Source: Bacteroidota bacterium (GTDB lineage: Bacteria; Bacteroidota; Bacteroidia; Chitinophagales; Chitinophagaceae). Taken from it: a stretch of DNA of 64,000 nucleotides. Below, one piece after another: positions 1-64,000 of the stretch. Under the pieces are notes generated by a model. It was given only the letters and a program-made list of their open reading frames with translations. It was not told the origin of the DNA and ran no database searches. Made by a program: the position numbers and the translations under genes. The stretch spans positions 1,596 to 65,595 of the forward strand of contig JABDFW010000008.1 in the NCBI GenBank assembly GCA_013286305.1, written 5' to 3'. The stretch's first letter is position 1, and every line of letters starts with the position of its first letter.

Positions 1-141
1 TATGGCTGTTACGCTGCTTGTTAACACAGGCGCCTTGCCATTGCCCCACATAGTTGTTGGCAGATCGGCCAGTTTGTTACAGTCGGTATATATAAAACCG
101 ATACTAACCATAACAAAAATGAGTTTTAAAATATGTTTCAT
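1..141 (-). CDS. SusE/SusF-like lipoprotein, N-terminal fragment running off the left edge
   Basis: ATG at 141..139. The translation MKHILKLIFVMVSIGFIYTDCNKLADLPTTMWGNGKAPVLTSSVTAI has a lipoprotein-type signal plus Cys, and its APVLTSSV segment parallels VPVLTASV in the adjacent SusE-like ORF. It is the last gene of the susC-susD-susE string. Confidence 0.4.
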   Translation of the reverse strand, partial: MKHILKLIFVMVSIGFIYTDCNKLADLPTTMWGNGKAPVLTSSVTAI

Positions 142-181
142 ACAATTAGTTTAAAATAATTTTTTTGTCAATTTTAATACC

Positions 182-1057
182 CTATTGTTTGGTAACGGTT
201 ATTATACCGGTTTGAAAATTTACATCAAATTTATAGGTGCCGGCTGCTATAGGGCCAGGGAAATTTGAACTTAAATCTAATCCAAACGTACCTCCCGAAA
301 ATGGCTGGCTTGCTGTATTGCTGCAAGCATATTTATGACTCCAGCTACCATTAACAGGTAATATAAGATATTGGTCACTTGCGTTGGAATTTGTTGGGTC
401 ACCGCCAGAAAGCGCTATGGTAAGCTGGTAATCAGTTGGGCTTACCTGTGTAAATTGCTGCGAACTTGGCACCGGGTTAGACCAACCGCCCATCAAGGGA
501 TCGCCGCCAACCAAAACCAATGTACCTGAAGCAGGTGGTTCAACAACAGGTGGGGGTGCATACGGCGTAACTTTATAATCAATCGCGCTAGACGCTAACG
601 GAGCTATGTTTGCAGAGCCGGAAGTATAAGGCGCCAACAATGCGACCACTCTAACCTCTAACGTATGCTGCTGCCCTAAAGAAAGCTGCAGGCCATTTGC
701 TATAAGGCTGTTCAATGCATCTACAGTAAATGAGGTGCCCAAAGCAGGGCTTATTTGTACGGTTTGCATGTGCGGGCTGCTAAAATTTGCCCCGGCTGTA
801 TCAAACTCCAGGTTGTAGGTAACATTGAGCGAGCTTATACCATCGCTAAACTTGTAGTTGGGATTTGTCCACGCAAACACTACCGCAGTATTGCCTTTAA
901 TGGAATTATCCAGCGGTATTGAGTCGCTTACTGAAGCAGTCAATACAGGTACAGTACCGCCACTGAAAGTAACATCTGTGCCTTCCTTCTTACATGCCTG
1001 CAAAAGAAGTATGCTGCATGTGGCGATAAGTAGTAATTTATTTAAAAACTTTTCCAT
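182..1057 (-). CDS. SusE/SusF-like outer-membrane lipoprotein
   Basis: 291-aa ORF with lipoprotein signal (LLLQAC), directly downstream of susD. The Gly/Thr/Ser-rich, all-beta composition is typical of SusE/F accessory proteins. Confidence 0.6.
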   Translation of the reverse strand: MEKFLNKLLLIATCSILLLQACKKEGTDVTFSGGTVPVLTASVSDSIPLDNSIKGNTAVVFAWTNPNYKFSDGISSLNVTYNLEFDTAGANFSSPHMQTVQISPALGTSFTVDALNSLIANGLQLSLGQQHTLEVRVVALLAPYTSGSANIAPLASSAIDYKVTPYAPPPVVEPPASGTLVLVGGDPLMGGWSNPVPSSQQFTQVSPTDYQLTIALSGGDPTNSNASDQYLILPVNGSWSHKYACSNTASQPFSGGTFGLDLSSNFPGPIAAGTYKFDVNFQTGIITVTKQ

Positions 1058-1082
1058 ATATTTTTAATTTTTCGCTTAAAAA

Positions 1083-2738
1083 TTAGTACCCCTTGTTTTG
1101 AGTTAAATTAGAATTTGCCTGCAGGTCGGTGATTGGTAGCGGGAAAATACTGTAGTGACTATCCACGCCGGTTCCGCTTGCAACACCACCTTTCCAGGGC
1201 CATAAATAACTGCCGCTCGTAAATTCGTTAAACCTCACAAGGTCAGTACGGCGAAAGCATTCCCAATATAATTCGCGCCCTCTCTCGTCCAGGATAAAAG
1301 GCAATGTAAGGTCAGCAGAAGAAATATTACCGGTGGTATTGCCATAAGCACGCGTTCTTAAAAGATTGATATAATTAAGTGCAGTTGCAGCATCCCCGCC
1401 TGCACCGCCACGCAACACAGCTTCGGCATATATAAGATATTGTTCACCCAGGCGAAATAACGGATAATCAGTAGAAACAAAAGTTCCTCCTGCATTGGGT
1501 TCTGCTTCAACACCGGCAGAAGTGATATTGGTATATTTTATCACGGGTAACCCCTGGTTGAATTGAGCTATATTAGAGATAGTTTTGGTTACCCCTGTAG
1601 TATTCAGGAATATAGCGCGTTTATCTACAGTAGTATCTGGTGTTGGAAAGAGGGCAGGAAGGTTGGCAGTGCTCCTGTTACCTCCCCATCCGCCGCTTGG
1701 CACGCCATAGTTGGCGGAACTCATTGCATAACCGGGGGCACCGGCAGTATAAGTAGAATTTACGCAGGCGCTGTTAACCAGGAAAGTTGTACCACCATAA
1801 GTTTGTGTGTTTATGCCGTCATACGGAATGGCTAAAATTACTTCCGGGTTGTTTAAATTATTATCGCCTTTAAAAAGGTTTGCATAACTCGGCATCAGGC
1901 TGTAGCCCGCATTAATAACCTTGCTTGCATAAGTGATCGCATCAGTATATCTTGGGGTACCTGTATAAACTTCTGCATTCAGGTATATACGGGCGAGTAA
2001 TGCCCATGCTGCGGCCTGGTCTGCACGGCCGTATTCATTTTGGTGCGGCGCAACCATGGCACTGTCGCATGAAAGCAATTCGGACTCTACGTATTTGAAC
2101 AGATCAGCACGCTGTATCTGTTTTGGAAAAGACAAAGGGCCTACGGGTGTGGTTTCTGTGCCAAATGCCGGATTGGCAAATGCATCCATCAAGGTTGCAT
2201 ATTGAAACGCACGTAAAAAACGGGCTTCTGCTTTGTAATAGGCTATATTGGCCGCATCTGCGCCGGTAATGTTGCGGCTTTGCAGGGCAGCGGCTGTACA
2301 ATGTGTAATAAAGTCATTGGCCAGTGTTACCTGGTAAAGGCTTCTTGCATACAAGCCTATCAGTATGGGGTCTGTTGCAGTCCAGTTCATATTATGAAAA
2401 TCGGGTACACCGGGGTCTCCCCATGCGCAAACAGCTTCATCAGTTGTCAACTCCTGCACATTCCATAAACACCTGATAAAATCCGAGGTGCCTGCATCAA
2501 CACCCTGTATATCTGAGCCACCGGGGCCTGAAACGCCTGTTAGAACATAACCGCCATAAACATTTGCAAGCTCCAGTTTATACCCTGCAGCGTTGCTGTA
2601 AACACTATCCGAAAAGACCGTATTCGCCGGTAAACGGTTCAGGTCTTTGTTACAGGAAACAAATGCTGCTGTAACAACGATAAAAGAAAGAGGTATTTTG
2701 AAAAGAATATTTTTCATATTTCTTATTTTTAAATTCAT
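1083..2738 (-). CDS. susD: RagB/SusD family nutrient-uptake outer-membrane lipoprotein
   Basis: 551 aa, lipoprotein box (AAFVSC), TPR-like SusD signatures (RAFQYATLMDAFANP, LIYAEA). Starts 5 nt after susC. An alternative start lies at M8 (2717). Confidence 0.9.
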   Translation of the reverse strand: MNLKIRNMKNILFKIPLSFIVVTAAFVSCNKDLNRLPANTVFSDSVYSNAAGYKLELANVYGGYVLTGVSGPGGSDIQGVDAGTSDFIRCLWNVQELTTDEAVCAWGDPGVPDFHNMNWTATDPILIGLYARSLYQVTLANDFITHCTAAALQSRNITGADAANIAYYKAEARFLRAFQYATLMDAFANPAFGTETTPVGPLSFPKQIQRADLFKYVESELLSCDSAMVAPHQNEYGRADQAAAWALLARIYLNAEVYTGTPRYTDAITYASKVINAGYSLMPSYANLFKGDNNLNNPEVILAIPYDGINTQTYGGTTFLVNSACVNSTYTAGAPGYAMSSANYGVPSGGWGGNRSTANLPALFPTPDTTVDKRAIFLNTTGVTKTISNIAQFNQGLPVIKYTNITSAGVEAEPNAGGTFVSTDYPLFRLGEQYLIYAEAVLRGGAGGDAATALNYINLLRTRAYGNTTGNISSADLTLPFILDERGRELYWECFRRTDLVRFNEFTSGSYLWPWKGGVASGTGVDSHYSIFPLPITDLQANSNLTQNKGY

Positions 2739-2742
2739 TCAA

Positions 2743-5721
2743 TTAAAACGACAGGCTTGCACCCGCTGTTATAGTTCTTGGCCGTGGATAAAGAACATTG
2801 TCTATCCCACTGTATATCTCAGGGTCTGAACCTGTGTACTTAGTGATAGTAAACACGTTTTGACAGTTTAGAGACAGCCTGAGGTTGTAATTATTTTTTG
2901 ACAGGAACCCGGCATTGTATGTAATACCCAGGTTATCCATTTTCAGGAACGAAGCATTTTCTACGTAATACGAAGAAAAGAACTGGTTATTGTAAAAGTT
3001 GGTTGTCAATACAGATGCCGGAGCATTCTGCAGGAATCCTGTCGGGTTCAATACATTTCTTGTTACAGCAAGGTTTGAGGCAGCGTTATTATACATGTAG
3101 TTACCAACACTTGCACGCAGTACTGTGCTGATGCTCCATTTTTTATACGTTACGCTTGTTGTAAAGCCGAATGTGAACGGTGCGAAAGGCGATTTGTAGT
3201 GTATCAGGTCTTTCTGATTAATTATCCCGTCCCTGTTCTGGTCTACATACAAACCTTCAATAGGCTTTCCATTTGCATTGTACACCTGCTGGTACACAAA
3301 GAAGGAATAAGGGGTATAGCCAACTGAATGCTCCTGTATGGTATTACCTGTACCGCCTGCAATGCCCCCAACAGCAAGGCTGCTGCTTGATTGGGCCAAT
3401 GAATCCTGTGATACAGACAGGTTGGTGATCTTAAATTGGTTGTAAGCAACATTAAACCCAACCTGCCATGCAAGGTCTCTGGTCTTTACTACGGTTGCAT
3501 CAATACTAAAGTCAACACCCTGGTCGGTCATATTGCCTACATTTCTTGTTAACTGGTTACCAAAGTCAGTAAGCGATGGCACAAATACATTTGCAAGCAA
3601 GTGGCTTGTTTTTTTATAATAATAATCTACGCTGCCGGTTATACGGTTATTTAAGAACCCAAAATCAAAGCCTGCATCCGAAGTGGCTGTTTGTTCCCAC
3701 TGAAGGTCTTTGGCATAAATAGCAGGGCTCCAGAAATTGTAATAGTTGCTTCCAAAATTGATCTTGGAAGTGTTTCCGCTTTGTGAATAATAATTAAGAT
3801 AGCTATAATAAGGTATGCCATCCTGTTGGCCAGTGATACCGTAACCTAAACGCAGCTTCAGATCGGATACAACTGTTGAATTCTTAAGAAAATCTTCCTG
3901 GTTGATCTTCCATGTAAAAGCCCCTGACGGGAAAACGCCCCAACGGTAACTTGGGCCAAAGCGTGAAGAACCATCGGTACGGATAGAACCCATAAGGATA
4001 TACTTATTATCGTAAGTATAGATCAAACGGCCATAATAAGAGATAAGTGTTACCTCGCTGTAGGATGTAGGGTAGGTAGGTGCAGTGCCCGGTAAAGTAT
4101 CATGAGCGGCACTGAACGACGGGTAATTGATATTATGGTAATAGTCATCATAGTAACCATAACCCGCTATAGCGTTAATATTACTTTTTATTGATTTGAT
4201 ATCTTTTACATAAGTCAAATAAAATTCGCCAACCTTATTTTGGTAATTATTATAATACTGGTTATCCTGCCCGCGTAAGGTTGGGATAGCATTATATGAT
4301 TGAGCCGCATACGAAGGTACCATCGTTGTTCCGTTATACTTGGCAATGTCATAACCTAAATTAAGGTTTGCATGCAGGTCTGGCAGAAAATGAAATTTGT
4401 AGTCAAATTGTATATTTCCAAAACTTCTTAATGCATGGTTCTCCGCATCATACTGCTGCAATAAGGCTACAGGGTTACGGTTTGATAAGGAGTTAGGCGT
4501 GGTGTCGTTGGTCTGCCACTCAAAATAACTTCCAAAGCTGCCTTTGTTGCTGAACACAGATTGTGTGGGATCGAAAGAAACCGCATTGCCAATTGCCCCT
4601 GTGTTCGCAGTGCGCGAATCGGTGCTTGAGCCATGGAGATTTATATCAATCTTCAGGTGCCTATCAAACAGGTAAGGTGTAAGGCTTACAGATACAGCTT
4701 CCCGTTTCAGGTTATCTGTTTTAAGAACACCGCTCTGGTTAAGGTATTCGGCCGAGATGCGGTATGGCAGGTTCTTTAAGCTACCGCTGATACTTAAATT
4801 GTTATCCGAAGTGATAGCCGTTTGGTACACCTGCTTCTGCCAGTCGGTATTTGAACTGCCCATCAATGCTTTTTGGGAAGTGGTACCAATAGAATCGATC
4901 AGGTTGCGGAACTGGGCCGCAGACATTACCGGGTACTCCTTTGGCACATAACCCGCAGAAAGCCCGGTGCTGAATGTTATTACAGGCTTCCCTCCTTTAC
5001 CATGTTTTGTAGTAATCATAATAACCCCGTTAGATGCTCTTGAGCCATAAATGGCAGTAGCCGAAGCATCTTTTAAAACAGAAAAACTTGCTATGTCATT
5101 AGGATTAATACCCTGTAAGTTAACAGAGCTGAGAGGCACACCATCAATAACAATAAGAGGGTCGCCGCTTGCATTTAAAGAAGCACCACCCCTTACACGT
5201 ATAGTGCTGCCAGCCCCTGGCTGGCCGCCGTTTGATGTAATAGTTACCCCAGCTACCTTACCTGCAATCAATTGTTCCGGCGAAGTAATAGAACCGGTTT
5301 GAAATTCTTTTTCACCAACGGTAGCAATTGAACCTGTAAGGTCTTTTCTCTTTACTGTTCCGTAACCAATAACTACAACATCATTCAATGAAGCGCTTAC
5401 CTGTATCATTGATACAGAAATAGTTCCTGAACCAATCGCTACCTCCTGCGTTGCATACCCTACTGAAGAAATAACCAATGTTTGGGCATTGGAAGGCACA
5501 GTTAGCCTGAATGCCCCGTTGTTAGCGGTCTGTGTTCCAATAGTCGTTCCTTTTGCAAGAACGGATGCCCCGGCAATTGGCGAGCCGGTGGAATCAGTAA
5601 CTTTTCCAGCTACCACTTTGTTTTGCGCAAGGGCTGGCAAGCTTATTATAAGCGCCGCTGGCAAAACAAGCATCATTAGCAGTCGTTTTAAATTCATAAT
5701 AGAAAGTTTTCTGGTTTTCAA
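2743..5721 (-). CDS. susC: SusC/RagA family TonB-linked outer-membrane transporter
   Basis: 992 aa. It has a signal peptide, a carboxypeptidase-regulatory-like N-domain (VAGKVTDSTGSPIAGASV), a plug (IRVRGGASL, VIDGVP) and a C-terminal barrel ending in F. Confidence 0.92.
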   Translation of the reverse strand: MKTRKLSIMNLKRLLMMLVLPAALIISLPALAQNKVVAGKVTDSTGSPIAGASVLAKGTTIGTQTANNGAFRLTVPSNAQTLVISSVGYATQEVAIGSGTISVSMIQVSASLNDVVVIGYGTVKRKDLTGSIATVGEKEFQTGSITSPEQLIAGKVAGVTITSNGGQPGAGSTIRVRGGASLNASGDPLIVIDGVPLSSVNLQGINPNDIASFSVLKDASATAIYGSRASNGVIMITTKHGKGGKPVITFSTGLSAGYVPKEYPVMSAAQFRNLIDSIGTTSQKALMGSSNTDWQKQVYQTAITSDNNLSISGSLKNLPYRISAEYLNQSGVLKTDNLKREAVSVSLTPYLFDRHLKIDINLHGSSTDSRTANTGAIGNAVSFDPTQSVFSNKGSFGSYFEWQTNDTTPNSLSNRNPVALLQQYDAENHALRSFGNIQFDYKFHFLPDLHANLNLGYDIAKYNGTTMVPSYAAQSYNAIPTLRGQDNQYYNNYQNKVGEFYLTYVKDIKSIKSNINAIAGYGYYDDYYHNINYPSFSAAHDTLPGTAPTYPTSYSEVTLISYYGRLIYTYDNKYILMGSIRTDGSSRFGPSYRWGVFPSGAFTWKINQEDFLKNSTVVSDLKLRLGYGITGQQDGIPYYSYLNYYSQSGNTSKINFGSNYYNFWSPAIYAKDLQWEQTATSDAGFDFGFLNNRITGSVDYYYKKTSHLLANVFVPSLTDFGNQLTRNVGNMTDQGVDFSIDATVVKTRDLAWQVGFNVAYNQFKITNLSVSQDSLAQSSSSLAVGGIAGGTGNTIQEHSVGYTPYSFFVYQQVYNANGKPIEGLYVDQNRDGIINQKDLIHYKSPFAPFTFGFTTSVTYKKWSISTVLRASVGNYMYNNAASNLAVTRNVLNPTGFLQNAPASVLTTNFYNNQFFSSYYVENASFLKMDNLGITYNAGFLSKNNYNLRLSLNCQNVFTITKYTGSDPEIYSGIDNVLYPRPRTITAGASLSF

Positions 5722-5908
5722 ATCAAAAAATTAGTGGTTGTTTATAGAAATTTGAATAGGCACAAGATCATTCACAGGCAAAAAAATTGCCTGTGGCATT
5801 ACAAAAAATCCAACATTATATACAGTAGGAAGCAAGCAGTCCACAGTTTTGGAAGATAATTTTGTTTGGTAAGGTTTCATTCTGACAGCAATTCGTTTTT
5901 GGCAATAA

Positions 5909-5952
5909 GTGTAAATTATACACAACCGTTTACAAATGTGTATAATTTACAC
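5909..5952. promoter_or_regulatory. Candidate operator: two 15-bp GTGTA-N5-TACAC boxes in inverted orientation, 14 bp apart
   Basis: GTGTAAATTATACAC (5909-5923) and its exact reverse complement GTGTATAATTTACAC (5938-5952). They lie about 190-230 nt upstream of susC and just downstream of the NUDIX regulator gene. Confidence 0.35.
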
Positions 5953-6097
5953 AACGTAAAAAAATTTTTTTTATGGATTTCGCCGATTTTTTAAAAAAAG
6001 CCAAAAAACCGCATGCAGCAGGAAATTCAGTTGCGGGGCTTTCATTAAATGCCTTGCTTAAAAAGTGCCGGGTTGAATAAAAAGGAACCCAGCAAGC

Positions 6098-6853
6098 TTA
6101 AAAATCAATACCCGTCCAACGACGCTTGTTCAATTCATATTTTTGAAAATTGAATTGGTAAAGCCTGCCCGGGCGGTGCGGAACATCGTCTTCATACTCG
6201 CCGGTATCAATCAAAAAATCCATAGAAAAGAATTTTTTCCTGAAATTCCTGCGGTCAAGCTTTACGTTTAAAATTGCTTCGTATAGGTTTTGGAGTTCAC
6301 GAAGGGAGAATTTTTCGGGCAGCAGGTTAAAGCCGAGGGGATGCTCCATAATACGTTTTTGCAGCCAGTTATAGCAATAATCCATTATTTCTTTATGGTC
6401 AAATGCCATTTCCTTAATATTCTGCACACTGTGCCAGTGCAACTCATTATCCATCTTCCCAAGCTTATGCTGCTCAATGTTTAATAATGAGCAATAAGCA
6501 ACCGTTAAAACACGCCCGCCGGGGTGCCTGCCCGGCTTACTAAAGGTGCGTACCTGTTCCAGGTAAACATCATCCATACCCGTTCTTTCACACAATACCC
6601 TGTAAGCGGCATCATCTAATTCTTCGTTATCTGCTGCAAAATCGCCCAGCAGCGACCACTGGCCTTTAAATATTTCAAGGTCGCTTCTTATTAAAAGTAT
6701 TTTTAATTCATTCTCATCAAAACCAAAGATCACGCAATCAACGGTAATAGGCACGCGCGGGTAGGAGGTAACGAGCTTTTCAGCACTTTTTATCAATCCG
6801 CCATTTTTGGTGCGCACAGGTTGTTGTATTACGGAGGAATCGTTATTCATCAT
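6098..6853 (-). CDS. NUDIX-domain transcriptional regulator (NrtR/AraR-like): NUDIX fold plus C-terminal winged helix
   Basis: 251 aa. A NUDIX-like core (WSLLGDFAADNEELDDAAYRVLCERTGM) is followed by a C-terminal segment (LRELQNLYEAILNVKLDRRNFRKK) typical of NrtR-family DNA-binding domains. Its position next to a PUL matches Bacteroidota sugar regulators. Confidence 0.7.
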   Translation of the reverse strand: MMNNDSSVIQQPVRTKNGGLIKSAEKLVTSYPRVPITVDCVIFGFDENELKILLIRSDLEIFKGQWSLLGDFAADNEELDDAAYRVLCERTGMDDVYLEQVRTFSKPGRHPGGRVLTVAYCSLLNIEQHKLGKMDNELHWHSVQNIKEMAFDHKEIMDYCYNWLQKRIMEHPLGFNLLPEKFSLRELQNLYEAILNVKLDRRNFRKKFFSMDFLIDTGEYEDDVPHRPGRLYQFNFQKYELNKRRWTGIDF

Positions 6854-6920
6854 GGCAATTAGTTAGTTGGCTAATGTTATTTTTAATGTATGGCAGCCCA
6901 AAAGTAATAAAATTTCTATT

Positions 6921-6935
6921 GTGTAAAATTAACAC
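6921..6935. promoter_or_regulatory. Third GTGTA-N5-AACAC box, upstream of the NUDIX regulator gene (possible autoregulation)
   Basis: GTGTAAAATTAACAC lies about 70 nt upstream of the regulator ATG and resembles the boxes at 5909-5952. Confidence 0.3.
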
Positions 6936-7095
6936 ATGTAAAACTAAAATTTCAAATATCTATTAAAAAGGCTAAAAAATTAGAAAAATAAAAAAATAAG
7001 CCGCCCATTTTAAATATTCACCCTGTTTTCTTTTACTTTATTAACTAATTACTTATTCATCTTTCCACCTTAATTTTATCGCCCAAACTTATTGT

Positions 7096-9276
7096 ATGTA
7101 TTCCGCAGAGCAAACAAAACATTTACAGCAGCAAACAAAAGCATTTATTGCCCATGCGCAGATAGATAAAAATGACGTTGAAGCTTTGCGCAATGTATTA
7201 CGGTTTCATGAATACAGGTATTACGTGTTAAATGACCCTCTTTTAGCCGACCCCGAATACGACCAGTTATTTAAACAACTTGAAAAGATTGAAGAAGGAA
7301 ACCCGGAATTGATCACCGGCGATTCCCCCACCCAAAGAGTTGGCAGCAGCCTTAACCAGTCGTTTCCTACAGTGCAGCACCTGGTTCCCATGCTAAGCTT
7401 AGACAATAGTTATGATGCCGATGACCTGCTTGATTTTGACAGGAAAGCGCGTGAATTGACAAGACTTGATGTGATTGAATATTGCATAGAGCCGAAGTTT
7501 GACGGAGCAAGTATTTCTTTAATATATGAGGATGATATGCTTGTTCGCGGTGCTACGCGGGGTGATGGTGTAGAGGGAGAAGATGTTACCACCAATATTA
7601 AACGCATACGCTCTATACCGTTGTCTGCGCCGTTTTCACAATACGGCATCCAGCAAATTGAAATACGCGGCGAAGTTTTAATGACAAAGGCTGCCTTTAA
7701 AAAATATAATGATGCACTTGCAGAACAGGGGCTTCCGCCATTGGCCAACCCGCGTAATGCAGCCAGTGGCAGCCTGCGTATTAAAGACCCCAAAATAGTT
7801 GGCAAAAGAAATCTTGAAGCGTTTTTGTATAATGTGAGCTATTATATTAGAGATGACAGATGGCAGATGACAGATGACAGGAAGAAGGAGGAAAAGGCTT
7901 CAGGCGCTTCTGTCAACTCTCATCTGTCATCTGTCAACCCTCTTTCCACCCACAGCGGTACACTGCAAATGTTATGGGAGTGTGGTTTTCGCTCTCCCCA
8001 AAAAGAAAAGATCGTTGTACAGGGCATTAATGAAGTAATTAAGCATGTACACGATTTTGAAGAAATGCGCGATACCCTGCCTTATGAAATTGACGGTATG
8101 GTAATAAAGGTAAATGAAATTGCGCTGCAGGATAAAATGGGCATGACCACCCACCACCCGCGCTGGGCAATTGCATTTAAATTTAAAGCAAGGCAGGCGA
8201 CAACTAAATTACGGGCGGTTGAATTTAATGTAGGCAGAACCGGCGCCGTTACCCCTGTTGCAAAACTTGACCCCGTGGCCGTTGGCGGCGTAACCGTTGG
8301 CAGTATATCTATGCACAACGAAGAATATATAAAAGAAAAAGACCTGATGATAGGCGATTCCGTTTTGATTGAAAGGGCCGGTGATGTAATACCACAAATT
8401 GTAAAATCTTTACCTGAATTAAGAACAGGCGATGAAAAACATATTCATTTCCCCAGGCATTGCCCTGTTTGCAAAAGTGAATTATACAAAACAGAGGATG
8501 AAGCTGTTTGGAGATGCATAAATATCGAGTGCCCCGCACAGGTGGTGGAACGCATCATTCATTTTGTAAGCAAAGATGCGATGGATATAAAAAGTTTTGG
8601 GGAAGCAAACGTGCGCAAGTTTTATGAATTGGGATTACTGAAAGATGTACCCGGCATTTATACGCTGGACTTTGATGCGATAAGCAAGCTTGAGGGGTTT
8701 GGTAAAAAATCAATTGATAATCTTCAAAGCGCCATTGAAGCATCTAAACAGCAGCCATTATACCGTTTAATATATGCGCTTGGCATTCGTTATGTAGGCG
8801 AAACAACTGCCAAAACAGTAGCCAATGCAATACACGATGTATTTGAATTGGAAAATATGAGCGATGTGCAATTGCAGCAAATGGAAGATGTTGGCGTTAA
8901 AGTAGCGCAAAGCATTTTTGCATTTTTTCAGAATAAAGAAAACATAAAAATACTTCACAAACTAAAAGAGCTTGGTTTGCAGATGTACAATATAAAGCGG
9001 TCTGCCCCAACAGAAAGCAATACCCTGCATGAACAAACATTTTTATTTACCGGAACGATGCTGAAACTTAAACGCAGCGAGGCTGAAGAAATGGTTGAAA
9101 AACACGGCGGCAAAATTGCAAGCGGCGTAAGCAGCAAATTAAATTACCTTGTAGTGGGTGAAGATGCAGGAAGCAAATTAGAAAAAGCAAAAAAAATAAA
9201 TACCATTAAGATCATCAGCGAAGATGAGTTTATAAAGTTGATTGGGGAAGAAGCCTCCTTAGCCCCCATCCCCTAA
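7096..9276 (+). CDS. ligA: NAD-dependent DNA ligase
   Basis: 726 aa. It has the KxDG adenylation motif (CIEPKFDGASISL), OB fold, Zn finger (CPVCKSEL...CINIECPAQ), HhH repeats and a C-terminal BRCT. Confidence 0.97.
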   Translation: MYSAEQTKHLQQQTKAFIAHAQIDKNDVEALRNVLRFHEYRYYVLNDPLLADPEYDQLFKQLEKIEEGNPELITGDSPTQRVGSSLNQSFPTVQHLVPMLSLDNSYDADDLLDFDRKARELTRLDVIEYCIEPKFDGASISLIYEDDMLVRGATRGDGVEGEDVTTNIKRIRSIPLSAPFSQYGIQQIEIRGEVLMTKAAFKKYNDALAEQGLPPLANPRNAASGSLRIKDPKIVGKRNLEAFLYNVSYYIRDDRWQMTDDRKKEEKASGASVNSHLSSVNPLSTHSGTLQMLWECGFRSPQKEKIVVQGINEVIKHVHDFEEMRDTLPYEIDGMVIKVNEIALQDKMGMTTHHPRWAIAFKFKARQATTKLRAVEFNVGRTGAVTPVAKLDPVAVGGVTVGSISMHNEEYIKEKDLMIGDSVLIERAGDVIPQIVKSLPELRTGDEKHIHFPRHCPVCKSELYKTEDEAVWRCINIECPAQVVERIIHFVSKDAMDIKSFGEANVRKFYELGLLKDVPGIYTLDFDAISKLEGFGKKSIDNLQSAIEASKQQPLYRLIYALGIRYVGETTAKTVANAIHDVFELENMSDVQLQQMEDVGVKVAQSIFAFFQNKENIKILHKLKELGLQMYNIKRSAPTESNTLHEQTFLFTGTMLKLKRSEAEEMVEKHGGKIASGVSSKLNYLVVGEDAGSKLEKAKKINTIKIISEDEFIKLIGEEASLAPIP
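7851..7936. repeat. Heptamer-word hairpin (GATGACA-type) inserted in frame within ligA
   Basis: The left arm AGATGACAGATGGCAGATGACAGATGACAGG (7851-7881) is imperfectly complementary to the right arm CTGTCAACTCTCATCTGTCATCTGTCA (7910-7936). It is translated as RDDRWQMTDDRKKEEKASGASVNSHLSSVN. Confidence 0.75.
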
Positions 9277-9402
9277 AGGGGGCTTTATAAACAGGTAATT
9301 TTTGATTAAACATACTGATAATTTATTAACACCAGAAGTTTGAGTAAAGTAGGTAACTATGATATTAACCCGGATAAACGCTCCTCTTTAGGGGATGGGG
9401 GC
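9262..9402. repeat. Pair of GC-rich hairpin repeats forming a perfect 17-bp inverted repeat across the ligA/HAD junction
   Basis: GCCCCCATCCCCTAAAG (9262-9278) and CTTTAGGGGATGGGGGC (9386-9402) are exact reverse complements. The ligA stop codon TAA lies in the CCCC-TAAA-GGGG loop. Confidence 0.7.
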
Positions 9403-10056
9403 ATTAAAGCAGTCATTTTTGATCTTGACGGAACTATTGCTGATACATTACCCCTGTGCATAAACGCCTTTAGAATAGCCATTGAGCCATTAGCCGGAAG
9501 AACATTAACTGATGAAGATATTATTGCAACATTCGGCCCTTCGGAGGAAGGGACCATTATGGCCCTGGTACCGGAATTTTATGATAAAGGGCTTGCGGAT
9601 TATTTAGTTTTTTACGAAGCATTGCACAACCATTGCCCCGCCCCTTTTGATGGTATTATTGAAATGCTTGAATTTTTACACAGCAGAGGGGTGCGTATAG
9701 CAATGGTTACAGGCAAAGGCCACAGCAGCACAGAAATATCTTTAAACCAATTTGGCATTAAGCACTACTTTTCGCAAATAGAAACAGGCTCGCCGCTTGG
9801 CCCAGTAAAAGCAGCTTGCATTGAAAAAGTATTGAATAACTGGAATGATCTTGATAAAAACGAAGTGGCATATATTGGCGATGCACCAAGCGATATAATA
9901 GCAAGCAGAAAAGCGGGCATCCCCGTAATTGGCGCTGCATGGGCTGAAACAACTGATGCCGAAAAATTAAAACTATTGCAGCCGGATCAAATTTTTTATA
10001 GCATCAACGACCTTGATAAATGGCTACAGGAAAACATTGCCAACGATCTCAATTAA
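9340..10056 (+). CDS. HAD-superfamily hydrolase (phosphoglycolate-phosphatase-like)
   Basis: HAD motif I (VIFDLDGTIADT), motif II (VTGK) and motif IV (YIGDAPSDI). The start is uncertain: a TTG at 9340, and the N-terminus overlaps a repeat copy. Confidence 0.8.
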   Translation: MSKVGNYDINPDKRSSLGDGGIKAVIFDLDGTIADTLPLCINAFRIAIEPLAGRTLTDEDIIATFGPSEEGTIMALVPEFYDKGLADYLVFYEALHNHCPAPFDGIIEMLEFLHSRGVRIAMVTGKGHSSTEISLNQFGIKHYFSQIETGSPLGPVKAACIEKVLNNWNDLDKNEVAYIGDAPSDIIASRKAGIPVIGAAWAETTDAEKLKLLQPDQIFYSINDLDKWLQENIANDLN

Positions 10057-10069
10057 AAAATTGTCTGTT

Positions 10070-11731
10070 ATGAAAAGATATTTATGGTTCTCTTTTTTAC
10101 TAACCAGCGCGGTTGCAACGTCCTGCTTTTTAAACAATAATGCGAATAAAGATGATGGCCTTGCTGCCTTTAGTGCAGACAGCCTTATTGAGCATATTAA
10201 AATACTTTCATCCGATTCGTTCCAGGGCCGCAAACCCTTTACAGCAGGCGAAACAAGAACAGTTGATTATCTACAAAAAGCTTTCGCTTCAGTTGGCCTG
10301 GAGCCTGGCAATGGCAACAGTTATTTACAGGATGTACCCATGGTAAATATCCTCTCACAACCTGCGCCATTTATGCAGGTACAATCTGCTAAAGGAAATT
10401 TCCAGTTAAAGGGCTTTGACGAATATATTCTTTCAACACCAAAAACCGATTCGCTTATCACCCTTAATAATGATCAATTGGTTTTTGCCGGCTATGGTGT
10501 AGTTGCGCCTGAGTATAACTGGAATGATTATGCAGGCCTTGATGTAAAAGGTAAAATTGTAATGGTGCTGGTAAATGACCCCAGTTTTAATAACAACGAT
10601 ACTACTTTATTTAAAGGCAAAACCATGACCTATTACGGCCGCTGGACCTACAAATTTGAGGAAGCAGCAAGACAGGGCGCGAAAGGATGTTTGGTTATAC
10701 ACAGCACCGCGGCGGCAAGCTACCCGTTCAGCGTTGTGCAAAACGGCTGGAACACTTCGGCACTGCATTTAAATAACGGTAACAAAAATGAAAATTTATT
10801 AGATGCGCAGGGATGGATAACGACCAAAGCAGCAAAGAAGCTGATCATAGCGGGCGGGCAGGACACCAGTATAATTGCCAAGGCAGATATAAGGGGTTTT
10901 AAAGCCGTACCCCTGGATGTAAAATTATCTACCACCATAAAGGCAACTGCAACGTATAACAAATCGCACAACGTAATTGGTAAAATAACCGGCAGTAAAT
11001 ACGCCGATGAATATATTATTTATACTGCACACTGGGATCATTTAGGTATTGGCAAACCCGATGCAAGAGGCGACTCTATTTACAATGGCGCACTTGATAA
11101 TGCCAGTGGCACCGCTTCACTGCTTGAATTTGCAAGGGCGTTCAAAAGCCTTAAAACGCCGCCTGAAAGAACTATTATTATTCTTGCCGTAACCGGTGAA
11201 GAACAAGGTTTGCTTGGCTCCGCCTATTATGCCCAACACCCTGTTTATCCTGCAGAAAAAACAGTAGCCAATATTAATGTTGACGAAGTGAACTACTATG
11301 GAAAAACAAAAGATATCATGGTTGTCGGGCAAGGACAAAATGAGCTTGAAGATATTTTGAAAGAAGAAGCAGAAAAACGTGGCCGCTATATTTCCTATGA
11401 CAATACACCGCAGGCCGGGCATTATTTCCGGTCAGACCATTTTAGTTTTGCCAAAGCGGGCATACCCGCTCTTGCCCAAAGTTTTGGTATTGATGTGATA
11501 GGCAAGGGCAAGCAATATGGCCAGCAAAAAGAAGAAGAATTTAATGAAAAGCATTACCACAGCCCGTCTGATGAATACAACACAAGCTGGGACATGAGTG
11601 GCGCAATAGACGACCTGCAACTGTTATTCCTTGTGGGCAAAAGGCTTGCTTTTGACCATACCTGGCCCGAATGGAAAGAGGGATCGGAGTTTAAGGCTAT
11701 AAGGGATAAAAGTAAGGGTGCAAGGGAGTGA
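10070..11731 (+). CDS. M28 family (aminopeptidase-like) metallopeptidase with PA domain
   Basis: Signal peptide MKRYLWFSFLLTSAVATSC from the ATG at 10070. M28 metal-binding motifs are present (HWDHLG, NGALDNASG, TGEEQGLLGS, HYHSPSD). Confidence 0.85.
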   Translation: MKRYLWFSFLLTSAVATSCFLNNNANKDDGLAAFSADSLIEHIKILSSDSFQGRKPFTAGETRTVDYLQKAFASVGLEPGNGNSYLQDVPMVNILSQPAPFMQVQSAKGNFQLKGFDEYILSTPKTDSLITLNNDQLVFAGYGVVAPEYNWNDYAGLDVKGKIVMVLVNDPSFNNNDTTLFKGKTMTYYGRWTYKFEEAARQGAKGCLVIHSTAAASYPFSVVQNGWNTSALHLNNGNKNENLLDAQGWITTKAAKKLIIAGGQDTSIIAKADIRGFKAVPLDVKLSTTIKATATYNKSHNVIGKITGSKYADEYIIYTAHWDHLGIGKPDARGDSIYNGALDNASGTASLLEFARAFKSLKTPPERTIIILAVTGEEQGLLGSAYYAQHPVYPAEKTVANINVDEVNYYGKTKDIMVVGQGQNELEDILKEEAEKRGRYISYDNTPQAGHYFRSDHFSFAKAGIPALAQSFGIDVIGKGKQYGQQKEEEFNEKHYHSPSDEYNTSWDMSGAIDDLQLLFLVGKRLAFDHTWPEWKEGSEFKAIRDKSKGARE

Positions 11732-11766
11732 GGAGACGGGGAAATTAATCATTACGACAAATCATT

Positions 11767-12816
11767 TTACGGTTCTTTAAAATGAAATTGAGGGATATTT
11801 TCACTTGCTTTTATGGATGTAACCATATAAGCAAATAAGTCTTGTAGTCCATCATCTTCATCAAAGATTTTTTCAATTCCAATTTTTATTTTTTCAATTT
11901 CTATATTCTTGCCGATAACGCTTCTTAATTGAATGGTAACTTGTTCTTCATTTAAATAATAGGGGCTTGCTAAATATAAGTTCGGTATAGACAAAGAATA
12001 ATATTTTGCATGTAACATAATAACACTAAGCATATCCTTTCTACAAAAAAGATCTAATTTAACTAATAGCTTTTTCCCAAAAAGGTTTAAAACAGTTATA
12101 CAACAGGTTTCGTCATCATTCACATGGACATGCGTAATAATAAAATGATCTAATTCAAAAATGTTCGGTAGCCCAACATAATCTTCTAAATCGTAATTGC
12201 CTGGATGTTCATCCCAAACATGGTTGGATTCCTTGTATTTTAAAAACTCTTTGTATTCGTTTAGAAATGGCAGGCCGACTTTCTGTAATCTTTCGAAGTT
12301 AATATTATCATTCAAAGCGTCATAAGTATGAGGAATCGTTGTTTCTGCTAATTCATCAAGTTTTTCGGCCGCCTTTAAAACAGCTAAAATTTCATCTTCA
12401 TTATAAATTCCCCGGAAAAATATTTCGTAATACAGAAATAAATTATAGCGCGTCGCGGTAATGCCAATTATAGGCAAAACTTCTACAGCATCTTGCAGCA
12501 TATTTCTTGCTTCTATCAAAATTGCTATATCTTTTTCAATGGGGGCAAGCAAGAATTTTTCAGCCTCATTTTTTAATTTTTCAAATAGTATGTCCGCCCT
12601 TTTTTTTACATTAATATTTGAAAACCCCTGTTCTTGGAGTATATCTGAATATTGCCATGCCATAAAGGGGAGTCCAAACTCGGTAAGGATTTCTTCTTCC
12701 AAAATTGCCATTGTTTGCCCTATTCCTTCGTCCAAAGAGCTTTCACCAGCTTCATGCCATTTGTAAGCAGCGTTTATATATTCAATAATTTTTTGCTTAA
12801 GCACTCCCTTTTCCAT
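11767..12816 (-). CDS. Hypothetical protein (349 aa), AT-rich island gene A
   Basis: Long uninterrupted ORF in a strongly AT-rich stretch. I recognise no family signature. It is co-directional with the next ORF, with a 31-nt gap. Confidence 0.65.
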   Translation of the reverse strand: MEKGVLKQKIIEYINAAYKWHEAGESSLDEGIGQTMAILEEEILTEFGLPFMAWQYSDILQEQGFSNINVKKRADILFEKLKNEAEKFLLAPIEKDIAILIEARNMLQDAVEVLPIIGITATRYNLFLYYEIFFRGIYNEDEILAVLKAAEKLDELAETTIPHTYDALNDNINFERLQKVGLPFLNEYKEFLKYKESNHVWDEHPGNYDLEDYVGLPNIFELDHFIITHVHVNDDETCCITVLNLFGKKLLVKLDLFCRKDMLSVIMLHAKYYSLSIPNLYLASPYYLNEEQVTIQLRSVIGKNIEIEKIKIGIEKIFDEDDGLQDLFAYMVTSIKASENIPQFHFKEP

Positions 12817-12847
12817 TAGTATTTCAGGTTAATCGGCTAAAAATAAG

Positions 12848-13510
12848 CTAACCTTTAACCCTGTCCGGGTTATTTAATATTTCAAACAATTTGGGACAAT
12901 TTCCTTTACTGATAGTCGCATTTCTCGCAACATTTAAAGTTATAAAGTTATCTACCAAATTGTCAACTAGTTCCAACCATAATTTTTTTGAGCGAGCAAC
13001 TATTATGATAGCCTTTCTTTCAAGGGCCTTTTTTACCAAATGCATCGTATAATCACGTGATGGCAAATTTTTTATGTGCCTAAATTCTTTGGAGCTATAT
13101 GGGTCATATTGTATAACAGAAACTATTTTAGAAACGCCCTCCCAATCTTTATAAAAAGGAAGTAGCTGTTTTAATTTGGGTTCCCAATAGCCTTTCCCGA
13201 CCTGAATATTGGGGTCAAGGCCAAAAAATGGAAAATGCTTACATTCATGTTTAAATACACTCATTAATTTTTCCTTATAGTGCTTATCTTCTTTCGCTTT
13301 AGTTCCTTTGTCATATTTTGGATTCGACATCAGGATTACAATTTCACTATTAAATACGTCGCCACTAAATGGAACGGGCATAACATCAAGCATTATTTCG
13401 TAATTCTTCCCTTTCCATTTTTCATTATGATTAAATATCGCTTTCTCGTCTTCAGGTAATACAAAAGGTTCATTTTGTGGTATATTATACCAGGGATTTA
13501 CAATTTTCAT
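12848..13510 (-). CDS. Hypothetical protein (220 aa), AT-rich island gene B
   Basis: Long ORF in the same AT-rich block. It contains PVPFSGDVFNSEIVILMSNP and IQYDPYSSKEF segments but no family I can name with confidence. Confidence 0.65.
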   Translation of the reverse strand: MKIVNPWYNIPQNEPFVLPEDEKAIFNHNEKWKGKNYEIMLDVMPVPFSGDVFNSEIVILMSNPKYDKGTKAKEDKHYKEKLMSVFKHECKHFPFFGLDPNIQVGKGYWEPKLKQLLPFYKDWEGVSKIVSVIQYDPYSSKEFRHIKNLPSRDYTMHLVKKALERKAIIIVARSKKLWLELVDNLVDNFITLNVARNATISKGNCPKLFEILNNPDRVKG

Positions 13511-13901
13511 AACCGGATTTTTTTATTTTATTTTAAACTTAGAAATGATAATTTTCACTACGAAGACCAATTCAGGATTAAATAATTTGTTCCAACAAGA
13601 TACCTATTTTATTTCGGGATTTCAAACATTTTGACGAGTTTTTTGCGAAAAATTTTAGCCTATTTTATAAGGATTAAATTCAAATTGATAGAAAGAAATG
13701 GTGTCAAAAAGTGATGCGGGTTTATACTTGTTCGTTCTAAAGCATTCCCCAAAACCCCGATAGCCCCTTTACGGTAAACCTAAAATCTTTTTTTTATTCC
13801 CTTCAAAACCTCTTCTCGCCCCCAAAATTTCTCATTTTTCCACTTCAAACAAACAACGTTTCTTTGCAGCAAAATTAGCCTGGGAGTTCAATAGCCGGCA
13901 A

Positions 13902-13961
13902 GTCAGAAAGATACCTATACCATTTCTTGCAGACTTTCTGTCTTCCGGACTTTCGGACTTT
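13902..13961. repeat. Short-word hairpin containing the dispersed 15-mer CTTCCGGACTTTCGG
   Basis: GTCAGAAAG...CTTTCTG complementarity, plus CTTCCGGACTTTCGG at 13942-13956. The same 15-mer occurs at 42631-42645, and inverted at 31155-31169. Confidence 0.6.
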
Positions 13962-13980
13962 TACCAACTACATACATTAA

Positions 13981-15285
<1,305 letters not shown>

Positions 15286-15390
15286 CTAACCTACCCTTCT
15301 CTATGGCTGGAGGGTGTGATGCAAATAGAATGGAGGAAAAAGCCGGAATTATAGGAAGAAGCACCTTGTGTTTAAATAATTTATTTTATT

Positions 15391-15437
15391 AATCGTTGGC
15401 TGATTTTGTACTTTTACATCAGCCAACGATTTTTTAT
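15391..15437 (+). terminator. Rho-independent terminator downstream of eno
   Basis: 14-bp stem AATCGTTGGCTGAT / ATCAGCCAACGATT with a 13-nt loop, followed by TTTTTATTT. Confidence 0.6.
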
Positions 15438-15439
15438 TT

Positions 15440-15754
15440 ATGAAAACGGCATCCGGGATATTCCATTTCATCAGCAATAAATACGTCATCGCTATTGTGG
15501 TATTTGCCGTGCTTATGCTGTTTGTTGACAGGAATGACATGTTTGTACAAAGACAGAGAACAAAGCAGTTAAACGACCTGCTGGCAAGCAAAAAATTCTA
15601 CCAGGACGAGATAGAAAAAACAAAAAAAACATTGTCAAACCTCCGTGATAACCCCGCCGCCCTGGAAAAATATGCCCGCGAAAATTACCTGATGAAAAAA
15701 GACAATGAAGACCTTTTTATTGTGGACAGTGCAGCGGATAACACAAAAAAATAA
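15440..15754 (+). CDS. Septum formation initiator (FtsB/DivIC-like) protein
   Basis: 104 aa with one N-terminal TM helix then a coiled coil (LLASKKFYQDEIEKTKKTLSNLRDNPAALEKYARENYLMKKDNEDLF). Located downstream of eno, as in many bacteria. Confidence 0.75.
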   Translation: MKTASGIFHFISNKYVIAIVVFAVLMLFVDRNDMFVQRQRTKQLNDLLASKKFYQDEIEKTKKTLSNLRDNPAALEKYARENYLMKKDNEDLFIVDSAADNTKK

Positions 15755-15870
15755 TTTATTTACAACAATATTCTTTTTACCTGCCCGTTTAAAGATAGGC
15801 TTGCAAGGCTATTATATAAGATCCAATAATACTGTGAGGTGATTTATTACTTCATTTTACAATTTTTGCT

Positions 15871-16110
15871 ATGCCGAATTTTACTACTGAAGACCTGCTA
15901 CTTTATATGTATAATGAAATGAGTAAACTGCAAAAAGCTGCCCTTGAAAAGGAGCTTAAAACTAACTGGGCGTTAAGGGAAAAATTACGTGTTTTAAGCG
16001 AATCTGAACAAAGGTTGCAAAAATTAAGCCTTCATTCCCCCCGAAAGCAAACTGTTGAAGCTATTATGGAATATGCCGCAAATTCATCGGAAGTTTCGTC
16101 GTCAAGGTAG
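15871..16110 (+). CDS. Small hypothetical protein (79 aa)
   Basis: ORF with a helical, non-repetitive sequence. Only the last few codons run into the TACGAAT repeat block. No recognisable family. Confidence 0.45.
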   Translation: MPNFTTEDLLLYMYNEMSKLQKAALEKELKTNWALREKLRVLSESEQRLQKLSLHSPRKQTVEAIMEYAANSSEVSSSR

Positions 16111-16348
16111 CTTTCCGTATCTACGAATACGAATCTATCAAGGTAGTTTCCCGTATCTACGAATACGAATAAATACGAATATACGAATTGGAGGCTACAT
16201 CCATCTACGAAATACGAATCAATACGAATATACAAATTGGAGGATATAAAGAAAGCGGGTTGAATTTGCAATGTACGAGATTCTTAATGCTAAGACACTT
16301 TAAACCCGTGTCGTTCTCTATTCGTAAATTCGTATTGATTCGTATTTC
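16103..16348. repeat. TACGAAT-word repeat block with an inverted distal arm
   Basis: Two tandem ~35-bp units (CAAGGTAG(C/T)TT(T/C)CCGTATCTACGAATACGAAT) and further (A)TACGAAT words at 16103-16240. The complementary words ATTCGTAAATTCGTATTGATTCGTATT sit at 16320-16347. Confidence 0.75.
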
Positions 16349-16386
16349 ATAGGACAACTCACTATTTGGCTTATTTTTGGCCTGCT

Positions 16387-17034
16387 ATGACGATTAAAGA
16401 ACGCTACAAAAGAGTGCTTGATTATTTGCAGGAACAAATACCCATACCAGAAACAGAATTGGTATATGATAGCCCTTACCAGCTTTTAGTATCCGTTATT
16501 TTATCTGCCCAGTGCACGGATAAACGGGTTAACATGACCACCCCGGCAATATTTCAAAAATACCCCACTGCCGAAGCGCTCTCCAAAGCCAGTTTTGATG
16601 AATTATTCCCTTATATCAAGAGTGTTTCGTATCCAAACAATAAAACCAAGCACCTCATCGGCATGGCAAAAATGTTGGTAGAAGATTTTGGCGGCAAAGT
16701 GCCTATGACGGTTGAAGAACTGATAAAATTACCCGGTGTGGGGCGAAAAACGGCAAATGTAATTACATCAGTTATAGATGAGCAACCTAACATGGCCGTT
16801 GATACCCATGTTTTCAGGGTATCAGCAAGGCTTGGCTTAACTAAACATGCCACTACTGCATTGGCTGCCGAAAAGCAGCTTGTACAACATATCCCAACAG
16901 AGCTTATCCATAAAGCCCATCACCTGCTTATATTATTTGGAAGGTACATGTGCACCGCCCGCAACCCTAAATGCCCGGAATGCGGGTTGAAGGATATTTG
17001 CTCTTATTATAAAAAGTTACCAAAAACAAAATAG
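16387..17034 (+). CDS. nth: Endonuclease III (DNA glycosylase/AP lyase)
   Basis: HhH-GPD motif (LPGVGRKTANVI) and a C-terminal 4Fe-4S cluster loop (CTARNPKCPECGLKDIC). ATG at 16387. Confidence 0.95.
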   Translation: MTIKERYKRVLDYLQEQIPIPETELVYDSPYQLLVSVILSAQCTDKRVNMTTPAIFQKYPTAEALSKASFDELFPYIKSVSYPNNKTKHLIGMAKMLVEDFGGKVPMTVEELIKLPGVGRKTANVITSVIDEQPNMAVDTHVFRVSARLGLTKHATTALAAEKQLVQHIPTELIHKAHHLLILFGRYMCTARNPKCPECGLKDICSYYKKLPKTK

Positions 17035-17155
17035 GGACAACAACCGCTCCGAAATTTGCTCAAAACCATTTGCAAAATTATTTTTAATCAAATGATTAAA
17101 AAATTTGTTTAATTCAAAAAGTTGCCTTTATCTTTGTACAGGATTTGAAATAAAT

Positions 17156-17788
17156 ATGAAAGCAGAGAAACAAAAAATACCAAAAGATGGTTCAACAGAG
17201 GAAAGGATAAAAGAAGCTGCAAAAAGGTTGTTCACGCAAAAAGGGTTTGCTGCTGTTAAAACAAGGGATATTGCCGAGGAGTCGGGGATAAACCTGGCAT
17301 TGCTTAATTATTACTTCCGCAGTAAACAAAGGCTGTTTGACATTATTATGATGGAGAATATGCAGCAGTTTATACAGGGTACCATCATGAAAATAAGCGA
17401 AAGCAATATCGGCATAGCGGAAAAAATAGAGACGGTTGTAATTGCATATATTGATATGATAACAGCCAACCCATACCTGCCAATATTTGTGATGAACCAG
17501 ATGCAAAATGTCCCTTCAAAGCTGGTTGAAAAGATGGAGCCTGTGATGAAGCCGATACGGGCCAATTTTATAAAACAGCTTGAAGAAGCGATGGAAAAAG
17601 GCGAGATAGCAAAAATTCATCCCTTCCATTTCATGGCTAACCTGGTGGGGTTAACAATATTTCCTTTTATTGGCAAACCCTTGTTGCAAAGGGTTAGCGG
17701 GGTTACCAATGAAGAGTTTGCTACGCTGATGCAGGAGCGGAAAAAGCTTGTGCCGAAATGGATAAATATGATACTTAACCCAGGATAA
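17156..17788 (+). CDS. TetR/AcrR family transcriptional regulator
   Basis: N-terminal HTH (RIKEAAKRLFTQKGFAAVKTRDIAEESGINLALLNYYFRSK). It precedes an efflux operon. Confidence 0.85.
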   Translation: MKAEKQKIPKDGSTEERIKEAAKRLFTQKGFAAVKTRDIAEESGINLALLNYYFRSKQRLFDIIMMENMQQFIQGTIMKISESNIGIAEKIETVVIAYIDMITANPYLPIFVMNQMQNVPSKLVEKMEPVMKPIRANFIKQLEEAMEKGEIAKIHPFHFMANLVGLTIFPFIGKPLLQRVSGVTNEEFATLMQERKKLVPKWINMILNPG

Positions 17789-17895
17789 AAATGAATGAGT
17801 AATAAAATATTCTTCTCACTCATTCGTCGGTTGGAATTAATGAATTTTTTTGATACCCGTTTAATCAAATGATTAAAATTAAATATTGAAATGGT

Positions 17896-19179
17896 ATGAC
17901 AAGGTTATCGTTAAATATGAACCGCTGCCTTCTTGCAGCAGGCTTATCGTTGGCTGCTCTTCTCGCTGGTGCACAAACTACCGCTCCGCTTACGATAGAA
18001 CAATGTTACACGCTTGGCAGGCAAAATTATCCTTTGGTAAAACAGCATGAACTAATAGAAAAAAGCAGGGATTATTCAGTCAGCAACGCGGCTAAGGGGT
18101 ACCTGCCTCAATTAACTATCAGCGGCCAGGCAACCTATCAATCAGATGTAACAAACATCCCTATAAAATTACCTGGCATCAACATTCCCACGGTTACCAA
18201 AGACCAGTATAAAATTTATGGCGAAGCAGATCAAACTATTTTTGACGGTGGCACTATAAAATACCAAAAACAATCGCAGGAAGCAACCGCATCTATAAAA
18301 GAACAAACACTTGAAGTAAACCTGTATGCATTAAAGGACAGGATAAACCAGCTTTTTTTCGGTATTTTATTAATAGATGAGCAATTAAAACAAAATGATA
18401 TTCAGCAAAAAGATGTGCAGAATGGTATAGATAAAACAAATGCATTAATAGCCAATGGCACTGCTTTTCGCAGCAGCCTTGACGAACTGAAAGCAGAGCT
18501 ACTGAAGGCAGACCAAAGCAGGATAGAACTTAACGCAAACAGGCAGGCCTATTTAAATATGCTGGGGTTATTCATTAACCAAACGCTGGATAATAATACA
18601 GTGCTTGAAAAGCCGCAGCCAAAAGTGCTTACAGATAATATTGCCAGGCCCGAAATATCATTATATGATTACCAGAAAAAAACTTACGATATACAAGATA
18701 GATTATCAAAGTCGAACACGCTTCCAAAACTGCAGTTCTTTGCCCAGGGTGGTTACGGCAAACCCGGCTTAAATTTATTAAAAACTGACTTTGCATTTTA
18801 TTATACAGGGGGGCTGCGTTTAAACTGGTCGTTAAGTAATTTATACACCTACAAAAACGATAAACTTATATCAACCATAAACAGGAACGACCTTGATGTT
18901 CAAAAGGAGACATTTTTATTCAACACACGAATAACACTAAAGCAACAAAGCGCGGATGTTGCCAAATATACCGCACTGTTGAGCGAAGACAATGATATAA
19001 TTGTTTTGCGGGCATCAGTAAAAAATGCCGCGGCCGCGCAACTTGCAAACGGCGTAATAACATCCCATGATTATATTACACAGCTTAATGCAGAAGACCA
19101 GGCAAGGCAAAGTTTTATTCTTCACGAAATACAATTACTGCAGGCTGAGTACAATTATCAAACAACATCAGGCAACTAA
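17896..19179 (+). CDS. TolC family outer-membrane efflux protein
   Basis: 427 aa with a signal peptide and two TolC-like repeat halves. First gene of the efflux operon. Confidence 0.85.
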   Translation: MTRLSLNMNRCLLAAGLSLAALLAGAQTTAPLTIEQCYTLGRQNYPLVKQHELIEKSRDYSVSNAAKGYLPQLTISGQATYQSDVTNIPIKLPGINIPTVTKDQYKIYGEADQTIFDGGTIKYQKQSQEATASIKEQTLEVNLYALKDRINQLFFGILLIDEQLKQNDIQQKDVQNGIDKTNALIANGTAFRSSLDELKAELLKADQSRIELNANRQAYLNMLGLFINQTLDNNTVLEKPQPKVLTDNIARPEISLYDYQKKTYDIQDRLSKSNTLPKLQFFAQGGYGKPGLNLLKTDFAFYYTGGLRLNWSLSNLYTYKNDKLISTINRNDLDVQKETFLFNTRITLKQQSADVAKYTALLSEDNDIIVLRASVKNAAAAQLANGVITSHDYITQLNAEDQARQSFILHEIQLLQAEYNYQTTSGN

Positions 19180-19206
19180 TTTAACACACAGACAAACTAA
19201 AAAAAT

Positions 19207-20163
19207 ATGAGATCATTTTCTTTCATACCAATTTTAACTGCAACGCTTTTTGCCGCCTGTACAGGCAGCGGCAATAAATTTGACGCCACCGGCAATTTTG
19301 AAGCAGATGAAGTAATTGTATCTGCACAGCAAAACGGCCAGCTACTCTCTTTTAATATAAATGAAGGCGATACGGTTAGCGCCGGAAAGCTTGTAGGCAT
19401 GATAGATGTAAAAAATGTGCAATTACAAAAAGAACAGGTAGAAGCGTCTATACAGGCGCTGAGTGAAAAGACCACTACACCGCAGCCGCAAATAGACCTG
19501 GTGAGAAAACAATTGGCTGTACAGGAAGCACAGTTAGCGCAGCAACTGAAGGAGAAGACAAGAACAGAAAACCTTATTAAAGCGGATGCAGCAACACAAA
19601 AGCAATTGGATGACATTAATGCTGCGATAGACCAGTTGCAAAAACAAATTGCCGCTACAAAGCAGGAGATTTCATTAGATGAGTCAAACGTTGAAACACA
19701 AAACCGAAACGTAATGAGTGAAAAAACGCCTTTGGAAAAATCGGCGGCGCAAATACAGGACCTTGTAAATAAAGGACAGGTGATTAACCCCATTAGCGGC
19801 ACGGTACTTACCAAATATGCACTGCAGGGTGAGATGACAACCGTTGGCAAAGCCCTTTATAAAATTGCAGACATTGATACCATTACCTTAAGGGCTTATA
19901 TAACAGGCAGCCAGTTAACAACGGTAAAGCTGGGGCAGCAGGTAAGGGTGTTTATTGATAACGGCACCAAAGATTACAGGCCATATACAGGCACGATTTC
20001 ATGGATATCGGACAAGTCGGAGTTTACACCAAAAACAATACAAACAAAAGATGAAAGGGCCGACCTCGTATATGCTATTAAGATAAGGGTTAAAAACGAT
20101 GGTTATATAAAAATTGGGATGTACGGCGAAGTAAAATTTTCAATGAATGATAACGCTAAGTAA
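19207..20163 (+). CDS. HlyD-family membrane-fusion (periplasmic adaptor) protein
   Basis: 318 aa with a lipoprotein-like N-terminus (LFAAC), a coiled-coil hairpin and a C-terminal barrel (YbhG-like). Confidence 0.85.
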   Translation: MRSFSFIPILTATLFAACTGSGNKFDATGNFEADEVIVSAQQNGQLLSFNINEGDTVSAGKLVGMIDVKNVQLQKEQVEASIQALSEKTTTPQPQIDLVRKQLAVQEAQLAQQLKEKTRTENLIKADAATQKQLDDINAAIDQLQKQIAATKQEISLDESNVETQNRNVMSEKTPLEKSAAQIQDLVNKGQVINPISGTVLTKYALQGEMTTVGKALYKIADIDTITLRAYITGSQLTTVKLGQQVRVFIDNGTKDYRPYTGTISWISDKSEFTPKTIQTKDERADLVYAIKIRVKNDGYIKIGMYGEVKFSMNDNAK

Positions 20164-21049
20164 CATAAAGAAAACATATAACAAAGGCGCAGTAACTGCG
20201 GTAAAGGATATTAATTTTTCTGTGAATAGGGGCGAAATATTTGGGCTGATCGGCCCTGATGGCGCGGGCAAAACAACGCTGTTCAGGATACTTACCACTT
20301 TGCTGCTGGCTGATGAAGGCACCGCTACCGTTAACAGTTTTGATGTGGTAAAAGATTACAGCAAAATACGGGATTGTGTTGGCTACATGCCGGGAAAATT
20401 CAGCCTCTACCAGGATTTGACTGTAGAGGAAAACCTTAATTTTTTCGCAACGGTTTTTGGCACAACTATCAAGGAAAACTATAACCTGATAAAAGACATT
20501 TATGTGCAGATAGAGCCTTTTAAAGACAGGAGGGCAGGCAAGCTATCCGGTGGCATGAAACAGAAGCTGGCTTTATGCTGTGCACTTATTCATAAGCCGG
20601 TAGTATTGTTTTTGGATGAGCCCACCACGGGCGTGGATGTGGTATCAAGAAAAGAATTTTGGGAGATGCTTAAGCGACTTAAAGCACAGGGAATAACCAT
20701 TTTAGTTTCCACAGCATATATGGATGAAGCCAAACTGTGCGACCGTATTGCGCTAATACAAAAAGGCGGGATACTCTCTATTGAAACGCCTGCAAAAATT
20801 GTTGAATCATTTCCTGGTAAGCTGTATGCATTGAAAGGAGGCAAAGCCTACCAGGTGTTGGAGGATATAAGAGCTTACAGTGGCACGGAAAGTTGCTTTG
20901 CATTTGGCGATGCATTGCATGTTACTTTTAAAAACGGGCAGGATAATGGTGCGCTGCAATACCTGCATGAGAAAGGCCATAATGATGTTAGCATGGAAGT
21001 AATACCACCCGGAATTGAAGACTGTTTTATACACCTGTTAAAAGGATAA
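20147..21049 (+). CDS. ABC transporter ATP-binding protein (YbhF N-half-like)
   Basis: Walker A GPDGAGKTT, signature LSGGMKQK, Walker B VLFLDEPT. Overlaps the HlyD-family gene's end by 17 nt. Confidence 0.9.
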   Translation: MITLSNIKKTYNKGAVTAVKDINFSVNRGEIFGLIGPDGAGKTTLFRILTTLLLADEGTATVNSFDVVKDYSKIRDCVGYMPGKFSLYQDLTVEENLNFFATVFGTTIKENYNLIKDIYVQIEPFKDRRAGKLSGGMKQKLALCCALIHKPVVLFLDEPTTGVDVVSRKEFWEMLKRLKAQGITILVSTAYMDEAKLCDRIALIQKGGILSIETPAKIVESFPGKLYALKGGKAYQVLEDIRAYSGTESCFAFGDALHVTFKNGQDNGALQYLHEKGHNDVSMEVIPPGIEDCFIHLLKG

Positions 21050-21055
21050 CAATAG

Positions 21056-21150
21056 AGTTTCCAGTTTATAGTTTACAGTTTCCAGTTGGTGAGGATGGTA
21101 ACAATTTTACAAACTGAAAACTATAAACTGGAAACCGAAAACTATAAACT
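21056..21150. repeat. Short-word hairpin (CCAGTTT/ATAGTTT words) between the two ABC ATPase genes
   Basis: AGTTTCCAGTTTATAGTTTACAGTTTCCAGTT (21056-21087) is complementary in word content to AAACTGAAAACTATAAACTGGAAACCGAAAACTATAAACT (21111-21150). Confidence 0.7.
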
Positions 21151-21156
21151 AAAATT

Positions 21157-21894
21157 ATGCCGCCTGTAATTATAACAGATAAATTAACCAAACGCTTTGG
21201 CGCTTTTGTTGCAGCCAGCGAGCTTACTTTCCAGGTGGAAAAGGGAGAGATATTTGGGTTTTTGGGCGCAAATGGTGCAGGTAAAACTACGGCTATGCGC
21301 ATGCTCTGCGGGCTGCTGAAACCTTCATCAGGCAAAGCAACCATTGCAGGGTTTGACGTCTATACCCAAACAGAAAAAATAAAACGCCGGATCGGTTATA
21401 TGAGCCAGAAGTTTTCCTTATATGACGACCTTACTGTTTCTGAGAATATACGTTTTTACGGGGGTATATATGGGATGAATACCAAACAAATAAAAGCTAA
21501 AACGCAGGACCTGCTTGCCGAGTTGCAATTGGAGAACGAAGCCAAAACACTGGTACGGGACCTTCCTTTAGGATGGAAACAGAAATTAGCTTTTTCTGTA
21601 TCATTGGTACACAGCCCCGATATTGTTTTTTTGGATGAGCCTACCGGGGGTGTTGATCCTGTTACGCGCCGGCAGTTTTGGGATTTGATCTATCATGCTG
21701 CCGATAAAGGTGTAACAGTTTTTGTTACCACACACTACATGGATGAGGCTGAGTACTGCAACCGCGTAAGCATAATGGTGGATGGAGTTATTGCGGCGCT
21801 GGACAGCCCCGCAAACCTGAAGCAAAAATATAATCATAGCAATATTGAAGATGTGTTTTACGAACTGGCAAGAAAGGCGAAGAGATCGGAATAA
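21157..21894 (+). CDS. ABC transporter ATP-binding protein (YbhF C-half-like)
   Basis: Walker A GANGAGKTT, signature LPLGWKQK, Walker B VFLDEPT. Confidence 0.9.
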   Translation: MPPVIITDKLTKRFGAFVAASELTFQVEKGEIFGFLGANGAGKTTAMRMLCGLLKPSSGKATIAGFDVYTQTEKIKRRIGYMSQKFSLYDDLTVSENIRFYGGIYGMNTKQIKAKTQDLLAELQLENEAKTLVRDLPLGWKQKLAFSVSLVHSPDIVFLDEPTGGVDPVTRRQFWDLIYHAADKGVTVFVTTHYMDEAEYCNRVSIMVDGVIAALDSPANLKQKYNHSNIEDVFYELARKAKRSE

Positions 21895-21945
21895 ATAAAA
21901 GTCATTGGGTCAGTAGGTCATTGGTCATTAAGTCATTAGGGCAAT

Positions 21946-22138
21946 ACCCTGAAGGGGTTAAATATGAATAGCCCCGCATGAAATACGGGGAACAAAACAT
22001 AGTGTGTTTATACAACCCTTAAGGGGTTGAATAAATACGGTTTTACAGGTTGAACCCCTGCAGGGTTCAGGGGAGCGGATAGTTGTTTTGTTCCCCGGGC
22101 TACGCCCGGAGTTATTCATATTCAATCCCTTCAGGATT
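21946..22138. repeat. ~190-bp composite structured repeat made of two inverted ~55-bp units plus internal GGGGTT/AACCCC hairpins
   Basis: The reverse complement of the unit at 21946-22000 (ACCCTGAAGGGGTTAAATATGAATAGCCCCGCATGAAATACGGGGAACAAAACAT) closely matches 22083-22138 (TTGTTTTGTTCCCCGGGCTACGCCCGGAGTTATTCATATTCAATCCCTTCAGGATT). The centre holds AACCCTTAAGGGGTT and GAACCCCTGCAGGGTTC hairpins. Confidence 0.7.
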
Positions 22139-22278
22139 GCATGGTATGTGTGAAAAAGTGATTTAAAAAAAAGGTTGATGGCGTAAGGTATAGGAAAGAA
22201 GATAAAAGGCAAACTGCTTATAGCATACAGCGTGAGGCTTATAGCGGATTTTCGGATTTCTAAATTAAAAACGAACAG

Positions 22279-23385
22279 ATGAAACAATTAGTGGTTTTTA
22301 TACGAAAAGAATTTTTGCAGGTGTTCCGCGACAGGAAAACATTGCTGATGCTGTTCGGGCTGCCTATTGCACAAATTGTGCTGTTTGGCTTTGCACTTTC
22401 CACCGAAATTAAGGACAGCAAAATAGTAATAGTTGATTATGCCAAAGATGAAGTAAGCACGCAGATAATAACCGAAATTGGCAGCAGTAAATATTTTGAC
22501 CTGCAGCAAAACCTGCAAAGCACCGGGCAATTGCAGGCTGCCTTTAAAAAAGGGATCATAAAAATGGCAGTCGTGTTCCCTGCAAACTTTAGTAAAGACC
22601 TGCTGCATACCGGCAAGGCTACCATACAGGTGATCGCCGATGCATCAGACCCTAATACTGCAACAACCATTACCAACTATGTTACCAACATAATTAATAC
22701 CTACAACACAAAGTTATCAAATGCTGCAGGGCAACCTTTACAGATAAATTCCGAAGTGCAAATGCTGTATAACCCTGAGCTTAAAGGGGCCCCCAATTTT
22801 GTGCCCGGCGTTATGGCGCTGGTACTGATGCTGGTATGCACCATGATGACGTCTGTAGCCATTGTAAAAGAAAAAGAGCTTGGCACAATGGAAATACTGC
22901 TGGTATCGCCGTTTAAGCCGATATACATTATTATTTCGAAGCTGGTACCCAACCTTATTATATCAATAGTAAACCTCTTTATTATACTTATACTAAGCGC
23001 AGTGTTTCTCGATCTGCAGGTAAAGGGCAGCCTATTGTTATTGGTATTTGCCAGTACGCTGTTTATTATCACATCGCTTTCTGTGGGGCTTTTGTTATCT
23101 ATCGGGGCCAGCACGCAACAAGGCGCGATGACGGGCTCGCTCATGGGCATGATGCTGCCTACCATGCTGCTTACAGGCTTTTTATTTCCTATTGAGAATA
23201 TGCCCTGGGTGCTGCAGGCACTGGCAAACCTTGTGCCGTCACGATGGTTTTTTATTATTGTAAAAAGGGTAATGCTCGAGGGGCTTGGCTTTACTGCTGT
23301 TTGGAAGGAAATGCTGATACTCCTGGCCATGTGCGTATTCCTGTTAACTATCAGCCTCAGAAATTTTAAAATAAGACTGCAATGA
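22279..23385 (+). CDS. ABC-2 type transporter permease (YbhS/YbhR-like)
   Basis: 368 aa. One N-terminal TM, a large periplasmic loop, then 5 C-terminal TM helices. Confidence 0.9.
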   Translation: MKQLVVFIRKEFLQVFRDRKTLLMLFGLPIAQIVLFGFALSTEIKDSKIVIVDYAKDEVSTQIITEIGSSKYFDLQQNLQSTGQLQAAFKKGIIKMAVVFPANFSKDLLHTGKATIQVIADASDPNTATTITNYVTNIINTYNTKLSNAAGQPLQINSEVQMLYNPELKGAPNFVPGVMALVLMLVCTMMTSVAIVKEKELGTMEILLVSPFKPIYIIISKLVPNLIISIVNLFIILILSAVFLDLQVKGSLLLLVFASTLFIITSLSVGLLLSIGASTQQGAMTGSLMGMMLPTMLLTGFLFPIENMPWVLQALANLVPSRWFFIIVKRVMLEGLGFTAVWKEMLILLAMCVFLLTISLRNFKIRLQ

Positions 23386-24497
23386 AAACACTGTTCTTTC
23401 TTCTTGAAAAGGAATTTAAGCAACTGATGCGCAACAAAGGTGTGCTGCGCACGCTGCTTATTGCACCTATGATACAGTTGATACTGCTTCCGCTTGCAGC
23501 CGACTATTCAGTAAAAAATATACACATTGCGGTAGTGGATAACGACCACTCAACCTTTTCACAAAAGCTCATAAACAAAATAGCTTCATCCGGGTATTTT
23601 ACACTTACCGGTTCCACGCCATCGTATAAACAGGCGCTGGTGATGGTAGAGCAGGATAAGGCCGACCTTGCCCTGCACATACCCGCAGGGTTTGAAAGGA
23701 ACCTGGTGCGTGAAAACAACCAAAAATTATATGTAGCCATCAATGCCATTTCAGGTACAAAGGCCAGCCTCGGCGGCACTTATCTTTCCAGTATAGTACA
23801 GGATTATAACAGCGATATACGATTGCAGTGGGAAAATGGCGCTGAAGACACCACCCCAAAAATAGGCGTGGCTTCATACTACTGGTATAACCCTTTTATG
23901 AATTACCATCTGTACATGGTACCGGCCATATTGGTTACCCTTGTAACTGCATTAGCGGCCATGCAGAGCGCCTTTAATATTGTTGCAGAAAAAGAAAGCG
24001 GCACCATTGAGCAAATAAATGTAACGCCCATAAAAAAACACATATTCATTATTGGCAAGCTGCTGCCTTTTTTAGTATTGGCCAGCGTTATTTTTACCAT
24101 CGGCTTAATACTTTCGTGGGTGCTGTATGGCATTGTACCTGTGGGCAACCTTGCGGTATTGTATGCTTCGCTTATTGTGTATCTTTTTGCGATGCTGGGC
24201 CTCGGGCTGCTTATTTCCACTTATTCAAACACTCAAATGCAGGCCATGTCGCTGGCATTCTTTTTCATCAATATATTTAACATGCTCAGCGGGGTATTCA
24301 CATCCATTGACAGTATGCCGGTGTGGGCACAAACTATTGTTGAAACTTTTCCGCCCAGCCATTTTATTAAAATCATGCGCATGGTGGTGCTTAAAGGCAG
24401 CGGGCTTGGCGATATAACCTATCATCTTGGGGCTATGTTTGTAATAGGCATCGTGTTTAATACCTGGGCAATTATTAATTATAGAAAGAGGGCGTAA
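23382..24497 (+). CDS. ABC-2 type transporter permease (YbhS/YbhR-like)
   Basis: 371-aa paralogue of the preceding permease, with a 4-nt overlap (ATGA). Confidence 0.9.
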   Translation: MKTLFFLLEKEFKQLMRNKGVLRTLLIAPMIQLILLPLAADYSVKNIHIAVVDNDHSTFSQKLINKIASSGYFTLTGSTPSYKQALVMVEQDKADLALHIPAGFERNLVRENNQKLYVAINAISGTKASLGGTYLSSIVQDYNSDIRLQWENGAEDTTPKIGVASYYWYNPFMNYHLYMVPAILVTLVTALAAMQSAFNIVAEKESGTIEQINVTPIKKHIFIIGKLLPFLVLASVIFTIGLILSWVLYGIVPVGNLAVLYASLIVYLFAMLGLGLLISTYSNTQMQAMSLAFFFINIFNMLSGVFTSIDSMPVWAQTIVETFPPSHFIKIMRMVVLKGSGLGDITYHLGAMFVIGIVFNTWAIINYRKRA

Positions 24498-24582
24498 TAA
24501 CGTTTGGGGACGGGCTGCAGTGCGGATGGCATCATGGGTTGTGTCACTCACTTCAGGGGTTGGTTTTTCAATGGAGCGAGGG

Positions 24583-24615
24583 AGATTTGACAACTTTTGA
24601 GAAGTTGTCAAATCT
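24583..24615 (+). terminator. 14-bp perfect hairpin downstream of the efflux operon (no U tract)
   Basis: AGATTTGACAACTT-ttgag-AAGTTGTCAAATCT. Confidence 0.35.
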
Positions 24616-24744
24616 GTATGTTCTAATCGCACAAACATCCCCTCATCCAAAAAATCCACCCAAATCACCGTTCAGAAACATTTTAAGTGTCAGTTTAACA
24701 ATTTCCATCATATATTAGCCTCTCGAAAATAAAATACTTGCTGT

Positions 24745-26067
24745 ATGAAACGGAGAGCATTTCTGCAATCGTCCTCAAAATATATTGCCGGGGCAGGTTT
24801 AGCTGCCATGTTGCCCGCGGATGTTTTTGCCGCAGGCAGGCGTATTGCCGCCAGCGATAAAATTAATGTAGCGGCCATTGGCATTAACGGCATGGGCTGG
24901 GCAGATATTACCGCCATTATGAAAAATCCCGAAGTTAACCTGGTTGCCTTATGCGACGTTGATAAGAATGTACTTGACCGCAGGGTTGCCGAACTGGATA
25001 AACAAAACATAAAAGTTGCCAACACTTACGGCGACTACCGCAAAATATTAGACGACAAAAATATTGACGCAGTTGTTATTGGTACGCCCGACCACTGGCA
25101 TTGCAAAATAATGGCAGATGCCTGCGCTGCGGGTAAAGATGTGTATGTGGAAAAACCCGCTGGTAATTCCATAGCAGAGTGCGATGCAATGATGGCAGCG
25201 CAAAAAAGGTATAACCGTGCTGTGCAGGTAGGGCAATGGCAGCGCAGTGAGAAACACTATGCTGATGCTGTTGCGTTTGTGCAGTCGGGCAAGCTTGGGC
25301 AAATAAGGCTTGTTAAGAGCTGGGCCTACCAGGGCTGGATGGCTTCAATACCAAAAAAACCTGACGGAACTCCGCCGCCCGGCGTTGATTATACTATGTG
25401 GCTGGGGCCTGCTCAAATGCGGCCTTTTAATCCCAACCGCTTTCATTTCAACTTTCGCTGGTTTTACGATTATGCCGGAGGTTTGATGACAGACTGGGGC
25501 GTACACATGATAGATTACGCATTGCTTGGCATGAATGCCTCTGTTCCAAAAAATGTAATGGCTTCCGGTGGCAAATTCGCTTATCCTGATGATGCGGAAG
25601 AATGGCCTGATACACTGCAAACCGTGTATGAATTTGACGGCTTTAATATGCTATGGGAACATGCGACCGGTATAAATGGCGGCCCATACAACCGCGACCA
25701 TGGCGTTGCTTTTATTGGCAATAATGGTACGCTTATAGTTGACCGCGGCGGCTGGGAGGTAGTGCCTGAAATAGACAACAAAAAACCGAGGATGGAAGCA
25801 GTTGCACGCCAGCAACGCGTAGATGATGGCCTTACACTACATGCAAAGAATTTTATAGAAGTAGTAAAGTCAAGAAAGCTTGAAGACCTGCATTGCCCTA
25901 TCCAGGCCGGGGCGCACGTGGCAACGGTTTGCCAAATGGGCAACATTGCCTGGCGCGTAGGGAAAAAAATATATTGGGATGCTGCCGCTAACAAGTTTAA
26001 GGAAGAGGAGGCCAATAAATACCTCGCAAAAGAATATCACAATGGATATACAATGCCTAAGGTGTAA
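24745..26067 (+). CDS. Gfo/Idh/MocA family oxidoreductase with Tat signal
   Basis: Twin-arginine-type N-terminus (MKRRAFLQSS...AAG), Rossmann motif (INVAAIGINGMG) and a GTPDHWH segment. Confidence 0.9.
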   Translation: MKRRAFLQSSSKYIAGAGLAAMLPADVFAAGRRIAASDKINVAAIGINGMGWADITAIMKNPEVNLVALCDVDKNVLDRRVAELDKQNIKVANTYGDYRKILDDKNIDAVVIGTPDHWHCKIMADACAAGKDVYVEKPAGNSIAECDAMMAAQKRYNRAVQVGQWQRSEKHYADAVAFVQSGKLGQIRLVKSWAYQGWMASIPKKPDGTPPPGVDYTMWLGPAQMRPFNPNRFHFNFRWFYDYAGGLMTDWGVHMIDYALLGMNASVPKNVMASGGKFAYPDDAEEWPDTLQTVYEFDGFNMLWEHATGINGGPYNRDHGVAFIGNNGTLIVDRGGWEVVPEIDNKKPRMEAVARQQRVDDGLTLHAKNFIEVVKSRKLEDLHCPIQAGAHVATVCQMGNIAWRVGKKIYWDAAANKFKEEEANKYLAKEYHNGYTMPKV

Positions 26068-26118
26068 AAACTATTCTGAAGAACATTTAACATCATTCAA
26101 TAATTTAATTTTTATAGT

Positions 26119-26898
26119 ATGCTAAAACATTTTTTTCTTGCAGGCGCCTCTTTGTTAACTGCTGTTGCAGTATTAGCACAGAATAATCAGAAAATGAAAC
26201 CCGAAGACACAGAAGTGTATCAGCCGGTACCGCCTGTTGTTACGCCGGGCAGCACCCCGCAGGATGCACCTTCTGATGCGGTTATTTTATTTGATGGTAA
26301 AAACCTTGATCAATGGAGAATGACCAATGATACCACGCAACCAGCCAACTGGACAGTGGCAGATGGCATACTTACCGTTAAGAAAAAAGGAAGCGGCAAC
26401 ATTGAAACAAAACAACGTTTTATGGATTACCAGTTGCATATTGAATGGCGCATTCCTTCTAACATACAAGGCACAGGCCAGGCTCGCGGCAACAGCGGTG
26501 TTTTTCTTGCTTCAACAGGCAAGGGCGACGGTGGATACGAAATGCAGGTACTGGATTGCTACAATAATACTACATACACAAACGGCCAAACAGCCGCCAT
26601 TTACAAACAATCTGTTCCCCTGGCAAATGCCTGCAAAAAACCCGGAGACTGGCAGACTTACGACATTGTATGGACAGCCCCGCGCTTTAATGATGACGGA
26701 AGTTTAAAATCTGCCGCACGTGTAACAGCTTTTCACAATGGCGTACTTGTGCAAAACAATTATGAATTAACCGGCCAAACCTTGTACATAGGCCATCCGT
26801 CTTATAAGGCACATGGCGCTTCGCCTATTAAATTGCAGGCCCATGGCGACAGCAGCGAACCCATAAGTTTTCGCAATATTTGGGTAAGGCCTTTATAG
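26119..26898 (+). CDS. DUF1080 (3-keto-disaccharide hydrolase-like) secreted protein
   Basis: Signal peptide. The W...DG(I/V)L...G.G...T...F.DY.L..EW and NSG(V/I)FL pattern and the C-terminal FRNIWVRPL are typical of DUF1080, which is commonly paired with Gfo/Idh/MocA enzymes. Confidence 0.85.
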   Translation: MLKHFFLAGASLLTAVAVLAQNNQKMKPEDTEVYQPVPPVVTPGSTPQDAPSDAVILFDGKNLDQWRMTNDTTQPANWTVADGILTVKKKGSGNIETKQRFMDYQLHIEWRIPSNIQGTGQARGNSGVFLASTGKGDGGYEMQVLDCYNNTTYTNGQTAAIYKQSVPLANACKKPGDWQTYDIVWTAPRFNDDGSLKSAARVTAFHNGVLVQNNYELTGQTLYIGHPSYKAHGASPIKLQAHGDSSEPISFRNIWVRPL

Positions 26899-26918
26899 AA
26901 GGTAAATAATATTATACG

Positions 26919-26960
26919 AAGCCCCTGCAGTGTTTGCAAACGCCGCAGGGGCATTTCTTT
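26919..26960 (+). terminator. Putative terminator after the DUF1080 gene
   Basis: GCCCCTGC (26921-26928) pairs with GCAGGGGC (26945-26952), followed by ATTTCTTT. Confidence 0.5.
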
Positions 26961-27029
26961 GCCGGTTTTATTGCAGCGGCCAAATGTTGAAGCAATTTTG
27001 CTACCTTCAACACAGTAAAACACATAACC

Positions 27030-28904
27030 GTGTTCCGTGATCCGTGTATAAAAAATTCTTTTGCAGGCAACACCTGTATAAGCAAAAGAGTATTTTGTAC
27101 ATCTTCCCCTGCTAAGCAAAATCACATACCGGTACCTAATTTTCTTATAAAATTTCTTTTAAGTTCTGTGCTTGCCATTGCATGTTGCCTGCAATCCGCC
27201 GCCGGAGTTTTCGATACGCTGCAAAAAGTTGCAAAGGCTGACAGGATTAAATACGCAGAAGATATTTATACAAAAAAATTACGCACTGCTGATTCCGCTT
27301 ATGCTATAGCCCAAATAAATGAACTTATTACGCTGTCGAATAAAATAAACGACCATTCGCTGGAGTGCGCAGGATGGTCGCTGCTTGCTGACCATTATGC
27401 CCGTATAAGAGGCTCAAATGCAACATCTGACAGCTTGCATGCCAAAGCAATTGACCTTTCAAAAAAATATCATCTGCCGCTAATGGAGGGCATTTGCAAT
27501 TATAAAATGGGGCGGTATTTTTATAGTTTTAAAAGATACCCGCCGGCGTTTGAATATTTGTTAAAAGCGAATGACATTTTTGATGATATTGGTTATACTA
27601 ACGTGCCCCTGGCAAGTAATTTTCTATATTATTTGGGCAGCATATATTACGAAACAGGCGATCTGGACAGGGCTGCAAATTTTTATCAGCAATCCCTTAA
27701 CCTCCCAACAACTGAAACATGGCAGGTTATCCAGGCCAATTATACCTTAGGTGTTATCGCTTTGAAAAAAAAGGACTATCCCCTGGCGCTTGCGTTTATG
27801 CAAAAAGTATTTGGCATTGTAGCAGCCAGTAAAGATTCAATATGGACGGGCATTTGTTCCGGCAGTATCGGGGATATATATTTTACTACGCAGAATTATA
27901 CAAAGGCAATTCCTTACTTACAAACAGGTTACCGGCTGAATGTAAAACATCGGGAGTGGAAAAACGCTATAGCCAATCTTACAGATCTTATTAAAATATA
28001 TCTCGCCAGGAACAATGAAACAATAGCCAAACAATTAATTGATGCTGAAGCAATTTTAATAAAGCACGATAATTCATTCAAAAGCCTCTCTAATTATTAC
28101 GAGGTGCTGGCTTTATACTACGAAAAAACAGGCAATACTGACGACGCGCTGACATATTGGAAAAAACAACAGGAAGCTTTGGACAGCATTAAACAACTTA
28201 CAGATGAAACTTTGTACGGAAATATTCAGCAGAAAGTTGAAACAGAAAAGCACATATCAGATCTTAAAAATATAGAAGCACGTACCCAAATGGCCCTGCT
28301 GAAACGAAACTTATTTATCATCATCCTGTTTTTATTGATGATTGTTTCGCTGCTGGTTTATAACAGGATGCGTGTTAAAAGAAAAGCGGAAAAAGAATTG
28401 TTTCTAAAACAGGAGGCATTGCTTACTTCGGAAAAATTAAGGGCTGAAGCAGAACGGTTGAGGGCGGAAGATGATCTGCAGAATGCAACAGCGCTTTTAA
28501 AAAAATATACCGACAACATACGTCAAAAAAATAAACTTATTGAACAGTTCCACAACGAAATTGAAAAGTTCCGGGCAGCCTTACCCGAACAACAGGAAAG
28601 CCAAAAATTAGACAATTTTGAGAAATTGATCCAATCGACCATATTAACAGATGCTGACTGGGACGATTTTAGAAACCTTTTCGAAAAAGTGCACAAAGGA
28701 TTTTTTTTCAACCTTAAACAAAACTTCCCGAATATTACTGTTACTGATACCCGATTACTGTCTCTCATTAAATTGCAACTGTCAAACCGCGAAATGGCCA
28801 ACATGCTGGGCATTAGCATTTATGCCATTAAAAAAGCAAAACAGCGCCTGAAGAAAAAAATAAATATAGAAAAGGAGCTGGAAGATATGCTCATATCTAT
28901 GTGA
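27030..28904 (+). CDS. TPR-repeat protein with one TM segment, a coiled coil and a C-terminal LuxR-type HTH
   Basis: TPR-like repeats (YYLGSIYYETGDLDRAANFYQQSL etc.), TM LFIIILFLLMIVSLLVY, and a C-terminal HTH (LSNREMANMLGISIYAIKKAKQRLKKK). The start codon is uncertain because there is no ATG near the N-terminus. Confidence 0.7.
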   Translation: MFRDPCIKNSFAGNTCISKRVFCTSSPAKQNHIPVPNFLIKFLLSSVLAIACCLQSAAGVFDTLQKVAKADRIKYAEDIYTKKLRTADSAYAIAQINELITLSNKINDHSLECAGWSLLADHYARIRGSNATSDSLHAKAIDLSKKYHLPLMEGICNYKMGRYFYSFKRYPPAFEYLLKANDIFDDIGYTNVPLASNFLYYLGSIYYETGDLDRAANFYQQSLNLPTTETWQVIQANYTLGVIALKKKDYPLALAFMQKVFGIVAASKDSIWTGICSGSIGDIYFTTQNYTKAIPYLQTGYRLNVKHREWKNAIANLTDLIKIYLARNNETIAKQLIDAEAILIKHDNSFKSLSNYYEVLALYYEKTGNTDDALTYWKKQQEALDSIKQLTDETLYGNIQQKVETEKHISDLKNIEARTQMALLKRNLFIIILFLLMIVSLLVYNRMRVKRKAEKELFLKQEALLTSEKLRAEAERLRAEDDLQNATALLKKYTDNIRQKNKLIEQFHNEIEKFRAALPEQQESQKLDNFEKLIQSTILTDADWDDFRNLFEKVHKGFFFNLKQNFPNITVTDTRLLSLIKLQLSNREMANMLGISIYAIKKAKQRLKKKINIEKELEDMLISM

Positions 28905-28985
28905 TTAACAGACAATTACATTTGTCTCCCATTTGTCCACCGCCAATGTGAATCCCTTAACAATATTCAGGGCAATTTTGCGCAA

Positions 28986-29135
28986 ATGAATGATATAAAG
29001 AAAGACCCACTAAGGAAAGTGGTGATTATTTACACAATTATTGTACTGATCTTTTTAATATTAATATTTTGCCTAGCGGTTTATTATACCAAACAAGCTT
29101 ATGAAATACACGATCAGCCGTCTTTGATAAAATAA
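28986..29135 (+). CDS. Possible small membrane protein (49 aa)
   Basis: ATG ORF MNDIKKDPLRKVVIIYTIIVLIFLILIFCLAVYYTKQAYEIHDQPSLIK with one clear TM helix. It is below the ORF-track cutoff and unsupported otherwise. Confidence 0.3.
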   Translation: MNDIKKDPLRKVVIIYTIIVLIFLILIFCLAVYYTKQAYEIHDQPSLIK

Positions 29136-29343
29136 TTTATCCCAGGATAAATTATTTAAAAAAAGCAGCATTAGCGTTTTTGAACAGGCAAATAAGCAGC
29201 CTGGAGTTTGTCTTTTCTTCTTTTGCAATTTACCTTTCAATATCAAAAACGCAGGGCACGGTGTCATTTTATTTTTACAAACCATTTGTTATTCATTATT
29301 TCATATCCACTGCTGGGTTTTTGATTTTATTTTTGTCTTCATT

Positions 29344-29955
29344 ATGCTGTTACATATACATCCTGACAATCCCAATCCGCGCCATATTAAAACTGTGGCA
29401 GAATGCCTGCTGGATGGGGGTGTTATAATTTACCCCACCGATACCATTTATGGTTTGGGCTGTGATATTTTTCAGCATAAGGCAGTAGAACGTGTTTGCC
29501 GCATTAAACAGGTTGATCCCCAAAAAGCGCAACTTAGTTTTGTTTGTTATGATCTCAGTGACCTGAGTAAATACACCAAGAGCATTTCTACCCCGTTATA
29601 CAGGCTATTAAAAAGTTACCTGCCCGGGCCTTATACTTTTATTTTGCCTGCCAGTAAAGAAGTGCCTAAAATTTTACAAAGCCGCAAAAGCACCATTGGG
29701 CTTCGTGTGCCGGACAATAATATTGCAAGGGCGATTGTGCATGAATTATCACATCCCATTCTTTCAGCTTCATTGCCCGGTGATATGGTAGAAGAATATA
29801 CCGACCCTGAGCTGATGTACGAAAATTTTGAGAATCTTGTTGATATTGTGATTGACGGAGGCCCTGGTGGTATGGTACCCAGTACAATAATTGATTGCAC
29901 TAAAGAGCAATATGAAATAATAAGGATAGGCGCAGGCGAATGGGTAGAAGAATAG
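29344..29955 (+). CDS. tsaC: L-threonylcarbamoyladenylate synthase (TsaC/YrdC/Sua5 family)
   Basis: 203 aa with YrdC-domain signatures (IIYPTDTIYGLGCD, PGPYTFILPA, IGLRVPD, SASL). Confidence 0.9.
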   Translation: MLLHIHPDNPNPRHIKTVAECLLDGGVIIYPTDTIYGLGCDIFQHKAVERVCRIKQVDPQKAQLSFVCYDLSDLSKYTKSISTPLYRLLKSYLPGPYTFILPASKEVPKILQSRKSTIGLRVPDNNIARAIVHELSHPILSASLPGDMVEEYTDPELMYENFENLVDIVIDGGPGGMVPSTIIDCTKEQYEIIRIGAGEWVEE

Positions 29956-29959
29956 GGGC

Positions 29960-31048
29960 TTAATTCCCCATCATCTTAAAAAAGTCGTCAAAAAGATAGC
30001 GGCTGTCAAACGGGCCTGGTGTTGATTCAGGATGGTATTGCACACTAAAAGCAGGCTTATCTTTCAGGCGGATACCCTCAATACTGTCATCATTCAGGTT
30101 AATGTGAGTAACCTCAACATTGGGGTGGTTACGAACAGCAACAGGGTCAACACCAAAGCCGTGGTTTTGCGTAGTTATTTCGCAGATATCGTCAATAATA
30201 TTTTTTACCGGATGGTTAAGCCCCCGGTGGCCATGGTGCATTTTAAAGGTAGGTATATCATTTGCAAGGGCCAGCAACTGGTGCCCCAGGCAAATACCGA
30301 ATACCGGCTTTTGTTCCTTTAGTATTTCCTTAAGCGTTTCTATTGCATAAGGCATAGCTGCGGGGTCGCCGGGGCCGTTTGAAATAAAATAACCATCGGG
30401 ATTAAATTCTTTCAATCTGCTAATGCTTGTTTTAGCAGGGTGCACCCTTATATATGCGCCACGGTCTGTAAGGCAGGTAAGTATATTGTGCTTTATGCCA
30501 TAATCAAGTACAGCCACTTTAAGCTTCGAATTAACATCGCCCAATTCGTATTCTTCCTTAGTGCTTACCGTGCTGGCAAGCTCAAGACCATCCATGTCAG
30601 GCACATTCGCCAAAATACCTTTCAACTCATCAATATCTAATATGTCGGAGGAGATAACACAGTTCATAGCGCCTTTGGTACGTATATGCGTAACCAATGC
30701 CCGGGTATCAATATCTTCAATAGCTACTATTTCATTGGCCTTTAAATATTCATCTAACGAGCCTGTTGCCTGGTAGCGTGAAAAACGGTCTTCCAGGTTC
30801 CTTCCTATCAGCCCGCGAATTTTAACGCTGTCACTTTCAAGGTCTTTTAAATTAACGCCGTAGTTGCCCACATGAACATTGTTCATTATAAGTACCTGAC
30901 CATAATAGCTGGGGTCGGTAAATACTTCCTGGTAGCCCGTCATCCCGGTATTAAAGCATATTTCACCGGTGGTTGTGCCTATCTTTCCAAAAGCTTTACC
31001 GTAAAAAACATGGCCATCCGCTAAAACCAATACTGCTGTGTGTGACAT
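29960..31048 (-). CDS. carA: Carbamoyl-phosphate synthase small (glutaminase) subunit
   Basis: The true start is MSHTAVLVLADGHVFYGKAFG (ATG 31048..31046). GATase triad motifs are present (GICLGHQLL, HGHRG). The 93 codons upstream in the ORF track are translated repeat DNA. Confidence 0.95.
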   Translation of the reverse strand: MSHTAVLVLADGHVFYGKAFGKIGTTTGEICFNTGMTGYQEVFTDPSYYGQVLIMNNVHVGNYGVNLKDLESDSVKIRGLIGRNLEDRFSRYQATGSLDEYLKANEIVAIEDIDTRALVTHIRTKGAMNCVISSDILDIDELKGILANVPDMDGLELASTVSTKEEYELGDVNSKLKVAVLDYGIKHNILTCLTDRGAYIRVHPAKTSISRLKEFNPDGYFISNGPGDPAAMPYAIETLKEILKEQKPVFGICLGHQLLALANDIPTFKMHHGHRGLNHPVKNIIDDICEITTQNHGFGVDPVAVRNHPNVEVTHINLNDDSIEGIRLKDKPAFSVQYHPESTPGPFDSRYLFDDFFKMMGN

Positions 31049-31127
31049 TGTATCCTTCTGATTTTTCGAGTGCAAAAAAAGAATATAATTTTTAAATAAC
31101 AGGTGAAAGTTTCGCACAAATCCAGTC

Positions 31128-31335
31128 TGGGGTAAGTCCGAAAGTCCGCCGAAGCCCGAAAGTCCGGAAGAATCAGCGGCAGAGTCCGAAAGTCCGCCGA
31201 AGTCCGAGAGTCCGGAAGAATTCACATTTACATTCTTGGGGCTTCGGTCTTTCCGACTTTCGGGCTTTCCGTCTTTCGGACTCCCGGTCTTTCCGTCTCC
31301 CGGTCTTCCCGACTTTCGGACTCCCACCGGACTTT
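31128..31335. repeat. ~200-bp imperfect palindrome built from GTCCGAAAG/CCGGAAG words
   Basis: The left arm holds repeated AGTCCGAAAGTCCGCCGAAG / AGTCCGGAAGAAT words and the right arm holds the complementary CTTTCGGAC / CTTCCCG / TCTTTCC words. The centre is near GAATTCACATTTACATTC (about 31218-31235). Confidence 0.75.
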
Positions 31336-31358
31336 CCGTCTTCCCGTCTTTCTCCTAA

Positions 31359-31395
31359 CAAAAAAGGCAAAACCGTTAAACGATCTTGCCTTTTA
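31359..31395 (-). terminator. Rho-independent terminator of rplQ
   Basis: The minus strand reads AAAAGGCAA-gatcgtttaacggtt-TTGCCTTTTTT. Confidence 0.65.
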
Positions 31396-31416
31396 TATTT
31401 TCTAAAAACCCTGTCA

Positions 31417-31962
31417 TTATTCTGCCGGTTTTTCGTCGTGTTTTGTTTCTTCAATAACTTCTGCTTCAGTAACAGCTTTTTCAGCCTTTGGTGCAGTGGG
31501 TGCGGCCTTCTTAGCAGCGCCTGTACTACGTCCGCGGCGGGTTTTCTTACCTGCTTCAGCAGCAGCCTGTGCGGTTTTGCTGTAAACTTCGTTAAAGTCA
31601 ACCAGCTCTATCATCGCCTTTTCGCCATTATCACCCGGGCGAATGCCCAATTTAATTATGCGGGTATAACCGCCGGGGCGGCTTGCTACTTTAGGGCCAA
31701 CTACAGTAAATAATTCCTTTACCGCAATTTTATCCTGCAAATAGCTGAATACAACGCGGTGCTGGTGGCTTATCTCTGTCTCGTTGCCGGTTTTCTTTGT
31801 TTTTGTAATCAGTGGCTCAACGTAAGTCCTCAAAGCCTTGGCTTTTGCCAAAGTGGTGGTTATACGTTTGTGCACTATAATTTGGCTGGCTAAATTTGCC
31901 AGTAACGCATCCCTGTGTGCCTTCTTACGGCCCAGGTTGTTTATTTTGTCTCCGTGACGCAT
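31417..31962 (-). CDS. rplQ: 50S ribosomal protein L17 with Lys/Ala-rich C-terminal extension
   Basis: N-terminus [25 protein letters not shown]...; 181 aa. Confidence 0.95.
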
Positions 31963-32094
31963 GGCTGTTTAATTTTAGAATGTTGCACCGTGCCAGGAAT
32001 TGCAACATTGGAGTTTAAAAAAAGTTCCAAAAGTTCCAATGTTCAAAGTTCCAGAGTTTAGAACCGTGAACTTGTGAACTATTGAACTCGTGAA

Positions 32095-33096
32095 CTATTT
32101 ATCTATATCATCCAAACCCAGCTTGCTAAGGTCCATACCAAAATGCAAACCGCGTTCTGTTAATACCTGCTCTATTTCGCTTAACGATTTCTGGCCAAAG
32201 TTCCTGAATTTCATCAGATCTTCCTGTTCGTATTGTACCAGTTCGCTTAAGCTGTTGATCTTTGCCGCTTTTAAGCAGTTGAAAGCGCGTACTGAAAGGT
32301 CGAGGTCTTCCAGCGGGGTCTTCAATACTTTTCTTAGCTGCAGCACTTGCTCATCCACTACATCTTCTTTCTTATCTTCCTTATTATCAAAAGTGATGTT
32401 TTCATCAGTGATGATCATAAGGTGCTGAATTAAAATGCGTGAAGCCTGTTTAACCGCTTCTTCAGGATGAATAGTACCATCGGTAGCTACATCAAGAACT
32501 AATTTTTCATAGTCAGTTCTCTGTTCTACACGATAGTTCTCAATGCTGTATTTTACATTCTTTATAGGAGTGTGGATAGAGTCAATGGGAATTGATCCAA
32601 AAGTTGCATCCTTCAGCTTGTTTTCTTCAGCGGGTATATAACCACGGCCCTTGGCAATGGTTAATTCAATATCCAGCCTGCCGGTAGGATCCATGGTGCA
32701 GATAACCAGTTCAGGGTTCATCACCTGGAAGTTCTGGCTTGCTTCGCCAATATTGGCTGCGATAAACTCTGATTTGCCTTTGATAGATAATGTTATCTTT
32801 TCGCTGGCTACATCATGTTCCACTGTTTTTTTGAAACGAACCTGTTTAAGGTTCAGTATTATTTCGGTTACGTCTTCTGTAAGCCCTTTAATGGTGGCAA
32901 ATTCATGATCCACACCTTCAATCTTAATACCATTAATAGCATAACCTTCTAAGCTGCTCAACAACACTCTGCGCAAAGCATTCCCGATGGTTAAGCCAAA
33001 ACCAGGCTCAAGCGGACGAAACTCAAATTGACCTTCGAAATCGTTTGCTTTCTGTAAAACGATCTTGTCAGGTTTCTGGAAGTTTAAAATGGCCAT
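32095..33096 (-). CDS. rpoA: DNA-directed RNA polymerase alpha subunit
   Basis: 333 aa, with NALRRVLLSSLEG near the N-terminus and a C-terminal domain (LDLSVRAFNCLKAAKINSLSELV). Confidence 0.98.
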   Translation of the reverse strand: MAILNFQKPDKIVLQKANDFEGQFEFRPLEPGFGLTIGNALRRVLLSSLEGYAINGIKIEGVDHEFATIKGLTEDVTEIILNLKQVRFKKTVEHDVASEKITLSIKGKSEFIAANIGEASQNFQVMNPELVICTMDPTGRLDIELTIAKGRGYIPAEENKLKDATFGSIPIDSIHTPIKNVKYSIENYRVEQRTDYEKLVLDVATDGTIHPEEAVKQASRILIQHLMIITDENITFDNKEDKKEDVVDEQVLQLRKVLKTPLEDLDLSVRAFNCLKAAKINSLSELVQYEQEDLMKFRNFGQKSLSEIEQVLTERGLHFGMDLSKLGLDDIDK

Positions 33097-33124
33097 TTTA
33101 TATTCCTTGTTTTGTGCTCTTAAT

Positions 33125-33162
33125 CCCCGTCCGACCGTGTCATCCCGGGCGGGCCTAAAGGG
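33125..33162. repeat. GC-rich hairpin repeat, long form (CCCCGTCCG-N-CGGGCGGGCCTAAAGGG)
   Basis: CCCCGTCCGACCGTGTCATCCCGGGCGGGCCTAAAGGG closely matches the copies at 56486-56529 and 48089-48133. A short-form copy, CCCCCTTTAGGGGCTGGGGGC, is at 33219-33239. Confidence 0.75.
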
Positions 33163-33238
33163 ACTTAAAGCGGTTTATATTTCTAATTTCTTACTGCGCC
33201 ATTGCAGTTCCCTTTCTTCCCCCTTTAGGGGCTGGGGG

Positions 33239-33844
33239 CTACTTACTGTACAACTCCACTATCAGCTGCTCCTTAATGTTCTCAGGAACACTTTCCCTTT
33301 CAGGATAAGCGATGAATGTACCTTTTTTCTCAGCATCATTCCAGTCAAGCCAGTTGAATTTTGCATTCTTGCCGCGAATCTGGCTTGTTAAAGAAGTATT
33401 GCCTTCGCTTTTTTCCTTGAAACCTACGCTGTCGCCTGGTTTTAACTGGAAAGAAGGAATGTTAACCACTTCACCATTTACAGTAACATGCTTATGGCTT
33501 ACCAATTGGCGTGCCGCAGGCCTTGAAGGTGCAATACCCAGGCGATAGACTGTATTATCCAAACGGGACTCAAGCAACCTGATGAGGTTTTCGCCGGTAA
33601 CGCCTTTTATGCGGGCTGCTTCTTCAAAAGTGTTGCGGAATTGTTTTTCCAGCACACCATACGTGTACTTGGCCTTTTGTTTTTCTTTTAACTGTGTTGC
33701 ATACTCACCCGGCGTTTTACGCTTTTTAGCAGCGCCATGCTGTCCCGGAGGGACACTGTTTTTTGTTAACCATTTACCATTGCCAAGAATGGGTTCGCCG
33801 AACCTTCGGCAAATCTTTGTTTTTGGTCCCGTGTAACGTGCCAT
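33239..33844 (-). CDS. rpsD: 30S ribosomal protein S4
   Basis: [19 protein letters not shown]...; 201 aa. Confidence 0.98.
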
Positions 33845-33927
33845 AATTTTTGTTGTTGATTTTTTGGTGACGATGTGTAATCATTAAAAATCTAAAATCA
33901 ATTACACACCCATTTATAAAAATTTTT

Positions 33928-33992
33928 GATCTTGAGATTTTGCGATTTTGTGATTTAAAAAGAAATCACAAAATCCCTCAATCCCGAAATCA
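33928..33992. repeat. Short-word hairpin (GATTTTG words) in the rpsK-rpsD spacer
   Basis: GATTTTGTGATTT (33944-33956) and AAATCACAAAATC (33964-33976) are exact complements. The flanking words are partly complementary. Confidence 0.65.
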
Positions 33993-34000
33993 GCAATTAC

Positions 34001-34408
34001 TTAAACTCTTCTCTTTTTAGGAGGGCGGCAACCATTGTGCGGCAAAGGAGTAACATCTTTTATCATAGATATTTCAATACCGCTTTGTGCCAGTGCGCGA
34101 ATAGCTCCTTCGCGTCCTGCGCCAGGGCCTTTTACATAAACATCAACTCTTTTCAAACCAGCTTCCATAGCAACCTTAGCAGCATCCTGCGATGCAGTTT
34201 GTGCGGCATGCGGTGTGTTCTTTTTGGAACCCTTAAAACCCATTTTACCGGCTGATGACCAACTGATAAGCTGTCCCTGCTTGTTGGTTAATGAAATGAT
34301 AACATTGTTGAAAGTGGCATTGATGTGGGCATCGCCATATGCATCCACTTTTACCACTCTTTTTTTGCTGGTTGTTTTTACATTACCAGCCTGTTGTGCT
34401 TTTGCCAT
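34001..34408 (-). CDS. rpsK: 30S ribosomal protein S11
   Basis: Start [22 protein letters not shown] at 34408..34406, ending with the ...[13 protein letters not shown] tail. Confidence 0.95.
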
Positions 34409-34457
34409 AATTGTTTTTGAGGTAGTCTTCTTAAATTGTGTCCCCTCCATTCTGCTA

Positions 34458-34569
34458 AATGCAAAATATCCGGCGGATTATATAAATGTGAAAATCCCAG
34501 GTATAAAGTACCAAATTCCAAACGCAACTTTACAGTGGAATTTGGAATTTGGCTTTTGGGATTTTGCAT
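34458..34569. repeat. ~110-bp nested word hairpin filling the rpsM-rpsK spacer
   Basis: There are three nested complementary word pairs: TGCAAAAT/ATTTTGCA, AAAATCCCA/TGGGATTTT and CCAAATTCCA/TGGAATTTGG. Confidence 0.75.
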
Positions 34570-34570
34570 C

Positions 34571-34951
34571 TTATTTCTTAGGTGCCTTCTTTTTACCGGC
34601 AACTGTTTTACGCTTGCCTTTCCTGGTACGGCTGTTGGTACGGGTACGCTGGCCGCGAACCGGCAAACCTTTACGGTGGCGCAAGCCACGGTAACAGGCA
34701 ATATCAAGCAAACGCTTAATACTCATCTGTACTTCACTGCGCAAAGCGCCTTCTACCTTAAACTCATTGTTAATGATGTTACGGATAGCACCCTGCTCCT
34801 CATCATTCCACTGGCTTACCTTTTTGTCCCAGTCAATACCTGCTTTGGATAATATATACTGGGCGGTTGAACGGCCTATACCAAATATATAGGTTAAGCC
34901 TATTTCGCCTCTTTTGTTCTTTGGTAAGTCTATACCGGCAATACGAGCCAT
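34571..34951 (-). CDS. rpsM: 30S ribosomal protein S13
   Basis: [26 protein letters not shown]...; 126 aa. Confidence 0.98.
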
Positions 34952-35059
34952 ACTTTAATTTACGATTTTTTGATTTTTGATTTTGGGATTGAAATGGGAG
35001 AGCAAATCTGCCACAAAGTGACCCATTCGGGCAATCGCCACCGCCAATCCGCAATTGTC

Positions 35060-35176
35060 TTATCCCTGGCGCTGTTTAAAGCGGGGATTCTTTTTGTTAA
35101 TAATATACAGCTTGCCCTTTCTGCGAACGATCTTGCAGTCAACGCTACGCTTTTTTACTGATGCTCTAACTTTCAT
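35060..35176 (-). CDS. rpmJ: 50S ribosomal protein L36
   Basis: This 38-aa ORF is not in the track. Its translation is [38 protein letters not shown], and it lies between infA and rpsM as expected. Confidence 0.9.
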
Positions 35177-35195
35177 GACTTTATAATTTTTCAGC

Positions 35196-35414
35196 CTATT
35201 TATACCTGAAAATGATCCTTCCCCTTGACAGATCGTAAGGGCTCATTTCAACCCCAACCTTATCTCCCGGTAAAATTCTAATGTAATTCATCCGCATTTT
35301 TCCTGAAATGGTTGCCAGTATTTCATGACCGTTTTCGAGTTTAACCCTGAACATTGCGTTGCTCAGAGCCTCCAGGATAACACCATCTTGTTTAATGAGC
35401 GGCTGTTTCGACAT
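35196..35414 (-). CDS. infA: Translation initiation factor IF-1
   Basis: 72 aa: [41 protein letters not shown]... Confidence 0.98.
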
Positions 35415-35519
35415 AATTTTTGGGAGCGCAAAGATAATGCAATGAGGTGGAATAAGAAAAATTTATCAAATAAATTTCCACATTTAAATGAATTTCAGGG
35501 CAAAAAACGCCTTTATTGG

Positions 35520-38354
35520 CTAATTTAATATTATAATGGGCGCAATTATCTCTAATATATTACCTCCGCCGTTTAATAAATGGCTGTAACGCATCCCTAT
35601 TGTAACAGGCTGCTCATTCCAAATTTTGGCATCAAGCAAAACCTCTGTACCAAAACTGTTAAAATTTGTTATAGTTTGATATCTAAGGCTTTTGACGGCA
35701 AAATAATCAAAGAATATATTTGCCCGTACCCGATGGATAAAGGCGAGGTTAGCAAAACCCCAATCCGGGTAAGCTAATGGAAAATGATAATTAAACCCGG
35801 CTTTCCACATACGGGGGTAATCCGGTAGATTGCGATAACCCCGGGCGGTAGGGAAATCATTGGTATAATAACGGGGGCCTATGCCCAAAGTATCCCTGGC
35901 TTGGTAAGCCGAGTTTATTACAAGATTGTGGGTACTAAACAAACCCGGAAGGTAAAAGGAACTGTTTGCCAAAAACTGGTACGCGGTCCTGTTTTCTGCA
36001 CTGCTTTTTAATTGAAGCGTAACCACCTGCGCCCAGTGAGGGTATATCTGCTTTACCCCCTGCTGAATTTGGCTAACAAAAATTATACGGTATTGCAGGT
36101 ATCTCAAATCATCATTCGAAAAAAATTGCTTTGCCACCCCTTTATAATTAATAGAGCTGTAATTATAAGTAGCAGATAAAGTAAGCGTACGGTATTGCCT
36201 GCCTTCAGAAAAATTAAATGGCAATTGTAATCCCCCTGAAACATTAAATTCATTCCATTTAAAAGTAGTGTCCGCGTTATAAAAAACGCTTCGGTTATAT
36301 GTTTTATTTATATCAAACACAGGTTCTACATAGGTACCCCCATAAATGCCGGAAAACCCAAATTGATTATATCTTTCATTATGGTTATGTGTATAATATA
36401 GCTGGGTTTGCAACGTATAAAGCACATCCTGCCCATATAAAATAATTGAGGTGTTGGGATAATCATAAAGAGGCCGGTAGCTGTGCAGGTTTATTAAATG
36501 TGTGGTCTTTGGATATATTTTTACAGGATAGACACTGTCCTTAATGGATACCAGCAGGTTATTATCAACAGCATTAAAAGGCGTTCTTACATATAGGTTT
36601 TTTAGCGTATCGCCCGGCTGTGCTGCCTGCCAGGAGGTATTAAATATAGCCAACCTGTAGCCATCGGCTGTAAAAGCAGAGGCAACAAGCTGCCTGTCTT
36701 TATTAAAGACGGCCTGGTAAAGCCCTGTGGCATAGCGCGCGAGCCTAAAATCCTGGTGCTTTGATTCAACATACGCCCATATTTCGTCATAACCATTGTT
36801 TGAGCAGGTATATAACAATGTATCGCCCTGCACAACGGGATAACCTAATATACGGTTCCTGAAATTAAGCACAACAGTAACACTGTCGTCGGAGATGTTT
36901 CTTTTCTCAATCCCCATATCGCCCCTGTTATCTCTTGTTATTTCATAAATGAATTTATCGTCAGAAGAAAATTTTGGATATGAGTAGATGATCGCATTTT
37001 TGTTGCTCCACTCTTTTAATATTTTTCCATCTGCTGCATTAAGCAAAACAAGGGTAGCACGCAGCCCGGGTTCAATTTTAACAGTTACGATCAATTTGCC
37101 GTCATGAGATATATCGGGTGAAAAATATTTTGTGCTGTGCTGAATAGTTTTGGTCGCTCCTGCACGGGCAGTAAACCCCGGGCCTGAAATAACAGTTACA
37201 ATTTCCGGTTTTTCAATATCCACTACTTTTATTATACTGTAATCCCTGTTGCCCCAGCGTGAATCAGCTTTAAAAGCCGCATAAACGATCTTACCGTTGT
37301 TATAAGAAAAATAATCATCATAGGCAATATCCCTCACAACAATATTCTCCTCCGTGCCATCGGGGTGTTTTATGATAAAATGCGGAATTTCTTTATAACT
37401 GTTTTTCAAAACTAATAAACTCCCATCGGGCAACAGGTAAGGGTATTTATAATCAGTTACATTGTTTTTTTCTATAGATGTTATCCAGTTAACCTGTGCA
37501 AGCGTATCGTTTTTCCATTGGTCATGGTAAAAGTCAAATGCCTCGTTTACAAATTGCGTGAACGAAATACCGGAATACTTTTTAACCGCGTGCTGAAATG
37601 GATAAAAAAGCGGATGGAAAGCAGATGCGTCTTCCGTTACCTTTCTCCAAAAATCAAGGCCGTATTTATCCCTTCCATACGCCACCAGCATATAGCCGAT
37701 GGGGTAATGATCGGGTATATAGTGTTGGTACGACCCATTGCGCAACTGCATATAGGTATAATGCTTGCCAAGGCCAAAGATACTCCGGTACCCGGCAAAA
37801 AAAGCGGGCAGGCGGCCCCTTCCCTGGTGGCTTAACAATGTTTCATTGTAAACGGCATCCCCTTCAAAAAACCAGTTTGGTATTGAGGCTGCATTACCAA
37901 GGTCCTGGCCCTGCTCACCAAAAAGAAAGGAAAGCCCTTTAGACAACCCGCGGTCAAAATTGCTGTATTGCTGCACGTGCCTGAATTCGTGGATAGACAG
38001 GTTATCTCCCCAGTTTTGGGCGCCTAATTCAAACGCATTTTGCGGCGGGGTTAAATAAAACTCGCTGCGGTAGGGCGCCAACGCTACATAACCATTTGTA
38101 ATGGATGAGTTGCTTTGCAGGATGATATTAACCTTTCTTAATTTGCTTCCAATGGTGGCGCTATAATTTTTTTGAAGCGTATGAGTGATAGAAGCTATTC
38201 GCTGCGCTATTGAGTCAAGCCCTTTAGGATAAATAACCCGCACAACATCTGTATTTACCTGCCGCCATTCAATGGATGAGGGGTTGCCGCCAAACTGTTG
38301 TGCGTAAGCAAGGTGGCAAGCAAAAAGTGAAATTACAAAAATGGCTTTCTTCAT
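35520..38354 (-). CDS. Large secreted protein (944 aa) with an HExxH motif; central beta-propeller-like region inferred
   Basis: Signal peptide MKKAIFVISLFACHLAYAQ, HExxH at SIHEFRHVQQ, and a Tyr/Asn-rich C-terminal third suggestive of a beta-rich or barrel domain. The function is not established. Confidence 0.6.
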   Translation of the reverse strand: MKKAIFVISLFACHLAYAQQFGGNPSSIEWRQVNTDVVRVIYPKGLDSIAQRIASITHTLQKNYSATIGSKLRKVNIILQSNSSITNGYVALAPYRSEFYLTPPQNAFELGAQNWGDNLSIHEFRHVQQYSNFDRGLSKGLSFLFGEQGQDLGNAASIPNWFFEGDAVYNETLLSHQGRGRLPAFFAGYRSIFGLGKHYTYMQLRNGSYQHYIPDHYPIGYMLVAYGRDKYGLDFWRKVTEDASAFHPLFYPFQHAVKKYSGISFTQFVNEAFDFYHDQWKNDTLAQVNWITSIEKNNVTDYKYPYLLPDGSLLVLKNSYKEIPHFIIKHPDGTEENIVVRDIAYDDYFSYNNGKIVYAAFKADSRWGNRDYSIIKVVDIEKPEIVTVISGPGFTARAGATKTIQHSTKYFSPDISHDGKLIVTVKIEPGLRATLVLLNAADGKILKEWSNKNAIIYSYPKFSSDDKFIYEITRDNRGDMGIEKRNISDDSVTVVLNFRNRILGYPVVQGDTLLYTCSNNGYDEIWAYVESKHQDFRLARYATGLYQAVFNKDRQLVASAFTADGYRLAIFNTSWQAAQPGDTLKNLYVRTPFNAVDNNLLVSIKDSVYPVKIYPKTTHLINLHSYRPLYDYPNTSIILYGQDVLYTLQTQLYYTHNHNERYNQFGFSGIYGGTYVEPVFDINKTYNRSVFYNADTTFKWNEFNVSGGLQLPFNFSEGRQYRTLTLSATYNYSSINYKGVAKQFFSNDDLRYLQYRIIFVSQIQQGVKQIYPHWAQVVTLQLKSSAENRTAYQFLANSSFYLPGLFSTHNLVINSAYQARDTLGIGPRYYTNDFPTARGYRNLPDYPRMWKAGFNYHFPLAYPDWGFANLAFIHRVRANIFFDYFAVKSLRYQTITNFNSFGTEVLLDAKIWNEQPVTIGMRYSHLLNGGGNILEIIAPIIILN

Positions 38355-38472
38355 TCTTATAGGTGAGCTTTTACAGCAAATAATAAAACCACCTGTTTAG
38401 GCAGATGGTTTTGTATTAATATTATGATAAATAGCTGTTCGTTATTAAACTTACGATATAAAGATAGCTTAT

Positions 38473-38880
38473 TTATACCATTACTTCGGTGGTGAGATGA
38501 ATTTTGGTCATTTGCAGGTAGTGGTTTTGCAACTGGTGTATATAATGCACATCCGGGTGATGCCTTTTATCTTCCCGGTACCACATTTCCAGGGAAGAAA
38601 AATCGCCTTCTTTCGGGATCATTATCCTGAACGACCCTTTTTTGTATTTTACCGAACCATCACTCATCAATTCCTTTGAAAAATTAAGGTTACCCAGGCT
38701 TTCATCTGTGATAGGAATGGGATACAGGTGTTCCGGTTCAAACCAAAATTCCTGCACTTCTGTTTGAACGCAAACCTGTTTTTCATCCCCGTTAAGGGCT
38801 ATTACTTCCCCATCCCACTTTTGCCCTTCATATTCGCCCATAACGTAATCGCCAATTTTAACTTCATTAAATTTTATCAT
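38473..38880 (-). CDS. Hypothetical protein (135 aa)
   Basis: Clean ATG ORF with a globular-looking sequence. No family recognised. Confidence 0.55.
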   Translation of the reverse strand: MIKFNEVKIGDYVMGEYEGQKWDGEVIALNGDEKQVCVQTEVQEFWFEPEHLYPIPITDESLGNLNFSKELMSDGSVKYKKGSFRIMIPKEGDFSSLEMWYREDKRHHPDVHYIHQLQNHYLQMTKIHLTTEVMV

Positions 38881-39095
38881 ACGGCTGTATTTTTTAGAGT
38901 TTTAATTTACAACAGTTATTGTAACTGCAAAAAAAAGTTTTTGTAACCAGAGGAAAAAGATTGAAAGATTAATTGAAAATAGTGTCGCACTTTTCGGGCA
39001 AATCCAACTATTTTTTGTAAATTACATACAATGTTTCAACACAAAAATATAGGTTATTTTTTAGGCGAAGTTTTGGCAAAAAACGGCCCGTCAAA

Positions 39096-39279
39096 GCTAT
39101 TTTTAAGGAACCATCTGGACAAAAACGATGTCATTGGTGTATAAGTGTAAGATTGAATAACGGATAACAAGTAAGGAATTTTAAATCAATGAAGTGAAGA
39201 AAAGAATACATAAATCAGAAAAAGCTATTTTTTCAAAGAACCATTCGTACAAAAACGATGTCATTGGTGTATAAGTGTA
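39096..39279. repeat. Intergenic direct repeat (two ~55-bp units, 31-bp exact core, 130-bp period)
   Basis: ACAAAAACGATGTCATTGGTGTATAAGTGTA occurs at 39119-39149 and 39249-39279, with similar upstream flanks (GCTATTTTTAAGGAACCAT / GCTATTTTTTCAAAGAACCAT). Confidence 0.8.
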
Positions 39280-39524
39280 CGGATGATTTAATGTGGAGAC
39301 TTATTTTGTCAGTTTGTAGATTCGGAGGATAAAAAGTTGTTTAAAAAATCACGCCAAGGCGCAAAGCCGCAAAGAGAGTAGTAATAAATACATTTTTTTC
39401 TTTGCGTCTTTGCGAGTGGTTGGTAATAACAATCAAACCCCTTTAGTGAACTACTGAAACTTGGGAACCCGTGAACTCATTGAACATTCAAACCCTCAAA
39501 CTTTCAAACAATCAAACAAACGAA

Positions 39525-40394
39525 TTACGACCCGTGAACTTCGCCGTATTTAATAAGGTCGTTCACTATCTTTTTTATAGTATTCACCGGTATGGCATAG
39601 GAATAACCCGCATAAGCTCCGGTAGGGGAAGCAAGCGCTGTATTAATGCCAATTAACTCGCCGCTGGTGTTTATAAGCGCGCCGCCGCTGTTGCCCAGAT
39701 TAACGGCAGCATCGGTTTGTATGAATTCTTCAACGGGATGGTCAGGTTTGTCAATACCGAGCGATCTTGTTTTAGCGCTGATGATGCCTGCGGTAACCGT
39801 AATATCAAGGTTCCAGGGGTATCCAATGGCAAGCACCCACTGGCCGGTTTGCAAATTGTCGCTGTTGCCATATACAAGAAAAGGCAGGTGTGCCGCTTCA
39901 ATTTTTAATACGGCAATATCAGTTTTGGCATCAGTGCCCACCAGCCTTGCTTTATAGGTTTTGTGGTTAATAAGCGTAACGGTAATATTATCTGCATCCT
40001 CAATTACATGGTTATTGGTAACTATATACCCGTCATCACTTAAAATAACGCCGCTGCCACTGCCAAGCTGTTCAGGAATGGTGCGTGGCTGGCCAAAAAA
40101 ATTGGAAAAGGGGTTATCGTCATCCTCTTGCTTATTGCTTACCTGTCTTTGGCTTATATGCGTTTTTATATGAACTACTGACGGCGTGGATGAGGATGCT
40201 GCGGTAGTAAAATCAGTTGCGGCTGTATTATTATTATTATTCCCGTCAAAAAAATGGGTGTATTTAACGGGCAATTTTTCAGCCAACTGCATATCGCCGC
40301 CATTTTTAGATATAAGCTTGCCATATACAAAAACACTCAAAACAGAGGTTACTACACTAATCGCAACAGCGGAAAAAAAGATCCTGAGTTTCAT
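39525..40394 (-). CDS. Trypsin-like serine protease (S1C, HtrA/DegP-like, no PDZ domain seen)
   Basis: N-terminal TM or signal segment, catalytic His region (IVTNNHVIEDA), Asp (TDIAVLKI) and Ser (GNSGGALIN). Confidence 0.85.
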   Translation of the reverse strand: MKLRIFFSAVAISVVTSVLSVFVYGKLISKNGGDMQLAEKLPVKYTHFFDGNNNNNTAATDFTTAASSSTPSVVHIKTHISQRQVSNKQEDDDNPFSNFFGQPRTIPEQLGSGSGVILSDDGYIVTNNHVIEDADNITVTLINHKTYKARLVGTDAKTDIAVLKIEAAHLPFLVYGNSDNLQTGQWVLAIGYPWNLDITVTAGIISAKTRSLGIDKPDHPVEEFIQTDAAVNLGNSGGALINTSGELIGINTALASPTGAYAGYSYAIPVNTIKKIVNDLIKYGEVHGS

Positions 40395-40501
40395 TGTTAC
40401 CGGTTTTACTTAACAAAGAAACGATGGTTATGCACGTATAAGTTCGTACCTCCGGCTTTTAACAAAAAATTGACGAAGGATGTCGTAGATGGATGTTCTC
40501 C

Positions 40502-40539
40502 TAACGGATGACATCTTTTTGGAAAGATGTCATCCGTTA
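40502..40539. terminator. 17-bp perfect hairpin between hmgA and the protease gene
   Basis: TAACGGATGACATCTTT-ttgg-AAAGATGTCATCCGTTA. The plus strand has CCCCTTTTTTT 10 nt downstream. Confidence 0.45.
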
Positions 40540-40574
40540 AACCGTGCCCCTTTTTTTAATGACGGGCTGCATAA

Positions 40575-40692
40575 ATGATTTATTGACTAATGACCCCAAT
40601 GACTTGCCTTTTCCAATGACTTATTGACCAATGACCCAATGACTTTCCTTCTCCCCCAATGACTTACTGACTCAATGACCCAATGACTTTTT
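40575..40692. repeat. CCAATGAC-word repeat block
   Basis: At least 7 copies of (C)CAATGAC(T/C) within 120 bp, directly after the hmgA stop. The complementary GTCATTGG words occur at 21901-21940, 39130-39137/39260-39267 and 45675-45682. Confidence 0.75.
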
Positions 40693-40694
40693 TC

Positions 40695-41852
40695 TCATTC
40701 ACTCCAGCTCATAATATAATGCGGGTTTTCAATTTCCAGCGCATCTATAGTTAACTGCAACGGATGAAAAGTATCAACCATCACGGCCAGCTCTTTGGTT
40801 TCTTTAGCGCCGATGCTTTTTTCAACAGCGCCAGGGTGTGGCCCGTGAGGTATGCCGCCCGGGTGAAGCGTTATCATGCCCCTGGTAACATTTTTCCGGC
40901 TCATAAAATCTCCGTCAACATAATAGATCAGTTCATCACTGTCAATATTGCTATGGTTATAAGGAGCTGGAATGGATTGGGGGTGATAATCAAAAAGCCG
41001 TGGCACAAAGCTGCATACCACAAAGTTATTTGCCTCAAAAGTTTGGTGCACAGGCGGTGGCTGGTGTACGCGACCGGTAATAGGCTCAAAGTCGTGAATG
41101 CTAAAGGCAAATGGATAGCAACACCCATCCCAGCCAATTACATCAAACGGGTGAAACCCATAATGTATATGGTACATACGCCCGCTCTTTTTTGTGTGTA
41201 TCACAAAATCACCCGGCTCGTCTGTGGTGGATATATTTTTTGGCGTGCGTATATCTCTTTCGCAATACGGCGAGTGTTCCATTAACTGCCCCCATTTGCT
41301 TACATATTTTTTTGGGTAACGAATGGGGCTAAAACTTTCTACAATAAACAGCCTGTTATCGGTGCTATCAAAGTGTATTTGATAGATGGTACCCCGTGGT
41401 ATCACCAAATAATCGCCATACCCAAATACCAGTTCCCCATATTGTGTCAATAATTTGCCGCTGCCCGTATGTACAAATATCATCTCATCCGCATCTGCAT
41501 TTTTGTAGAAATAATCTTTCATGCTTTCCTGCGGCGCAGCCAAAACAATATGGCAATCATTGTTCACTAACACAGGTTTCTTGCTTTGTAAAAAATCCGC
41601 TTCCGGTTTTACATTAAACCCCTCAAAGCTGCGGTGCTTAAGCATTTTCTCCTCGGCGATACGTGGCTTTACATCATACGGCTCTTCGGTATGAATGATA
41701 ACGGTTGGGGGGTGGCAATGGTACAGCAAGGAATAGTCGCTGCTAAAACCTTCTGTGCTAAATAATTGTTCAGCATATAAAGAGCCATCCGGCTTGCGAA
41801 ACTGTGTATGGCGTTTATGAGGCAGTTGCCCCGATTGAATATAGTGTGACAT
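40695..41852 (-). CDS. hmgA: Homogentisate 1,2-dioxygenase
   Basis: 385 aa with an HGD-like sequence throughout (MSHYIQSGQLPHKRHTQFRKPDGSLYAEQLFSTEGFSSDYSLLYH..., HPGGIPHGPHPG). Confidence 0.93.
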   Translation of the reverse strand: MSHYIQSGQLPHKRHTQFRKPDGSLYAEQLFSTEGFSSDYSLLYHCHPPTVIIHTEEPYDVKPRIAEEKMLKHRSFEGFNVKPEADFLQSKKPVLVNNDCHIVLAAPQESMKDYFYKNADADEMIFVHTGSGKLLTQYGELVFGYGDYLVIPRGTIYQIHFDSTDNRLFIVESFSPIRYPKKYVSKWGQLMEHSPYCERDIRTPKNISTTDEPGDFVIHTKKSGRMYHIHYGFHPFDVIGWDGCCYPFAFSIHDFEPITGRVHQPPPVHQTFEANNFVVCSFVPRLFDYHPQSIPAPYNHSNIDSDELIYYVDGDFMSRKNVTRGMITLHPGGIPHGPHPGAVEKSIGAKETKELAVMVDTFHPLQLTIDALEIENPHYIMSWSE

Positions 41853-42128
41853 GGCAATTTGAGAATTTGGAAATTTGAAGATTTGAAAATGACTGCACGA
41901 GTATTCCTAAAATTGTTAATTAATTAGTGAAAGCAATTATGTAGCAAGCTGTGGTACAACATTAAACATTAGTGGCGTCGCACACTGCAACATTTGAAAT
42001 ACTAATCAGCAATGCGCATAGATAATTCGAGCGTGGTCAGCAGGAAAACATATTTCCATTTACGTTTATCTATCCAATAGGTAAAGTTTCTGTGGAATGG
42101 CATAGTATAAAGATAACAAAATTAAACC

Positions 42129-42518
42129 CTAAAGGTTATCTAATATCTTTTGCTGCACTGCCTTTAGCTCTTCCGGTGACAATTTTAATTTTCCATGCGT
42201 AAAATTCAGGTCATTGGCGGAGTTAATAGGGGCAAGATGTAAATGAGCATGAGGCACTTCCAGCCCTATTACTGCCATCCCGCAACGGTTGCAGTCAAAC
42301 GCCTTTTCAATGGCCTTTGCAATGGGTTTGGAAAATAATAGCATTTCAGATAAATAATCATCCGGCAGATCGAACAAATTATCAACCTCAACTTTAGGAA
42401 CAACAAGCACATGCCCCTCAACAAGCGGAAATATATCGAGAAAGGCAAAGAACTTTTCATTCTCTGCAATTTTATATGAGGGGATCTGGCCGGCTATGAT
42501 CTTTGAAAAAATGGTCAT
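42129..42518 (-). CDS. HIT (histidine triad) family protein
   Basis: 129 aa with the HVLVVPK and histidine triad motif VPHAHLHL. Confidence 0.92.
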   Translation of the reverse strand: MTIFSKIIAGQIPSYKIAENEKFFAFLDIFPLVEGHVLVVPKVEVDNLFDLPDDYLSEMLLFSKPIAKAIEKAFDCNRCGMAVIGLEVPHAHLHLAPINSANDLNFTHGKLKLSPEELKAVQQKILDNL

Positions 42519-42674
42519 ACAATAGTTATTACTTATTGTGAAAAAGCAAAAGTAAAAGTTATTATTAGAAAGCGAAGTATCTTAATATGATAGCAGTGCG
42601 TTATCTGCCAAGGTGCTAATGATGCTGACTCTTCCGGACTTTCGGGCTTGCTGACTTCCGCTCTCCTGCTTCAA

Positions 42675-42711
42675 ACAAAAAAGCTATCCGCAATTGAACG
42701 GATAGCCTTTT
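42675..42711 (-). terminator. Rho-independent terminator of greA
   Basis: The minus strand reads AAAAGGCTATCCG-ttcaattg-CGGATAGCTTTTTTGTTT. Confidence 0.7.
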
Positions 42712-42731
42712 AAGTTTTCAGTAACCCGGTA

Positions 42732-43211
42732 TTAAACCGTAATTTCTTCAATTTTAAATTTAATAAGGCCGGTTGGCGCTTTAACCTCTGCAACCTCTCC
42801 CTTTAGCCTGCCCATCAAGCCTTTACCAATCGGCGAGCCTGCAGAAATTTTTCCTGCTTTAAGATCAGCCTCTTTTTCTCCCACAATCTGGTAGGTAAAA
42901 GTTTTTTTTGTTGCCATATTGGTTATGGTAACCCTTGTAAATATAGAAACCTTGCTGGTATCTATATTGTTAGTATCCACAATACGGGCAATAGCGATCT
43001 GGCCTTCCAGTTGCGACATTTTAGCTTCCAACATCCCCTGCGCCTCTTTAGCCGCATCGTATTCGGCATTTTCTTTCAGGTCACCCTTTTCACGTGCTTC
43101 GGCAATAGCCCGCGAGGCCGCAGGTCGGTCAATAGCCTTCATCCGGTGAAGCTCTTCTTTCATTTTATCAAAAGCCTCTTTTGATACGTACATTACATCA
43201 CTCATGGTCAT
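42732..43211 (-). CDS. greA: Transcription elongation factor GreA
   Basis: 159 aa: coiled-coil N-domain (RPAASRAIAEAREKGDLKENAEYDAAKEAQ) plus the C-terminal FKBP-like domain. Confidence 0.95.
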   Translation of the reverse strand: MTMSDVMYVSKEAFDKMKEELHRMKAIDRPAASRAIAEAREKGDLKENAEYDAAKEAQGMLEAKMSQLEGQIAIARIVDTNNIDTSKVSIFTRVTITNMATKKTFTYQIVGEKEADLKAGKISAGSPIGKGLMGRLKGEVAEVKAPTGLIKFKIEEITV

Positions 43212-43391
43212 TCCGGTTTAAATAGAGATAAAAAAAATACAACGCCACATAGTGAGTGCAGCGTTGCAATACACAAATATAAAAAAAATCATTTAAAAAA
43301 ATATCAAATTAATAACATAGTTTTTTTGGCTTGGATATAAAGAGTATTTTTAACTGCATGTTAACCAATTATTTATACGCAGGCGACTACT

Positions 43392-44813
43392 TTACATGTC
43401 AAATATTTTACCGGCGTTTAAAATATTATTCGGGTCAAAAACCTTTTTTATGTGCCGCATAAGCCGCAGGTTTGTCTCCTCAAAAATAATGTCCATAAAG
43501 CCTTTTTGTACAAGCCCAATGCCATGTTCGCCACTAATGGTACCCCCAAGTTCTTTAACTATAATGAACAATTTCCTCAATATAACATTCATTTCCTCAT
43601 TGCCAAAACTATTGCTGATCCCTTCTTTTTTAATGCGGATGTGCAGGTTGCCGTCTCCCGCATGGCCATAAAATACGGCGTGAAAACTGTATTCTTTCCC
43701 CAGCGTTTTCACACGCCTTATCAATTCAGGCAGCTCCGCCCGTGGCACTACCGTATCTTCCTCAATAGTATAACCCTTTATTTTCACCGCTTCTGCAGTT
43801 CTGCGGCGCAATTTCCATAACTCAGCTTTCTGCTGGGCATCATCTGCAAAAAATATTTCACCTGCTTCATATTGCTCCAGTATGCCGGCAATGGCTTCCA
43901 TATCTGCCATTAATACATCCATGTTATTGCCATCCACTTCAATTATAAGATGTGCGGCAATATCATCTGTAACAGGTACGGCAAAACTATCAACCATTGT
44001 GCTAACAATTTTAAGCGCATCTATTTCCACTAACTCCATTGCGCTGGGTGTAATACCCGCGCGAAATATAGCACTTACCGCCTCGCTTGCTTTTTCAAGT
44101 GAGCGAAAAGGTGCCAGCATCAGCAGGTCATATTTAGGCAGTGGTATTAGTTTCAACACAATTTTTGTTACAATACCCAGGGTGCCTTCACTGCCTACCA
44201 TAAGCTGGGTAAGGTTATAACCCGTAGAGTTTTTCAAAACATTAGCACCCGTCCAAATAATTTCTCCCGTTGGCAACACTACTTCAAGATTCAATACATA
44301 ATCTTTTACTACGCCGTATTTTACCGCTTTGGGGCCACCGCTGTTTTCTGCTATATTGCCGCCAATAAAACATGACCCCCGGCTGCTTGGATCAGGTGGA
44401 TAAAACAACCCCTTTTCTTTCACTGCATTTTGAAGCACCTCGGTTATTACGCCCGGTTCAGTAATAACCTGCCCGTTACGTTCATCAATTTGAAGGATAG
44501 TATTAAACCGCTCCATCGAAAGAAGTACCCCGCCCAAATGGGGCAATGCCCCACCGCTTAAACCGGTTCCGGCCCCGCGTGGCGTAACTGCTACGCGGTA
44601 TTCGTTGCATATATGCATTATCGCGCTCACCTCTGTGGTAGTCCGCGGCTTTATTACAATCTCGGGCAAGTACAATAAATGTTCTGTTTCGTCGTGGCCA
44701 TAATGCTTCCTGTTCTCGTCATCTGCAAGTACATAGGCCTGCCCTACAATACCTTCAAACCGGCTTATAAGTTCTTCGGTAACTAAGCCTAACGGTAATA
44801 CATCATCCTGCAT
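43392..44813 (-). CDS. FAD-binding oxidoreductase (GlcD / D-lactate dehydrogenase-like, FAD_binding_4 plus FAD-oxidase_C)
   Basis: 473 aa with PRGAGTGLSGGALP, GEHGIG and a C-terminal DPNNILNAGKIF. Confidence 0.9.
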   Translation of the reverse strand: MQDDVLPLGLVTEELISRFEGIVGQAYVLADDENRKHYGHDETEHLLYLPEIVIKPRTTTEVSAIMHICNEYRVAVTPRGAGTGLSGGALPHLGGVLLSMERFNTILQIDERNGQVITEPGVITEVLQNAVKEKGLFYPPDPSSRGSCFIGGNIAENSGGPKAVKYGVVKDYVLNLEVVLPTGEIIWTGANVLKNSTGYNLTQLMVGSEGTLGIVTKIVLKLIPLPKYDLLMLAPFRSLEKASEAVSAIFRAGITPSAMELVEIDALKIVSTMVDSFAVPVTDDIAAHLIIEVDGNNMDVLMADMEAIAGILEQYEAGEIFFADDAQQKAELWKLRRRTAEAVKIKGYTIEEDTVVPRAELPELIRRVKTLGKEYSFHAVFYGHAGDGNLHIRIKKEGISNSFGNEEMNVILRKLFIIVKELGGTISGEHGIGLVQKGFMDIIFEETNLRLMRHIKKVFDPNNILNAGKIFDM

Positions 44814-44935
44814 GAAAAAGTTTTCTCAAAATTACAAGGGTACAGTGATAAACAGGCAAAATAAAACCGCAGGAAGTATAATTTGGAATCATTATTGTCA
44901 ACCTTCTTCAAAGCATCGCATATTAATTTTACAAA

Positions 44936-45658
44936 ATGAAAACAGCATTAATAACAGGAGCAAATAAGGGGATAGGCTTTGAAACCGCAAAACAATTATT
45001 ACAAAAAGGCTATCATGTTTTTATTACCGCACGGGATGAGGCAAAAGGCGAACAAGCTTTAGAGCAACTGAAGCGGCGGGGATTTTTGAATATTAGTTTT
45101 GTGCAAATGGACGTCGCTTCTCCTTCATCCAATTTACAGGCGAAAGAAAATATTGCGGCACAAATAAAAAGCCTTGATGTGCTTGTTAACAACGCAGGCA
45201 TACGGGGCAATGGCCCGCAAGCCCCTTCAGTTATTGCCATTGAAGATGTTCGCCGGGTTTTTGAAACCAATTTTTTTGGCGTAATACAGGTAACCCAGGC
45301 CTTTATGCCCTTACTAAAGTTATCGGCTGAACCAAGAATTGTAAATGTTACAAGTGACCTTGCTTCGCTTACATTGCATAATGATCCTTCCTGGAGATAT
45401 TATGCTTTTAAAGGAGCAGCCTACGGGCCTTCCAAAACTGCGTTGAATGCCTATACGGTATCGCTGGCTTATGAATTGCGGGATACCCCGTTTAAAGTTA
45501 ATGCCGTTAACCCCGGTTATACAAAAACAGATTTTAATGAGAATAGGGGAACTAAAACAGCTGAAGATGCCGCACAAATAATCGTGCAATATGCTACGCT
45601 TGGTAACGATGGCCCTACTGGAAAGTTTATCAGCGATTATGGTGAATCGCCGTGGTAA
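44936..45658 (+). CDS. Short-chain dehydrogenase/reductase (SDR)
   Basis: TGANKGIG cofactor motif, NNAG, and catalytic YGPSK. Confidence 0.9.
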   Translation: MKTALITGANKGIGFETAKQLLQKGYHVFITARDEAKGEQALEQLKRRGFLNISFVQMDVASPSSNLQAKENIAAQIKSLDVLVNNAGIRGNGPQAPSVIAIEDVRRVFETNFFGVIQVTQAFMPLLKLSAEPRIVNVTSDLASLTLHNDPSWRYYAFKGAAYGPSKTALNAYTVSLAYELRDTPFKVNAVNPGYTKTDFNENRGTKTAEDAAQIIVQYATLGNDGPTGKFISDYGESPW

Positions 45659-45719
45659 AAAATATGGTCAGTGAGTCATTGGTCAATAAGTCATTAAGTT
45701 AAACAATCTGTAGTCTTGC

Positions 45720-47084
45720 TCAGCCCCGGCCGATCAACCACTCTTTCAACGATTCAAAATTTGCATCCACTAAAATACTTTTCTTTTCCCTGGCAGCAAG
45801 GTATTGTACGCTTTCCGGGAAAGGGATTTTGGTTCCGGTTGCCTGCTCTACTACTTCCGGGAATTTAACGGGATGAGCTGTTTCAAGAAAAATGCCCTTA
45901 CCATTCGGATGGGTTTTCAAATACTCACTTAAGGCATAGTATCCCACTGCGCCATGGGGGTCAAGCATATAGCCGCATTTTGTATATACTTCTTTTATTG
46001 TTTGAGCGGTAGTTGCATCGTCAACACTATAGCTGCTTAACATTGATTTGAGGTTACCGGTGTTTTGGTCAAACATCTCCATGATACGGACAAAATTGCT
46101 GGGGTTGCCCACATCCATTGCATTTGAAATGGTTGCCACCGCTGGTTTCGGAGTATAATTGCCACTTTCCAGAAACTGCGGCACTACATCATTTGCATTG
46201 CAGGCTGCAATAAAATGTTGCACCGGCAAACCTGATCTATACGCTAACATACCTGCACAAATATTGCCGAAGTTGCCACTCGGTACTGATATAACAGGCG
46301 GCTGCCCGTCAGCCCATTGCTGGTATGCGAAGAAATAATATAACTGCTGCGGCAACCAGCGTGCCACATTGATAGAGTTGGCAGAAGTAAGCTGTAATTT
46401 TTGACTGAGATCGTTATCCATGAAAGCCTGCTTTACCATAGCCTGGCAATCATCAAAGGTTCCGGTTACTTCCAGTGCGGCAATGTTTTGCCCAAGGGTG
46501 GTTAACTGAAGTTCCTGTATAGGGCTTACCTTACCCGAGGGATATAATATCACAACATCAACCCCTTCCACACCGAGAAAACCATTGGCAACTGCACCGC
46601 CCGTATCGCCGGAAGTTGCTACAAGCACTGTTGTATGATGGTTGCTGTTGCGGTTAAAATAACCAAGACAACGGCTCATAAATCTTGCGCCCACATCTTT
46701 AAATGCTAAAGTAGGGCCGTGAAACAGTTCAAGCGAATAAACAGCATCATTTAGTTTAACCAATGGAAACTCAAAGTTGATCGTTTCACTGATGATATGC
46801 TGCAATACATTTCCAGGGATGCTATCACCCACGTAAGGCTGCATAACTGTAACGCCTATTTCTTCTTTTGAATAGTCCCCGATATTCTCAATAAAACCTT
46901 TCGGTAACAAAGGAATAAGCTGAGGGAAATATAAACCTTTATCAGGCGCCTGCCCCTTTACCGTGGCTTCTGCGAATGTTACCGCCGGGGATTGATGGTT
47001 GAGAGAATAGTAAGCCCCTACTCGTGCCCCCGCCCCCTGAAGGGGGGAAAGCAAAAACCGTTTATTAAAATTTATACTTACCAT
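45720..47084 (-). CDS. thrC: Threonine synthase
   Basis: The conserved N-terminus YYSLNHQSPAVTFAEATVKGQAPDKGLYFP and the PLP Lys region (HGPTLAFKDVG) are present. The annotated ATG puts a GC-rich repeat copy (SPLQGAGARVG) into the N-terminus, so the true start is uncertain. Confidence 0.92.
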   Translation of the reverse strand: MVSINFNKRFLLSPLQGAGARVGAYYSLNHQSPAVTFAEATVKGQAPDKGLYFPQLIPLLPKGFIENIGDYSKEEIGVTVMQPYVGDSIPGNVLQHIISETINFEFPLVKLNDAVYSLELFHGPTLAFKDVGARFMSRCLGYFNRNSNHHTTVLVATSGDTGGAVANGFLGVEGVDVVILYPSGKVSPIQELQLTTLGQNIAALEVTGTFDDCQAMVKQAFMDNDLSQKLQLTSANSINVARWLPQQLYYFFAYQQWADGQPPVISVPSGNFGNICAGMLAYRSGLPVQHFIAACNANDVVPQFLESGNYTPKPAVATISNAMDVGNPSNFVRIMEMFDQNTGNLKSMLSSYSVDDATTAQTIKEVYTKCGYMLDPHGAVGYYALSEYLKTHPNGKGIFLETAHPVKFPEVVEQATGTKIPFPESVQYLAAREKKSILVDANFESLKEWLIGRG

Positions 47085-47133
47085 TTATTGAGATAATGTT
47101 GAGTTATATTAAACAACCCTTGGATTTGCTTCT

Positions 47134-48147
47134 TCACTCCCCTTTAGGCCCGCCCGTGCCGGTACGGACGGGGGCAGGGGGTACAACCTTCACGCCTTCC
47201 ATATTTATTGTTGTTACATGCGTTTGATACGCCACTCCTATTCTTTCATATACTTCTTTCATTACGACTTCAACAACCCTTGCCGTTTCCGCATCCCTAC
47301 TCAGCATAAAAATAGAAGGACCGGAACCTGAGATGCCACCACCCAATGCGCCTGCTTCTTTACAATTTTTCTTTACCTCGTCAAAACCGGGGATGAGGAT
47401 GCTTCGAATAGGTTCTATAATAACATCTTCAAGCGAGCGGCCAATAAGATCATAATCGCCTTTTATAAAACCTGCTACAAGGCCCGCAATATTGCCCCAT
47501 TGCTTAATAGCATCTTTTAATAATACCTGCTGTTTAAGTATTTGCCTCGCGTCAGAGGTACGCACTTCTATCTGCGGGTGAACAACGGTTACATGCAGCG
47601 GCGGCGCATCAATTTGCACTATATCCAGCGGGTGAATAGAACGAATTAATGTGACACCACCGTAGATACAGGGTGCAATATTATCGGCGTGCTTAACCCC
47701 GCTGGCAACCTTTTCGCCAAACATTGCAAAGCGCACAAGGTCTTCCTTACTAAAACGGTTACCAAGTAAATGATTTGCTGCAACAACTGAACCTGCGGCG
47801 CTTGCGGCACTTGAACCAATACCGCTGCCCGGCTTGATGTGTTTTTTGCTGTATAATGTAAAGCCTTTTACGTCGGGGGTTTCCTCAAGCAGGGCAAGCA
47901 AGGCAGCACCGCTGACATTTTTTTCTGCCACGGTAGGCAAATCGAACTCGTCCTGGTTGATGATGTGCACGCCCGGCTCATCACTTAACTGCAAAGTGAT
48001 CTCATCATTCGGGCCGTTCAGTGCAAAGCCGAGTATATCAAACCCGCAGACAACGTTTGCAACGGTCGCGGGAGAGAGAATGGAGATGCCCCCTACCCCC
48101 GTCCGTACCGGCACGGGCGGGCCTAAAGGGGGGTTGTGTAACTGCAT
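47134..48147 (-). CDS. thrB: Homoserine kinase (candidate start at the internal ATG 48147; the ORF is open up to 48561)
   Basis: GHMP kinase motifs (SPATVANVVCGFDILGFAL, KPGSGIGSSAASAAG). The only ATG between the DUF559 part and the kinase core gives MQLHNPPLGPPVPVRTGVGGISILSPATV. Confidence 0.85.
   Translation of the reverse strand: MQLHNPPLGPPVPVRTGVGGISILSPATVANVVCGFDILGFALNGPNDEITLQLSDEPGVHIINQDEFDLPTVAEKNVSGAALLALLEETPDVKGFTLYSKKHIKPGSGIGSSAASAAGSVVAANHLLGNRFSKEDLVRFAMFGEKVASGVKHADNIAPCIYGGVTLIRSIHPLDIVQIDAPPLHVTVVHPQIEVRTSDARQILKQQVLLKDAIKQWGNIAGLVAGFIKGDYDLIGRSLEDVIIEPIRSILIPGFDEVKKNCKEAGALGGGISGSGPSIFMLSRDAETARVVEVVMKEVYERIGVAYQTHVTTINMEGVKVVPPAPVRTGTGGPKGE
47139..47181. repeat. GC-rich hairpin repeat, long form, at the thrB 3' end
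   Basis: CCCCTTTAGGCCCGCCCGTGCCGGTACGGACGGGGGCAGGGGG is the reverse complement (42/43) of the copy at 48089-48133. It is translated as the thrB C-terminal tail PPAPVRTGTGGPKGE. Confidence 0.85.
48089..48133. repeat. GC-rich hairpin repeat, long form, between the DUF559 and thrB portions
   Basis: CCCCCTACCCCCGTCCGTACCGGCACGGGCGGGCCTAAAGGGGGG is the inverted partner of 47139-47181. It is translated in frame as PPLGPPVPVRTGVGG. Confidence 0.85.
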
Positions 48148-48561
48148 AAGTTTCTTTTGAATAGTTGAAAGAACAGTTTCCAATTTTCCTATTATTTCTT
48201 CATTTTTAAATCGAATAACAGTTAGACCGAAATCCCGCAAATCATCTTCACGTTGTATATCATTGCTTTTTACATCTTCACGTTCGTGAATATTCCCGTC
48301 AATTTCGATTACCAATTTAAGTTTGTGACAGTAAAAATCCGCAACATATAAAGAAATCGGATGTTGTCTTCTAAATTTGAATCCCCAATCATTCGTCTTT
48401 AAATAATTCCATATCAATTCTTCTGCAAAAGTCATCCTGTTTCTTAATTGTTCTGCTTTTTTAAATATCAGAGGATGCGCTCCATAATGCATATCCCAAT
48501 TCTTTTGGGAATTATCTTCGCCAGGATGATATTGAACTATATTATCGAAATTTAATCTCAC
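48148..48561 (-). CDS. DUF559 (Vsr-like/PD-(D/E)XK) endonuclease-domain ORF without its own stop codon, reading in frame into thrB
   Basis: MRLNFDNIVQYHPGEDNSQKNWDMHYGAHPLIFKKAEQLRNRMTFAEELIWNYLK...FKFRRQHPISLYVADFYCHKLKLVIEIDGNIHE...DFGLTVIRFKNEEI matches the DUF559 pattern (FRRQ..., DF.C..., IE.DG..H, RF.N.E.). Confidence 0.8.
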
Positions 48562-48594
48562 CGCTGTTTAATTTACTTAACAAGTTGACTTTTT

Positions 48595-48702
48595 CTCTCC
48601 TCTCCCTTTAGGGTTGGGGCTTTGGCTTTTCTCTCCTCTCCCTTTAGGGTTGGGGCTTTGGCTTTTCTCCCTTCTCCCTTTAGGGCCGGGGCTTCGGCTT
48701 TT
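48595..48702. repeat. Three tandem 36-bp GC-rich repeat units abutting the thrA stop codon
   Basis: CTCTCCTCTCCCTTTAGGGTTGGGGCTTTGGCTTTT appears twice exactly (48595-48630, 48631-48666), followed by the diverged third copy CTCCCTTCTCCCTTTAGGGCCGGGGCTTCGGCTTTT (48667-48702). Confidence 0.9.
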
Positions 48703-51190
48703 ATACCGTTGCCACCCTTATTATATCTGCAAATACACCGCTTGCTGTAACATCTGCACCCGCGCCCGCTCCCTTTACCACCAGTGGCTGTTCAGGATAA
48801 CGCTGTGTGTAAAAGAGCACGATATTATCCTTACCATAAAGATGATAAAAATCGCTGTTTGCCGGAACATGCTGCAACCCAACCTGTGCTTTACCATCTG
48901 CATAACTGGCAACAAATTTAAGCTTACAATTTTCCGCACCGGCAGACTTATATAGCGCTTTAAAATGATCTTCGTGCTTTGCCATTTCTTTATAAAAATC
49001 GGCTACATCACCTTCAAAGCAACTGGCAGGCAAAAAACTATTGTTGGCAATATCATTCATTTCAATCTTTTCACCGGCCTCACGCGCGAGTATCATTATT
49101 TTACGCATTACATCGGTGCCGCCAAGATCGAGGCGCGGGTCTGGTTCTGTGTAACCTTCATCCTGGGCTTGTTTTACAACTTCTGCAAAAGGCCTGGTGC
49201 CATCATAATTATTAAAAACAAAATTAAGCGTGCCGGATAAAACGGCTTGTATCTTATTTACCTTATCACCACTTCTTCTAAGATCATTTAAAGTACCTAT
49301 TACAGGTAACCCTGCCCCAACATTTGTTTCAAACAGGAAGAGTGCATTGTACTCATTTGCCAGCGCCTTTAAATGGTTATAGTTTTGGTAAGAAGATGAG
49401 GCAGCTATTTTATTGCACGCCACTACTGAAACAGCTTTTGACAATAACCTGTCATATACAGTAGCAACTTCTGCGTTGGCTGTTACATCTACAAAAACTG
49501 AGTTACGCAGGTTTTTATTTATCACCGTTTCAACAAATTCGTCAAGGTTATTGTCCTGTGCATTTAGCAACAGTTCCTTCCAGTTGGCAAGATCTATCGC
49601 ATTACCATTACCAACAAACAACATTTTTTTGCTGTTAGATATGCCGGTTACCCGCACCTGCAGGTTAAGGTGTTCCAATAAAAATTGCTGTTGCTGTTTT
49701 AGCTGCCCGAGCAATTTGCTGCCCACATTGCCTGCGCCTACAATAAATATATTTAGCTGTTTATACGCTGTTTCAAAAAATGCTTCGTGCAAAACGTTTA
49801 CACCTTTCTTTACATCGTTTGCAGAGATAACAGCAGAGATATTTCTTTCAGATGATCCCTGTGCTATAGCCCGCACATTAATGCCATTTCTTCCCAAAGC
49901 ATCAAACATTCTTCCACTTATACCCGGGTGGCTTTTCATTTTATCACCAACAAGCGCAATGATGGAAAGGCCCTGTTCTATTTTTAAAGGCTCTACCCGG
50001 CCTTGCGCTATTTCTATTTCAAATGTTTTGTCAACTGATTCTGTTGCCCGTGCAACATCGGCGCTATTTACGCCTACGCAAATAGAATGCTCTGAGGAAC
50101 TTTGTGTTATCAGTATTACATTAATGTTTTCATGCGCCAATGCTTCAAATAATCTTTTTGAAAAGCCCGGGATACCTACCATACCGCTACCCTCAAGGCT
50201 TAGCAATGCAATGTTATTGATACTGGATATGCCCGTGATGATACCTGAGCCCCCATCCCCCCGAACTGAATTCGGGGCAGGCTCTAAAGGAGTGTGAAGT
50301 ATAATGTTTTCACCCATTACCGTACCGGCTTCATTTGGCGCAAATGTGTTTTTTATCCAGGTGGGTATCTGTTTTCGCATTACCGGCTGAATGGTTGGGG
50401 GATAAATCACTTTAGCGCCAAAATGCGATAATTCCATTGCCTCCTGGTAAGAAATTTGGCTAATGGTTTTTGCGTTGGGTACCCAGCGCGGGTCTGCTGT
50501 CATCATACCTGTAACATCTGTCCATATTTCAAGGCACGATGCATTTACAGCCGCCGCAAAAATAGCAGCCGTATAATCAGAGCCGCCCCGGCCCAACGTG
50601 GTTATGTGGCCATGATCATCACTGGCGATAAAACCGGGGGCCAAAAAAATACCTTTTCCGGATGACGTTATCCTGTAAGAAATAAGATCGTTGGTAATAC
50701 TGAAATTAACAGCGGCAAATCCGTAATGGCTGTTGGTTTTTATAACAGCCCTTGAATCAATCCAATCGTGATCCACACCGGCAGACAGCATATAAGCTGA
50801 AATAATTTTAGACGACAGCAATTCCCCAAAACTTACAATGCGGTCTATAATGCGGGACGACAGTTCTTCCAGGTAAAATATGCTGTTGCATATTTCTTCC
50901 AGTTCGTTGCAGTGTTTTTTTATCATGCTTAAACAACTGCTTTGGTGTGTTACCGGCAATAAGGCCCTGGCGGTATCAAGATGCTTTTTTTCTAATTGCT
51001 GCAATACTTCTTTATATACTTCATCATTTTTCTCTGCTAAACTGCCGGCTTTAAGCAGTTGGTCTGTTACGCCGCCTAAAGCAGATACAACAACTACACT
51101 GGGTTCAGTATTGGTTTTAATTATACTAACTACCTTTTGAATATTTTCAGCATTTGCTACCGAAGAACCGCCAAATTTTAAAACTTTCAT
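48701..51190 (-). CDS. thrA: Bifunctional aspartokinase / homoserine dehydrogenase
   Basis: 829 aa: N-terminal MKVLKFGGSSVANAENI, aspartokinase, ACT domains, and homoserine dehydrogenase (FIVGAGNVGSKLL... through the C-terminus). Confidence 0.95.
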   Translation of the reverse strand: MKVLKFGGSSVANAENIQKVVSIIKTNTEPSVVVVSALGGVTDQLLKAGSLAEKNDEVYKEVLQQLEKKHLDTARALLPVTHQSSCLSMIKKHCNELEEICNSIFYLEELSSRIIDRIVSFGELLSSKIISAYMLSAGVDHDWIDSRAVIKTNSHYGFAAVNFSITNDLISYRITSSGKGIFLAPGFIASDDHGHITTLGRGGSDYTAAIFAAAVNASCLEIWTDVTGMMTADPRWVPNAKTISQISYQEAMELSHFGAKVIYPPTIQPVMRKQIPTWIKNTFAPNEAGTVMGENIILHTPLEPAPNSVRGDGGSGIITGISSINNIALLSLEGSGMVGIPGFSKRLFEALAHENINVILITQSSSEHSICVGVNSADVARATESVDKTFEIEIAQGRVEPLKIEQGLSIIALVGDKMKSHPGISGRMFDALGRNGINVRAIAQGSSERNISAVISANDVKKGVNVLHEAFFETAYKQLNIFIVGAGNVGSKLLGQLKQQQQFLLEHLNLQVRVTGISNSKKMLFVGNGNAIDLANWKELLLNAQDNNLDEFVETVINKNLRNSVFVDVTANAEVATVYDRLLSKAVSVVACNKIAASSSYQNYNHLKALANEYNALFLFETNVGAGLPVIGTLNDLRRSGDKVNKIQAVLSGTLNFVFNNYDGTRPFAEVVKQAQDEGYTEPDPRLDLGGTDVMRKIMILAREAGEKIEMNDIANNSFLPASCFEGDVADFYKEMAKHEDHFKALYKSAGAENCKLKFVASYADGKAQVGLQHVPANSDFYHLYGKDNIVLFYTQRYPEQPLVVKGAGAGADVTASGVFADIIRVATV
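50247..50294. repeat. GC-rich hairpin repeat inserted in frame inside thrA
   Basis: GAGCCCCCATCCCCCCGAACTGAATTCGGGGCAGGCTCTAAAGGAGTG is translated (minus strand) as HTPLEPAPNSVRGDGGSG, in the linker before the ACT region (GISSINNIALLSLEG). Confidence 0.7.
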
Positions 51191-51346
51191 AGTATGCTTT
51201 TCCTTAGAGGAAATATTTATATAATAATGTATGGGTTACTAACTTTTGTTTCTCCTGGTATCTTTAGGAATGGGAATAAAATATTCTTTTTTTGTTTTCA
51301 CTCCTGAAAAAGGAGGCCAGGTGGCGATATGATACTGTTTAACCCT

Positions 51347-51430
51347 TTACAGGGTTGTTGTAATAGTAGTAGTGGCGGGTGTCCCGGGAGTAGAGGAAGA
51401 AGAAATGATATGTTGATATAAGCTTACCAT
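51347..51430 (-). promoter_or_regulatory. thrL: Candidate thr operon leader peptide (27 codons, Thr-rich)
   Basis: The minus-strand ORF MVSLYQHIISSSSTPGTPATTTITTTL-stop lies 156 nt upstream of the thrA ATG. Eight of 27 codons are Thr, including TTTITTT. The stop codon sits inside the AACCCT-gtaa-AGGGTT hairpin. Confidence 0.6.
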
Positions 51431-51508
51431 TTGTAACTGAACCCGAAGATACGTTAAGATACTTTATAACAAGTGTTAGTTTATTAAGAAATTTTTATTG
51501 CTACCTCA

Positions 51509-52765
51509 TTACACCAAATACCCAAACAACGTATCATCTTTATTTAGCTCCGTAAAGTCAATATTATACTGCCGCATTTTTTCAACCAGGTCGTCGTAAT
51601 CATGCCTTGATTGCAATTCTATCCCCACCAATGCAGGCCCTGATTCTTTATTTGTTTTTTGTATATACTCAAAACGGGTAATATCGTCTTTGGGGCCAAG
51701 CACAAGGTTTAAAAATTCCCGCAAGGCACCGGGCCGTTGTGCAAAGTTCACCAGGAAATAATGCTTCAATCCCTCATACTGCAGGGAACGCTCTTTTATT
51801 TCAGGCATACGGTCAATATCATTGTTGCTTCCGCTTACAATGCAAACCACTGTTTTACCTTTTATCAATTCTGCATAATCATCAAGCGCAGCGATAGATA
51901 ATGCGCCGGCAGGCTCAACCACTATTGCATCTTCATTGTATAATTTCAAAATGGTGGAACATACTTTCCCTTCGGGTACAAGGCGCACGTCGTCTAACAC
52001 TTCTTTGCAAATAGCAAATGTAATGTCACCTGTACGTTTTACTGCGGCACCATCAACAAACCTGTCTATACTATTCAATGTTACCGGGTAGCCCGCTTTG
52101 AATGCTTCCAGCATACTTGGAGCGCCTTCAGGTTCAAGCCCAATTATTTTTGTTGAAGAAGAAACGGTTTTAAAATAAGTGCCAACACCTGATGCCAGGC
52201 CACCGCCACCGATGGGTACAAATACGTAGTCAATGTTGGTTAAATCCTCAAGTATCTCTACGGCAACCGTTCCCTGCCCTTCAATGATCCGGTAATCATC
52301 AAATGGCGGAATAAAGGCCATGTTGTGTTCTTCCGTATATTTTTTTGCAGCAACAGCGCAATCATCAAAGGTGTCGCCAATCAATACTATTTCAATACTA
52401 TCTTCTCCAAACATCATAGTTTGCCTAACCTTTTGTTTGGGGGTAATAATAGGCATGAAAATAACGCCTTTAATACCCAGCTTCCTGCAACTATAGGCGA
52501 AGCCCTGGGCATGATTGCCCGCACTGGCGGTAGTTACGCCATTCTTCAATTTTTCTGGTGGCAATGTACTTATCATATTATAAGCGCCGCGTAATTTGTA
52601 GGAGCGTACAACCTGCAGGTCTTCCCTTTTCAAATAAATATTTGCGCTATACCTCCGTGAAAGATTATGATTAAGCTGAAGCGGTGTTCAGTTAACTATA
52701 TCCTTTAGACGGTTGTGTGCGGCTATAAAATCCAAATGATATGTTGTGTCGGTAATTTTATTCAT
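51509..52765 (-). CDS. ilvA: Threonine ammonia-lyase (biosynthetic threonine dehydratase) interrupted by an in-frame TGA at codon 26; possible pseudogene or sequencing error
   Basis: The ATG at 52765 gives [62 protein letters not shown]..., where TGA is the plus-strand TCA at 52688-52690. The ORF-track version (51509..52633, TTG start) lacks the conserved TPLQ N-terminus. Confidence 0.85.
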
Positions 52766-52866
52766 AAAACCAGGCAGAGAAAAATATTTTATCTATAAAG
52801 TGTTTTACAAAGTCAGCAGGTTAATAAACAATGAGTTTAGGTATCACAGATTTTATAAATGCCTTA

Positions 52867-53127
52867 TCAGCATTTATTTTTAAAGCCATACTTAGGCCTT
52901 CTTTCTTCGTGATATTCTTTTTTGAAATCAAAATCATCAGTAAAGGTTAATTCAGGTTTTGGCATGCTGTCAAGTATATCAAGCAGAGATTGTTCTTCCT
53001 TATTTCTTGTGAGTATCCTGAAATGATCTTCCACTAATTCAGATAAGCTTAACCCTTTTTTTGCAGCATACATTTTTGCCTTTTTTAGCAATGTTGCTTC
53101 AATGGTAATATACAATATCGCTTTCAT
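52867..53127 (-). CDS. DUF6364-like small protein (antitoxin-like, RHH-type N-terminus), orphan
   Basis: The 86-aa MKAILYITIEATLLKKAKMYAAKKGLSLSELVEDHFRILT pattern matches the Bacteroidota DUF6364 family. No adjacent toxin ORF. Confidence 0.65.
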   Translation of the reverse strand: MKAILYITIEATLLKKAKMYAAKKGLSLSELVEDHFRILTRNKEEQSLLDILDSMPKPELTFTDDFDFKKEYHEERRPKYGFKNKC

Positions 53128-53164
53128 TTCTAAAATTCGTTGAGTTACACACTTATCTTAATTA

Positions 53165-53407
53165 TTAACCAAATAAATCTTTTAACACCTGCTCTTTTGA
53201 TATAGCAAAATGTACTGATACCAGCGTTATTATTCCATTGAGTGTGCCTATTTTAATTGGATCGTGGTTAGGTATTGCTAAATGATGTTCTCCTTCCCGT
53301 TGAGTTGTAACCATTATATGACTTCCATTTTGACGGATTACCTGATAGCCATATACCTTCAGGGCTTTAATTACATCCTTTCCGGATATATCCCGTGGCA
53401 TTTTCAT
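53165..53407 (-). CDS. hicA: HicA-family (YcfA-like) mRNA interferase toxin
   Basis: 80 aa: MPRDISGKDVIKALKVYGYQVIRQNGSHIMV matches the HicA signature (..GKE.IK.L...G....RQ.GSH). It overlaps the upstream hicB by 4 nt. Confidence 0.85.
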   Translation of the reverse strand: MKMPRDISGKDVIKALKVYGYQVIRQNGSHIMVTTQREGEHHLAIPNHDPIKIGTLNGIITLVSVHFAISKEQVLKDLFG

Positions 53408-53613
53408 AAGGCCATAATTTCATCCCGCACAAAGTGCAAATGCGCAAATATTGGTGTATTTTCGGCCTTATTAAAATAACAATCTATCCCCCCCTTTATA
53501 TTTTCTTTTAACTCCTCTATTGTTTCCCCTTCAGCAAAAATTCCTAACCCTGCGGCCTGTGCATAATAGCCCCCTTCATCTGCTTCATGTACTAAAAAAG
53601 TAATTTCTTTCAT
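53404..53613 (-). CDS. hicB: HicB-family antitoxin (UPF0150-like domain only)
   Basis: 69 aa: FLVHEADEGGYYAQAAGLGIFAEGETIEELKENIKGGIDCYF matches the HicB N-terminal fold pattern. Translationally coupled to hicA. Confidence 0.8.
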   Translation of the reverse strand: MKEITFLVHEADEGGYYAQAAGLGIFAEGETIEELKENIKGGIDCYFNKAENTPIFAHLHFVRDEIMAL

Positions 53614-53657
53614 ACCCTAAAGTTAATTTATTTTCAGCAACTCCTGTTTTCCGCATA

Positions 53658-54362
53658 TCAATATTCTGCCAGCTTATCGATTGCCCTCTTATATAAATTT
53701 AAAAGATTAGGCACCCTTTCAACGGTCCAGGCATAAAAGGCATCATGCACAAGAATTAAGGTTATTTTCAAATTCTCTGGCCTACGGGATTCGTACGAAA
53801 GCAAAATTTTTCCGATTTCGGGTTCTAAGTTGGCAAAACGCGCCTGATTATCATAAATGTCTGTTAGCAGGCTATATGTACGAAGATCAATTTTAGCAAC
53901 AATATTATTTTGCTTGGCAGCCTGCCATGCTACGTCATTAATATCGTGCAACATAATGCCATGTGGTGGTGGTGTTATTGCTGATAAATTTATTGCCCCA
54001 TTGTTTAAGAATTTTTGAGCAATGGCAGGGTATTGTTCTGCGGAGTCTATTTTCTTAAATACTTCAAGGTGATAAGCATATTGCGACTTCACGGATTCGC
54101 TATTTGTAATCAATTCCTCCTTAAGCTGGTGTAATATTTCTCTTGTTTGCTGCTTTTCATGAAGGCTGTTAAAGAACTCTGTAAGTATCAATGCAAGCAA
54201 TACGCTGAATATAATAAGCGTGGATTCACCTACATATTCCTTCCAGTTGCGCACGGCTATCACCTCGGGCAATTCTTTCTTTTCTTTTTTCCCCAGGGCA
54301 ACCTGCAGTGCTTTTTCCGGCGGCTGTTGCGGCAATGATTCTTCCGGTAATGTTTCTTCCAT
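53658..54362 (-). CDS. Hypothetical single-pass membrane protein (234 aa)
   Basis: Acidic/Pro-rich N-terminus, TM STLIIFSVLLALILTEFF, and a ~150-aa C-terminal domain. No family recognised. It lies between ilvC and hicB. Confidence 0.55.
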   Translation of the reverse strand: MEETLPEESLPQQPPEKALQVALGKKEKKELPEVIAVRNWKEYVGESTLIIFSVLLALILTEFFNSLHEKQQTREILHQLKEELITNSESVKSQYAYHLEVFKKIDSAEQYPAIAQKFLNNGAINLSAITPPPHGIMLHDINDVAWQAAKQNNIVAKIDLRTYSLLTDIYDNQARFANLEPEIGKILLSYESRRPENLKITLILVHDAFYAWTVERVPNLLNLYKRAIDKLAEY

Positions 54363-54513
54363 TAAATTTATTTTACTTTAAAACAAATGCTAAGGAAACA
54401 AAGGGATGGCAACTTTTAAAAACTGCCATCCCTTGTATAATAAAAAAGTATCCTATTCTCATAGCCTCCACTCTTTTACTCACTACTACTCCCTTCAGGG
54501 CCGGGGCATCCTC

Positions 54514-55560
54514 TTATTGGTTCTCAGGCCTTAAGCTTCTTACCGTTTTACCTGCACGCCACATTTCGCTTTCCCTCAGTTCTTTTAATTCTTCATTCAG
54601 TTTTTCACGATAGTCAGGCTGGCTGTTGCTGTCAATACTGCGCTGGCTTTCTTTGCCTGCAGCAACGCTTTCATACAATTCTTTAAATACAGGCGCCGTT
54701 GCATCACGAAACCTTTTCCACCAATCCAATGCGCCACGCTGCGCTGTAGTGCTGCAATTGGCATACATCCAGTCCATACCATTTTCTGCAACCAAAGGCA
54801 TTAATGATTGCGTTAGTTCTTCTACTGTTTCGTTAAATGCTTCTGAGGGGGTATGGCCTTTATCACGCAGCACCTGGTACTGTGCAGCAAAAATTCCCTG
54901 AATAGCACCCATTAAAGTTCCGCGCTCACCGGTAAGATCGCTATATACTTCTTTCTTAAAGTTGGTTTCAAAAAGGTAGCCGCTGCCCACCGCAATGCCA
55001 AGTGCAATAACTCTGTCTTTTGCTTTGCCTGTTGCATCCTGAAAAATAGCATAGCTGCTGTTCAATCCACGCCCCTGCAAAAACATCCTCCGCAAAGATG
55101 TTCCCGAGCCTTTAGGAGCAACCAAAAATACATCTACATCAGCGGGAGGAATAATGCCTGTTTGTTCGTTAAACGTAATACCAAACCCATGTGAAAAATA
55201 TAAAGCTTTGCCGGCAGTTAAATGTTTTTTAACCGTAGGCCATAATTCAATTTGCGCTGCGTCGCTGAGCAGGTAACAAATAATGGTACCACGTTCTAAG
55301 GCTTCTTCAATGTCAAATAAAGTTTCGCCGGGCACAAAGCCATCAGCTACTGCTTTATCCCATGTTTTGGAGCTTTTGCGTTGCCCAACAATTACATTAA
55401 TACCATTGTCGCGCTGGTTCAATGCCTGGCCGGGGCCCTGCACGCCGTAACCTATTACTGCTATGGTTTCATTTTTTAAAACTTCCTGTGCTTTGCTTAA
55501 CGGAAACTCGTCGCGGGTAACTACATTTTCTTCTACCCCGCCGAAATTTAATTTTGCCAT
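54514..55560 (-). CDS. ilvC: Ketol-acid reductoisomerase (class I)
   Basis: 348 aa with VIGYGVQGPGQALNQRDNG and LSDAAQ motifs. Confidence 0.97.
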   Translation of the reverse strand: MAKLNFGGVEENVVTRDEFPLSKAQEVLKNETIAVIGYGVQGPGQALNQRDNGINVIVGQRKSSKTWDKAVADGFVPGETLFDIEEALERGTIICYLLSDAAQIELWPTVKKHLTAGKALYFSHGFGITFNEQTGIIPPADVDVFLVAPKGSGTSLRRMFLQGRGLNSSYAIFQDATGKAKDRVIALGIAVGSGYLFETNFKKEVYSDLTGERGTLMGAIQGIFAAQYQVLRDKGHTPSEAFNETVEELTQSLMPLVAENGMDWMYANCSTTAQRGALDWWKRFRDATAPVFKELYESVAAGKESQRSIDSNSQPDYREKLNEELKELRESEMWRAGKTVRSLRPENQ

Positions 55561-55790
55561 GTTTGTTGTTTTGTACGCCCCACCCTAAAGGAAGTTCCGG
55601 GGCTGGTTTTTAAATATTACTTGTTGTTGGTTATAGAAATTTTTTGTTTGCCTGCTGTATATCCTTATGCTGCTTTACTTGTGTCACACTCTTGTACGTT
55701 CTTTTTTTTATTGAGCATTGAACATTGAGTATTGAATATTTCAACATTGATTATTTCGATATTACTTTTTTTGTACAATCATCTATTATA

Positions 55791-56477
55791 TCATTTAATT
55801 GTATCAAGGTTCTGCTTAATAATATCTGTTATCAGTTCCAGCCGTTCCTGTTGAATTTCCTTTCTTGCGTCTATTACCTTATCAACAATTTCTTTCTCCG
55901 CTGTTTTGGGTGAGCCCGCATTAAATGGTGGTGACGGGTTATATTCCATCATCAACTGAATTTCCTTAGCTGCATTTTCGCCTGCCAATTCAGCAACTAC
56001 AAATAAACCAAAATCTATTCCGGCGGTTACACCTCCTCCTGTTATCCTGTTCCTGTCCATCACTACCCTTTCTTCCAACACCTCCACATCAAACAGGCTC
56101 AGCAGGCCTAACGACAGCCAATGTGTTGTGGCTTTATACCCATTCAACAAACCTGCTGCAGCCAACACTAAAGCGCCTGTGCAAACAGATGTAACATATT
56201 TTGCATGCACTGCCTGTTGCTGTAAATAATGCAACAACTTTTTATTTTGCATTGCGCCAAACACTCCTTTACCACCGGGAACAAATAATATATCAACCTG
56301 CGGCGAATCGTCAAATGTTATATCAGGTGTAAGTACCAGTCCTGCATCACTTGTGACCGGTGCTAAACTTTCAGCCACCAAAAGAATTTGTACACCTGGC
56401 AATCTACCAAATACATCATAAGGGCCCGTAAGGTCCAGTTGAGTTAATTCCGGAAAAATCACCATACCTATTGTCAT
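55791..56477 (-). CDS. DJ-1/PfpI family protein (class-I glutamine amidotransferase-like fold)
   Basis: Start MTIGMVIFPELTQLDLTGP at 56477, with a nucleophile-elbow Cys (VTSVCTGALVLA). Upstream codons in the ORF track are a translated GC-rich repeat. Confidence 0.85.
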   Translation of the reverse strand: MTIGMVIFPELTQLDLTGPYDVFGRLPGVQILLVAESLAPVTSDAGLVLTPDITFDDSPQVDILFVPGGKGVFGAMQNKKLLHYLQQQAVHAKYVTSVCTGALVLAAAGLLNGYKATTHWLSLGLLSLFDVEVLEERVVMDRNRITGGGVTAGIDFGLFVVAELAGENAAKEIQLMMEYNPSPPFNAGSPKTAEKEIVDKVIDARKEIQQERLELITDIIKQNLDTIK

Positions 56478-56485
56478 AGACCATG

Positions 56486-56529
56486 CCCCTATCCCCGTCC
56501 GGCCAGTCATCCGGGCGGGCCTAAAGGGG
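56486..56529. repeat. GC-rich hairpin repeat, long form (ilvN / DJ-1 junction)
   Basis: CCCCTATCCCCGTCCGGCCAGTCATCCGGGCGGGCCTAAAGGGG. Confidence 0.8.
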
Positions 56530-56598
56530 TATTTTAATTTATTACAACTGTTCTCAACTATCACAATCAGACGGAGACCGTCAGATCGTATCGAGAGT

Positions 56599-57186
56599 TT
56601 ACATACTAAATACTTCTTCCTGCTTATTCAAAAATTCGTTCTCCACCACTTCTTCGCCCGGTTCCCCCTGTTCAAATTCTTTTAATTTTTCATGAAACCC
56701 ATTACTTGTTTTTATAATAGCCACTCTCGCACTGCGTACAAACTCTATTAAACCATAAGGCTCCAGTGCTTTGATCAAACCTTCTGTTTCTTCGCGGTGG
56801 CCTGATGTTTCAAACACCGTATAATCCTTGCGGATCAATACTGCTCTTGCCCCAAACTGGCGCAGCAATCTTTCTACTTTTACTTTTTCTGCAATTACAT
56901 CGGTAGGCACTTTATACAGAGCAAGTTCCTGCCAAACAATTTCTTCGTTGGTATTATAATAAGCTTTTAAAACTTCAACCTGCTTTTCAATTTGGCGGCA
57001 AAGCTTACGCACAACCTCTTCTGTTTCGTTTATTACAATAGTAAAACGGTGAACGCTTTCAATTTCCGAAGGTGATGTATTTAAACTTTCTATATTGATC
57101 TTACGCCGCGAAAAAATGATCGCGATACGGTTTAGCAAACCAACCTGGTTTTCTGTATAAACTGTAACAGTATATTCTTGTTTCAT
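56599..57186 (-). CDS. ilvN: Acetolactate synthase small (regulatory) subunit
   Basis: 195 aa with an ACT domain (TVTVYTENQVGLLNRIAIIFSRRKINIESL) plus the ALS_ss_C region. Confidence 0.93.
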   Translation of the reverse strand: MKQEYTVTVYTENQVGLLNRIAIIFSRRKINIESLNTSPSEIESVHRFTIVINETEEVVRKLCRQIEKQVEVLKAYYNTNEEIVWQELALYKVPTDVIAEKVKVERLLRQFGARAVLIRKDYTVFETSGHREETEGLIKALEPYGLIEFVRSARVAIIKTSNGFHEKLKEFEQGEPGEEVVENEFLNKQEEVFSM

Positions 57187-57276
57187 AATCCCTATCCCCT
57201 AAAGCGGGGCTTTTTAAACCACCCTATCTTAACGGGGAGTTGTTTGTTAATAAATTTTATAATAATGCCTCTTCTT

Positions 57277-57313
57277 CCCCTTTAGGGCCGCCTGTGCCGG
57301 TACGGACGGGGGC
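57277..57313. repeat. GC-rich hairpin repeat, long form (ilvB / ilvN junction)
   Basis: CCCCTTTAGGGCCGCCTGTGCCGGTACGGACGGGGGC matches the copy at 47139-47175 at 35/37 positions. A short-form copy, CCCTATCCCCTAAAGCGGGGC, is at 57190-57210. Confidence 0.85.
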
Positions 57314-57323
57314 ATCTGTTCTC

Positions 57324-59066
57324 CTACTTCAATCTTATCTCTCCTACACCACAACCCTGCGGCACCATCGGGAACACATTATTCTCTTTACCCACCATTA
57401 CTTCCAGCAGGTAAGAGCCCTCATGTTCAAGCATTTCCTTTAATGTTGATCTCAAATCTTTTCTGTCGCTGATAGATTTGCCTGCAATACCATACGCTTT
57501 AGCGATCATTACAAAATCGGGGCTTTGAATATCTACAAAAGAATATCTCCGGGAATTAAACAGTTCCTGCCATTGGCGCACCATGCCCAAAAACCTGTTA
57601 TTCAGAATAATGATCTTAACGTCAGCACCAAACTGCATAATAGTGCCAAGTTCCTGCAAGGTCATTTGAAAACCACCATCGCCAATAATAGCAACCACCG
57701 TTCTTTCCGGCGCTCCATATTTTGCCCCTATTGCTGCAGGCAATGCAAAACCCATGGTGCCTAAGCCCCCGGAAGTAACATTACTTTTTGACTGTGTAAA
57801 TTTTGCATAACGGCAGGCTACCATCTGGTGCTGGCCTACATCTGTTACAATAACAGCATCACCTTTGGTAAATTCGTTCAAGGCATCTATTACTTCGCCC
57901 ATGCTCATCTCTTGCTTAGAAGGATGAAGTTCATCATAGATCACTATTTCATTTTCTTTTACCGTTGCTTCATGAAAACGCTGTAGCCATGCGGTATGTT
58001 CTTTCTTTTCAATCAGTTCAGTTAACAGGGGCAATGTTTCCTTGCAATCGCCCCATACAGGCGCTAATGCCTTTACATTTTTATCAATCTCAGCAGGGTC
58101 AATATCCAGGTGAATAACTTTTGCCTGCTTTGCATATTTATCCAAACGGCCTGTAACACGGTCGTCAAAACGCATACCCACCGCTATCAATACATCACAT
58201 TCATTGGTAAGCACATTTGGGCCATAATTGCCGTGCATGCCAAGCATACCCACATTTAGAGGATGGCCGGTTTCTAATGCACTTAAGCCAAGAATAGTCC
58301 ATGCGGCCGGTAAACCGCCTTTTTCAATAAATGCCTTTAATTCATTTTCTGCTTCGCCGAGAATCACACCCTGGCCAAATATTACAAAAGGCCTTTCCGC
58401 TTCATTAATAAGCTTTGCTGCCTGGGCAATATATTCTTTACGCACGATTGGCTTGGGGCGGTAGCTGCGTACTTTTTTACATTTAGTGTAGCCTTCATAA
58501 TCAAATTTTTGCACTTGCGCATTTTTGGTAATATCAATCAGCACCGGGCCGGGGCGGCCGCTCTTGGCAATATAGAATGCCTTTGCAAGTGCAGCAGGTA
58601 TTTCTGTAGCGTCTGTTACCTGGTAATTCCATTTGGTAACGGGTGTAGTTATATTTATAACATCAGTTTCCTGGAAAGCATCTGTACCCAGCAGGTGCGC
58701 AAACACCTGGCCTGTTATACATACCAGCGGAGTACTGTCAATTTGTGCATCAGCCAAACCCGTAACTAAATTTGTTGCACCGGGGCCGCTGGTTGCAAAT
58801 ACAACACCCACTTTACCGGATGTTCGCGCAAAACCCTGCGCGGCATGTATGGCGCCCTGCTCGTGGCGTACCAATATATGTTCCAGTTTATCCTGGTAAT
58901 CGTACAATGCATCATAAATAGGCATAATGGCGCCGCCGGGATAACCGAAAATAGTTTTTACACCTTCTGCTATCATGGCTTCCAGTACTGCCTCGCTCCC
59001 GGTAATGCTAACTGTTTTTTTTGCAGGTACCGAAATTCTTTCTTCTATTATTTCAAGGATTTCCAT
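57324..59066 (-). CDS. ilvB: Acetolactate synthase large (catalytic) subunit
   Basis: 580 aa with ThDP motifs (IFGYPGGAIMPIYDAL, GLGTMGFALPAAIGA, IIGDGGFQM). Confidence 0.97.
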   Translation of the reverse strand: MEILEIIEERISVPAKKTVSITGSEAVLEAMIAEGVKTIFGYPGGAIMPIYDALYDYQDKLEHILVRHEQGAIHAAQGFARTSGKVGVVFATSGPGATNLVTGLADAQIDSTPLVCITGQVFAHLLGTDAFQETDVINITTPVTKWNYQVTDATEIPAALAKAFYIAKSGRPGPVLIDITKNAQVQKFDYEGYTKCKKVRSYRPKPIVRKEYIAQAAKLINEAERPFVIFGQGVILGEAENELKAFIEKGGLPAAWTILGLSALETGHPLNVGMLGMHGNYGPNVLTNECDVLIAVGMRFDDRVTGRLDKYAKQAKVIHLDIDPAEIDKNVKALAPVWGDCKETLPLLTELIEKKEHTAWLQRFHEATVKENEIVIYDELHPSKQEMSMGEVIDALNEFTKGDAVIVTDVGQHQMVACRYAKFTQSKSNVTSGGLGTMGFALPAAIGAKYGAPERTVVAIIGDGGFQMTLQELGTIMQFGADVKIIILNNRFLGMVRQWQELFNSRRYSFVDIQSPDFVMIAKAYGIAGKSISDRKDLRSTLKEMLEHEGSYLLEVMVGKENNVFPMVPQGCGVGEIRLK

Positions 59067-59120
59067 AATCCAATTTTTATTTTTTAACGATCAATATTCA
59101 GCTTGAATGTTAATTGCAGT

Positions 59121-60809
59121 TCAACCCATTTCATCCGTCACACAACCTTCAGCGGCATTCTTAACATTCTTTGCATATTTATATAAAACCCCATTTGTTG
59201 CTTTTAATGCAGGCTGTTTCCAGGCTGCCTTCCGCTTAGCTATTTCCTCATCACTCACTTTAAGCGTCATCTTTTTGTGTACTACATCAATTTCAATTAC
59301 ATCATCATCTTTTACCAGGGCTATCAATCCTCCCTCAAACGCTTCCGGAGTGATGTGCCCGACGACAAACCCATGCGTACCACCACTAAACCTTCCATCC
59401 GTTATTAGTGCTACCGATTTACCAAGCCCCGCGCCTATAATAGCTCCGGTAGGCTTTAGCATTTCGGGCATACCAGGTGCTCCTTTAGGGCCGATGTGCC
59501 TTATTACCACCACGTCACCCGCATGAACACGTCCGCTCTGAATACCTTTTATAAGATCGTGCTCGCCGTCAAACACTCTTGCAGAGCCTTCAAAACGTTC
59601 GCCTTCTTTTCCGCTTATTTTCGCAACACTGCCGCCTTCTGCAAGGTTGCCATACAATATTTGCAAATGGCCTGTTTTTTTCAGCGGGTTCTCCAGCGGA
59701 TGTATAATATCCTGTGTGTTAAAATCAAGGTCAGGTGCATCGGCCAGGTTTTCTGCAACGGTCTTACCCGTCGCTGTCAAACATTCGCCGTGCAAAAGCC
59801 CGTTGTTTAATAAATATTTCATAACGGCAGGCAACCCTCCTTTTGCATGCAGGTCTTGCATCAAATATTTGCCGCTTGGTTTAAAATCTGCAAGTACCGG
59901 TATTCTGTCGCTGATGACCTGGAAATCATCCTGCGACAATGGCACTCCTACACTTTTTGCCATTGCAATTAAATGCAATACGGCATTGGTACTGCCGCCA
60001 AGAACCATTACAACTGTAATTGCATTTTCAAATGCTTTACGTGTCATAATGTCCCTGGGCTTAATATCTTTTTCCAATAACAATTTTATTGCCTTGCCAA
60101 TCGCAGCACATTCTTTTTGTTTGTCTTCGCTCAATGCCGGGTTAGATGATGAATTAGGCAGGCTCATACCAAGCGCTTCAATGGCACTGGCCATCGTATT
60201 TGCCGTGTACATGCCTCCACAGGCGCCAGCACCGGGACAAGAGTGGCGAACAATATTTTTAAAATCAGCTTCATCCAGGTTACCTGCGATCTTCTGGCCA
60301 AGCGCTTCAAAAGCCGAGACAATATTCAGGTCCTGGCCGTTGTAATGCCCGGGGGCTATGGTACCGCCATATAACATAATAGAAGGGCGGTTAAGCCTGC
60401 CCATAGCCATAATAGAGCCGGGCATATTTTTATCACAGCCGGGTATTGTAATTAAGGCATCATAATATTGGCCACCGGCGTTTGTTTCAATACTGTCAGC
60501 GATCAGGTCGCGGCTAACCAGGCTAAAACGCATACCGTCAGTACCCATGCTTATACCATCACTTACACCGATGGTATAAAAACGCAAACCAAGCAAACCT
60601 TCTGTTGCATTAACGCTTTTTTTCACATCTGTCGCAAGATCGTTCAGGTGCATATTACAGGGGTTGCCATCCCAGCCCATACTTGCAATGCCCACTTGTG
60701 CTTTATTAAAATCTTCTTCAGTAAAGCCTATAGCATAATACATTGCCTGCGCCGCAGGTTGCGTTGGATCCTGTGTTAACGTTTTACTGTACTTGTTAAG
60801 TTCCGCCAT
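59121..60809 (-). CDS. ilvD: Dihydroxy-acid dehydratase
   Basis: The true start is [29 protein letters not shown] (ATG 60809..60807), with the CDKNMPG and [15 protein letters not shown] motifs. The 40 upstream codons include a translated repeat. Confidence 0.95.
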
Positions 60810-60951
60810 ACCCCTATCCCCTGAAGGGGGATTTGAAACTTGATTACTGCCATTTTGCTGGTTCATGATTAAATCTTTGTGTTTATTATTCCGGCTTTTG
60901 TTCTTTACTAAAAATTTGTTGCGTCGCACACTTCAACAGATTGTTTATTAT

Positions 60952-61365
60952 TCAACTTTTATTTATCAACTCGTATGATTGTTTCATCCATTTCTTTAAC
61001 TGTTCATCTATATCTTTCTCACCGTCAACCTTTACAATATGCACCACCCTGTGTTTGGATGTTTGTAAAAATTTTGCAACAGGCGGCACATCTTCCAGGT
61101 GATCTAAAAAAAACTCAATCTCCAGGTGGCTCTTCTTAACCTTTACTGCCAGGAAGGTACTTTTTGTTTTAAAAAAAATCACATCCGGCGCAACTGCTTC
61201 TTCCCTGTACCTGCCAAAAGTTTTGACTATTGCCTCTATTTCCTCAAATAATCCTTTCAATAATGGCGGCCGCTTTATAAAAAAGCTTTCCTTATCAACA
61301 AGCTTACATCCGTGTATTTGCTCAGCTTTTTTAAAGCTACGTCCGCATTTTGGGCATATCCACAT
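60952..61365 (-). CDS. Small Zn-ribbon plus DUF5655-like protein
   Basis: 137 aa: MWICPKCGRSFKKAEQIHGC, followed by a domain resembling DUF5655/DUF4287-type proteins. It starts 18 nt after the attenuator terminator. Confidence 0.6.
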   Translation of the reverse strand: MWICPKCGRSFKKAEQIHGCKLVDKESFFIKRPPLLKGLFEEIEAIVKTFGRYREEAVAPDVIFFKTKSTFLAVKVKKSHLEIEFFLDHLEDVPPVAKFLQTSKHRVVHIVKVDGEKDIDEQLKKWMKQSYELINKS

Positions 61366-61382
61366 AATAAATGAGTAATAAA

Positions 61383-61410
61383 AAACCCGCCTCTCTGTGG
61401 AGGCGGGTTT
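61383..61410 (-). terminator. Attenuator terminator of the ilv leader
   Basis: The minus strand reads AAACCCGCCTC-cacaga-GAGGCGGGTTTTTTATT: an 11-bp GC-rich stem plus a U tract, 25 nt after the leader stop codon. Confidence 0.8.
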
Positions 61411-61434
61411 GCTATAATTTGTTTATTGTTATAA

Positions 61435-61533
61435 CTAACTTATACCTCCATGCAGGGCAGGAATAATAATGACAACGACTACCACAACTATTGTGATATT
61501 GTTTACAATATTATTTATCCTGTTTCTAAGCAT
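61435..61533 (-). promoter_or_regulatory. ilvL: ilv operon leader peptide (32 codons, Val/Ile-rich)
   Basis: The minus-strand ORF is MLRNRINNIVNNITIVVVVVVIIIPALHGGIS-stop. It has a run of 6 Val and 3 Ile, plus more Ile and Val upstream, and is followed by a canonical terminator. Confidence 0.8.
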
Positions 61534-61550
61534 AGCGGCTTTATATACTA

Positions 61551-61581
61551 CGAATATATGAAAGCCTGTTCAAACTGCAAA
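61551..61581 (-). promoter_or_regulatory. Possible Bacteroidota-type promoter (-33 TTTG / -7 TATATTCG) for the ilv leader
   Basis: The minus strand reads cTTTGcagtttgaacaggctttcaTATATTCG, with a 19-nt spacer. The -7 box has one mismatch to TAnnTTTG. About 18 nt upstream of the leader ATG. Confidence 0.3.
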
Positions 61582-61586
61582 GATCT

Positions 61587-62092
61587 GACCACGATTTTGA
61601 CCTGATTTTTCTGATTGCCCTGACGGGCCTTTTACTTATAATCAGGCTAAGCCCCCGGCAACGGCTTATACTTTTTATTAAATAACCTTTTCCACTCAAG
61701 GCTGCCCGCACCAAAATTTATTAACATACCTACCTCAAAATTATAAGCCTCCAAATAATTAAGCCCCTGGTTGAGGTGGCTATTTTCTAACTTACTTAAA
61801 GCCTTTATTTCAACTGTTATTTTTCCTTCAACTAAAAAATCAACCCTTCGGTCACCAATTAATTTATCGCGATAATAGATTTGCACACTGGCTTCCTTTT
61901 TAAAATCAATCCCCATCAATTCAAACTCTATTGCCAAAGCTCTCTGACAAATAATTTCCTGGAAGCCATTACCCAATGCACCATGTACTGTCATGCATGC
62001 TTTAATTATTTTCTCCGTTATTTCACTATACTTGTACTCCATATTCAATAAGCGTTCAGGGCAATCAGAAAAATCAGGTCAAAATCGTGGTC
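61587..62092. mobile_element. 506-bp cassette: GxxExxY gene bounded by perfect 37-bp terminal inverted repeats
   Basis: GACCACGATTTTGACCTGATTTTTCTGATTGCCCTGA (61587-61623) is the exact reverse complement of TCAGGGCAATCAGAAAAATCAGGTCAAAATCGTGGTC (62056-62092). Confidence 0.7.
61647..62048 (-). CDS. GxxExxY family protein (PD-(D/E)XK nuclease-like)
   Basis: 133 aa: ...HGALGNGFQEIICQRALAIEFELMGIDF...RVDFLVEGKITVEIKAL... The G-x-x-E-x-x-(Y/C) and D...E.K pattern is typical of the GxxExxY family. Confidence 0.85.
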   Translation of the reverse strand: MNMEYKYSEITEKIIKACMTVHGALGNGFQEIICQRALAIEFELMGIDFKKEASVQIYYRDKLIGDRRVDFLVEGKITVEIKALSKLENSHLNQGLNYLEAYNFEVGMLINFGAGSLEWKRLFNKKYKPLPGA

Positions 62093-63206
62093 ATATGATC
62101 GTCGATTTTCTCAACTCTATATTTCCCTTATTCACTTCGCCGGTTATTTTGTTGCTTACAAAATCTGCTATCAGCTCCCCGATAGTGGAAGTGAAATAAA
62201 AATTTATGCTGTCAATATCTTTTGTTACAAAACTGTTCTGCAAGGTCCAGTTAACACCATCACGCACGTGTGCAGCTTCGTTCGGCATTCCTAAATAATC
62301 GAGCATCATGGCTGTAGATAAAATGGAGCCCAACGGATTGGCAATGTCCTTGCCTGCTGCCTGCGGGTATGAGCCATGAATGGGCTCAAACAATGCAGTT
62401 CCGGTTCCTATAGAAGCAGATGGCAATAATCCCAGCGAACCACTTAATACACTTGCCTCGTCACTGATAATATCACCAAACATATTTTCCGTAAGTATTA
62501 CGTCAAACTGTTTAGGGTTAAGTATAATCTGCATGGCGGCATTATCAACAAACATGTAGTCAACTAATACATCGTTATATTGCCCCGCTATTTCCTGAAC
62601 TACTTTTCGCCATAAGCGCGATGTTTCCAATACATTGGCTTTATCAACCAATGTCAATTTCCTTTTTCTCTGTTGTGCATATTTAAAAGCAAGGTGTGCT
62701 ATTCTTTCAATTTCGGGACGGGTATAAACGCAATCGTCACTTGCCCGGGTTTTGTCCTCACTCAACTCCTTCTTACCAAAATAAATTCCACCTGTCAGCT
62801 CGCGAAATATAATAAAATCAACCCCTTCCATTTGTTTCGCTTTAAGCGGCGATAAATGCTGCAACGATGGGTATGTAGTTATCGGGCGTATATTGGCAAA
62901 CAACTGCAGGCTTTTACGCAATTTAAGCAGCCCTTGCTCGGGCCTTACTTTCGCTGTAGGGTCATTATCATATTTGGGATGCCCTATTGCGCCAAACAAT
63001 ACCGCATCGCTATTTAAACAACTCTCAATTGTTTCATCAGGCAAGGGGTTGCCGGTTTTGTCAATGGCATCTGCCCCCATCAGGCAATAGGTATAATTAA
63101 ATGTATGGCCATATTGATGCCCCACTGCCTCTAATACTTTAATTGACTGGCGTGTAACTTCAGGCCCTATGCCATCGCCCAATATTACCGTTATATTCTT
63201 TTCCAT
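62091..63206 (-). CDS. leuB: 3-isopropylmalate dehydrogenase
   Basis: 371 aa with ITVILGDGIGPEV, NMFGDIISDEASVLSGSLGLLPSAS and EPIHGSYPQAAGKDIANP. The stop codon lies at the edge of the cassette TIR. Confidence 0.97.
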   Translation of the reverse strand: MEKNITVILGDGIGPEVTRQSIKVLEAVGHQYGHTFNYTYCLMGADAIDKTGNPLPDETIESCLNSDAVLFGAIGHPKYDNDPTAKVRPEQGLLKLRKSLQLFANIRPITTYPSLQHLSPLKAKQMEGVDFIIFRELTGGIYFGKKELSEDKTRASDDCVYTRPEIERIAHLAFKYAQQRKRKLTLVDKANVLETSRLWRKVVQEIAGQYNDVLVDYMFVDNAAMQIILNPKQFDVILTENMFGDIISDEASVLSGSLGLLPSASIGTGTALFEPIHGSYPQAAGKDIANPLGSILSTAMMLDYLGMPNEAAHVRDGVNWTLQNSFVTKDIDSINFYFTSTIGELIADFVSNKITGEVNKGNIELRKSTII

Positions 63207-63250
63207 AACACCTCTATCCTTTTAAGAATAGTTTGTTTTTTTAAGGTTCG

Positions 63251-63970
63251 CTAAGCAGCTATCACTGCTTTACTAACTGCACTTATTTGGTAACCATCCA
63301 CCAGCAATTCCAAAACATTTGTAATACATTTTGGTATTTCCTGTTCATAATGGCTAACATATATCAATGTCTTATTCAATCTTGTACACAATACATCGGT
63401 TAAGGCAACAAAATTTTGCACCTGTTCTTCATCAAGGCCCTGGCAGGGCTCATCAAAAACAAGCAATGGCGGATTTTTTACTAAAGCTCTTGCCAGCAAA
63501 ATCAAACGCTGTTGGCTCGTCGAAATTGTCGCAAGGGGCTTTTGTTGCACATGAGATAATCGCAAAAAACCCAACCATTGCCGTAATATGTTGTCCTGTT
63601 CCGGGGTTAATTTTTTATATAACCCGATTGTATCAAAAAAACCAGATGCTATAGTATTATAGCATGTAATATTTGTATCAAAATACCAATGCAATTCAGG
63701 TGACACATACCCTATCTTTCGTTTAATATCCCAAATACTTTCGCCTGTGCCCCTTTTCCTGTCAAATAAAACTATTTTATTAGCGTATGCTTGCGGGTGG
63801 TCACCTGTAACCAGGCTTAACAGCGTTGATTTACCCGCACCATTCGCGCCCCTTAACAGCCATTTTTCGCCACTGTTGACCTGCCAGTTCATATTTTCAA
63901 TGATCACTTTTTGTTGGTAGGCAACCCGAACATTTTCCATTTTTACAGCGATATCAAAATCGCTGTTCAT
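63251..63970 (-). CDS. ABC transporter ATP-binding protein (ModF-like single cassette)
   Basis: Walker A GANGAGKST, signature-like ISTSQQR, Walker B LLVFDEPCQGLD. Confidence 0.85.
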   Translation of the reverse strand: MNSDFDIAVKMENVRVAYQQKVIIENMNWQVNSGEKWLLRGANGAGKSTLLSLVTGDHPQAYANKIVLFDRKRGTGESIWDIKRKIGYVSPELHWYFDTNITCYNTIASGFFDTIGLYKKLTPEQDNILRQWLGFLRLSHVQQKPLATISTSQQRLILLARALVKNPPLLVFDEPCQGLDEEQVQNFVALTDVLCTRLNKTLIYVSHYEQEIPKCITNVLELLVDGYQISAVSKAVIAA

Positions 63971-64000
63971 CTGCCGGAATGGTATGTCGCCGCCAAATGA

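Follow-up and report, generated by a model that had tools for sequence, protein, structure and literature searches.

A new family of small palindromic repeats, of REP/BIME- and RPE-like kind, at gene ends in Chitinophagaceae

The REP/BIME/REPIN elements of Proteobacteria are multicopy interspersed sequences, each a short and imperfect GC-rich palindrome, that lie mainly at gene 3′ ends and operon junctions and show no target-site duplication. They frequently form inverted dimers of unlike partners, the Y and Z REPs in BIMEs being an example, and a singleton may be what is left of such a dimer (PMC3733652). The class of CGTC-tagged REPs (Di Nocera et al. 2013) takes in RPE-4/6 and certain Bacteroidetes families; its members carry CGTC as an unpaired terminal tag and have 8–9 bp stems starting with A-T pairs, loops of 4–5 nt and a CCA tail (PMC3733652). 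Rickettsia palindromic elements (RPEs) sit in frame in unrelated housekeeping genes and are polymorphic among relatives (PMC10969869). Bacterial MITEs (Correia/NEMIS, ERIC, BOX) are small, non-autonomous, co-transcribed repeats able to create in-frame fusions and to alter the expression of neighbouring genes.

The repeats that we describe here come from a 64-kb window, the whole stretch of DNA that was analysed, and form a new family of REP/BIME- and RPE-like kind. They share with the proteobacterial REPs the short GC-rich palindromes, the placement, the lack of target-site duplication and the inverted dimers of unlike partners, and appear to be interspersed in many copies, with 15 sites in the 64 kb; unlike these, they have a two-tier nested hairpin, no unpaired GTAG or CGTC tag, a strict polarity to a start or stop and many copies in reading frames, and the RAYT-like gene of the lineage is flanked by another, low-copy REP. 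With the CGTC-tagged REPs they have in common that they are an orphan class with no known dedicated transposase, mostly head-to-head dimers, with some intragenic units, whereas in the new family CGTC lies within the inner stem of a different architecture. As in RPEs, a conserved peptide is added where the protein tolerates insertion; RPEs, however, are about 100–150 bp long and belong to an alphaproteobacterial endosymbiont, while the new units measure 21–48 nt, cluster in linkers and at the very N- or C-terminus of proteins, and occur as extragenic REP-like doublets as well. The new family resembles MITEs in the respects given but lacks two of their characteristics, a conserved core framed by terminal inverted repeats and target-site duplications. 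No description of repeats of this kind in Chitinophagaceae was found in a literature search.

Pfam assignments agreed with the original prediction in the gene content and strand of a leu/ilv/thr cluster that runs from leuB to thrC wholly on the minus strand with accessory genes in between: leuB, PDDEXK_3 (GxxExxY), DUF5655, ilvD, ilvB, ilvN, DJ-1/PfpI, ilvC, a 234-aa ORF, a 69-aa ORF, HicA, DUF6364, ilvA, thrA, DUF559(-)thrB and thrC. The region is not one operon: an ilv-type leader/attenuator lies at about 61520–61383, a thr leader peptide is located upstream of thrA, and true terminators were found at 61410–61383 and, after ilvC, at 54434–54401, the latter about 60 nt beyond the repeat copy that follows ilvC. 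Each coordinate at which a repeat had been predicted was confirmed to hold one, and the predicted short and long forms proved to be one family. A repeat had also been expected at nearly every cistron boundary of the cluster, which is overstated, a family copy being present at 8 of 16.

The motif CCYTWAAGGGG, with at most one mismatch, matched the window 27 times against 4.5 ± 2.5 times in shuffles (6-fold enrichment), and none of 100 shuffles reached 27. A covariance model was built from 52 long copies and then run on the window, where E-values went down to 1e-11; chance or low complexity as the source of the repeats is ruled out by the shuffles and these scores. The short form, of about 21 nt, reads RCCCC-nnn-CCCC-TRAA-GGGG, and in the long form, of 45–48 nt, a nested 8-bp hairpin (CCCGTCCG/CGGGCGGG, apex variable) is added to it. 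The unit is a two-tier hairpin in which the outer CCCC/GGGG stem surrounds an asymmetric internal loop (2–4 nt on one side, CCTAAA on the other), predicted to fold at −23 to −28 kcal/mol, with copies ranging overall from −8 to −28 kcal/mol. Both stems are conserved in the alignment of the 52 long copies, about 90% of which have a T.G wobble in the inner stem on the R strand. The ends are flanked by only (A/T)(R) on the left and an AGT-like sequence on the right, with CGTC inside the inner stem; flank conservation is confined to about 4–7 nt, beyond which flanks are unrelated within a genome. Repeats could not be assigned to a known RNA family: Rfam 15 gave no match across the window at gathering score, and at an E-value threshold only weak leader-like matches at 61370–61520, away from the copies. 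Intrinsic terminator identity was likewise rejected, the GC hairpin having no T tract, and no family copy was among the terminator-like sites of the window. The 15 family sites of the window are listed in Table 1, in which F denotes an upstream and R a downstream copy on the mRNA; the tail is the CCCC-nnn-CCCC, or short-loop, side of the element.

Table 1. Family sites in the 64-kb window, with covariance-model scores.
Position	Strand	Copy and setting	Model score (bits)
9262–9282	+	Short, R on ligA sense strand	23.1
9382–9402	-	Short, partly decayed, F on HAD-gene sense strand	16.7
33116–33163	+	Long, F relative to rpoA (minus strand)	41.3
33219–33239	-	Short, R, directly past rpsD TAG stop	21.4
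47014–47047	+	Short with extra G tract, F before thrC	14.5 (47026–47046)
47138–47182	-	Long, R, thrB 3′ end	63.9
48088–48134	+	Long, F before thrB	63.8 (48088–48132)
48595–48702	-	Three 36-nt tandem units, each with a short R copy (GCCCCRRCCCTAAAGGGAG), directly past thrA stop	11.7 for each of two units
50249–50293	+	Intragenic, long type, F on thrA sense strand	17.4
54490–54508	-	Short, R, 7 nt past ilvC stop
55577–55606	+	Degenerate, F type (GCCCCGGAACTTCCTTTAGGGTGGGGC, sense strand), 17 nt ahead of ilvC ATG	not detected
56485–56530	+	Long, F	55.6
57190–57211	+	Short, F, abutting ilvN ATG
57276–57313	-	Long, R, 8 nt past ilvB stop	26.8
60810–60831	+	Short, F, abutting native ilvD ATG	18 (60810–60830)

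The placement of the copies is strongly polar. At all 15 window sites the tail points to the nearest gene end, and about 106 of 124 copies obey the same rule, with 17 against it, gene boundaries beyond the window being taken from an ORF heuristic and not from annotation. Among these 124 copies, 44 mark, at or within the element, the end of an ORF of at least 80 codons that arrives on the tail side, and one marks the end of such an ORF arriving on the hairpin side; ORFs of this length leave on the tail side of 62 copies and on the hairpin side of 16. Pairs 60–200 nt apart are tail-outward in 12 cases and oppositely arranged in two, so that the family has the inverted pairs at a characteristic short distance that define BIMEs and REPINs; in the window such doublets occupy ligA/HAD, rpsD/rpoA, thrB/thrC and ilvB/ilvN (66-nt spacer). 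A degenerate inverted partner was detected 63–102 nt off on the hairpin side of 8 of 77 seemingly solo copies and in none of three control classes; about two thirds of copies have no detectable partner. Together with the GC-rich imperfect palindromes, predicted and aligned as stable hairpins of REP size (20–50 nt), with the unlike partners and the operon-junction copies, and with the lack of target-site duplications, this bears out the suggestion of a REP/BIME-like family, although the flanks hold no unpaired GTAG/CGTC tag. None of the selfish-insertion models tested (target site, reading frame, terminator, replication strand) explained the strict polarity.

Many copies are predicted to be read into protein. 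Of 60 F copies, 35 left the gene frame open throughout, with an ATG upstream, as against 4 of 120 other frames, and 40 had no ATG within 21 nt past the element. The dominant frame is xCC CCT TTA GGG, the peptide from upstream copies is usually (S/N)PLG..GG, and it is predicted as an N-terminal extension of ThrB, ThrC, IlvD and HAD. The upstream ATG rarely lies closer than 27 nt to the element (mode 36–42 nt), and the leaders are similar in length and not in sequence. A larger mobile unit, extending over the doublet spacer or over the leader of some 40 nt, was considered and rejected, given the dissimilar leaders and the unrelated flanks beyond 4–7 nt.

In three genes, thrB, thrC and HAD, the coding sequence past the element lacks an ATG. 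The thrC copy is in frame from an ATG at 47084 and encodes SPLQGAGARVGA, the native start in relatives being MNYYSLN; the HAD copy abuts ATT AAA GCA GTC ATT TTT GAT (IKAVIFDLDGT); and the copy before thrB, which with 47136–47181 forms an inverted repeat flanking the gene (46 nt, 96%), encodes PPLGPPVPVRTGVGG in frame and links the DUF559 ORF to thrB. At ilvD, an in-frame ATG 56 nt upstream would give a 19-residue leader. The rpoA copy lies out of frame in the 5′ UTR, 19 nt ahead of the ATG, and the copy between ilvN and DJ-1/PfpI ends 8 nt ahead of the likely start of the latter (MTIGMVIFPE). Downstream copies provide or adjoin a stop codon: the ligA ORF enters its copy and stops at the TAA in the loop, and the thrB ORF runs through its 3′ copy (PPAPVRTGTGGPKGE) to a TGA just past it. 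In-frame internal inserts, polymorphic among relatives, occur in ThrA, TrpA and a GltD-like protein, an in-frame, peptide-conserving behaviour like that of RPEs. The ThrA insert, TPLEPAPNSVRGDGG, occupies the kinase–ACT linker; this copy had been overlooked before. In two loci (L032 and L059) the KKVAIIGAGPAG gene had seemed to have lost its start codon; the gene product is a GltD/PreT-like protein, and the copy is inserted in one of its internal linkers.

It had been proposed that the repeats extend ORFs artificially. The reading frames speak against this, and since the frames are open, thrB, thrC and HAD lack an ATG past the element and the peptide is kept in relatives after decay of the hairpin (TPLGEGG/TTLSGDG in L083 and L087), the N-terminal extensions are most likely real.

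A species-genome scan found the long form, with the same 45-nt consensus throughout, at 69 loci in Bacteroidota MAGs that represent many species, almost all of Chitinophagaceae or Chitinophagales; these loci were selected by an exact 18-mer, and their sequence conservation is therefore partly ascertainment. One MAG alone has the exact 18-mer at about 17 loci. Because of the 18-mer selection, and because the ABC genes are paralogues, element conservation versus flank divergence was given up as a test of selection. Sites are variable among relatives: the thrA/thrB and thrB/thrC junctions are empty in some and filled in others, the thrB 5′ site holds the long form in the window and the short form in L081, a trpB site has different apex types in L027 and L057, the thrA-internal copy is missing from most ThrA relatives and present as a short version in L086 and L103, and decayed states also occur at shared sites. 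The hairpin kept at the thrB 5′ end across ThrB proteins 80–92% identical could reflect selection for function.

We consider it probable (about 60%) that these small palindromes are interspersed DNA repeats of a family specific to the lineage, organised like REPs and BIMEs and read into proteins like RPEs. Copies have accumulated at extreme gene ends with the tail facing the gene, often filling operon junctions as tail-outward inverted pairs, and they are gained, lost, switched between short and long forms and decay faster than the flanking genes diverge. They are presumably co-transcribed with their neighbours, as judged from sequence. A downstream R copy would bring the stop codon into or next to a stable hairpin and close any frame in or just past itself; at an upstream F copy, ribosomes would begin at an ATG 27–48 nt further upstream and read through the element, adding (S/N)PLG[PPVPxRTG]xGG to the N-terminus or an inter-domain linker. 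The elements are probably for the most part selfish or neutral passengers, persisting only at places that tolerate both a GC hairpin and a peptide rich in Gly and Pro; if they bring a benefit, it would be that the hairpin protects the 3′ ends of cistrons and uncouples adjacent ones. Their spread is suspected to occur by gene conversion, or by a single-strand hairpin mechanism acting in trans. Against this reading stand the strict polarity, the other REP around the RAYT-like gene, and the failure to identify any transposition event, transposase or donor copy.

The repeats might instead be functional cis-acting RNA structures selected at cistron boundaries, with downstream copies guarding 3′ ends, polycistronic ilv/thr transcripts being processed or uncoupled, and R and F copies pairing across a junction into a long duplex that is cut (e.g. 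by RNase III) or isolates the downstream start. Their presence at cluster junctions, rpsD/rpoA and ligA/HAD points this way, as do the inner-stem wobble, the kept distance of 27–48 nt between start codon and hairpin, and the fact that R and F of one spacer are reverse complements. The thrB/thrC doublet has a predicted long-range R:F fold of −67.7 kcal/mol (z = −1.9), but the ilvB/ilvN doublet has no significant one. Hairpins before thrB differ between genomes at the same place (CCCC/GGGG, CCTCCCC/GGGGAGG, TCTCTCCGCC/GGCGGAGAG), yet these may be genome-specific subfamilies and not compensatory evolution. The element occurs in both orientations relative to transcription and therefore yields different RNAs (G.U becomes C.A); moreover, many close relatives have no or decayed elements at the same junctions, some copies are inside coding regions, and an Rfam match is absent, so that we regard selected RNA function as unlikely. 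Still more doubtful is a polar gene-punctuation module with gene-end-sensing placement and one face toward the coding sequence. Bacteroidota is a phylum without Shine-Dalgarno-guided initiation; downstream copies of such a module would end translation in whichever frame it arrived and supply a protective hairpin, those upstream would shift initiation to a new ATG about 12 codons further up, so that the initiating ribosome would have the hairpin just beyond its footprint, and R:F pairs would form duplexes that process or uncouple cistrons.

The transposon and recombination-site readings fare worse. In a DDE-transposon/MITE reading, which we consider very unlikely, copies would be terminal inverted repeats, doublets internally deleted elements and DUF559-like genes cargo, in keeping with the tail-outward inverted pairs at 60–150 nt and with the five related genomes in which DUF559 has an R copy on one side and an F copy on the other. 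No target-site duplication rose above shuffled pairings, however (k = 2–4, three left boundaries, eight right offsets), nor did the copies bracket a conserved core; doublet spacers are unrelated even inside one genome, a partner is undetectable for about two thirds of copies, and, to judge from an alignment of L088 and L089, R and F still enclose the original spacer. No transposase recurred near copies in the 69 loci. The least credible reading is that of recombination or homing sites (attC- or dif-module-like, or small-nuclease targets) admitting accessory cassettes into operons. DUF5655, DJ-1 and DUF559 do adjoin copies, a copy also precedes DUF559 in L098, and successive copies in the cluster alternate in orientation, a pattern known from dif modules. 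Most copies, however, lie beside housekeeping genes (trpA/B, nuo, tsaD, hisS, rpoA) with no nearby cassette, PDDEXK_3, hicAB and DUF6364 of the window are not flanked by copies, and a limited sample points to no excess of accessory or variable genes between copy pairs relative to random intergenic regions. Alternating orientation and housekeeping flanks, with no recurrent integrase or recombinase near copies in the 69 loci, did not match integron attC sites and cassettes; the only neighbour genes recurring across these loci were housekeeping orthologues.

The original prediction had suggested the repeats as possible landing pads for nuclease cassettes, but DUF559 lies within a repeat pair only at the thrA/thrB junction of the five related genomes, consistent with a single old insertion. 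As a general partner enzyme it was rejected, a DUF559 homologue occurring in 2 of 69 independent long-form loci and adjacent in neither. The anticipated RAYT link also failed: a RAYT-like gene exists in the lineage, single-copy, syntenic and adjoining a fadB-like gene, but in 6 of 6 loci (L015, L160–L164) it is flanked by GTCTGACSG..CSGTCTGAC palindromes and never by the CCCC/GGGG family. This other REP is low-copy: 1.2 Mb yielded 25 matches, of which 23 adjoin RAYT genes. RAYT was rejected as mobiliser of the present family. The type-B inner hairpin is weakly like the RAYT-flanking REP (GTC.GACCGGG.CG), a likeness that we judged unconvincing.

For annotation, the family implies that genes such as thrB, thrC and HAD begin at start codons upstream of the repeat, and gene callers that trim or extend ORFs at the hairpins will mis-annotate hundreds of genes in Chitinophagaceae MAGs. 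For protein evolution, it would mean that core biosynthetic enzymes gain and lose Gly/Pro-rich segments over short evolutionary distances. One small element of free-living Bacteroidota appears to unite REP-like and RPE-like behaviour, until now known mainly from Proteobacteria. Its orientation follows the nearest gene end, start or stop, which models of REP/MITE spread do not predict, and the family offers a tractable case for studying this puzzle. Were the gene-punctuation module real, it would be a mobile device rewiring translation at operon junctions and creating new protein termini and fusions such as DUF559-ThrB.

Other repeats also occur within the cluster: the hairpin just past the ilvN stop (56566–56586) is a member of another repeat family, and PDDEXK_3 carries its own unrelated 41-nt inverted repeat.

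The GC-rich hairpins of the leu/ilv/thr stretch form one repeat family with two nested forms. Its core, CCYTWAAGGGG with at most one mismatch, was found at 27 places in the window compared with 4.5 ± 2.5 in shuffles, and a GC-rich repeat is present at every coordinate listed in the original prediction. Copies include a 46-nt inverted repeat (96%) on both sides of thrB and three tandem 36-nt units directly 3′ of thrA. We term the two orientations of a copy R and F, its CCCC-nnn-CCCC side the tail, and its other end the hairpin side. On the R strand, the short form reads R-CCCC(C)-nnn-CCCC-TRAA-GGGG and the long form reads R-CCCC(C)-nnn-CC[ CCCGTCCG-apex-CGGGCGGG ]CC-TAAA-GGGG; comparison of the two sequences indicates that the long form is the short form with an inserted inner 8-bp hairpin. 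At the thrB 5′ site, the short form of a related metagenomic locus (L081) and the long form of the window occupy exactly the same position. Predicted RNA folds of long copies (−23 to −28 kcal/mol) comprise an outer stem, CCCC/GGGG, and an inner stem, separated by an asymmetric internal loop. About 90% of copies carry a T.G wobble in the inner stem when read on the R strand, and three or more apex types occur (TACCGGCA, ACCGGGTCRTC, AACGAYGTTCAGT).

Scanning one genome per species with CGGGCGGGCCTAAAGGGG returned 77 loci, 69 of them from Bacteroidota metagenome-assembled genomes (MAGs) of many species, almost all Chitinophagaceae/Chitinophagales, and most of these 69 carry the whole 45-nt consensus. 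The eight non-Bacteroidota matches were rejected as chance, the rest of the element being missing there. No cultured isolate was among the matches, the repeat had no match in Rfam, and we found no description of it in the literature; a contig identical to that of the window is present in a Logan assembly.

The family is strongly polarised toward gene ends. Among 124 copies from the window, the scan loci and the thrB loci, ORFs of at least 80 codons that end at or in the element reach it from the tail side 44 times and from the hairpin side once; ORFs of that length that depart from it do so on the tail side 62 times and on the hairpin side 16 times. The distance from stop codon to tail is usually 0–4 nt (TAA|ACCCC, TAG|CCCCC). 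Since the tail faces the gene end, a copy 3′ of a gene reads R on the mRNA and a copy 5′ of a gene reads F, its reverse complement. In the window, a covariance model trained on 52 long copies assigned unambiguous orientations, and the rule is kept at all 15 sites, including the ligA/HAD and rpsD/rpoA sites outside the cluster. Neither target preference, frame openness (two frames stay open in either orientation), termination nor replication strand accounts for a tail that faces start and stop alike.

Copies also show a reading-frame bias. Among 60 non-redundant F copies adjoining a gene, the gene's frame is open across the element in 50, versus 64/120 for other frames, and an open frame with an in-frame ATG 5′ of the element was found in 35 versus 4/120; in 40 of the 60, the first 21 nt past the element contain no ATG. 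The frame xCC CCT TTA GGG G is used almost throughout, giving (S/N)PLGxGG from the short form and SPLGPPVPxRTGxGG from the long form. In the window, thrB (…NPPLGPPVPVRTGVGG-ISILSPATVANV), thrC (MVSINFNKRFLLSPLQGAGARVGA-YYSLN) and the HAD gene have no ATG of their own, which, with the 35/60 count, argues against the earlier view of these extensions as artificial; ilvD keeps its ATG in addition to an in-frame leader, and rpoA retains an untranslated, A-rich spacer of 27 nt. Fewer than 27 nt seldom separate the upstream ATG from the hairpin (mode 36–42 nt), and the leaders share no common nucleotide sequence; such spacing would make sense if initiation requires unstructured RNA. Bacteroidota largely do without Shine-Dalgarno sequences. 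Where an ORF meets an R copy, it ends at the loop TAA (ligA), just past the element (thrB, …PPAPVRTGTGGPKGE*) or at its native stop, directly next to the copy. We infer that copies are co-transcribed and actually translated, and they may affect mRNA stability or cistron coupling.

To follow turnover free of repeat-based ascertainment, we used 80 metagenomic loci found with the ThrB core (67–92% identity). Distant relatives have thrA-TAA, 6–20 nt and ATG AAA xAA ATA AAA (native MKxIKVLS), and many closer ones have the thrA stop, an R copy, a spacer, ATG plus ~12 codons, an in-frame F copy and the thrB core. Filled and empty states interleave in the 78–86% identity band, with an independent filled case at 73%. 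The hairpin varies by genome (CCCC/GGGG, CCTCCCC/GGGGAGG, CTCCCCC/GGGGGAG, TCTCTCCGCC/GGCGGAGAG), and in four loci (L083, L085, L087, L093) the peptide frame has outlasted a decayed hairpin, as translation predicts. At the thrB 3′ end, some relatives have short R copies at slightly shifted positions and others are empty. The kinase-ACT linker of thrA, which holds an in-frame F copy in the window, reads APLGD(R/G)G in L086 and L103 and has nothing in most relatives; further internal in-frame copies lie in TrpA (L057; decayed in L025) and a GltD/PreT-like protein (L032, L059).

Copies frequently form doublets, that is, inverted pairs across a gene junction. Pairs spaced 60–200 nt were tail-outward in 12 cases and oppositely arranged in 2; usually a long copy is paired with a short one. 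Among the 77 copies that seemed solitary, eight have a degenerate inverted partner 63–102 nt off on the hairpin side, whereas the three control classes yielded none. The genes on either side of a doublet mostly run in the same direction, the sequence being stop, R, F, start. A long-range R:F fold was predicted for the thrB/thrC doublet (−67.7 kcal/mol, z = −1.9) and not for that of ilvB/ilvN.

Spacers between copies are unrelated, within a single genome too, and alignment of an empty locus (L088) with a doublet-bearing one (L089; flanking genes ~90% identical) suggests that the pre-existing spacer persists between R and F, so that the doublet is probably not a single mobile unit. At the copies, we found no target-site duplication, no conserved flank beyond 4–7 nt, no T tract and no recurrent nearby transposase or recombinase. 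The original prediction had proposed a search for a REP-associated transposase, and a RayT homologue does occur in one comparison locus, L015 (phmmer E = 3e-5 versus E. coli RayT; Pfam Y1_Tnp 22 bits, cut-off 23), belonging to a large family named RayT by JGI (3474 relatives). We examined this locus and five more (L160–L164), fetched for four relatives of the homologue. In 6/6 of these Chitinophagaceae loci the RAYT-like Y1 transposase gene adjoins a fadB-like gene in synteny, but the repeats on its flanks, in inverted orientation, are of another palindrome, GTCTGACSG-nnn-CSGTCTGAC, which contains a T.T mismatch. This second REP is low-copy, with 23 of its 25 matches in 1.2 Mb adjoining RAYT genes.

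Nor do the repeats appear to be landing pads for nuclease cassettes, as had been proposed from the flanked DUF559: a homologue occurs in 2/69 independent loci, adjacent to a copy in neither. The thrA/thrB junction (window, L081, L097, L098, L109) is the only place where an R and an F copy enclose DUF559, consistent with a single old insertion. DUF559 lacks its own stop in the window, where the frame runs through the long repeat into thrB as a 475-aa ORF; L081 and L109 share this joined arrangement. Were the C6 run at the repeat start one nucleotide longer or shorter, the DUF559 ORF would end at the loop TAG. The best-supported reading is that these small palindromic repeats constitute a new and lineage-specific family, both REP/BIME-like and RPE-like. 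The REP/BIME analogy drawn originally was right: the family shares an organisation of hetero-dimers, singletons that are maybe remnants, and no target-site duplication, some classes having no dedicated transposase (PMC3733652), and, like RPEs, it resides in frame within proteins (PMC10969869).

The 17.5-kb stretch is more than one operon, as it holds an ilv-type leader with terminator, a post-ilvC terminator and a Thr/Ile-rich leader. Copies do lie at cistron junctions, at 8 of 16 rather than at nearly every one as first described. The ilv-type leader region has weak Rfam matches to Thr/Phe leader models. The thr leader ends …ACC ACT ACT ACT ATT ACA ACA ACC CTG TAA (TTTITTTL*) and resembles the attenuator of a thr operon, here in a Bacteroidota genome. 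DUF5655 sits between the ilv-type attenuator and ilvD.

Features of the window and of the RAYT loci
Feature	Position	Strand	Remark
leuB, PD-(D/E)XK_3 gene, DUF5655, ilvD, ilvB, ilvN, DJ-1/PfpI, ilvC, 234-aa ORF, 69-aa ORF, HicA, DUF6364, ilvA, thrA, DUF559 ORF fused to thrB, thrC	45720-63206	minus	17.5-kb stretch
ilv-type leader region with Val/Ile-rich peptide (VVVVVIIIPALHGG) and terminator	61520-61383	minus	upstream of DUF5655/ilvD
Clean intrinsic terminator	61410-61383	minus	behind ilv-type leader peptide
Terminator	54434-54401		3′ of ilvC
thr leader peptide, Thr/Ile-rich, then hairpins	51440-51290	minus	upstream of thrA
In-frame F copy (TPLEPAPNSVRGDGG)	50249-50293		inside thrA, kinase-ACT linker
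DUF559 ORF	48134-48561	minus	
thrB	47134-48087	minus	
Second REP, sole window copy	56566-56586		just past ilvN stop
Second REP beside RAYT-like gene	L015 3360-4210; L160-L164 around 9900-10700		
41-nt inverted repeat, 98%	61583-61623 + 62056-62096		around PD-(D/E)XK_3 (GxxExxY) gene; begins just past leuB stop
Motif TTGCGTCGCACACTT	60894-60938, 41948-41992		upstream of ilvD; second window site
AATGACTTATTGACC-type oligomer repeat units; 8-nt periodic GACTTTCG-type units	40574-40689, 21898-21937, 45666-45696; 31135-31350, 13922-13969, 42624-42666		
Cluster of other small GC hairpins, including 52-nt 79% inverted repeat	21947-22135		upstream of carA-like ORF at 22279

The 41-nt inverted repeat is unrelated to the CCCC/GGGG family, and with its PD-(D/E)XK_3 gene may be a separate small mobile cassette. 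Motif TTGCGTCGCACACTT, also found 3′ of thrB, ahead of thrC, in L080, L081, L096, L109 and L118, is a possible regulatory site or leader segment, and the GC hairpins 5′ of the carA-like ORF could belong to a related repeat family or to a separate one. Many related loci, among them L088, L112, L119, L122 and L128, have comparable intergenic repeats with a 7–8-nt period. Around 29000–30000, plus-strand genes on the left meet minus-strand genes on the right, and the peak of cumulative GC skew is near 26 kb; the convergence point could be a replication terminus or a mere transcription-strand composition effect.

Follow-up and report, generated by a model that had tools for sequence, protein, structure and literature searches.

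A conserved Thr/Ile leader ORF with a stop-codon hairpin precedes thrA in Chitinophagaceae and relatives: a candidate attenuator with factor-dependent output

The thrA-thrB-thrC operon in the 64-kb stretch of Bacteroidota DNA analysed here (the window) is preceded by a short leader ORF that ends in a run of Thr and Ile codons and whose stop codon lies in the loop of a conserved hairpin. The leader is conserved in approximately 140 loci of related bacteria, and it very probably acts as a Thr/Ile sensor, in which the supply of charged tRNA-Thr and tRNA-Ile would be read via the codon run at the end of the ORF. An intrinsic terminator is, however, missing in about 86% of the members, and terminator-like hairpins were found in about 14%. 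With the sensor conserved and the usual terminator almost absent, the genes would have to be switched in some other way. Judging from sequence comparison and folding, we tentatively propose, with rather less than even confidence, a ribosome-mediated attenuator of thrA-thrB-thrC with a factor-dependent output, most likely through Rho.

Searches against NCBIfam placed the end of ilvA at 51509 and the start of thrA at 51190. The first regulated gene is thrA (48701..51190, minus strand; bifunctional aspartate kinase / homoserine dehydrogenase I; PRK09436, 1021 bits), followed by thrB (47134-48561) and then thrC (45720-47084), each with an NCBIfam match. The nearest named relatives, at 76-81% ThrA identity, are Filimonas, Danxiaibacter, Foetidibacter, Panacibacter and Parafilimonas. 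Upstream of the leader ORF, sequence motifs mark a promoter-like region of the Bacteroidota type (51444..51479, minus strand), the consensus for this phylum being TTTG/TAnnTTTG. Its predicted parts are CTAAC (51479-51475), TTG (51472-51470), an 18-nt spacer and TATCTTCG (51451-51444), and the transcript would start some 10-15 nt ahead of the leader AUG. The same elements recur in the homologous leaders: TAnnTTnG is present in 38/58 (11% of random windows), TAnnTTnG with TTG 15-23 nt upstream in 24/58 (3%), and CTAAC in 23/58 (6%).

The leader ORF itself had been called at 51430..51347 on the minus strand by a first-pass annotation; it is present in the sequence and translates to MVSLYQHIISSSSTPGTPATTTITTTL, 27 codons followed by UAA. 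The regulatory run, ACU ACU ACU AUU ACA ACA ACC (T T T I T T T), occupies 51353..51373 (minus strand) and is directly followed by CUG (Leu), the bases of which form part of the stem of the stop-codon hairpin, P1. Homologous ORFs with a terminal Thr/Ile run were found at 68 loci, with a median length of 28 aa, and about 60 of the 80 genome loci have such an ORF ahead of thrA; the Thr-codon run, whose conservation the annotation had left as a question, is thus kept in related leaders. Of the nine codons that precede the final sense codon, 61% encode Thr and 23% Ile across the 68 leaders (84% together). The stop codon is UAA in 63 cases, UAG in three and UGA in two, and all three types fall within the P1 loop. 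ACG, the Thr codon ending in G, accounts for 8% of leader Thr codons as compared with 13% in thrA.

Of the two possibilities raised by the annotation, a fortuitous ORF and a Thr/Ile attenuator whose output is non-canonical, the family comparison decides for the latter. That a conserved non-coding RNA or DNA motif is merely readable as Thr/Ile codons is hardly credible. Being A/C/U-rich, the run might in principle owe its conservation to the RNA, and one element within the ORF (box A1, see below) is clearly without conservation at the amino-acid level. However, an in-frame start and a frame open to the P1-loop stop are found in 68 loci despite the varying stop codon, ORF lengths differ by whole codons, and ACU, ACA, ACC, AUU and AUC interchange freely while the Thr-or-Ile identity holds. 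In addition, the element is found only ahead of the threonine biosynthesis operon.

The hairpin around the stop codon, P1 (AACCCU-GUAA-AGGGUU, 51341..51356, minus strand), was likewise part of the first-pass annotation, and it is not only present in the window but also conserved and covarying. Its 5' arm is made up of the last sense codons, with the UAA (51349-51347) in the loop. In a set of 97 sequences, 88.8% of the cells are paired, compared with 24-48% in slid controls, and 26 cells have changed on both sides, compared with 6.9 in shuffles; none of 500 shuffles reached 26. P1 is the counterpart of the 1:2 hairpin in classical attenuators of the trp, his, thr and leu type. A moderately U-rich stretch follows it, and P1 was itself flagged as a terminator in approximately 20/58 leaders by the strict scan described below. 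This assignment was rejected on logic, since a stall early in the run would leave P1 free and starvation would then raise termination, the opposite of what a biosynthetic operon needs. A further intra-ORF hairpin, P0 (GGG-ACA-CCC, 51377..51385, minus strand), is located just before the Thr run. Its fold is weak in the window (-4.3 kcal/mol, z = -1.33); family-wide, the mean z of the P0 segment is -2.0 relative to dinucleotide shuffles (p = 1.7e-17), with diverse stem sequences.

Overlooked at first pass was the conserved core of the leader, namely P0 within the ORF, the two boxes A1 and A2, and hairpin P2. Box A1 (CAUAUCA, 51406..51412, minus strand) lies in the 5' half of the ORF and is conserved at the nucleotide rather than the amino-acid level, its reading frame varying among loci; an A1-like box is present in 49/58 leaders as compared with 17.9 expected from shuffles. 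Box A2 (CAUAUCGCC, 51323..51331, minus strand; family consensus CAUAUYAYC) sits in a G-poor single-stranded linker, 8-10 nt past the 3' arm of P1. Its AUA is invariant in two alignments, where conservation at the adjoining positions is 90% or more. The spacing between A1 and A2 is fairly constant, with a median of 84 nt and a range of 75-96 nt. Pairing of A2 with the P1 loop, the P1 3' arm or A1 was considered and rejected, as A2 is unchanged where GGGUUGU of P1 is replaced by GCGGAUU, and no covariation was seen. Similarly, the inconstant frame of A2 relative to the leader ORF led to rejection of a second reading frame or read-through extension, and a T-box-like or tRNA-mimic reading of the P1 loop and A2 was discarded as the defining features do not fit.

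In most members P2 takes the form G-GGC...GCU-G, with an average of 4 bp and -3.1 kcal/mol. The inner pairs covary (U-A, A-U, G-C, C-G), and the base, GGC...GCU, is invariant. The window carries a 'type B' P2, GGC and then the hairpin CUCCU-UUUUC-AGGAG (51301..51318, minus strand), the stem of which covaries in the type B relatives (CUUCC/GGAAG, UCCCUU/AAGGGA, UGCCG/CGGCA, CUCU/AGAG).

A covariance model (R1) of P1 and the motif that follows it gives a single match per locus, in every case immediately ahead of thrA and nowhere else. In the genome-based set, 65 of the 86 sources match at E<=1e-9 and four more weakly (~69/86), and in an independent metagenome set 71 of 80 sources match; there is no second strong match within the 64-kb window. 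Cultured carriers of the motif include Niastella populi (L047), Hydrotalea flava (L034), Sediminibacterium roseum (L037), Limnovirga soli (L019) and Ilyomonas limi (L012). The leader accompanies thrA regardless of the upstream gene, 46 leader loci having no ilvA upstream. Rfam returned no family matching the window or ten other members. For RF00506, the thrL leader, no match was obtained at the gathering score in the window, nothing at E<=10 in 51100-51600 and nothing at E<=1 in the ten other members. The conserved architecture around the leader ORF (P0, A1/A2, P2) is absent from Rfam. In the literature, no description of the thr leader was found, the closest being generic remarks on Bacteroides/Flavobacterium leader-peptide candidates. 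Family-wide RNAalifold recovered only three P1 pairs, and the variable parts were not alignable by MAFFT; for the Sediminibacterium clade, the same program gave P0, an outer helix, P1 and P2, and no switch.

The lack of a canonical terminator before thrA, pointed out at first pass, was borne out in the window, where no hairpin with U-tract between leader and thrA was returned by a tool scan, a strict scan or a relaxed scan, and it extends across the family. The strict scan gave a terminator-like site downstream of P1 in 8/58 leaders; the relaxed scan gave 7/58 (4.8 expected from shuffles), and the second data set 9/67. A classical 2:3 antiterminator was not detected either: relative to shuffles, the P1 3' arm has no excess complementarity downstream (mean z = +0.23), and that of the P2 3' arm is no better (mean z = +0.11; 11% below -1.5). 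P2 acting as an antiterminator against a longer, P3-enclosing hairpin was real in a few clades and was rejected as a family-wide switch. Likewise, a modelled stalled ribosome left the accessibility of the thrA start unchanged (-0.01 kcal/mol vs +0.01 kcal/mol in the control, p = 0.75). In one distant member, L163, a textbook 2:3 / 3:4 attenuator with U7 comes after the stop-in-loop hairpin, and this canonical design ties the leader family to transcription attenuation. Considering the ~14% of members with terminator-like hairpins, and the pairing of the P2 arm beyond P3 in some clades, the family may use weak intrinsic termination more widely than the scans detect.

For comparison, the window and its gene supercluster also contain an ilv leader (ORF at 61533..61435, minus strand; codon run IVNNITIVVVVVVIII). 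It has a canonical terminator, a GC-rich hairpin AAACCCGCCUCC-ACAG-AGAGGCGGGUUUUUU with U6, and unlike the thr leader it is neither C-rich nor G-poor. The organism thus uses intrinsic terminators in attenuators, and their absence is specific to thr.

Competing CUCCU/AGGAG and CCAGG pairings downstream of the ORF had also been reported at first pass. They do exist, but they are confined to the window and a few close relatives (of the L031, L081-L085 type). CUCCU-UUUUC-AGGAG is located at 51315-51301. A helix between AGGAGUG and CAUUCCU (51272-51266) can also form and, with CUCCU...AGGAG enclosing it, is part of the minimum-free-energy fold. Together with a second CCAGGAG (51258-51252), CAUUCCU provides lineage-specific alternative pairing partners in 51252..51272 (minus strand). 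An A-rich tract, UGAAAACAAAAAAAGAA, and then a U-rich tract, UAUUUUAUUCC, occupy 51273..51300 (minus strand), and pairing of GGAGUGAAA with UUUAUUCC could replace the hairpin just before them (CUCCU-UUUUC-AGGAG). The same A-rich/U-rich arrangement is found in loci L031, L049, L055, L060 and L081-L085, and the terminator scans did not score 51273..51300 as a terminator. The CUCCU/AGGAG and CCAGG pairings probably do not form the switch, as nothing ties them to where the ribosome stands.

The scheme proposed here would operate with neither a 2:3 antiterminator nor a 3:4 terminator. With Thr and Ile plentiful, the first ribosome would complete the ORF and depart, and the ribosome-free leader would fold into P0, P1 and P2 with both C-rich boxes remaining single-stranded. 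A termination factor, most likely Rho, would then load on A1 and A2 as a two-part loading site and halt RNA polymerase where hairpins stabilise a pause, either ahead of thrA or within its first part. Conversely, when Thr or Ile is scarce, the ribosome would stall on the run, melt P0 and P1, cover part of the loading region and block the movement of Rho along the RNA. The polymerase would in that case get to thrA, the translation of which would shield the transcript.

The composition of the leader is 24.7% C and 12.1% G, as compared with 19.3% C and 23.0% G in thrA, giving a C/G ratio of approximately 2, and outside the P0 and P1 stems G makes up only 3-9%. This composition and the two identical C/U-rich boxes ~84 nt apart resemble a Rho loading site, in a region that is partly base-paired. 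It should be mentioned that a G-poor composition is partly expected from Thr/Ile/Ser codons and is, alone, weak evidence for Rho, and that much of the C-rich RNA is paired in the folded leader, which disfavours Rho. A2 and the P2 base (GGC...GCU) are moreover conserved more strictly than usual Rho loading sites; recognition by a specific protein, or a signal for RNA polymerase itself, may lie behind this. In the review PMC12360218, the Rho proteins of Bacteroidota are described as carrying large N-terminal insertions. A broader proposal, which we hold more loosely still, is that the leader represents a new attenuator class in Chitinophagaceae and relatives, in which the twin CAUAUYAYC boxes and the GGC...GCU hairpin would recruit Rho or a Bacteroidota-specific factor, and a stalled ribosome would mask this module and block the path of the factor. 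So read, the platform would be other than an RNA switch with an intrinsic terminator, and the thr leader would be its founding example.

Several other outputs were weighed against factor-dependent termination. We regard as unlikely a classical transcription attenuator with a weak or cryptic terminator and P2 as antiterminator, in which the P2 3' arm (GCUG...) would instead pair beyond P3 to give a longer hairpin with a U-rich tract, aided by NusA/NusG. Several clades do have GCUGA...UCAGC enclosing P3, followed by UUACUUAUUU or similar (L063, L146, L148 and L153, and the Sediminibacterium loci L027, L029, L032 and L051), and in L086-L088 GGU...ACC with UUUU surrounds P3. A UUUAUUUAY tract recurs 40-60 nt past A2, and L163 carries the full canonical design. 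However, the downstream complementarity of the P2 3' arm is at shuffle level family-wide, the relaxed scan exceeds its expectation only by the small number given above, and the window itself has no such hairpin with U-tract. In addition, there is no competitor for the P2 5' arm and hence no route from ribosome position to P2 formation. Doubtful to a greater degree is a role of A1/A2 and the invariant P2 base as the binding site of a dedicated trans-acting factor, or as an RNase cleavage site. Such a factor would set the elongation or stability of the transcript, and the leader ORF would modulate access to it. In line with this, A1 and A2 are the same nucleotide-conserved motif of 7-9 nt at a spacing of 75-96 nt, the AUA of A2 and the GGC...GCU base are invariant while the inner pairs of P2 covary, and no RNA partner was detectable for either box. 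On the other hand, no candidate protein gene is linked, the motif being confined to thrA loci with varying neighbour genes, and the conserved Thr/Ile run and stop-in-loop geometry make translation central rather than accessory.

Very improbable, finally, is a translational attenuator of the erm type, which would centre on the hairpin beside the thrA start codon, P4 (UUUCCU-CUA-AGGAAA, 51199..51213, minus strand), located 9 nt upstream of the AUG with a pyrimidine-rich 5' arm and a purine-rich 3' arm. P4 would mask initiation, and a ribosome stalled on the Thr run would free the P1 3' arm to pair with the 5' arm of P4 and thereby unmask thrA. The window and many, though not all, of the relatives carry a pyrimidine/purine hairpin 5-20 nt before the thrA AUG, with differing sequences. 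In the window, as in L005, L006, L014 and L015, the P1 3' arm has its best downstream complement 25-48 nt ahead of the AUG. Yet this complementarity is non-significant, a P4 to match is lacking in members with AAUCCGC/GCGGAUU as P1, and P4 is altogether absent from many members. Partition-function modelling gave a mean opening energy of 5.7 kcal/mol for the thrA start region; occupancy of the run left it unchanged, and in the window the start became 1.6 kcal/mol harder to open.

Factor-dependent attenuation governed by the leader ribosome, the reading preferred here, shares features with several known systems. As in thrL (RF00506), a short leader ORF with a terminal Thr/Ile run is found directly ahead of thrA-thrB-thrC, a hairpin joins the regulatory codons to the post-ORF segment in the manner of the 1:2 hairpin, and the presumed logic is that stalling turns the operon on. 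The leader in the window differs from RF00506 in having no match to its sequence or structure, and the Bacteroidota leader has no detectable 2:3 antiterminator and no GC-rich terminator with U-tract. E. coli thrL, in turn, lacks P0, boxes A1/A2 and P2. Relative to classical attenuators in general, the cognate-codon ORF and the 1:2 hairpin with the stop codon in its loop are present, whereas the 2:3 pairing of segment 2 is missing except in L163, and the GC-rich hairpin with U-tract is missing in the window and in ~86% of members.

E. coli tnaC-tnaAB and speFL-speF and Bordetella cruR-bfrG, as described in the review PMC12360218, resemble the thr leader in having a small upstream ORF and no intrinsic terminator. 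The stalled ribosome on the upstream ORF masks a C-rich Rho loading site in or near that ORF, as is proposed for the thr leader, and in cruR the loading site is inside the ORF, again as proposed here (same review). In these systems the nascent peptide senses a small molecule or metal and the stall occurs at the stop codon, whereas the thr leader would respond to tRNA shortage at an upstream codon run; moreover, none of the three controls an amino-acid biosynthesis operon in Bacteroidota. The speed of leader-codon translation decides Rho termination within the leader also in Salmonella mgtA (mgtL) and corA (corL). There, alternative RNA conformations expose or hide the loading site, whereas no such pairing was detected in the thr leader. 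Within the phylum, the Bacteroid-trp motif (RF01692), which is listed in PMC2864571, and the flavobacterial leader-peptide candidates are cis-elements ahead of amino-acid biosynthesis genes. Both concern another amino acid and another RNA. Bacteroid-trp is also followed by a terminator stem-loop, unlike the thr leader.

To our knowledge, leader-peptide attenuation is a textbook mechanism from Proteobacteria, where its last element is always an intrinsic terminator. Much less is understood of how Bacteroidota regulate their genes; translation is initiated without Shine-Dalgarno pairing, and the sigma factor is unusual. The compact RNA module described here (P1, A2 and P2), being absent from Rfam, could help to annotate the thr operons of Bacteroidota from soil and fresh water. 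In the table of the review PMC12360218, the entries for Rho-site masking are only small-molecule or metal sensors, and his is listed with intrinsic and Rho-dependent termination combined. If Rho is involved, the thr leader would be a case of an amino-acid biosynthesis operon controlled by Rho-site masking via tRNA shortage at a codon run. The family of approximately 140 members provides a concrete, testable case of how the position of a ribosome is relayed to RNA polymerase in Bacteroidota.

In the window, ilvB, ilvN, ilvC and ilvA (ilvA ending at 51509, minus strand) lie upstream of thrA (51190-48701, minus strand), which is followed by thrB and thrC. The 318-nt gap between ilvA and thrA holds a short leader ORF (51430..51347, minus strand) with the product MVSLYQHIISSSSTPGTPATTTITTTL, whose final sense codons and stop codon make up the hairpin P1, AACCCU-GUAA-AGGGUU (51356-51341). 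Downstream of P1 follow, on the same strand, the hairpin CUCCU-UUUUC-AGGAG (51315-51301), the segment CAUUCCU (51272-51266), a second CCAGGAG (51258-51252) and the hairpin UUUCCU-CUA-AGGAAA (51213-51199), the 3' end of which is 9 nt from the thrA AUG. The ORF, the stop-codon hairpin and the downstream pairing segments described in the first-pass annotation were all found in the sequence. All structures were predicted thermodynamically at 37 °C, and the fold of the entire leader represents a modest gain over shuffles (z = -1.79).

Conservation was assessed in the thrA loci of 80 Chitinophagaceae-like species genomes (ThrA 64-79% identical), with five nearer metagenomic relatives added (81-87%), and in a second, independent sample of 80 metagenome loci around a ThrA 55% identical to that of the window; the two sets overlap taxonomically, both being chiefly Chitinophagaceae-like soil and freshwater bacteria. 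Among the 80 genome loci, about 60 have a short ORF with a terminal Thr/Ile run upstream of thrA, and the leader motif is present in 71/80 loci of the metagenome sample; several loci come from metagenome-assembled genomes, in which errors are possible (the L017 leader, for example, seems to be shifted in frame by 1 nt). Comparison of the thrA upstream regions bears out a conserved Thr run: across 68 leaders, Thr accounts for 61% and Ile for 23% of the nine codons that precede the final sense codon. A covariance model, R1, built over the span from the end of this run to a conserved GGGC, gave one match per locus, always directly upstream of thrA (65 of 86 sources at E ≤ 1e-9, four more weakly), and no other strong match, either in the window (64 kb) or in 723 kb of flanking sequence. 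The leader accompanies thrA regardless of an upstream ilvA, other neighbours being present at 46 leader loci. In combination, the one-per-locus linkage to thrA, the Thr/Ile run and the independence of neighbours show the ORF to be a genuine Thr/Ile leader peptide gene under selection; the option that it is fortuitous, raised in the first-pass annotation, is ruled out by the conserved run and by R1 matches confined to sites upstream of thrA. The leader ORF has a median length of 28 codons and ends in UAA (63 of 68 leaders), UAG (3) or UGA (2). Its last sense codon is Leu or Arg, because the bases of this codon form part of the P1 stem. The stop codon lies inside the P1 loop in the genome-set leaders and after the 3' arm in a few metagenome members (L086, L093). 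In seven species (L039, L048, L052, L057, L070, L073, L077) thrA begins 12-24 nt past the ilvA stop without a leader, and thrABC is there presumably controlled only from further upstream, via the ilv operon.

The 5' part of the leader is preceded, 10-25 nt upstream of the ORF, by a TTG-N18-TAnnTTnG motif, which we take to be the Bacteroidota-type promoter consensus; TAnnTTnG occurs in 38/58 leaders vs 11% of random windows. Adjoining the -33 TTG is the string CTAAC (51479-51475, minus strand, in the window; 23/58 loci vs 6% of random windows), which may be a transcription factor site or an extended promoter element. A similar ACTAACA..CATAAG string is seen upstream of thrA in Parafilimonas-like genomes that lack the leader (L001, L002, L004, L007, L009). 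Approximately 20 nt inside the ORF is box A1 (CAUAUYA), found in 49/58 leaders vs 17.9 expected and kept at the nucleotide level; loci differ in the residues it encodes and even in its frame. A further hairpin, P0, lies inside the ORF with its 3' end at the first Thr codons (mean z = -2.0, p = 1.7e-17; shuffle-based z-scores, here as elsewhere, ignore phylogeny), and its stems diverge widely by lineage (GUAGCU/AGCUAC, AACAG/CUGUU, GCAAUUG/CAAUUGC and others). In many lineages the start-codon region additionally pairs with the first Thr/Ile codons in an outer helix, e.g. AAGGUGAU/AUCACCUC, AAGUGGUA/UACCACU and AAUAGUGCU/AGCACUAUU (overall mean z = -0.51, p = 2e-4). After transcription of the run, this helix would sequester the start codon of the leader; in the window it is weak or absent. 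It reaches 7-10 bp in L086-L092, L105, L109, L118, L129, L141, L148 and L157, and its start region often has a GUG within AAGGUGAU, AAGUGGUA or AAUAGUGCU.

P1 shows clear covariation: pairing holds in 88.8% of cells across 97 sequences (slid controls 24-48%), and 26 cells are changed on both sides vs 6.9 in shuffles, a value reached by 0/500 shuffles. The subsequent linker is nearly G-free and contains box A2 (CAUAUYAYC, AUA invariant), after which comes the short hairpin P2, G-GGC...GCU-G, whose base is invariant and whose inner pairs covary (average 4 bp, -3.1 kcal/mol). The 3' part is variable, often comprising a hairpin P3 (5' arm rich in pyrimidines, 3' arm in purines) and a UUUAUUUAY-like tract; in many members a hairpin P4 adjoins the thrA AUG. 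A minority, type B (the window, L031, L049, L055, L060 and L081-L085), has the order GGC, covarying 5-7-bp hairpin, A-rich tract and U-rich tract. The downstream pairings of the first-pass annotation, while present in the window, are confined to this lineage-specific part. In the closest relatives (L081, L082-L084) gene callers extend the ThrA N-terminus by 4-14 residues; L081 (1201-1290) has a CCCC-UUCA-GGGG hairpin just 5' of an in-frame GUG matching the thrA start of the window, and the annotated starts may therefore be too far upstream. The window's thrB ORF (47134-48561, minus strand; 475 aa) starts with a DUF559 domain, a Vsr-like endonuclease (residues 34-138, PF04480, E = 1.9e-29), and continues in frame into homoserine kinase (residues 160-460), an arrangement also found in L081 and absent in L082-L085. 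A small endonuclease gene may have been inserted between thrA and thrB and be read as one ORF.

The conserved sensor is not matched by a conserved terminator. As the first-pass annotation had noted, the window's leader has no hairpin plus U-tract before thrA. A strict scan (hairpin ≤ -5 kcal/mol, at least 5 U in 8) found a site downstream of P1 in only 8/58 leaders, a relaxed scan in 7/58 vs 4.8 expected, and the metagenome set gave only 9/67. The second leader of the window, the ilv leader (ORF 61533..61435, minus strand; MLRNRINNIVNNITIVVVVVVIIIPALHGGIS), does have a canonical terminator downstream, AAACCCGCCUCC-ACAG-AGAGGCGGGUUUUUU (at about 61412-61378 as AAACCCGCCUCC-ACAG-AGAGGCGGGUUUUUUAUU); judged from this site, canonical terminators do serve attenuators in this organism. 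Rfam gave no match at gathering score for the ilv leader (61378-61533). Two small accessory ORFs, 60952-61365 and 61647-62048 (both minus strand), break the leu-ilv cluster; a DUF5655 protein ORF separates the ilv attenuator terminator from ilvD, and a PD-(D/E)XK_3 nuclease-family ORF lies immediately upstream of the ilv leader. Two further genes, 53658-54362 and 55791-56564 (both minus strand), lie within the ilv cluster, where a 234-aa ORF between ilvC and ilvA gave no family match and a DJ-1/PfpI-like ORF is found between ilvN and ilvC.

The leader is very probably a functional Thr/Ile leader-peptide attenuator, and several outputs were weighed. P1 itself is unsuitable as a terminator: its 5' arm is the ORF end, so termination would rise when the ribosome lags, i.e. 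under starvation, and the response would have the wrong sign. Translational control, including an erm-type attenuator, appears highly improbable, since modelling a stalled ribosome by forcing the Thr/Ile run unpaired left the opening energy of the thrA start unchanged (-0.01 kcal/mol vs +0.01 for a control block, p = 0.75). Nor is a classical switch seen: the P1 3' arm, the segment released by a stalled ribosome in such a scheme, shows no excess downstream complementarity (mean z = +0.23). A weak intrinsic terminator aided by a factor would fit the few clades in which the P2 3' arm pairs past P3 in weak terminator-like hairpins followed by a U-rich tail; however, the P2 3' arm likewise lacks excess downstream complementarity overall (mean z = +0.11), and we regard this output as unlikely.

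A link to premature transcription termination comes from L163 (690-900), a distant GC-rich metagenomic relative, in which a stop-in-loop hairpin like P1 is followed by a complete classical attenuator with a perfect 11-bp 2:3 pairing (GACGGGCUGCG with CGCAGCCCGUC) and a 3:4 terminator (CCCGUCG/CGACGGG + U7). This architecture ties P1 to the classical 1:2 hairpin and the family to premature termination, and L163 may be an evolutionary link between canonical and terminator-less forms. The leader is moreover C-rich and G-poor (24.7% C, 12.1% G vs 19.3% C, 23.0% G in thrA), with G dropping to 3-9% when the P0 and P1 stems are excluded; the ilv leader, by inspection, does not share this bias. A1 and A2, approximately 84 nt apart and sharing a C/U-rich motif, are the best-conserved single-stranded pieces. 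Composition, twin boxes, L163 and the weak-hairpin clades are consistent with factor-dependent termination. Output via Rho is our tentative proposal; an alternative in which A1, A2 and P2 are the targets of a dedicated factor or an RNase is rather doubtful.

In the Rho proposal, transcription would start just 5' of the leader ORF and RNA polymerase would pause after P0 or P1, as A2 sits 8-14 nt past the P1 stem, the distance expected for a hairpin-stabilised pause. A first ribosome would load and, given sufficient Thr and Ile, reach the stop codon and depart, whereupon the leader would fold, concealing the start codon in the outer helix in many lineages, and Rho or another factor would load on the exposed C-rich boxes and end transcription upstream of thrA or in its early part. 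When these amino acids are limiting, a ribosome stalled on the run would keep P0 and P1 open, cover the loading region and bar the 5'-3' movement of Rho, allowing the polymerase to reach thrA.

The literature searched contained no description of this leader, only generic remarks on leader-peptide-like small ORFs in Bacteroides and Flavobacterium (PMC7366714; PMC9723704) and the Bacteroid-trp motif (PMC2864571). Its functional counterpart is the enterobacterial thrL attenuator, likewise with a Thr and Ile run directly upstream of thrABC; however, the thr leader falls outside the thrL family, having no antiterminator, no terminator and no match to that or any other Rfam family. Closest in proposed working, with a putative role for Rho, are the attenuators controlled by upstream ORFs: at tnaC, speFL and cruR, a stalled ribosome is known to mask a Rho loading site, and Bacteroidota Rho carries large N-terminal insertions thought to help loading-site recognition (PMC12360218). 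The sensor of the thr leader is ordinary; its expression platform is not.

What the first reader, a model, noticed from the sequence alone, without database searches (positions are those of the whole stretch)
52685..52693. In-frame TGA at codon 26 of ilvA
Translating the minus strand from the ATG at 52765 gives a normal threonine dehydratase N-terminus. A TGA (plus-strand TCA at 52688-52690) sits exactly before the conserved TPLQ motif: ...[43 protein letters not shown]. The frame is otherwise intact for 418 codons. The possibilities are a recent nonsense mutation (for example CGA to TGA), a sequencing error, reinitiation at the downstream TTG (52633) giving an N-terminally truncated enzyme, or stop-codon readthrough. 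Because ilvA is the last ilv gene, downstream of several inserted cassettes, decay of this cistron would fit ongoing operon erosion. The organism might then be an Ile auxotroph or use an alternative 2-oxobutanoate route.
Basis: seen in the sequence. Interest (0 to 1): 0.6.

Follow-up and report, generated by a model that had tools for sequence, protein, structure and literature searches.

The report
Recent nonsense mutation in ilvA
The isoleucine-pathway gene ilvA of this uncultured Chitinophagaceae bacterium carries a real premature stop codon, most likely from a single recent base change, which is an ordinary case of a metabolic gene being switched off.

Summary
A TGA sits at window 52690-52688 (minus strand), codon 26 of an otherwise intact 418-codon ilvA (TIGR02079, 647 bits).

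It is not a one-off assembly error. Two contigs assembled independently from two public runs (SRR8424007, SRR8424051) match the window 100% over 5.9 and 7.0 kb, and both carry the TGA.

All 21 orthologues in relatives are uninterrupted. The codon is Arg in 78 and Lys in 29 of 117 close homologues. A same-genus relative reads GTTAAC-CGA-ACACCGCT where this genome reads GTTAAC-TGA-ACACCGCT. One C-to-T change is therefore the simplest origin.

Nothing points to recoding:
- TGA ends 279 of 1406 long ORFs in this genome.
- The following base, A, is ordinary for TGA stops here.
- I found no tRNA-Sec, opal-suppressor tRNA, SelB, hairpin or Rfam element.

The rest of the gene shows no decay, so the lesion is young.

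Loss is plausible in context. The PIN toxin gene directly upstream is also a deleted, stop-bearing remnant. Eight of 24 family genomes lack ilvA. All four well-assembled genus members also carry a CimA-like gene. That gene, and leuA, are missing from this 70%-complete assembly, so auxotrophy cannot be judged.

Low interest.

The parts
52688..52690 (-). In-frame TGA, codon 26 of ilvA
   Evidence: Orthologues have Arg or Lys here, and the same-genus genome G005 has CGA. The same base is present in Logan contigs L034 and L035.
51509..52765 (-). ilvA reading frame: 418 codons plus TAA stop, single-ACT-type threonine ammonia-lyase, interrupted only at codon 26
   Evidence: TIGR02079 647 bits and NF006390 644 bits. 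PF00291 263.9 bits, with the TGA flagged inside the matched frame. Closest solved structures are IlvA 8y1j and 1tdj. 87% identity to the best relative.
52691..52765 (-). The 25 codons before the stop; the only product expected under normal termination is a 25-residue peptide
   Evidence: aligns with the N-termini of the orthologues.
52631..52633 (-). TTG, codon 45: first possible restart. It gives the 374-aa gene call, which keeps the PLP lysine (K57, AAA 52597-52595) but loses the TPLQ strand and the following helix
   Evidence: P0122, the 374-aa product called on the SRR8424051 contig. TIGR01127 core starts at residue 27.
52574..52576 (-). ATG, codon 64: start of the 355-aa gene call, which lacks the PLP lysine
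   Evidence: P0008, 355 aa, called on the SRR8424007 contig. Sequence.
52797..52931 (-). Remnant of the PIN-type toxin gene that lies between DUF6364 and ilvA in genus relatives. Residues about 1-22 are fused in frame to residues about 127-153, with an in-frame TAA at 52823-52821
   Evidence: Relatives have a 154-aa ORF there. tblastn of that ORF against the window gives two same-frame pieces and the stop.
52867..53127 (-). DUF6364 gene, antitoxin-like, now without an intact partner
   Evidence: PF19891 48 bits. Present in genus relatives G003, G005, G004 and G002.
53165..53613 (-). 69-aa ORF plus HicA toxin gene, found between ilvC and ilvA only in this genome among those compared
   Evidence: PF07927 47 bits. 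No match in the relatives' loci.
53658..54362 (-). 234-aa protein of unknown family, shared with genus relatives at this position
54514..55560 (-). ilvC, which directly precedes ilvA in most genera of the family

Best explanation
A single recent base substitution turned the Arg codon 26 of ilvA into the opal stop TGA. The most likely change is CGA to TGA, a C-to-T transition. Ribosomes terminate after 25 residues, so little or no full-length threonine ammonia-lyase is made and the gene is a young pseudogene or, at best, a very leaky allele. Shown: the stop is real in the assembled population, orthologues are intact, the genome uses TGA as a normal stop, and the rest of the gene is undecayed. 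Inferred: the ancestral codon, the loss of function, and the reason it is tolerated. Tolerance could come from a second, threonine-independent route to 2-oxobutanoate through the CimA-like synthase seen in genus relatives, or from isoleucine supplied by the community.
For: TGA in an otherwise intact 418-codon frame. The same base is present in two independently assembled run contigs, each 100% identical over 5.9-7.0 kb. None of the 21 ilvA orthologues in relatives has an internal stop. Codon 26 is Arg (8) or Lys (7) in the family, and G005 reads GTTAAC CGA ACACCGCTG against GTTAAC TGA ACACCGCTT here. Among 117 close database homologues the residue is R 78, K 29, H 7, G 2, S 1, and several share the exact peptide RLKDIVNRTPLQLN. 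TGA is a standard stop: 279 of 1406 long ORFs end in it, with a median 10-codon extension. The +4 base A follows 29% of natural TGA stops, equal to base composition. There is no tRNA-Sec or UCA-anticodon tRNA among 35 tRNAs and no SelB above cut-off. The downstream RNA has no unusual fold (z = +0.62) and no Rfam match. The lesion looks young: one lineage-specific change at a column invariant in the other 18 aligned orthologues, like its relatives, and pairwise dN/dS of 0.04-0.07. Loss is plausible in context. The PIN toxin gene directly upstream is deleted and stop-bearing. Eight of 24 family genomes, all at least 98% complete, lack ilvA, and seven of those also lack ilvC. All four genus genomes at least 94% complete have, beside ilvA, a 540-aa paralogue that scores best against the CimA model NF042433 (701 bits, against 347 for the best LeuA model).
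Against: An intact minority allele, or a systematic error shared by the runs, is therefore not excluded. I do not know whether the two runs are biologically independent samples. The undecayed state of the gene fits continued selection as well as recency. dS is saturated, so dN/dS has little power for a recent change. The CimA-like gene was not found in this genome, but leuA was not found either and the assembly is 69.6% complete. The closest overall relative (G003, 87% identity) has AAA (Lys) at the codon, so the Arg ancestor is the parsimonious inference, not a certainty.
Confidence: 0.75

Rival explanations
1. The mutation is real but the gene still works. Near-cognate decoding of UGA, for example by tRNA-Trp(CCA), or restart at TTG codon 45, gives enough enzyme for slow isoleucine synthesis, especially when the Ile/Val leader attenuator de-represses the operon.
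For: The gene shows no further decay. Column 26 is variable across the wider family (R, K, H, E, L, Y; also G and S), so a substituted residue could be tolerated. UGA is the leakiest stop codon in model bacteria (general knowledge, not tested here). tRNA-Trp(CCA) is present.
Against: TGA-A is an ordinary termination context in this genome. There is no stimulatory structure. No relative shares the stop. Restart at codon 45 would remove residues 27-44, which are core positions of every IlvA family model and of the solved IlvA structures. Lack of decay is equally explained by recency.
Confidence: 0.12
2. The TGA is an artefact, or a variant that does not represent the population. It could be a consensus error repeated across runs, or one strain's allele alongside an intact allele that the assemblers dropped.
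For: The genome is a metagenome bin of 161 contigs at 69.6% completeness. Reads were not available. Logan contigs drop rare variants. The second nonsense codon I found (acs, TAG) lies about 80 bases from a scaffold gap, is seen only in the bin, and may reflect local assembly problems.
Against: Three assemblies made with at least two different pipelines from at least two runs agree perfectly for kilobases on each side. The contigs do not break at the site, as they would tend to at a well-covered polymorphism. A sample of 135 orthologue pairs (46,465 aligned residues) against relative G003 has no in-frame stop, so the bin is not error-ridden.
Confidence: 0.1
3. The TGA is programmed recoding: selenocysteine, a reassigned genetic code, or a dedicated suppressor tRNA. 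One candidate is the odd tRNA-Arg-derived gene with anticodon ACA on contig C19, which could read UGA if A34 were deaminated to inosine.
For: This genome alone, among the 12 relatives' loci checked, has tandem tRNA-Arg(ACG)-derived copies with anticodon ACA (39 bits on the Rfam tRNA model, A73, CCA encoded). The residue expected at codon 26 is Arg.
Against: TGA is a normal stop genome-wide and in-frame TGAs are not enriched. There is no SECIS-like hairpin, no SelB and no tRNA-Sec. Homologues have Arg or Lys at the site, not Cys. The ACA copy has a G.G mismatch in the acceptor stem, an extra base before the anticodon stem and a lost D-loop G. Its sister copies are riddled with hairpin insertions, so it looks like a pseudo-tRNA. 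An ICA anticodon would also misread the Cys codons.
Confidence: 0.02

Closest known systems
Biosynthetic threonine ammonia-lyase IlvA, single-regulatory-domain type (NCBIfam TIGR02079 / NF006390; solved relatives 8y1j and E. coli 1tdj)
   Same: Full-length match with the PLP lysine in SYKLRGAY, the TPLQ motif, the PALP domain and one C-terminal Thr_dehydrat_C domain. It holds the same position after the ilv genes as in relatives.
   Different: An opal stop interrupts it at codon 26. None of the 21 relatives or the 117 close database homologues whose motif could be read has one.
Young nonsense pseudogenes and amino-acid auxotrophy by gene loss in free-living bacteria (the 'Black Queen' kind of loss)
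   Same: A single inactivating point mutation in a costly biosynthetic gene. The lineage's relatives often lack the gene or the whole pathway: 8 of 24 family genomes lack ilvA and 7 of those also lack ilvC.
   Different: Loss of function and auxotrophy are inferred, not shown. The remaining ilv genes in the window are intact.
Citramalate (CimA) route to 2-oxobutanoate, as in Leptospira (NCBIfam NF042433)
   Same: Genus relatives carry, beside ilvA, a 540-aa LeuA paralogue that scores best against the CimA model, next to a leuB paralogue. That would make IlvA redundant.
   Different: The score (701 bits) is below the model's curated cut-off (950). The activity is untested. The gene was not found in this incomplete genome.
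Bacterial selenocysteine insertion at UGA (SelA/SelB/SelC plus SECIS)
   Same: Only the in-frame UGA.
   Different: No SECIS-like hairpin, SelB or tRNA-Sec was found, and homologues carry Arg or Lys rather than Cys.

Membership tests
IlvA threonine ammonia-lyase (TIGR02079 / NF006390) | Full-length match above the curated cut-off, covering the PALP domain and one C-terminal regulatory domain | tested here: met
   647 bits against cut-off 440.55, profile positions 3-410/410; NF006390 644 bits against 421. Stored Pfam hits for the downstream gene products are PF00291 plus PF00585.
IlvA threonine ammonia-lyase (TIGR02079 / NF006390) | PLP-binding lysine in the S-x-K-x-R-G motif | tested here: met
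   SYKLRGAY with K57 (AAA 52597-52595), aligned to the same motif in all orthologues.
IlvA threonine ammonia-lyase (TIGR02079 / NF006390) | Uninterrupted coding sequence able to give the full-length enzyme | tested here: not met
   TGA at codon 26.
Nonsense pseudogene | A premature stop at a position where orthologues have a sense codon, reachable by one substitution | tested here: met
   R or K in relatives; CGA or AGA in four same-genus genomes.
Nonsense pseudogene | The lesion is present in the underlying reads and population, not only in one assembly | tested here: inconclusive
Nonsense pseudogene | Loss of the gene product or activity | not testable with these tools
   Needs proteomics or complementation.
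Selenoprotein (bacterial Sec insertion) | SECIS hairpin immediately 3' of the UGA | tested here: not met
   The 91-nt fold has z = +0.62, and no Rfam match at E <= 1.
Selenoprotein (bacterial Sec insertion) | tRNA-Sec and SelB in the genome | tested here: not met
   No tRNA-Sec among 35 tRNAs. The best SelB-model hit is 185 bits against cut-off 242, on a 403-aa ORF of EF-Tu size. Caveat: the genome is 69.6% complete.
Selenoprotein (bacterial Sec insertion) | Cys (or Sec) at the aligned position in homologues | tested here: not met
   R 78, K 29, H 7, G 2, S 1.
Reassigned genetic code (TGA as sense, tables 4/25) | TGA not used as a terminator, with many in-frame TGAs in conserved genes | tested here: not met
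   279 of 1406 long ORFs end in TGA with short extensions. No in-frame stops in 135 orthologue pairs. No TGA excess among candidate interrupted frames.
Programmed stop-codon readthrough | The stop is conserved among relatives and has a special context or stimulatory structure | tested here: not met
   The stop is unique to this genome. TGA-A is an average context here. No structure.

The most novel reading that the evidence does not exclude
The opal codon is kept as a working, very low-output allele. Occasional decoding of UGA would supply just enough IlvA beside a citramalate route. The decoder could be tRNA-Trp or, more exotically, the genome-specific tRNA-Arg-derived ACA-anticodon tRNA after A34-to-I editing, which would restore the ancestral Arg. 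In that case the stop would act as a translational throttle rather than a knockout.
Probability: 0.04. Interest if true: 0.55.

Novelty: already known. Interest (0 to 1): 0.15.

Why it matters
It matters mainly for annotation and metabolic inference. Pipelines call this gene as a 315-, 355- or 374-residue 'threonine dehydratase', and metabolic models would then count an enzyme that is probably not made. If the allele is fixed, this Chitinophagaceae population either depends on a citramalate-type route or takes isoleucine from its community. That fits the repeated loss of ilvA, or of the whole ilv pathway, in the family. It opens no new mechanism.

Tried and rejected
- **Exact-pattern scans.** Scans of metagenome contigs and genome contigs with NNN at the codon found nothing.
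- **Intact allele in the protein collection.** None from the same species exists. The best non-self IlvA is 87% identical.
- **P0119.** This 389-aa homologue looked like a second N-terminally cut ilvA. It is only a gene-caller start choice, and the upstream frame is open with AGA (Arg) at the codon.
- **Hexamer coding-potential scan.** The scan for stop-interrupted genes missed ilvA itself, because the score just after the stop is low. Most of its candidates were neighbouring genes in the same frame. Only acs looked genuine.
- **First tblastn screen.** The screen with stop-to-stop ORFs of G003 gave 31 false 'stops' from shadow ORFs and 5' leaders. After filtering the count was 0 of 135.
- **dN/dS.** dS is saturated (1.3 or more, or undefined) for all pairs, so this says little about recent relaxation.
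- **Sec, code reassignment, programmed readthrough.** All rejected; see the membership tests.
- **Literature.** A search for the run accession found no paper, so the habitat is unknown.

Full report
**Observation.** The minus strand from the ATG at 52765 reads [25 protein letters not shown], then TGA at 52690-52688, then [36 protein letters not shown] and onward. The frame stays open to the TAA at 51511-51509, 418 codons in all. With the stop masked, the protein matches the single-regulatory-domain threonine ammonia-lyase models over their whole length. TIGR02079 scores 647 bits (cut-off 440.55) over profile positions 3-410 of 410, and NF006390 scores 644 bits. The 25 residues before the stop are therefore homologous N-terminus, and the stop interrupts a real gene. 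The first ATG/GTG/TTG after it is the TTG at 52633, codon 45.

**Whether the base is real.** The window is contig C8 (positions 1596-65595) of a metagenome-type assembly of 3.58 Mb in 161 contigs, 69.6% complete. The protein collection, however, holds three different gene calls for this locus:
- 355 aa on a 5,890-bp Logan contig of SRR8424007
- 374 aa on a 12,976-bp Logan contig of SRR8424051
- 315 aa on the 66,213-bp NCBI/JGI contig

The two Logan contigs are 100% identical to the window over 5,890 and 6,994 bp, and both read GTTAAC TGA ACACCG. At least two read sets and two assembly pipelines therefore agree, and neither contig breaks at the site. A one-off error is very unlikely. A minority intact allele cannot be excluded, because such contigs drop rare variants.

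**What relatives have.** Sixteen genomes of the same family, including all five of the same genus, and five further genomes of the same order carry an ilvA orthologue. None has an internal stop. At codon 26 they have Arg (8), Lys (7), His (2), Glu (2), Leu (1) or Tyr (1). Same-genus codons are CGA, CGT, AGA, AGA and AAA. G005 reads ATCGTTAAC CGA ACACCGCTG against ATAGTTAAC TGA ACACCGCTT here. Among the best 117 database homologues in which the motif could be read, the residue is R 78, K 29, H 7, G 2, S 1. Several carry exactly RLKDIVNRTPLQLN. The simplest history is one substitution in an Arg codon, CGA to TGA (C-to-T) or AGA to TGA. One apparently N-terminally short homologue (P0119) turned out to be a gene-caller choice with an open upstream frame.

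**Is TGA read as something else here? No.**
- TGA ends 279 of 1406 long ORFs, with a median extension of 10 codons to the next stop, like TAA and TAG.
- The base after the stop, A, follows 29% of natural TGA stops, which equals its genomic frequency.
- ARAGORN finds no tRNA-Sec and no UCA anticodon among 35 tRNAs, and the best SelB-model hit is below cut-off on a 403-aa ORF of EF-Tu size.
- The 91 nt around and after the stop fold no better than shuffles (z = +0.62), and no Rfam family matches within 2.4 kb.
- A screen of 135 orthologue pairs (46,465 residues) against 400 kb of relative G003 shows no in-frame stop in this genome.
- A coding-potential scan shows no excess of TGA among candidate interruptions.

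**Age of the lesion.** Apart from the stop, ilvA has one lineage-specific change (P213S) at a column invariant in the other 18 aligned orthologues. Its relatives have 0-2 such changes. Pairwise dN/dS is 0.04-0.07, as between intact genes. dS is saturated, so this shows only that there has been no long decay. The mutation is young, or the gene is still under some selection.

**Could a product still be made?** Restart at TTG codon 45 keeps the PLP lysine (K57) but removes residues 27-44. Those residues are positions 1-18 of even the shortest IlvA family model, since TIGR01127 aligns from residue 27. They are also within the regions aligned to solved IlvA structures (8y1j, 1tdj). An active enzyme is therefore unlikely (inference). 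The ATG at codon 64, used by one gene call, lacks K57. Low-level near-cognate decoding of UGA is possible in principle, and column 26 tolerates varied residues, but nothing in the sequence promotes it.

**Context.** The operon order is: leader, DUF5655, ilvD, ilvB, ilvN, DJ-1/PfpI, ilvC, a 234-aa unknown protein, a 69-aa ORF plus hicA, DUF6364, ilvA (earlier notes e1-3935951 and e1-3935952).
- In most genera of the family, ilvC directly precedes ilvA.
- In this genus, the 234-aa gene, DUF6364 and a 154-aa PIN-like toxin gene lie between them.
- Only this genome adds the hicA pair.
- Here the PIN gene is a remnant. Its first ~22 and last ~27 codons are fused in frame (52931-52797), with an in-frame TAA at 52823-52821.

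Two inactivating lesions thus lie within about 135 bp of each other, around the start of ilvA.

**Can the cell do without IlvA?** The other PALP-fold genes found in the assembly are thrC in this window, a fragment cut by the end of contig C71, and three genes that by eye resemble CysK, TrpB and a DcyD-like protein. These were not checked with a family search. No second threonine dehydratase is present. No LeuA/CimA-type gene is found at all. Since leuA itself is missing, and a neighbour of leuA in G005 matches the very end of contig C8, this reflects incompleteness.

All four genus genomes at least 94% complete have both ilvA and a 540-aa LeuA paralogue. That paralogue scores best against the Leptospira CimA model: 701 bits, below the 950 cut-off, against 347 for the best LeuA model. 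It sits next to a leuB paralogue. A redundant citramalate route is therefore plausible for this lineage but not shown for this genome.

In the family, 8 of 24 genomes (all at least 98% complete) lack ilvA, and 7 of those also lack ilvC. Loss of this step or of the whole pathway is common.

**Verdict.** This is a real premature stop, most likely a young Arg-to-opal nonsense mutation that silences or nearly silences ilvA. It is an ordinary event. The gene calls of 315-374 residues should be treated as pseudogene fragments. Read-level allele frequency and the presence of the CimA-like gene remain to be checked.

**Seen in passing.** acs on contig C116 has a TAG where five relatives have CAG, again a C-to-T change at codon position 1. 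It lies near a scaffold gap and is seen only in the bin. Contig C19 carries a genome-specific tandem array of tRNA-Arg(ACG)-derived copies with a replaced anticodon arm that reads ACA.

Noticed in passing
G000 contig C116, plus-strand 8322-8324 (outside the window): The acetyl-CoA synthetase gene (acs) has an in-frame TAG (GTTTGC TAG TTTGCC) where five relatives have CAG, Gln (GTTTGC CAG TTTGCC). This is again a C-to-T change at codon position 1. It lies about 80 bases from a 10-N scaffold gap at the contig end. The 512-aa downstream product is recorded only for this bin, so it has no independent confirmation.
   Followed up: partly
G000 contig C19, 10978-11400 and 12342-12401 (outside the window): Downstream of an rpoD-like gene, a normal tRNA-Arg(ACG) is followed by tandem copies. 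These share its acceptor, D and T arms and the same terminator hairpin, but have a replaced anticodon arm (ATCCCGATACAATCGGGA). ARAGORN calls the result tRNA-Cys(ACA), and Rfam tRNA scores it 39 bits against 62 for the parent. Later copies carry hairpin-repeat insertions in the D and T loops. The 11 relatives' loci scanned have at most the single tRNA-Arg (10 of them; none was found in one). It is probably a pseudo-tRNA array, but an A34 anticodon in the Cys/stop/Trp (UGN) codon box is unusual.
   Followed up: partly
window 52797-52931 (-): The 'orphan' DUF6364 gene is not originally orphan. Genus relatives have a 154-aa PIN-like toxin gene between it and ilvA. Here only a fused N-/C-terminal remnant with an in-frame TAA survives.
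   Followed up: yes
window 48604-48702: Both Logan contigs end at exactly window position 48640. Their last 63 bases also match a second place 36 bases away at 92% identity (48666-48604). This is a short tandem-like repeat around the start of the 829-aa AA_kinase/Homoserine_dh (thrA-type) ORF called there, and it evidently breaks short-read assemblies.
   Followed up: no
relatives G015 and G024: G015 (99% complete) has ilvC but no ilvA and no CimA-like match. G024 has ilvA but no close ilvC, only a 23%-identical KARI-like gene upstream. The family shows mixed partial states of the isoleucine pathway.
   Followed up: no
relative G010 C94:118596-120125: The CimA-like gene of G010 is itself reported with one internal TAA.
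   Followed up: no
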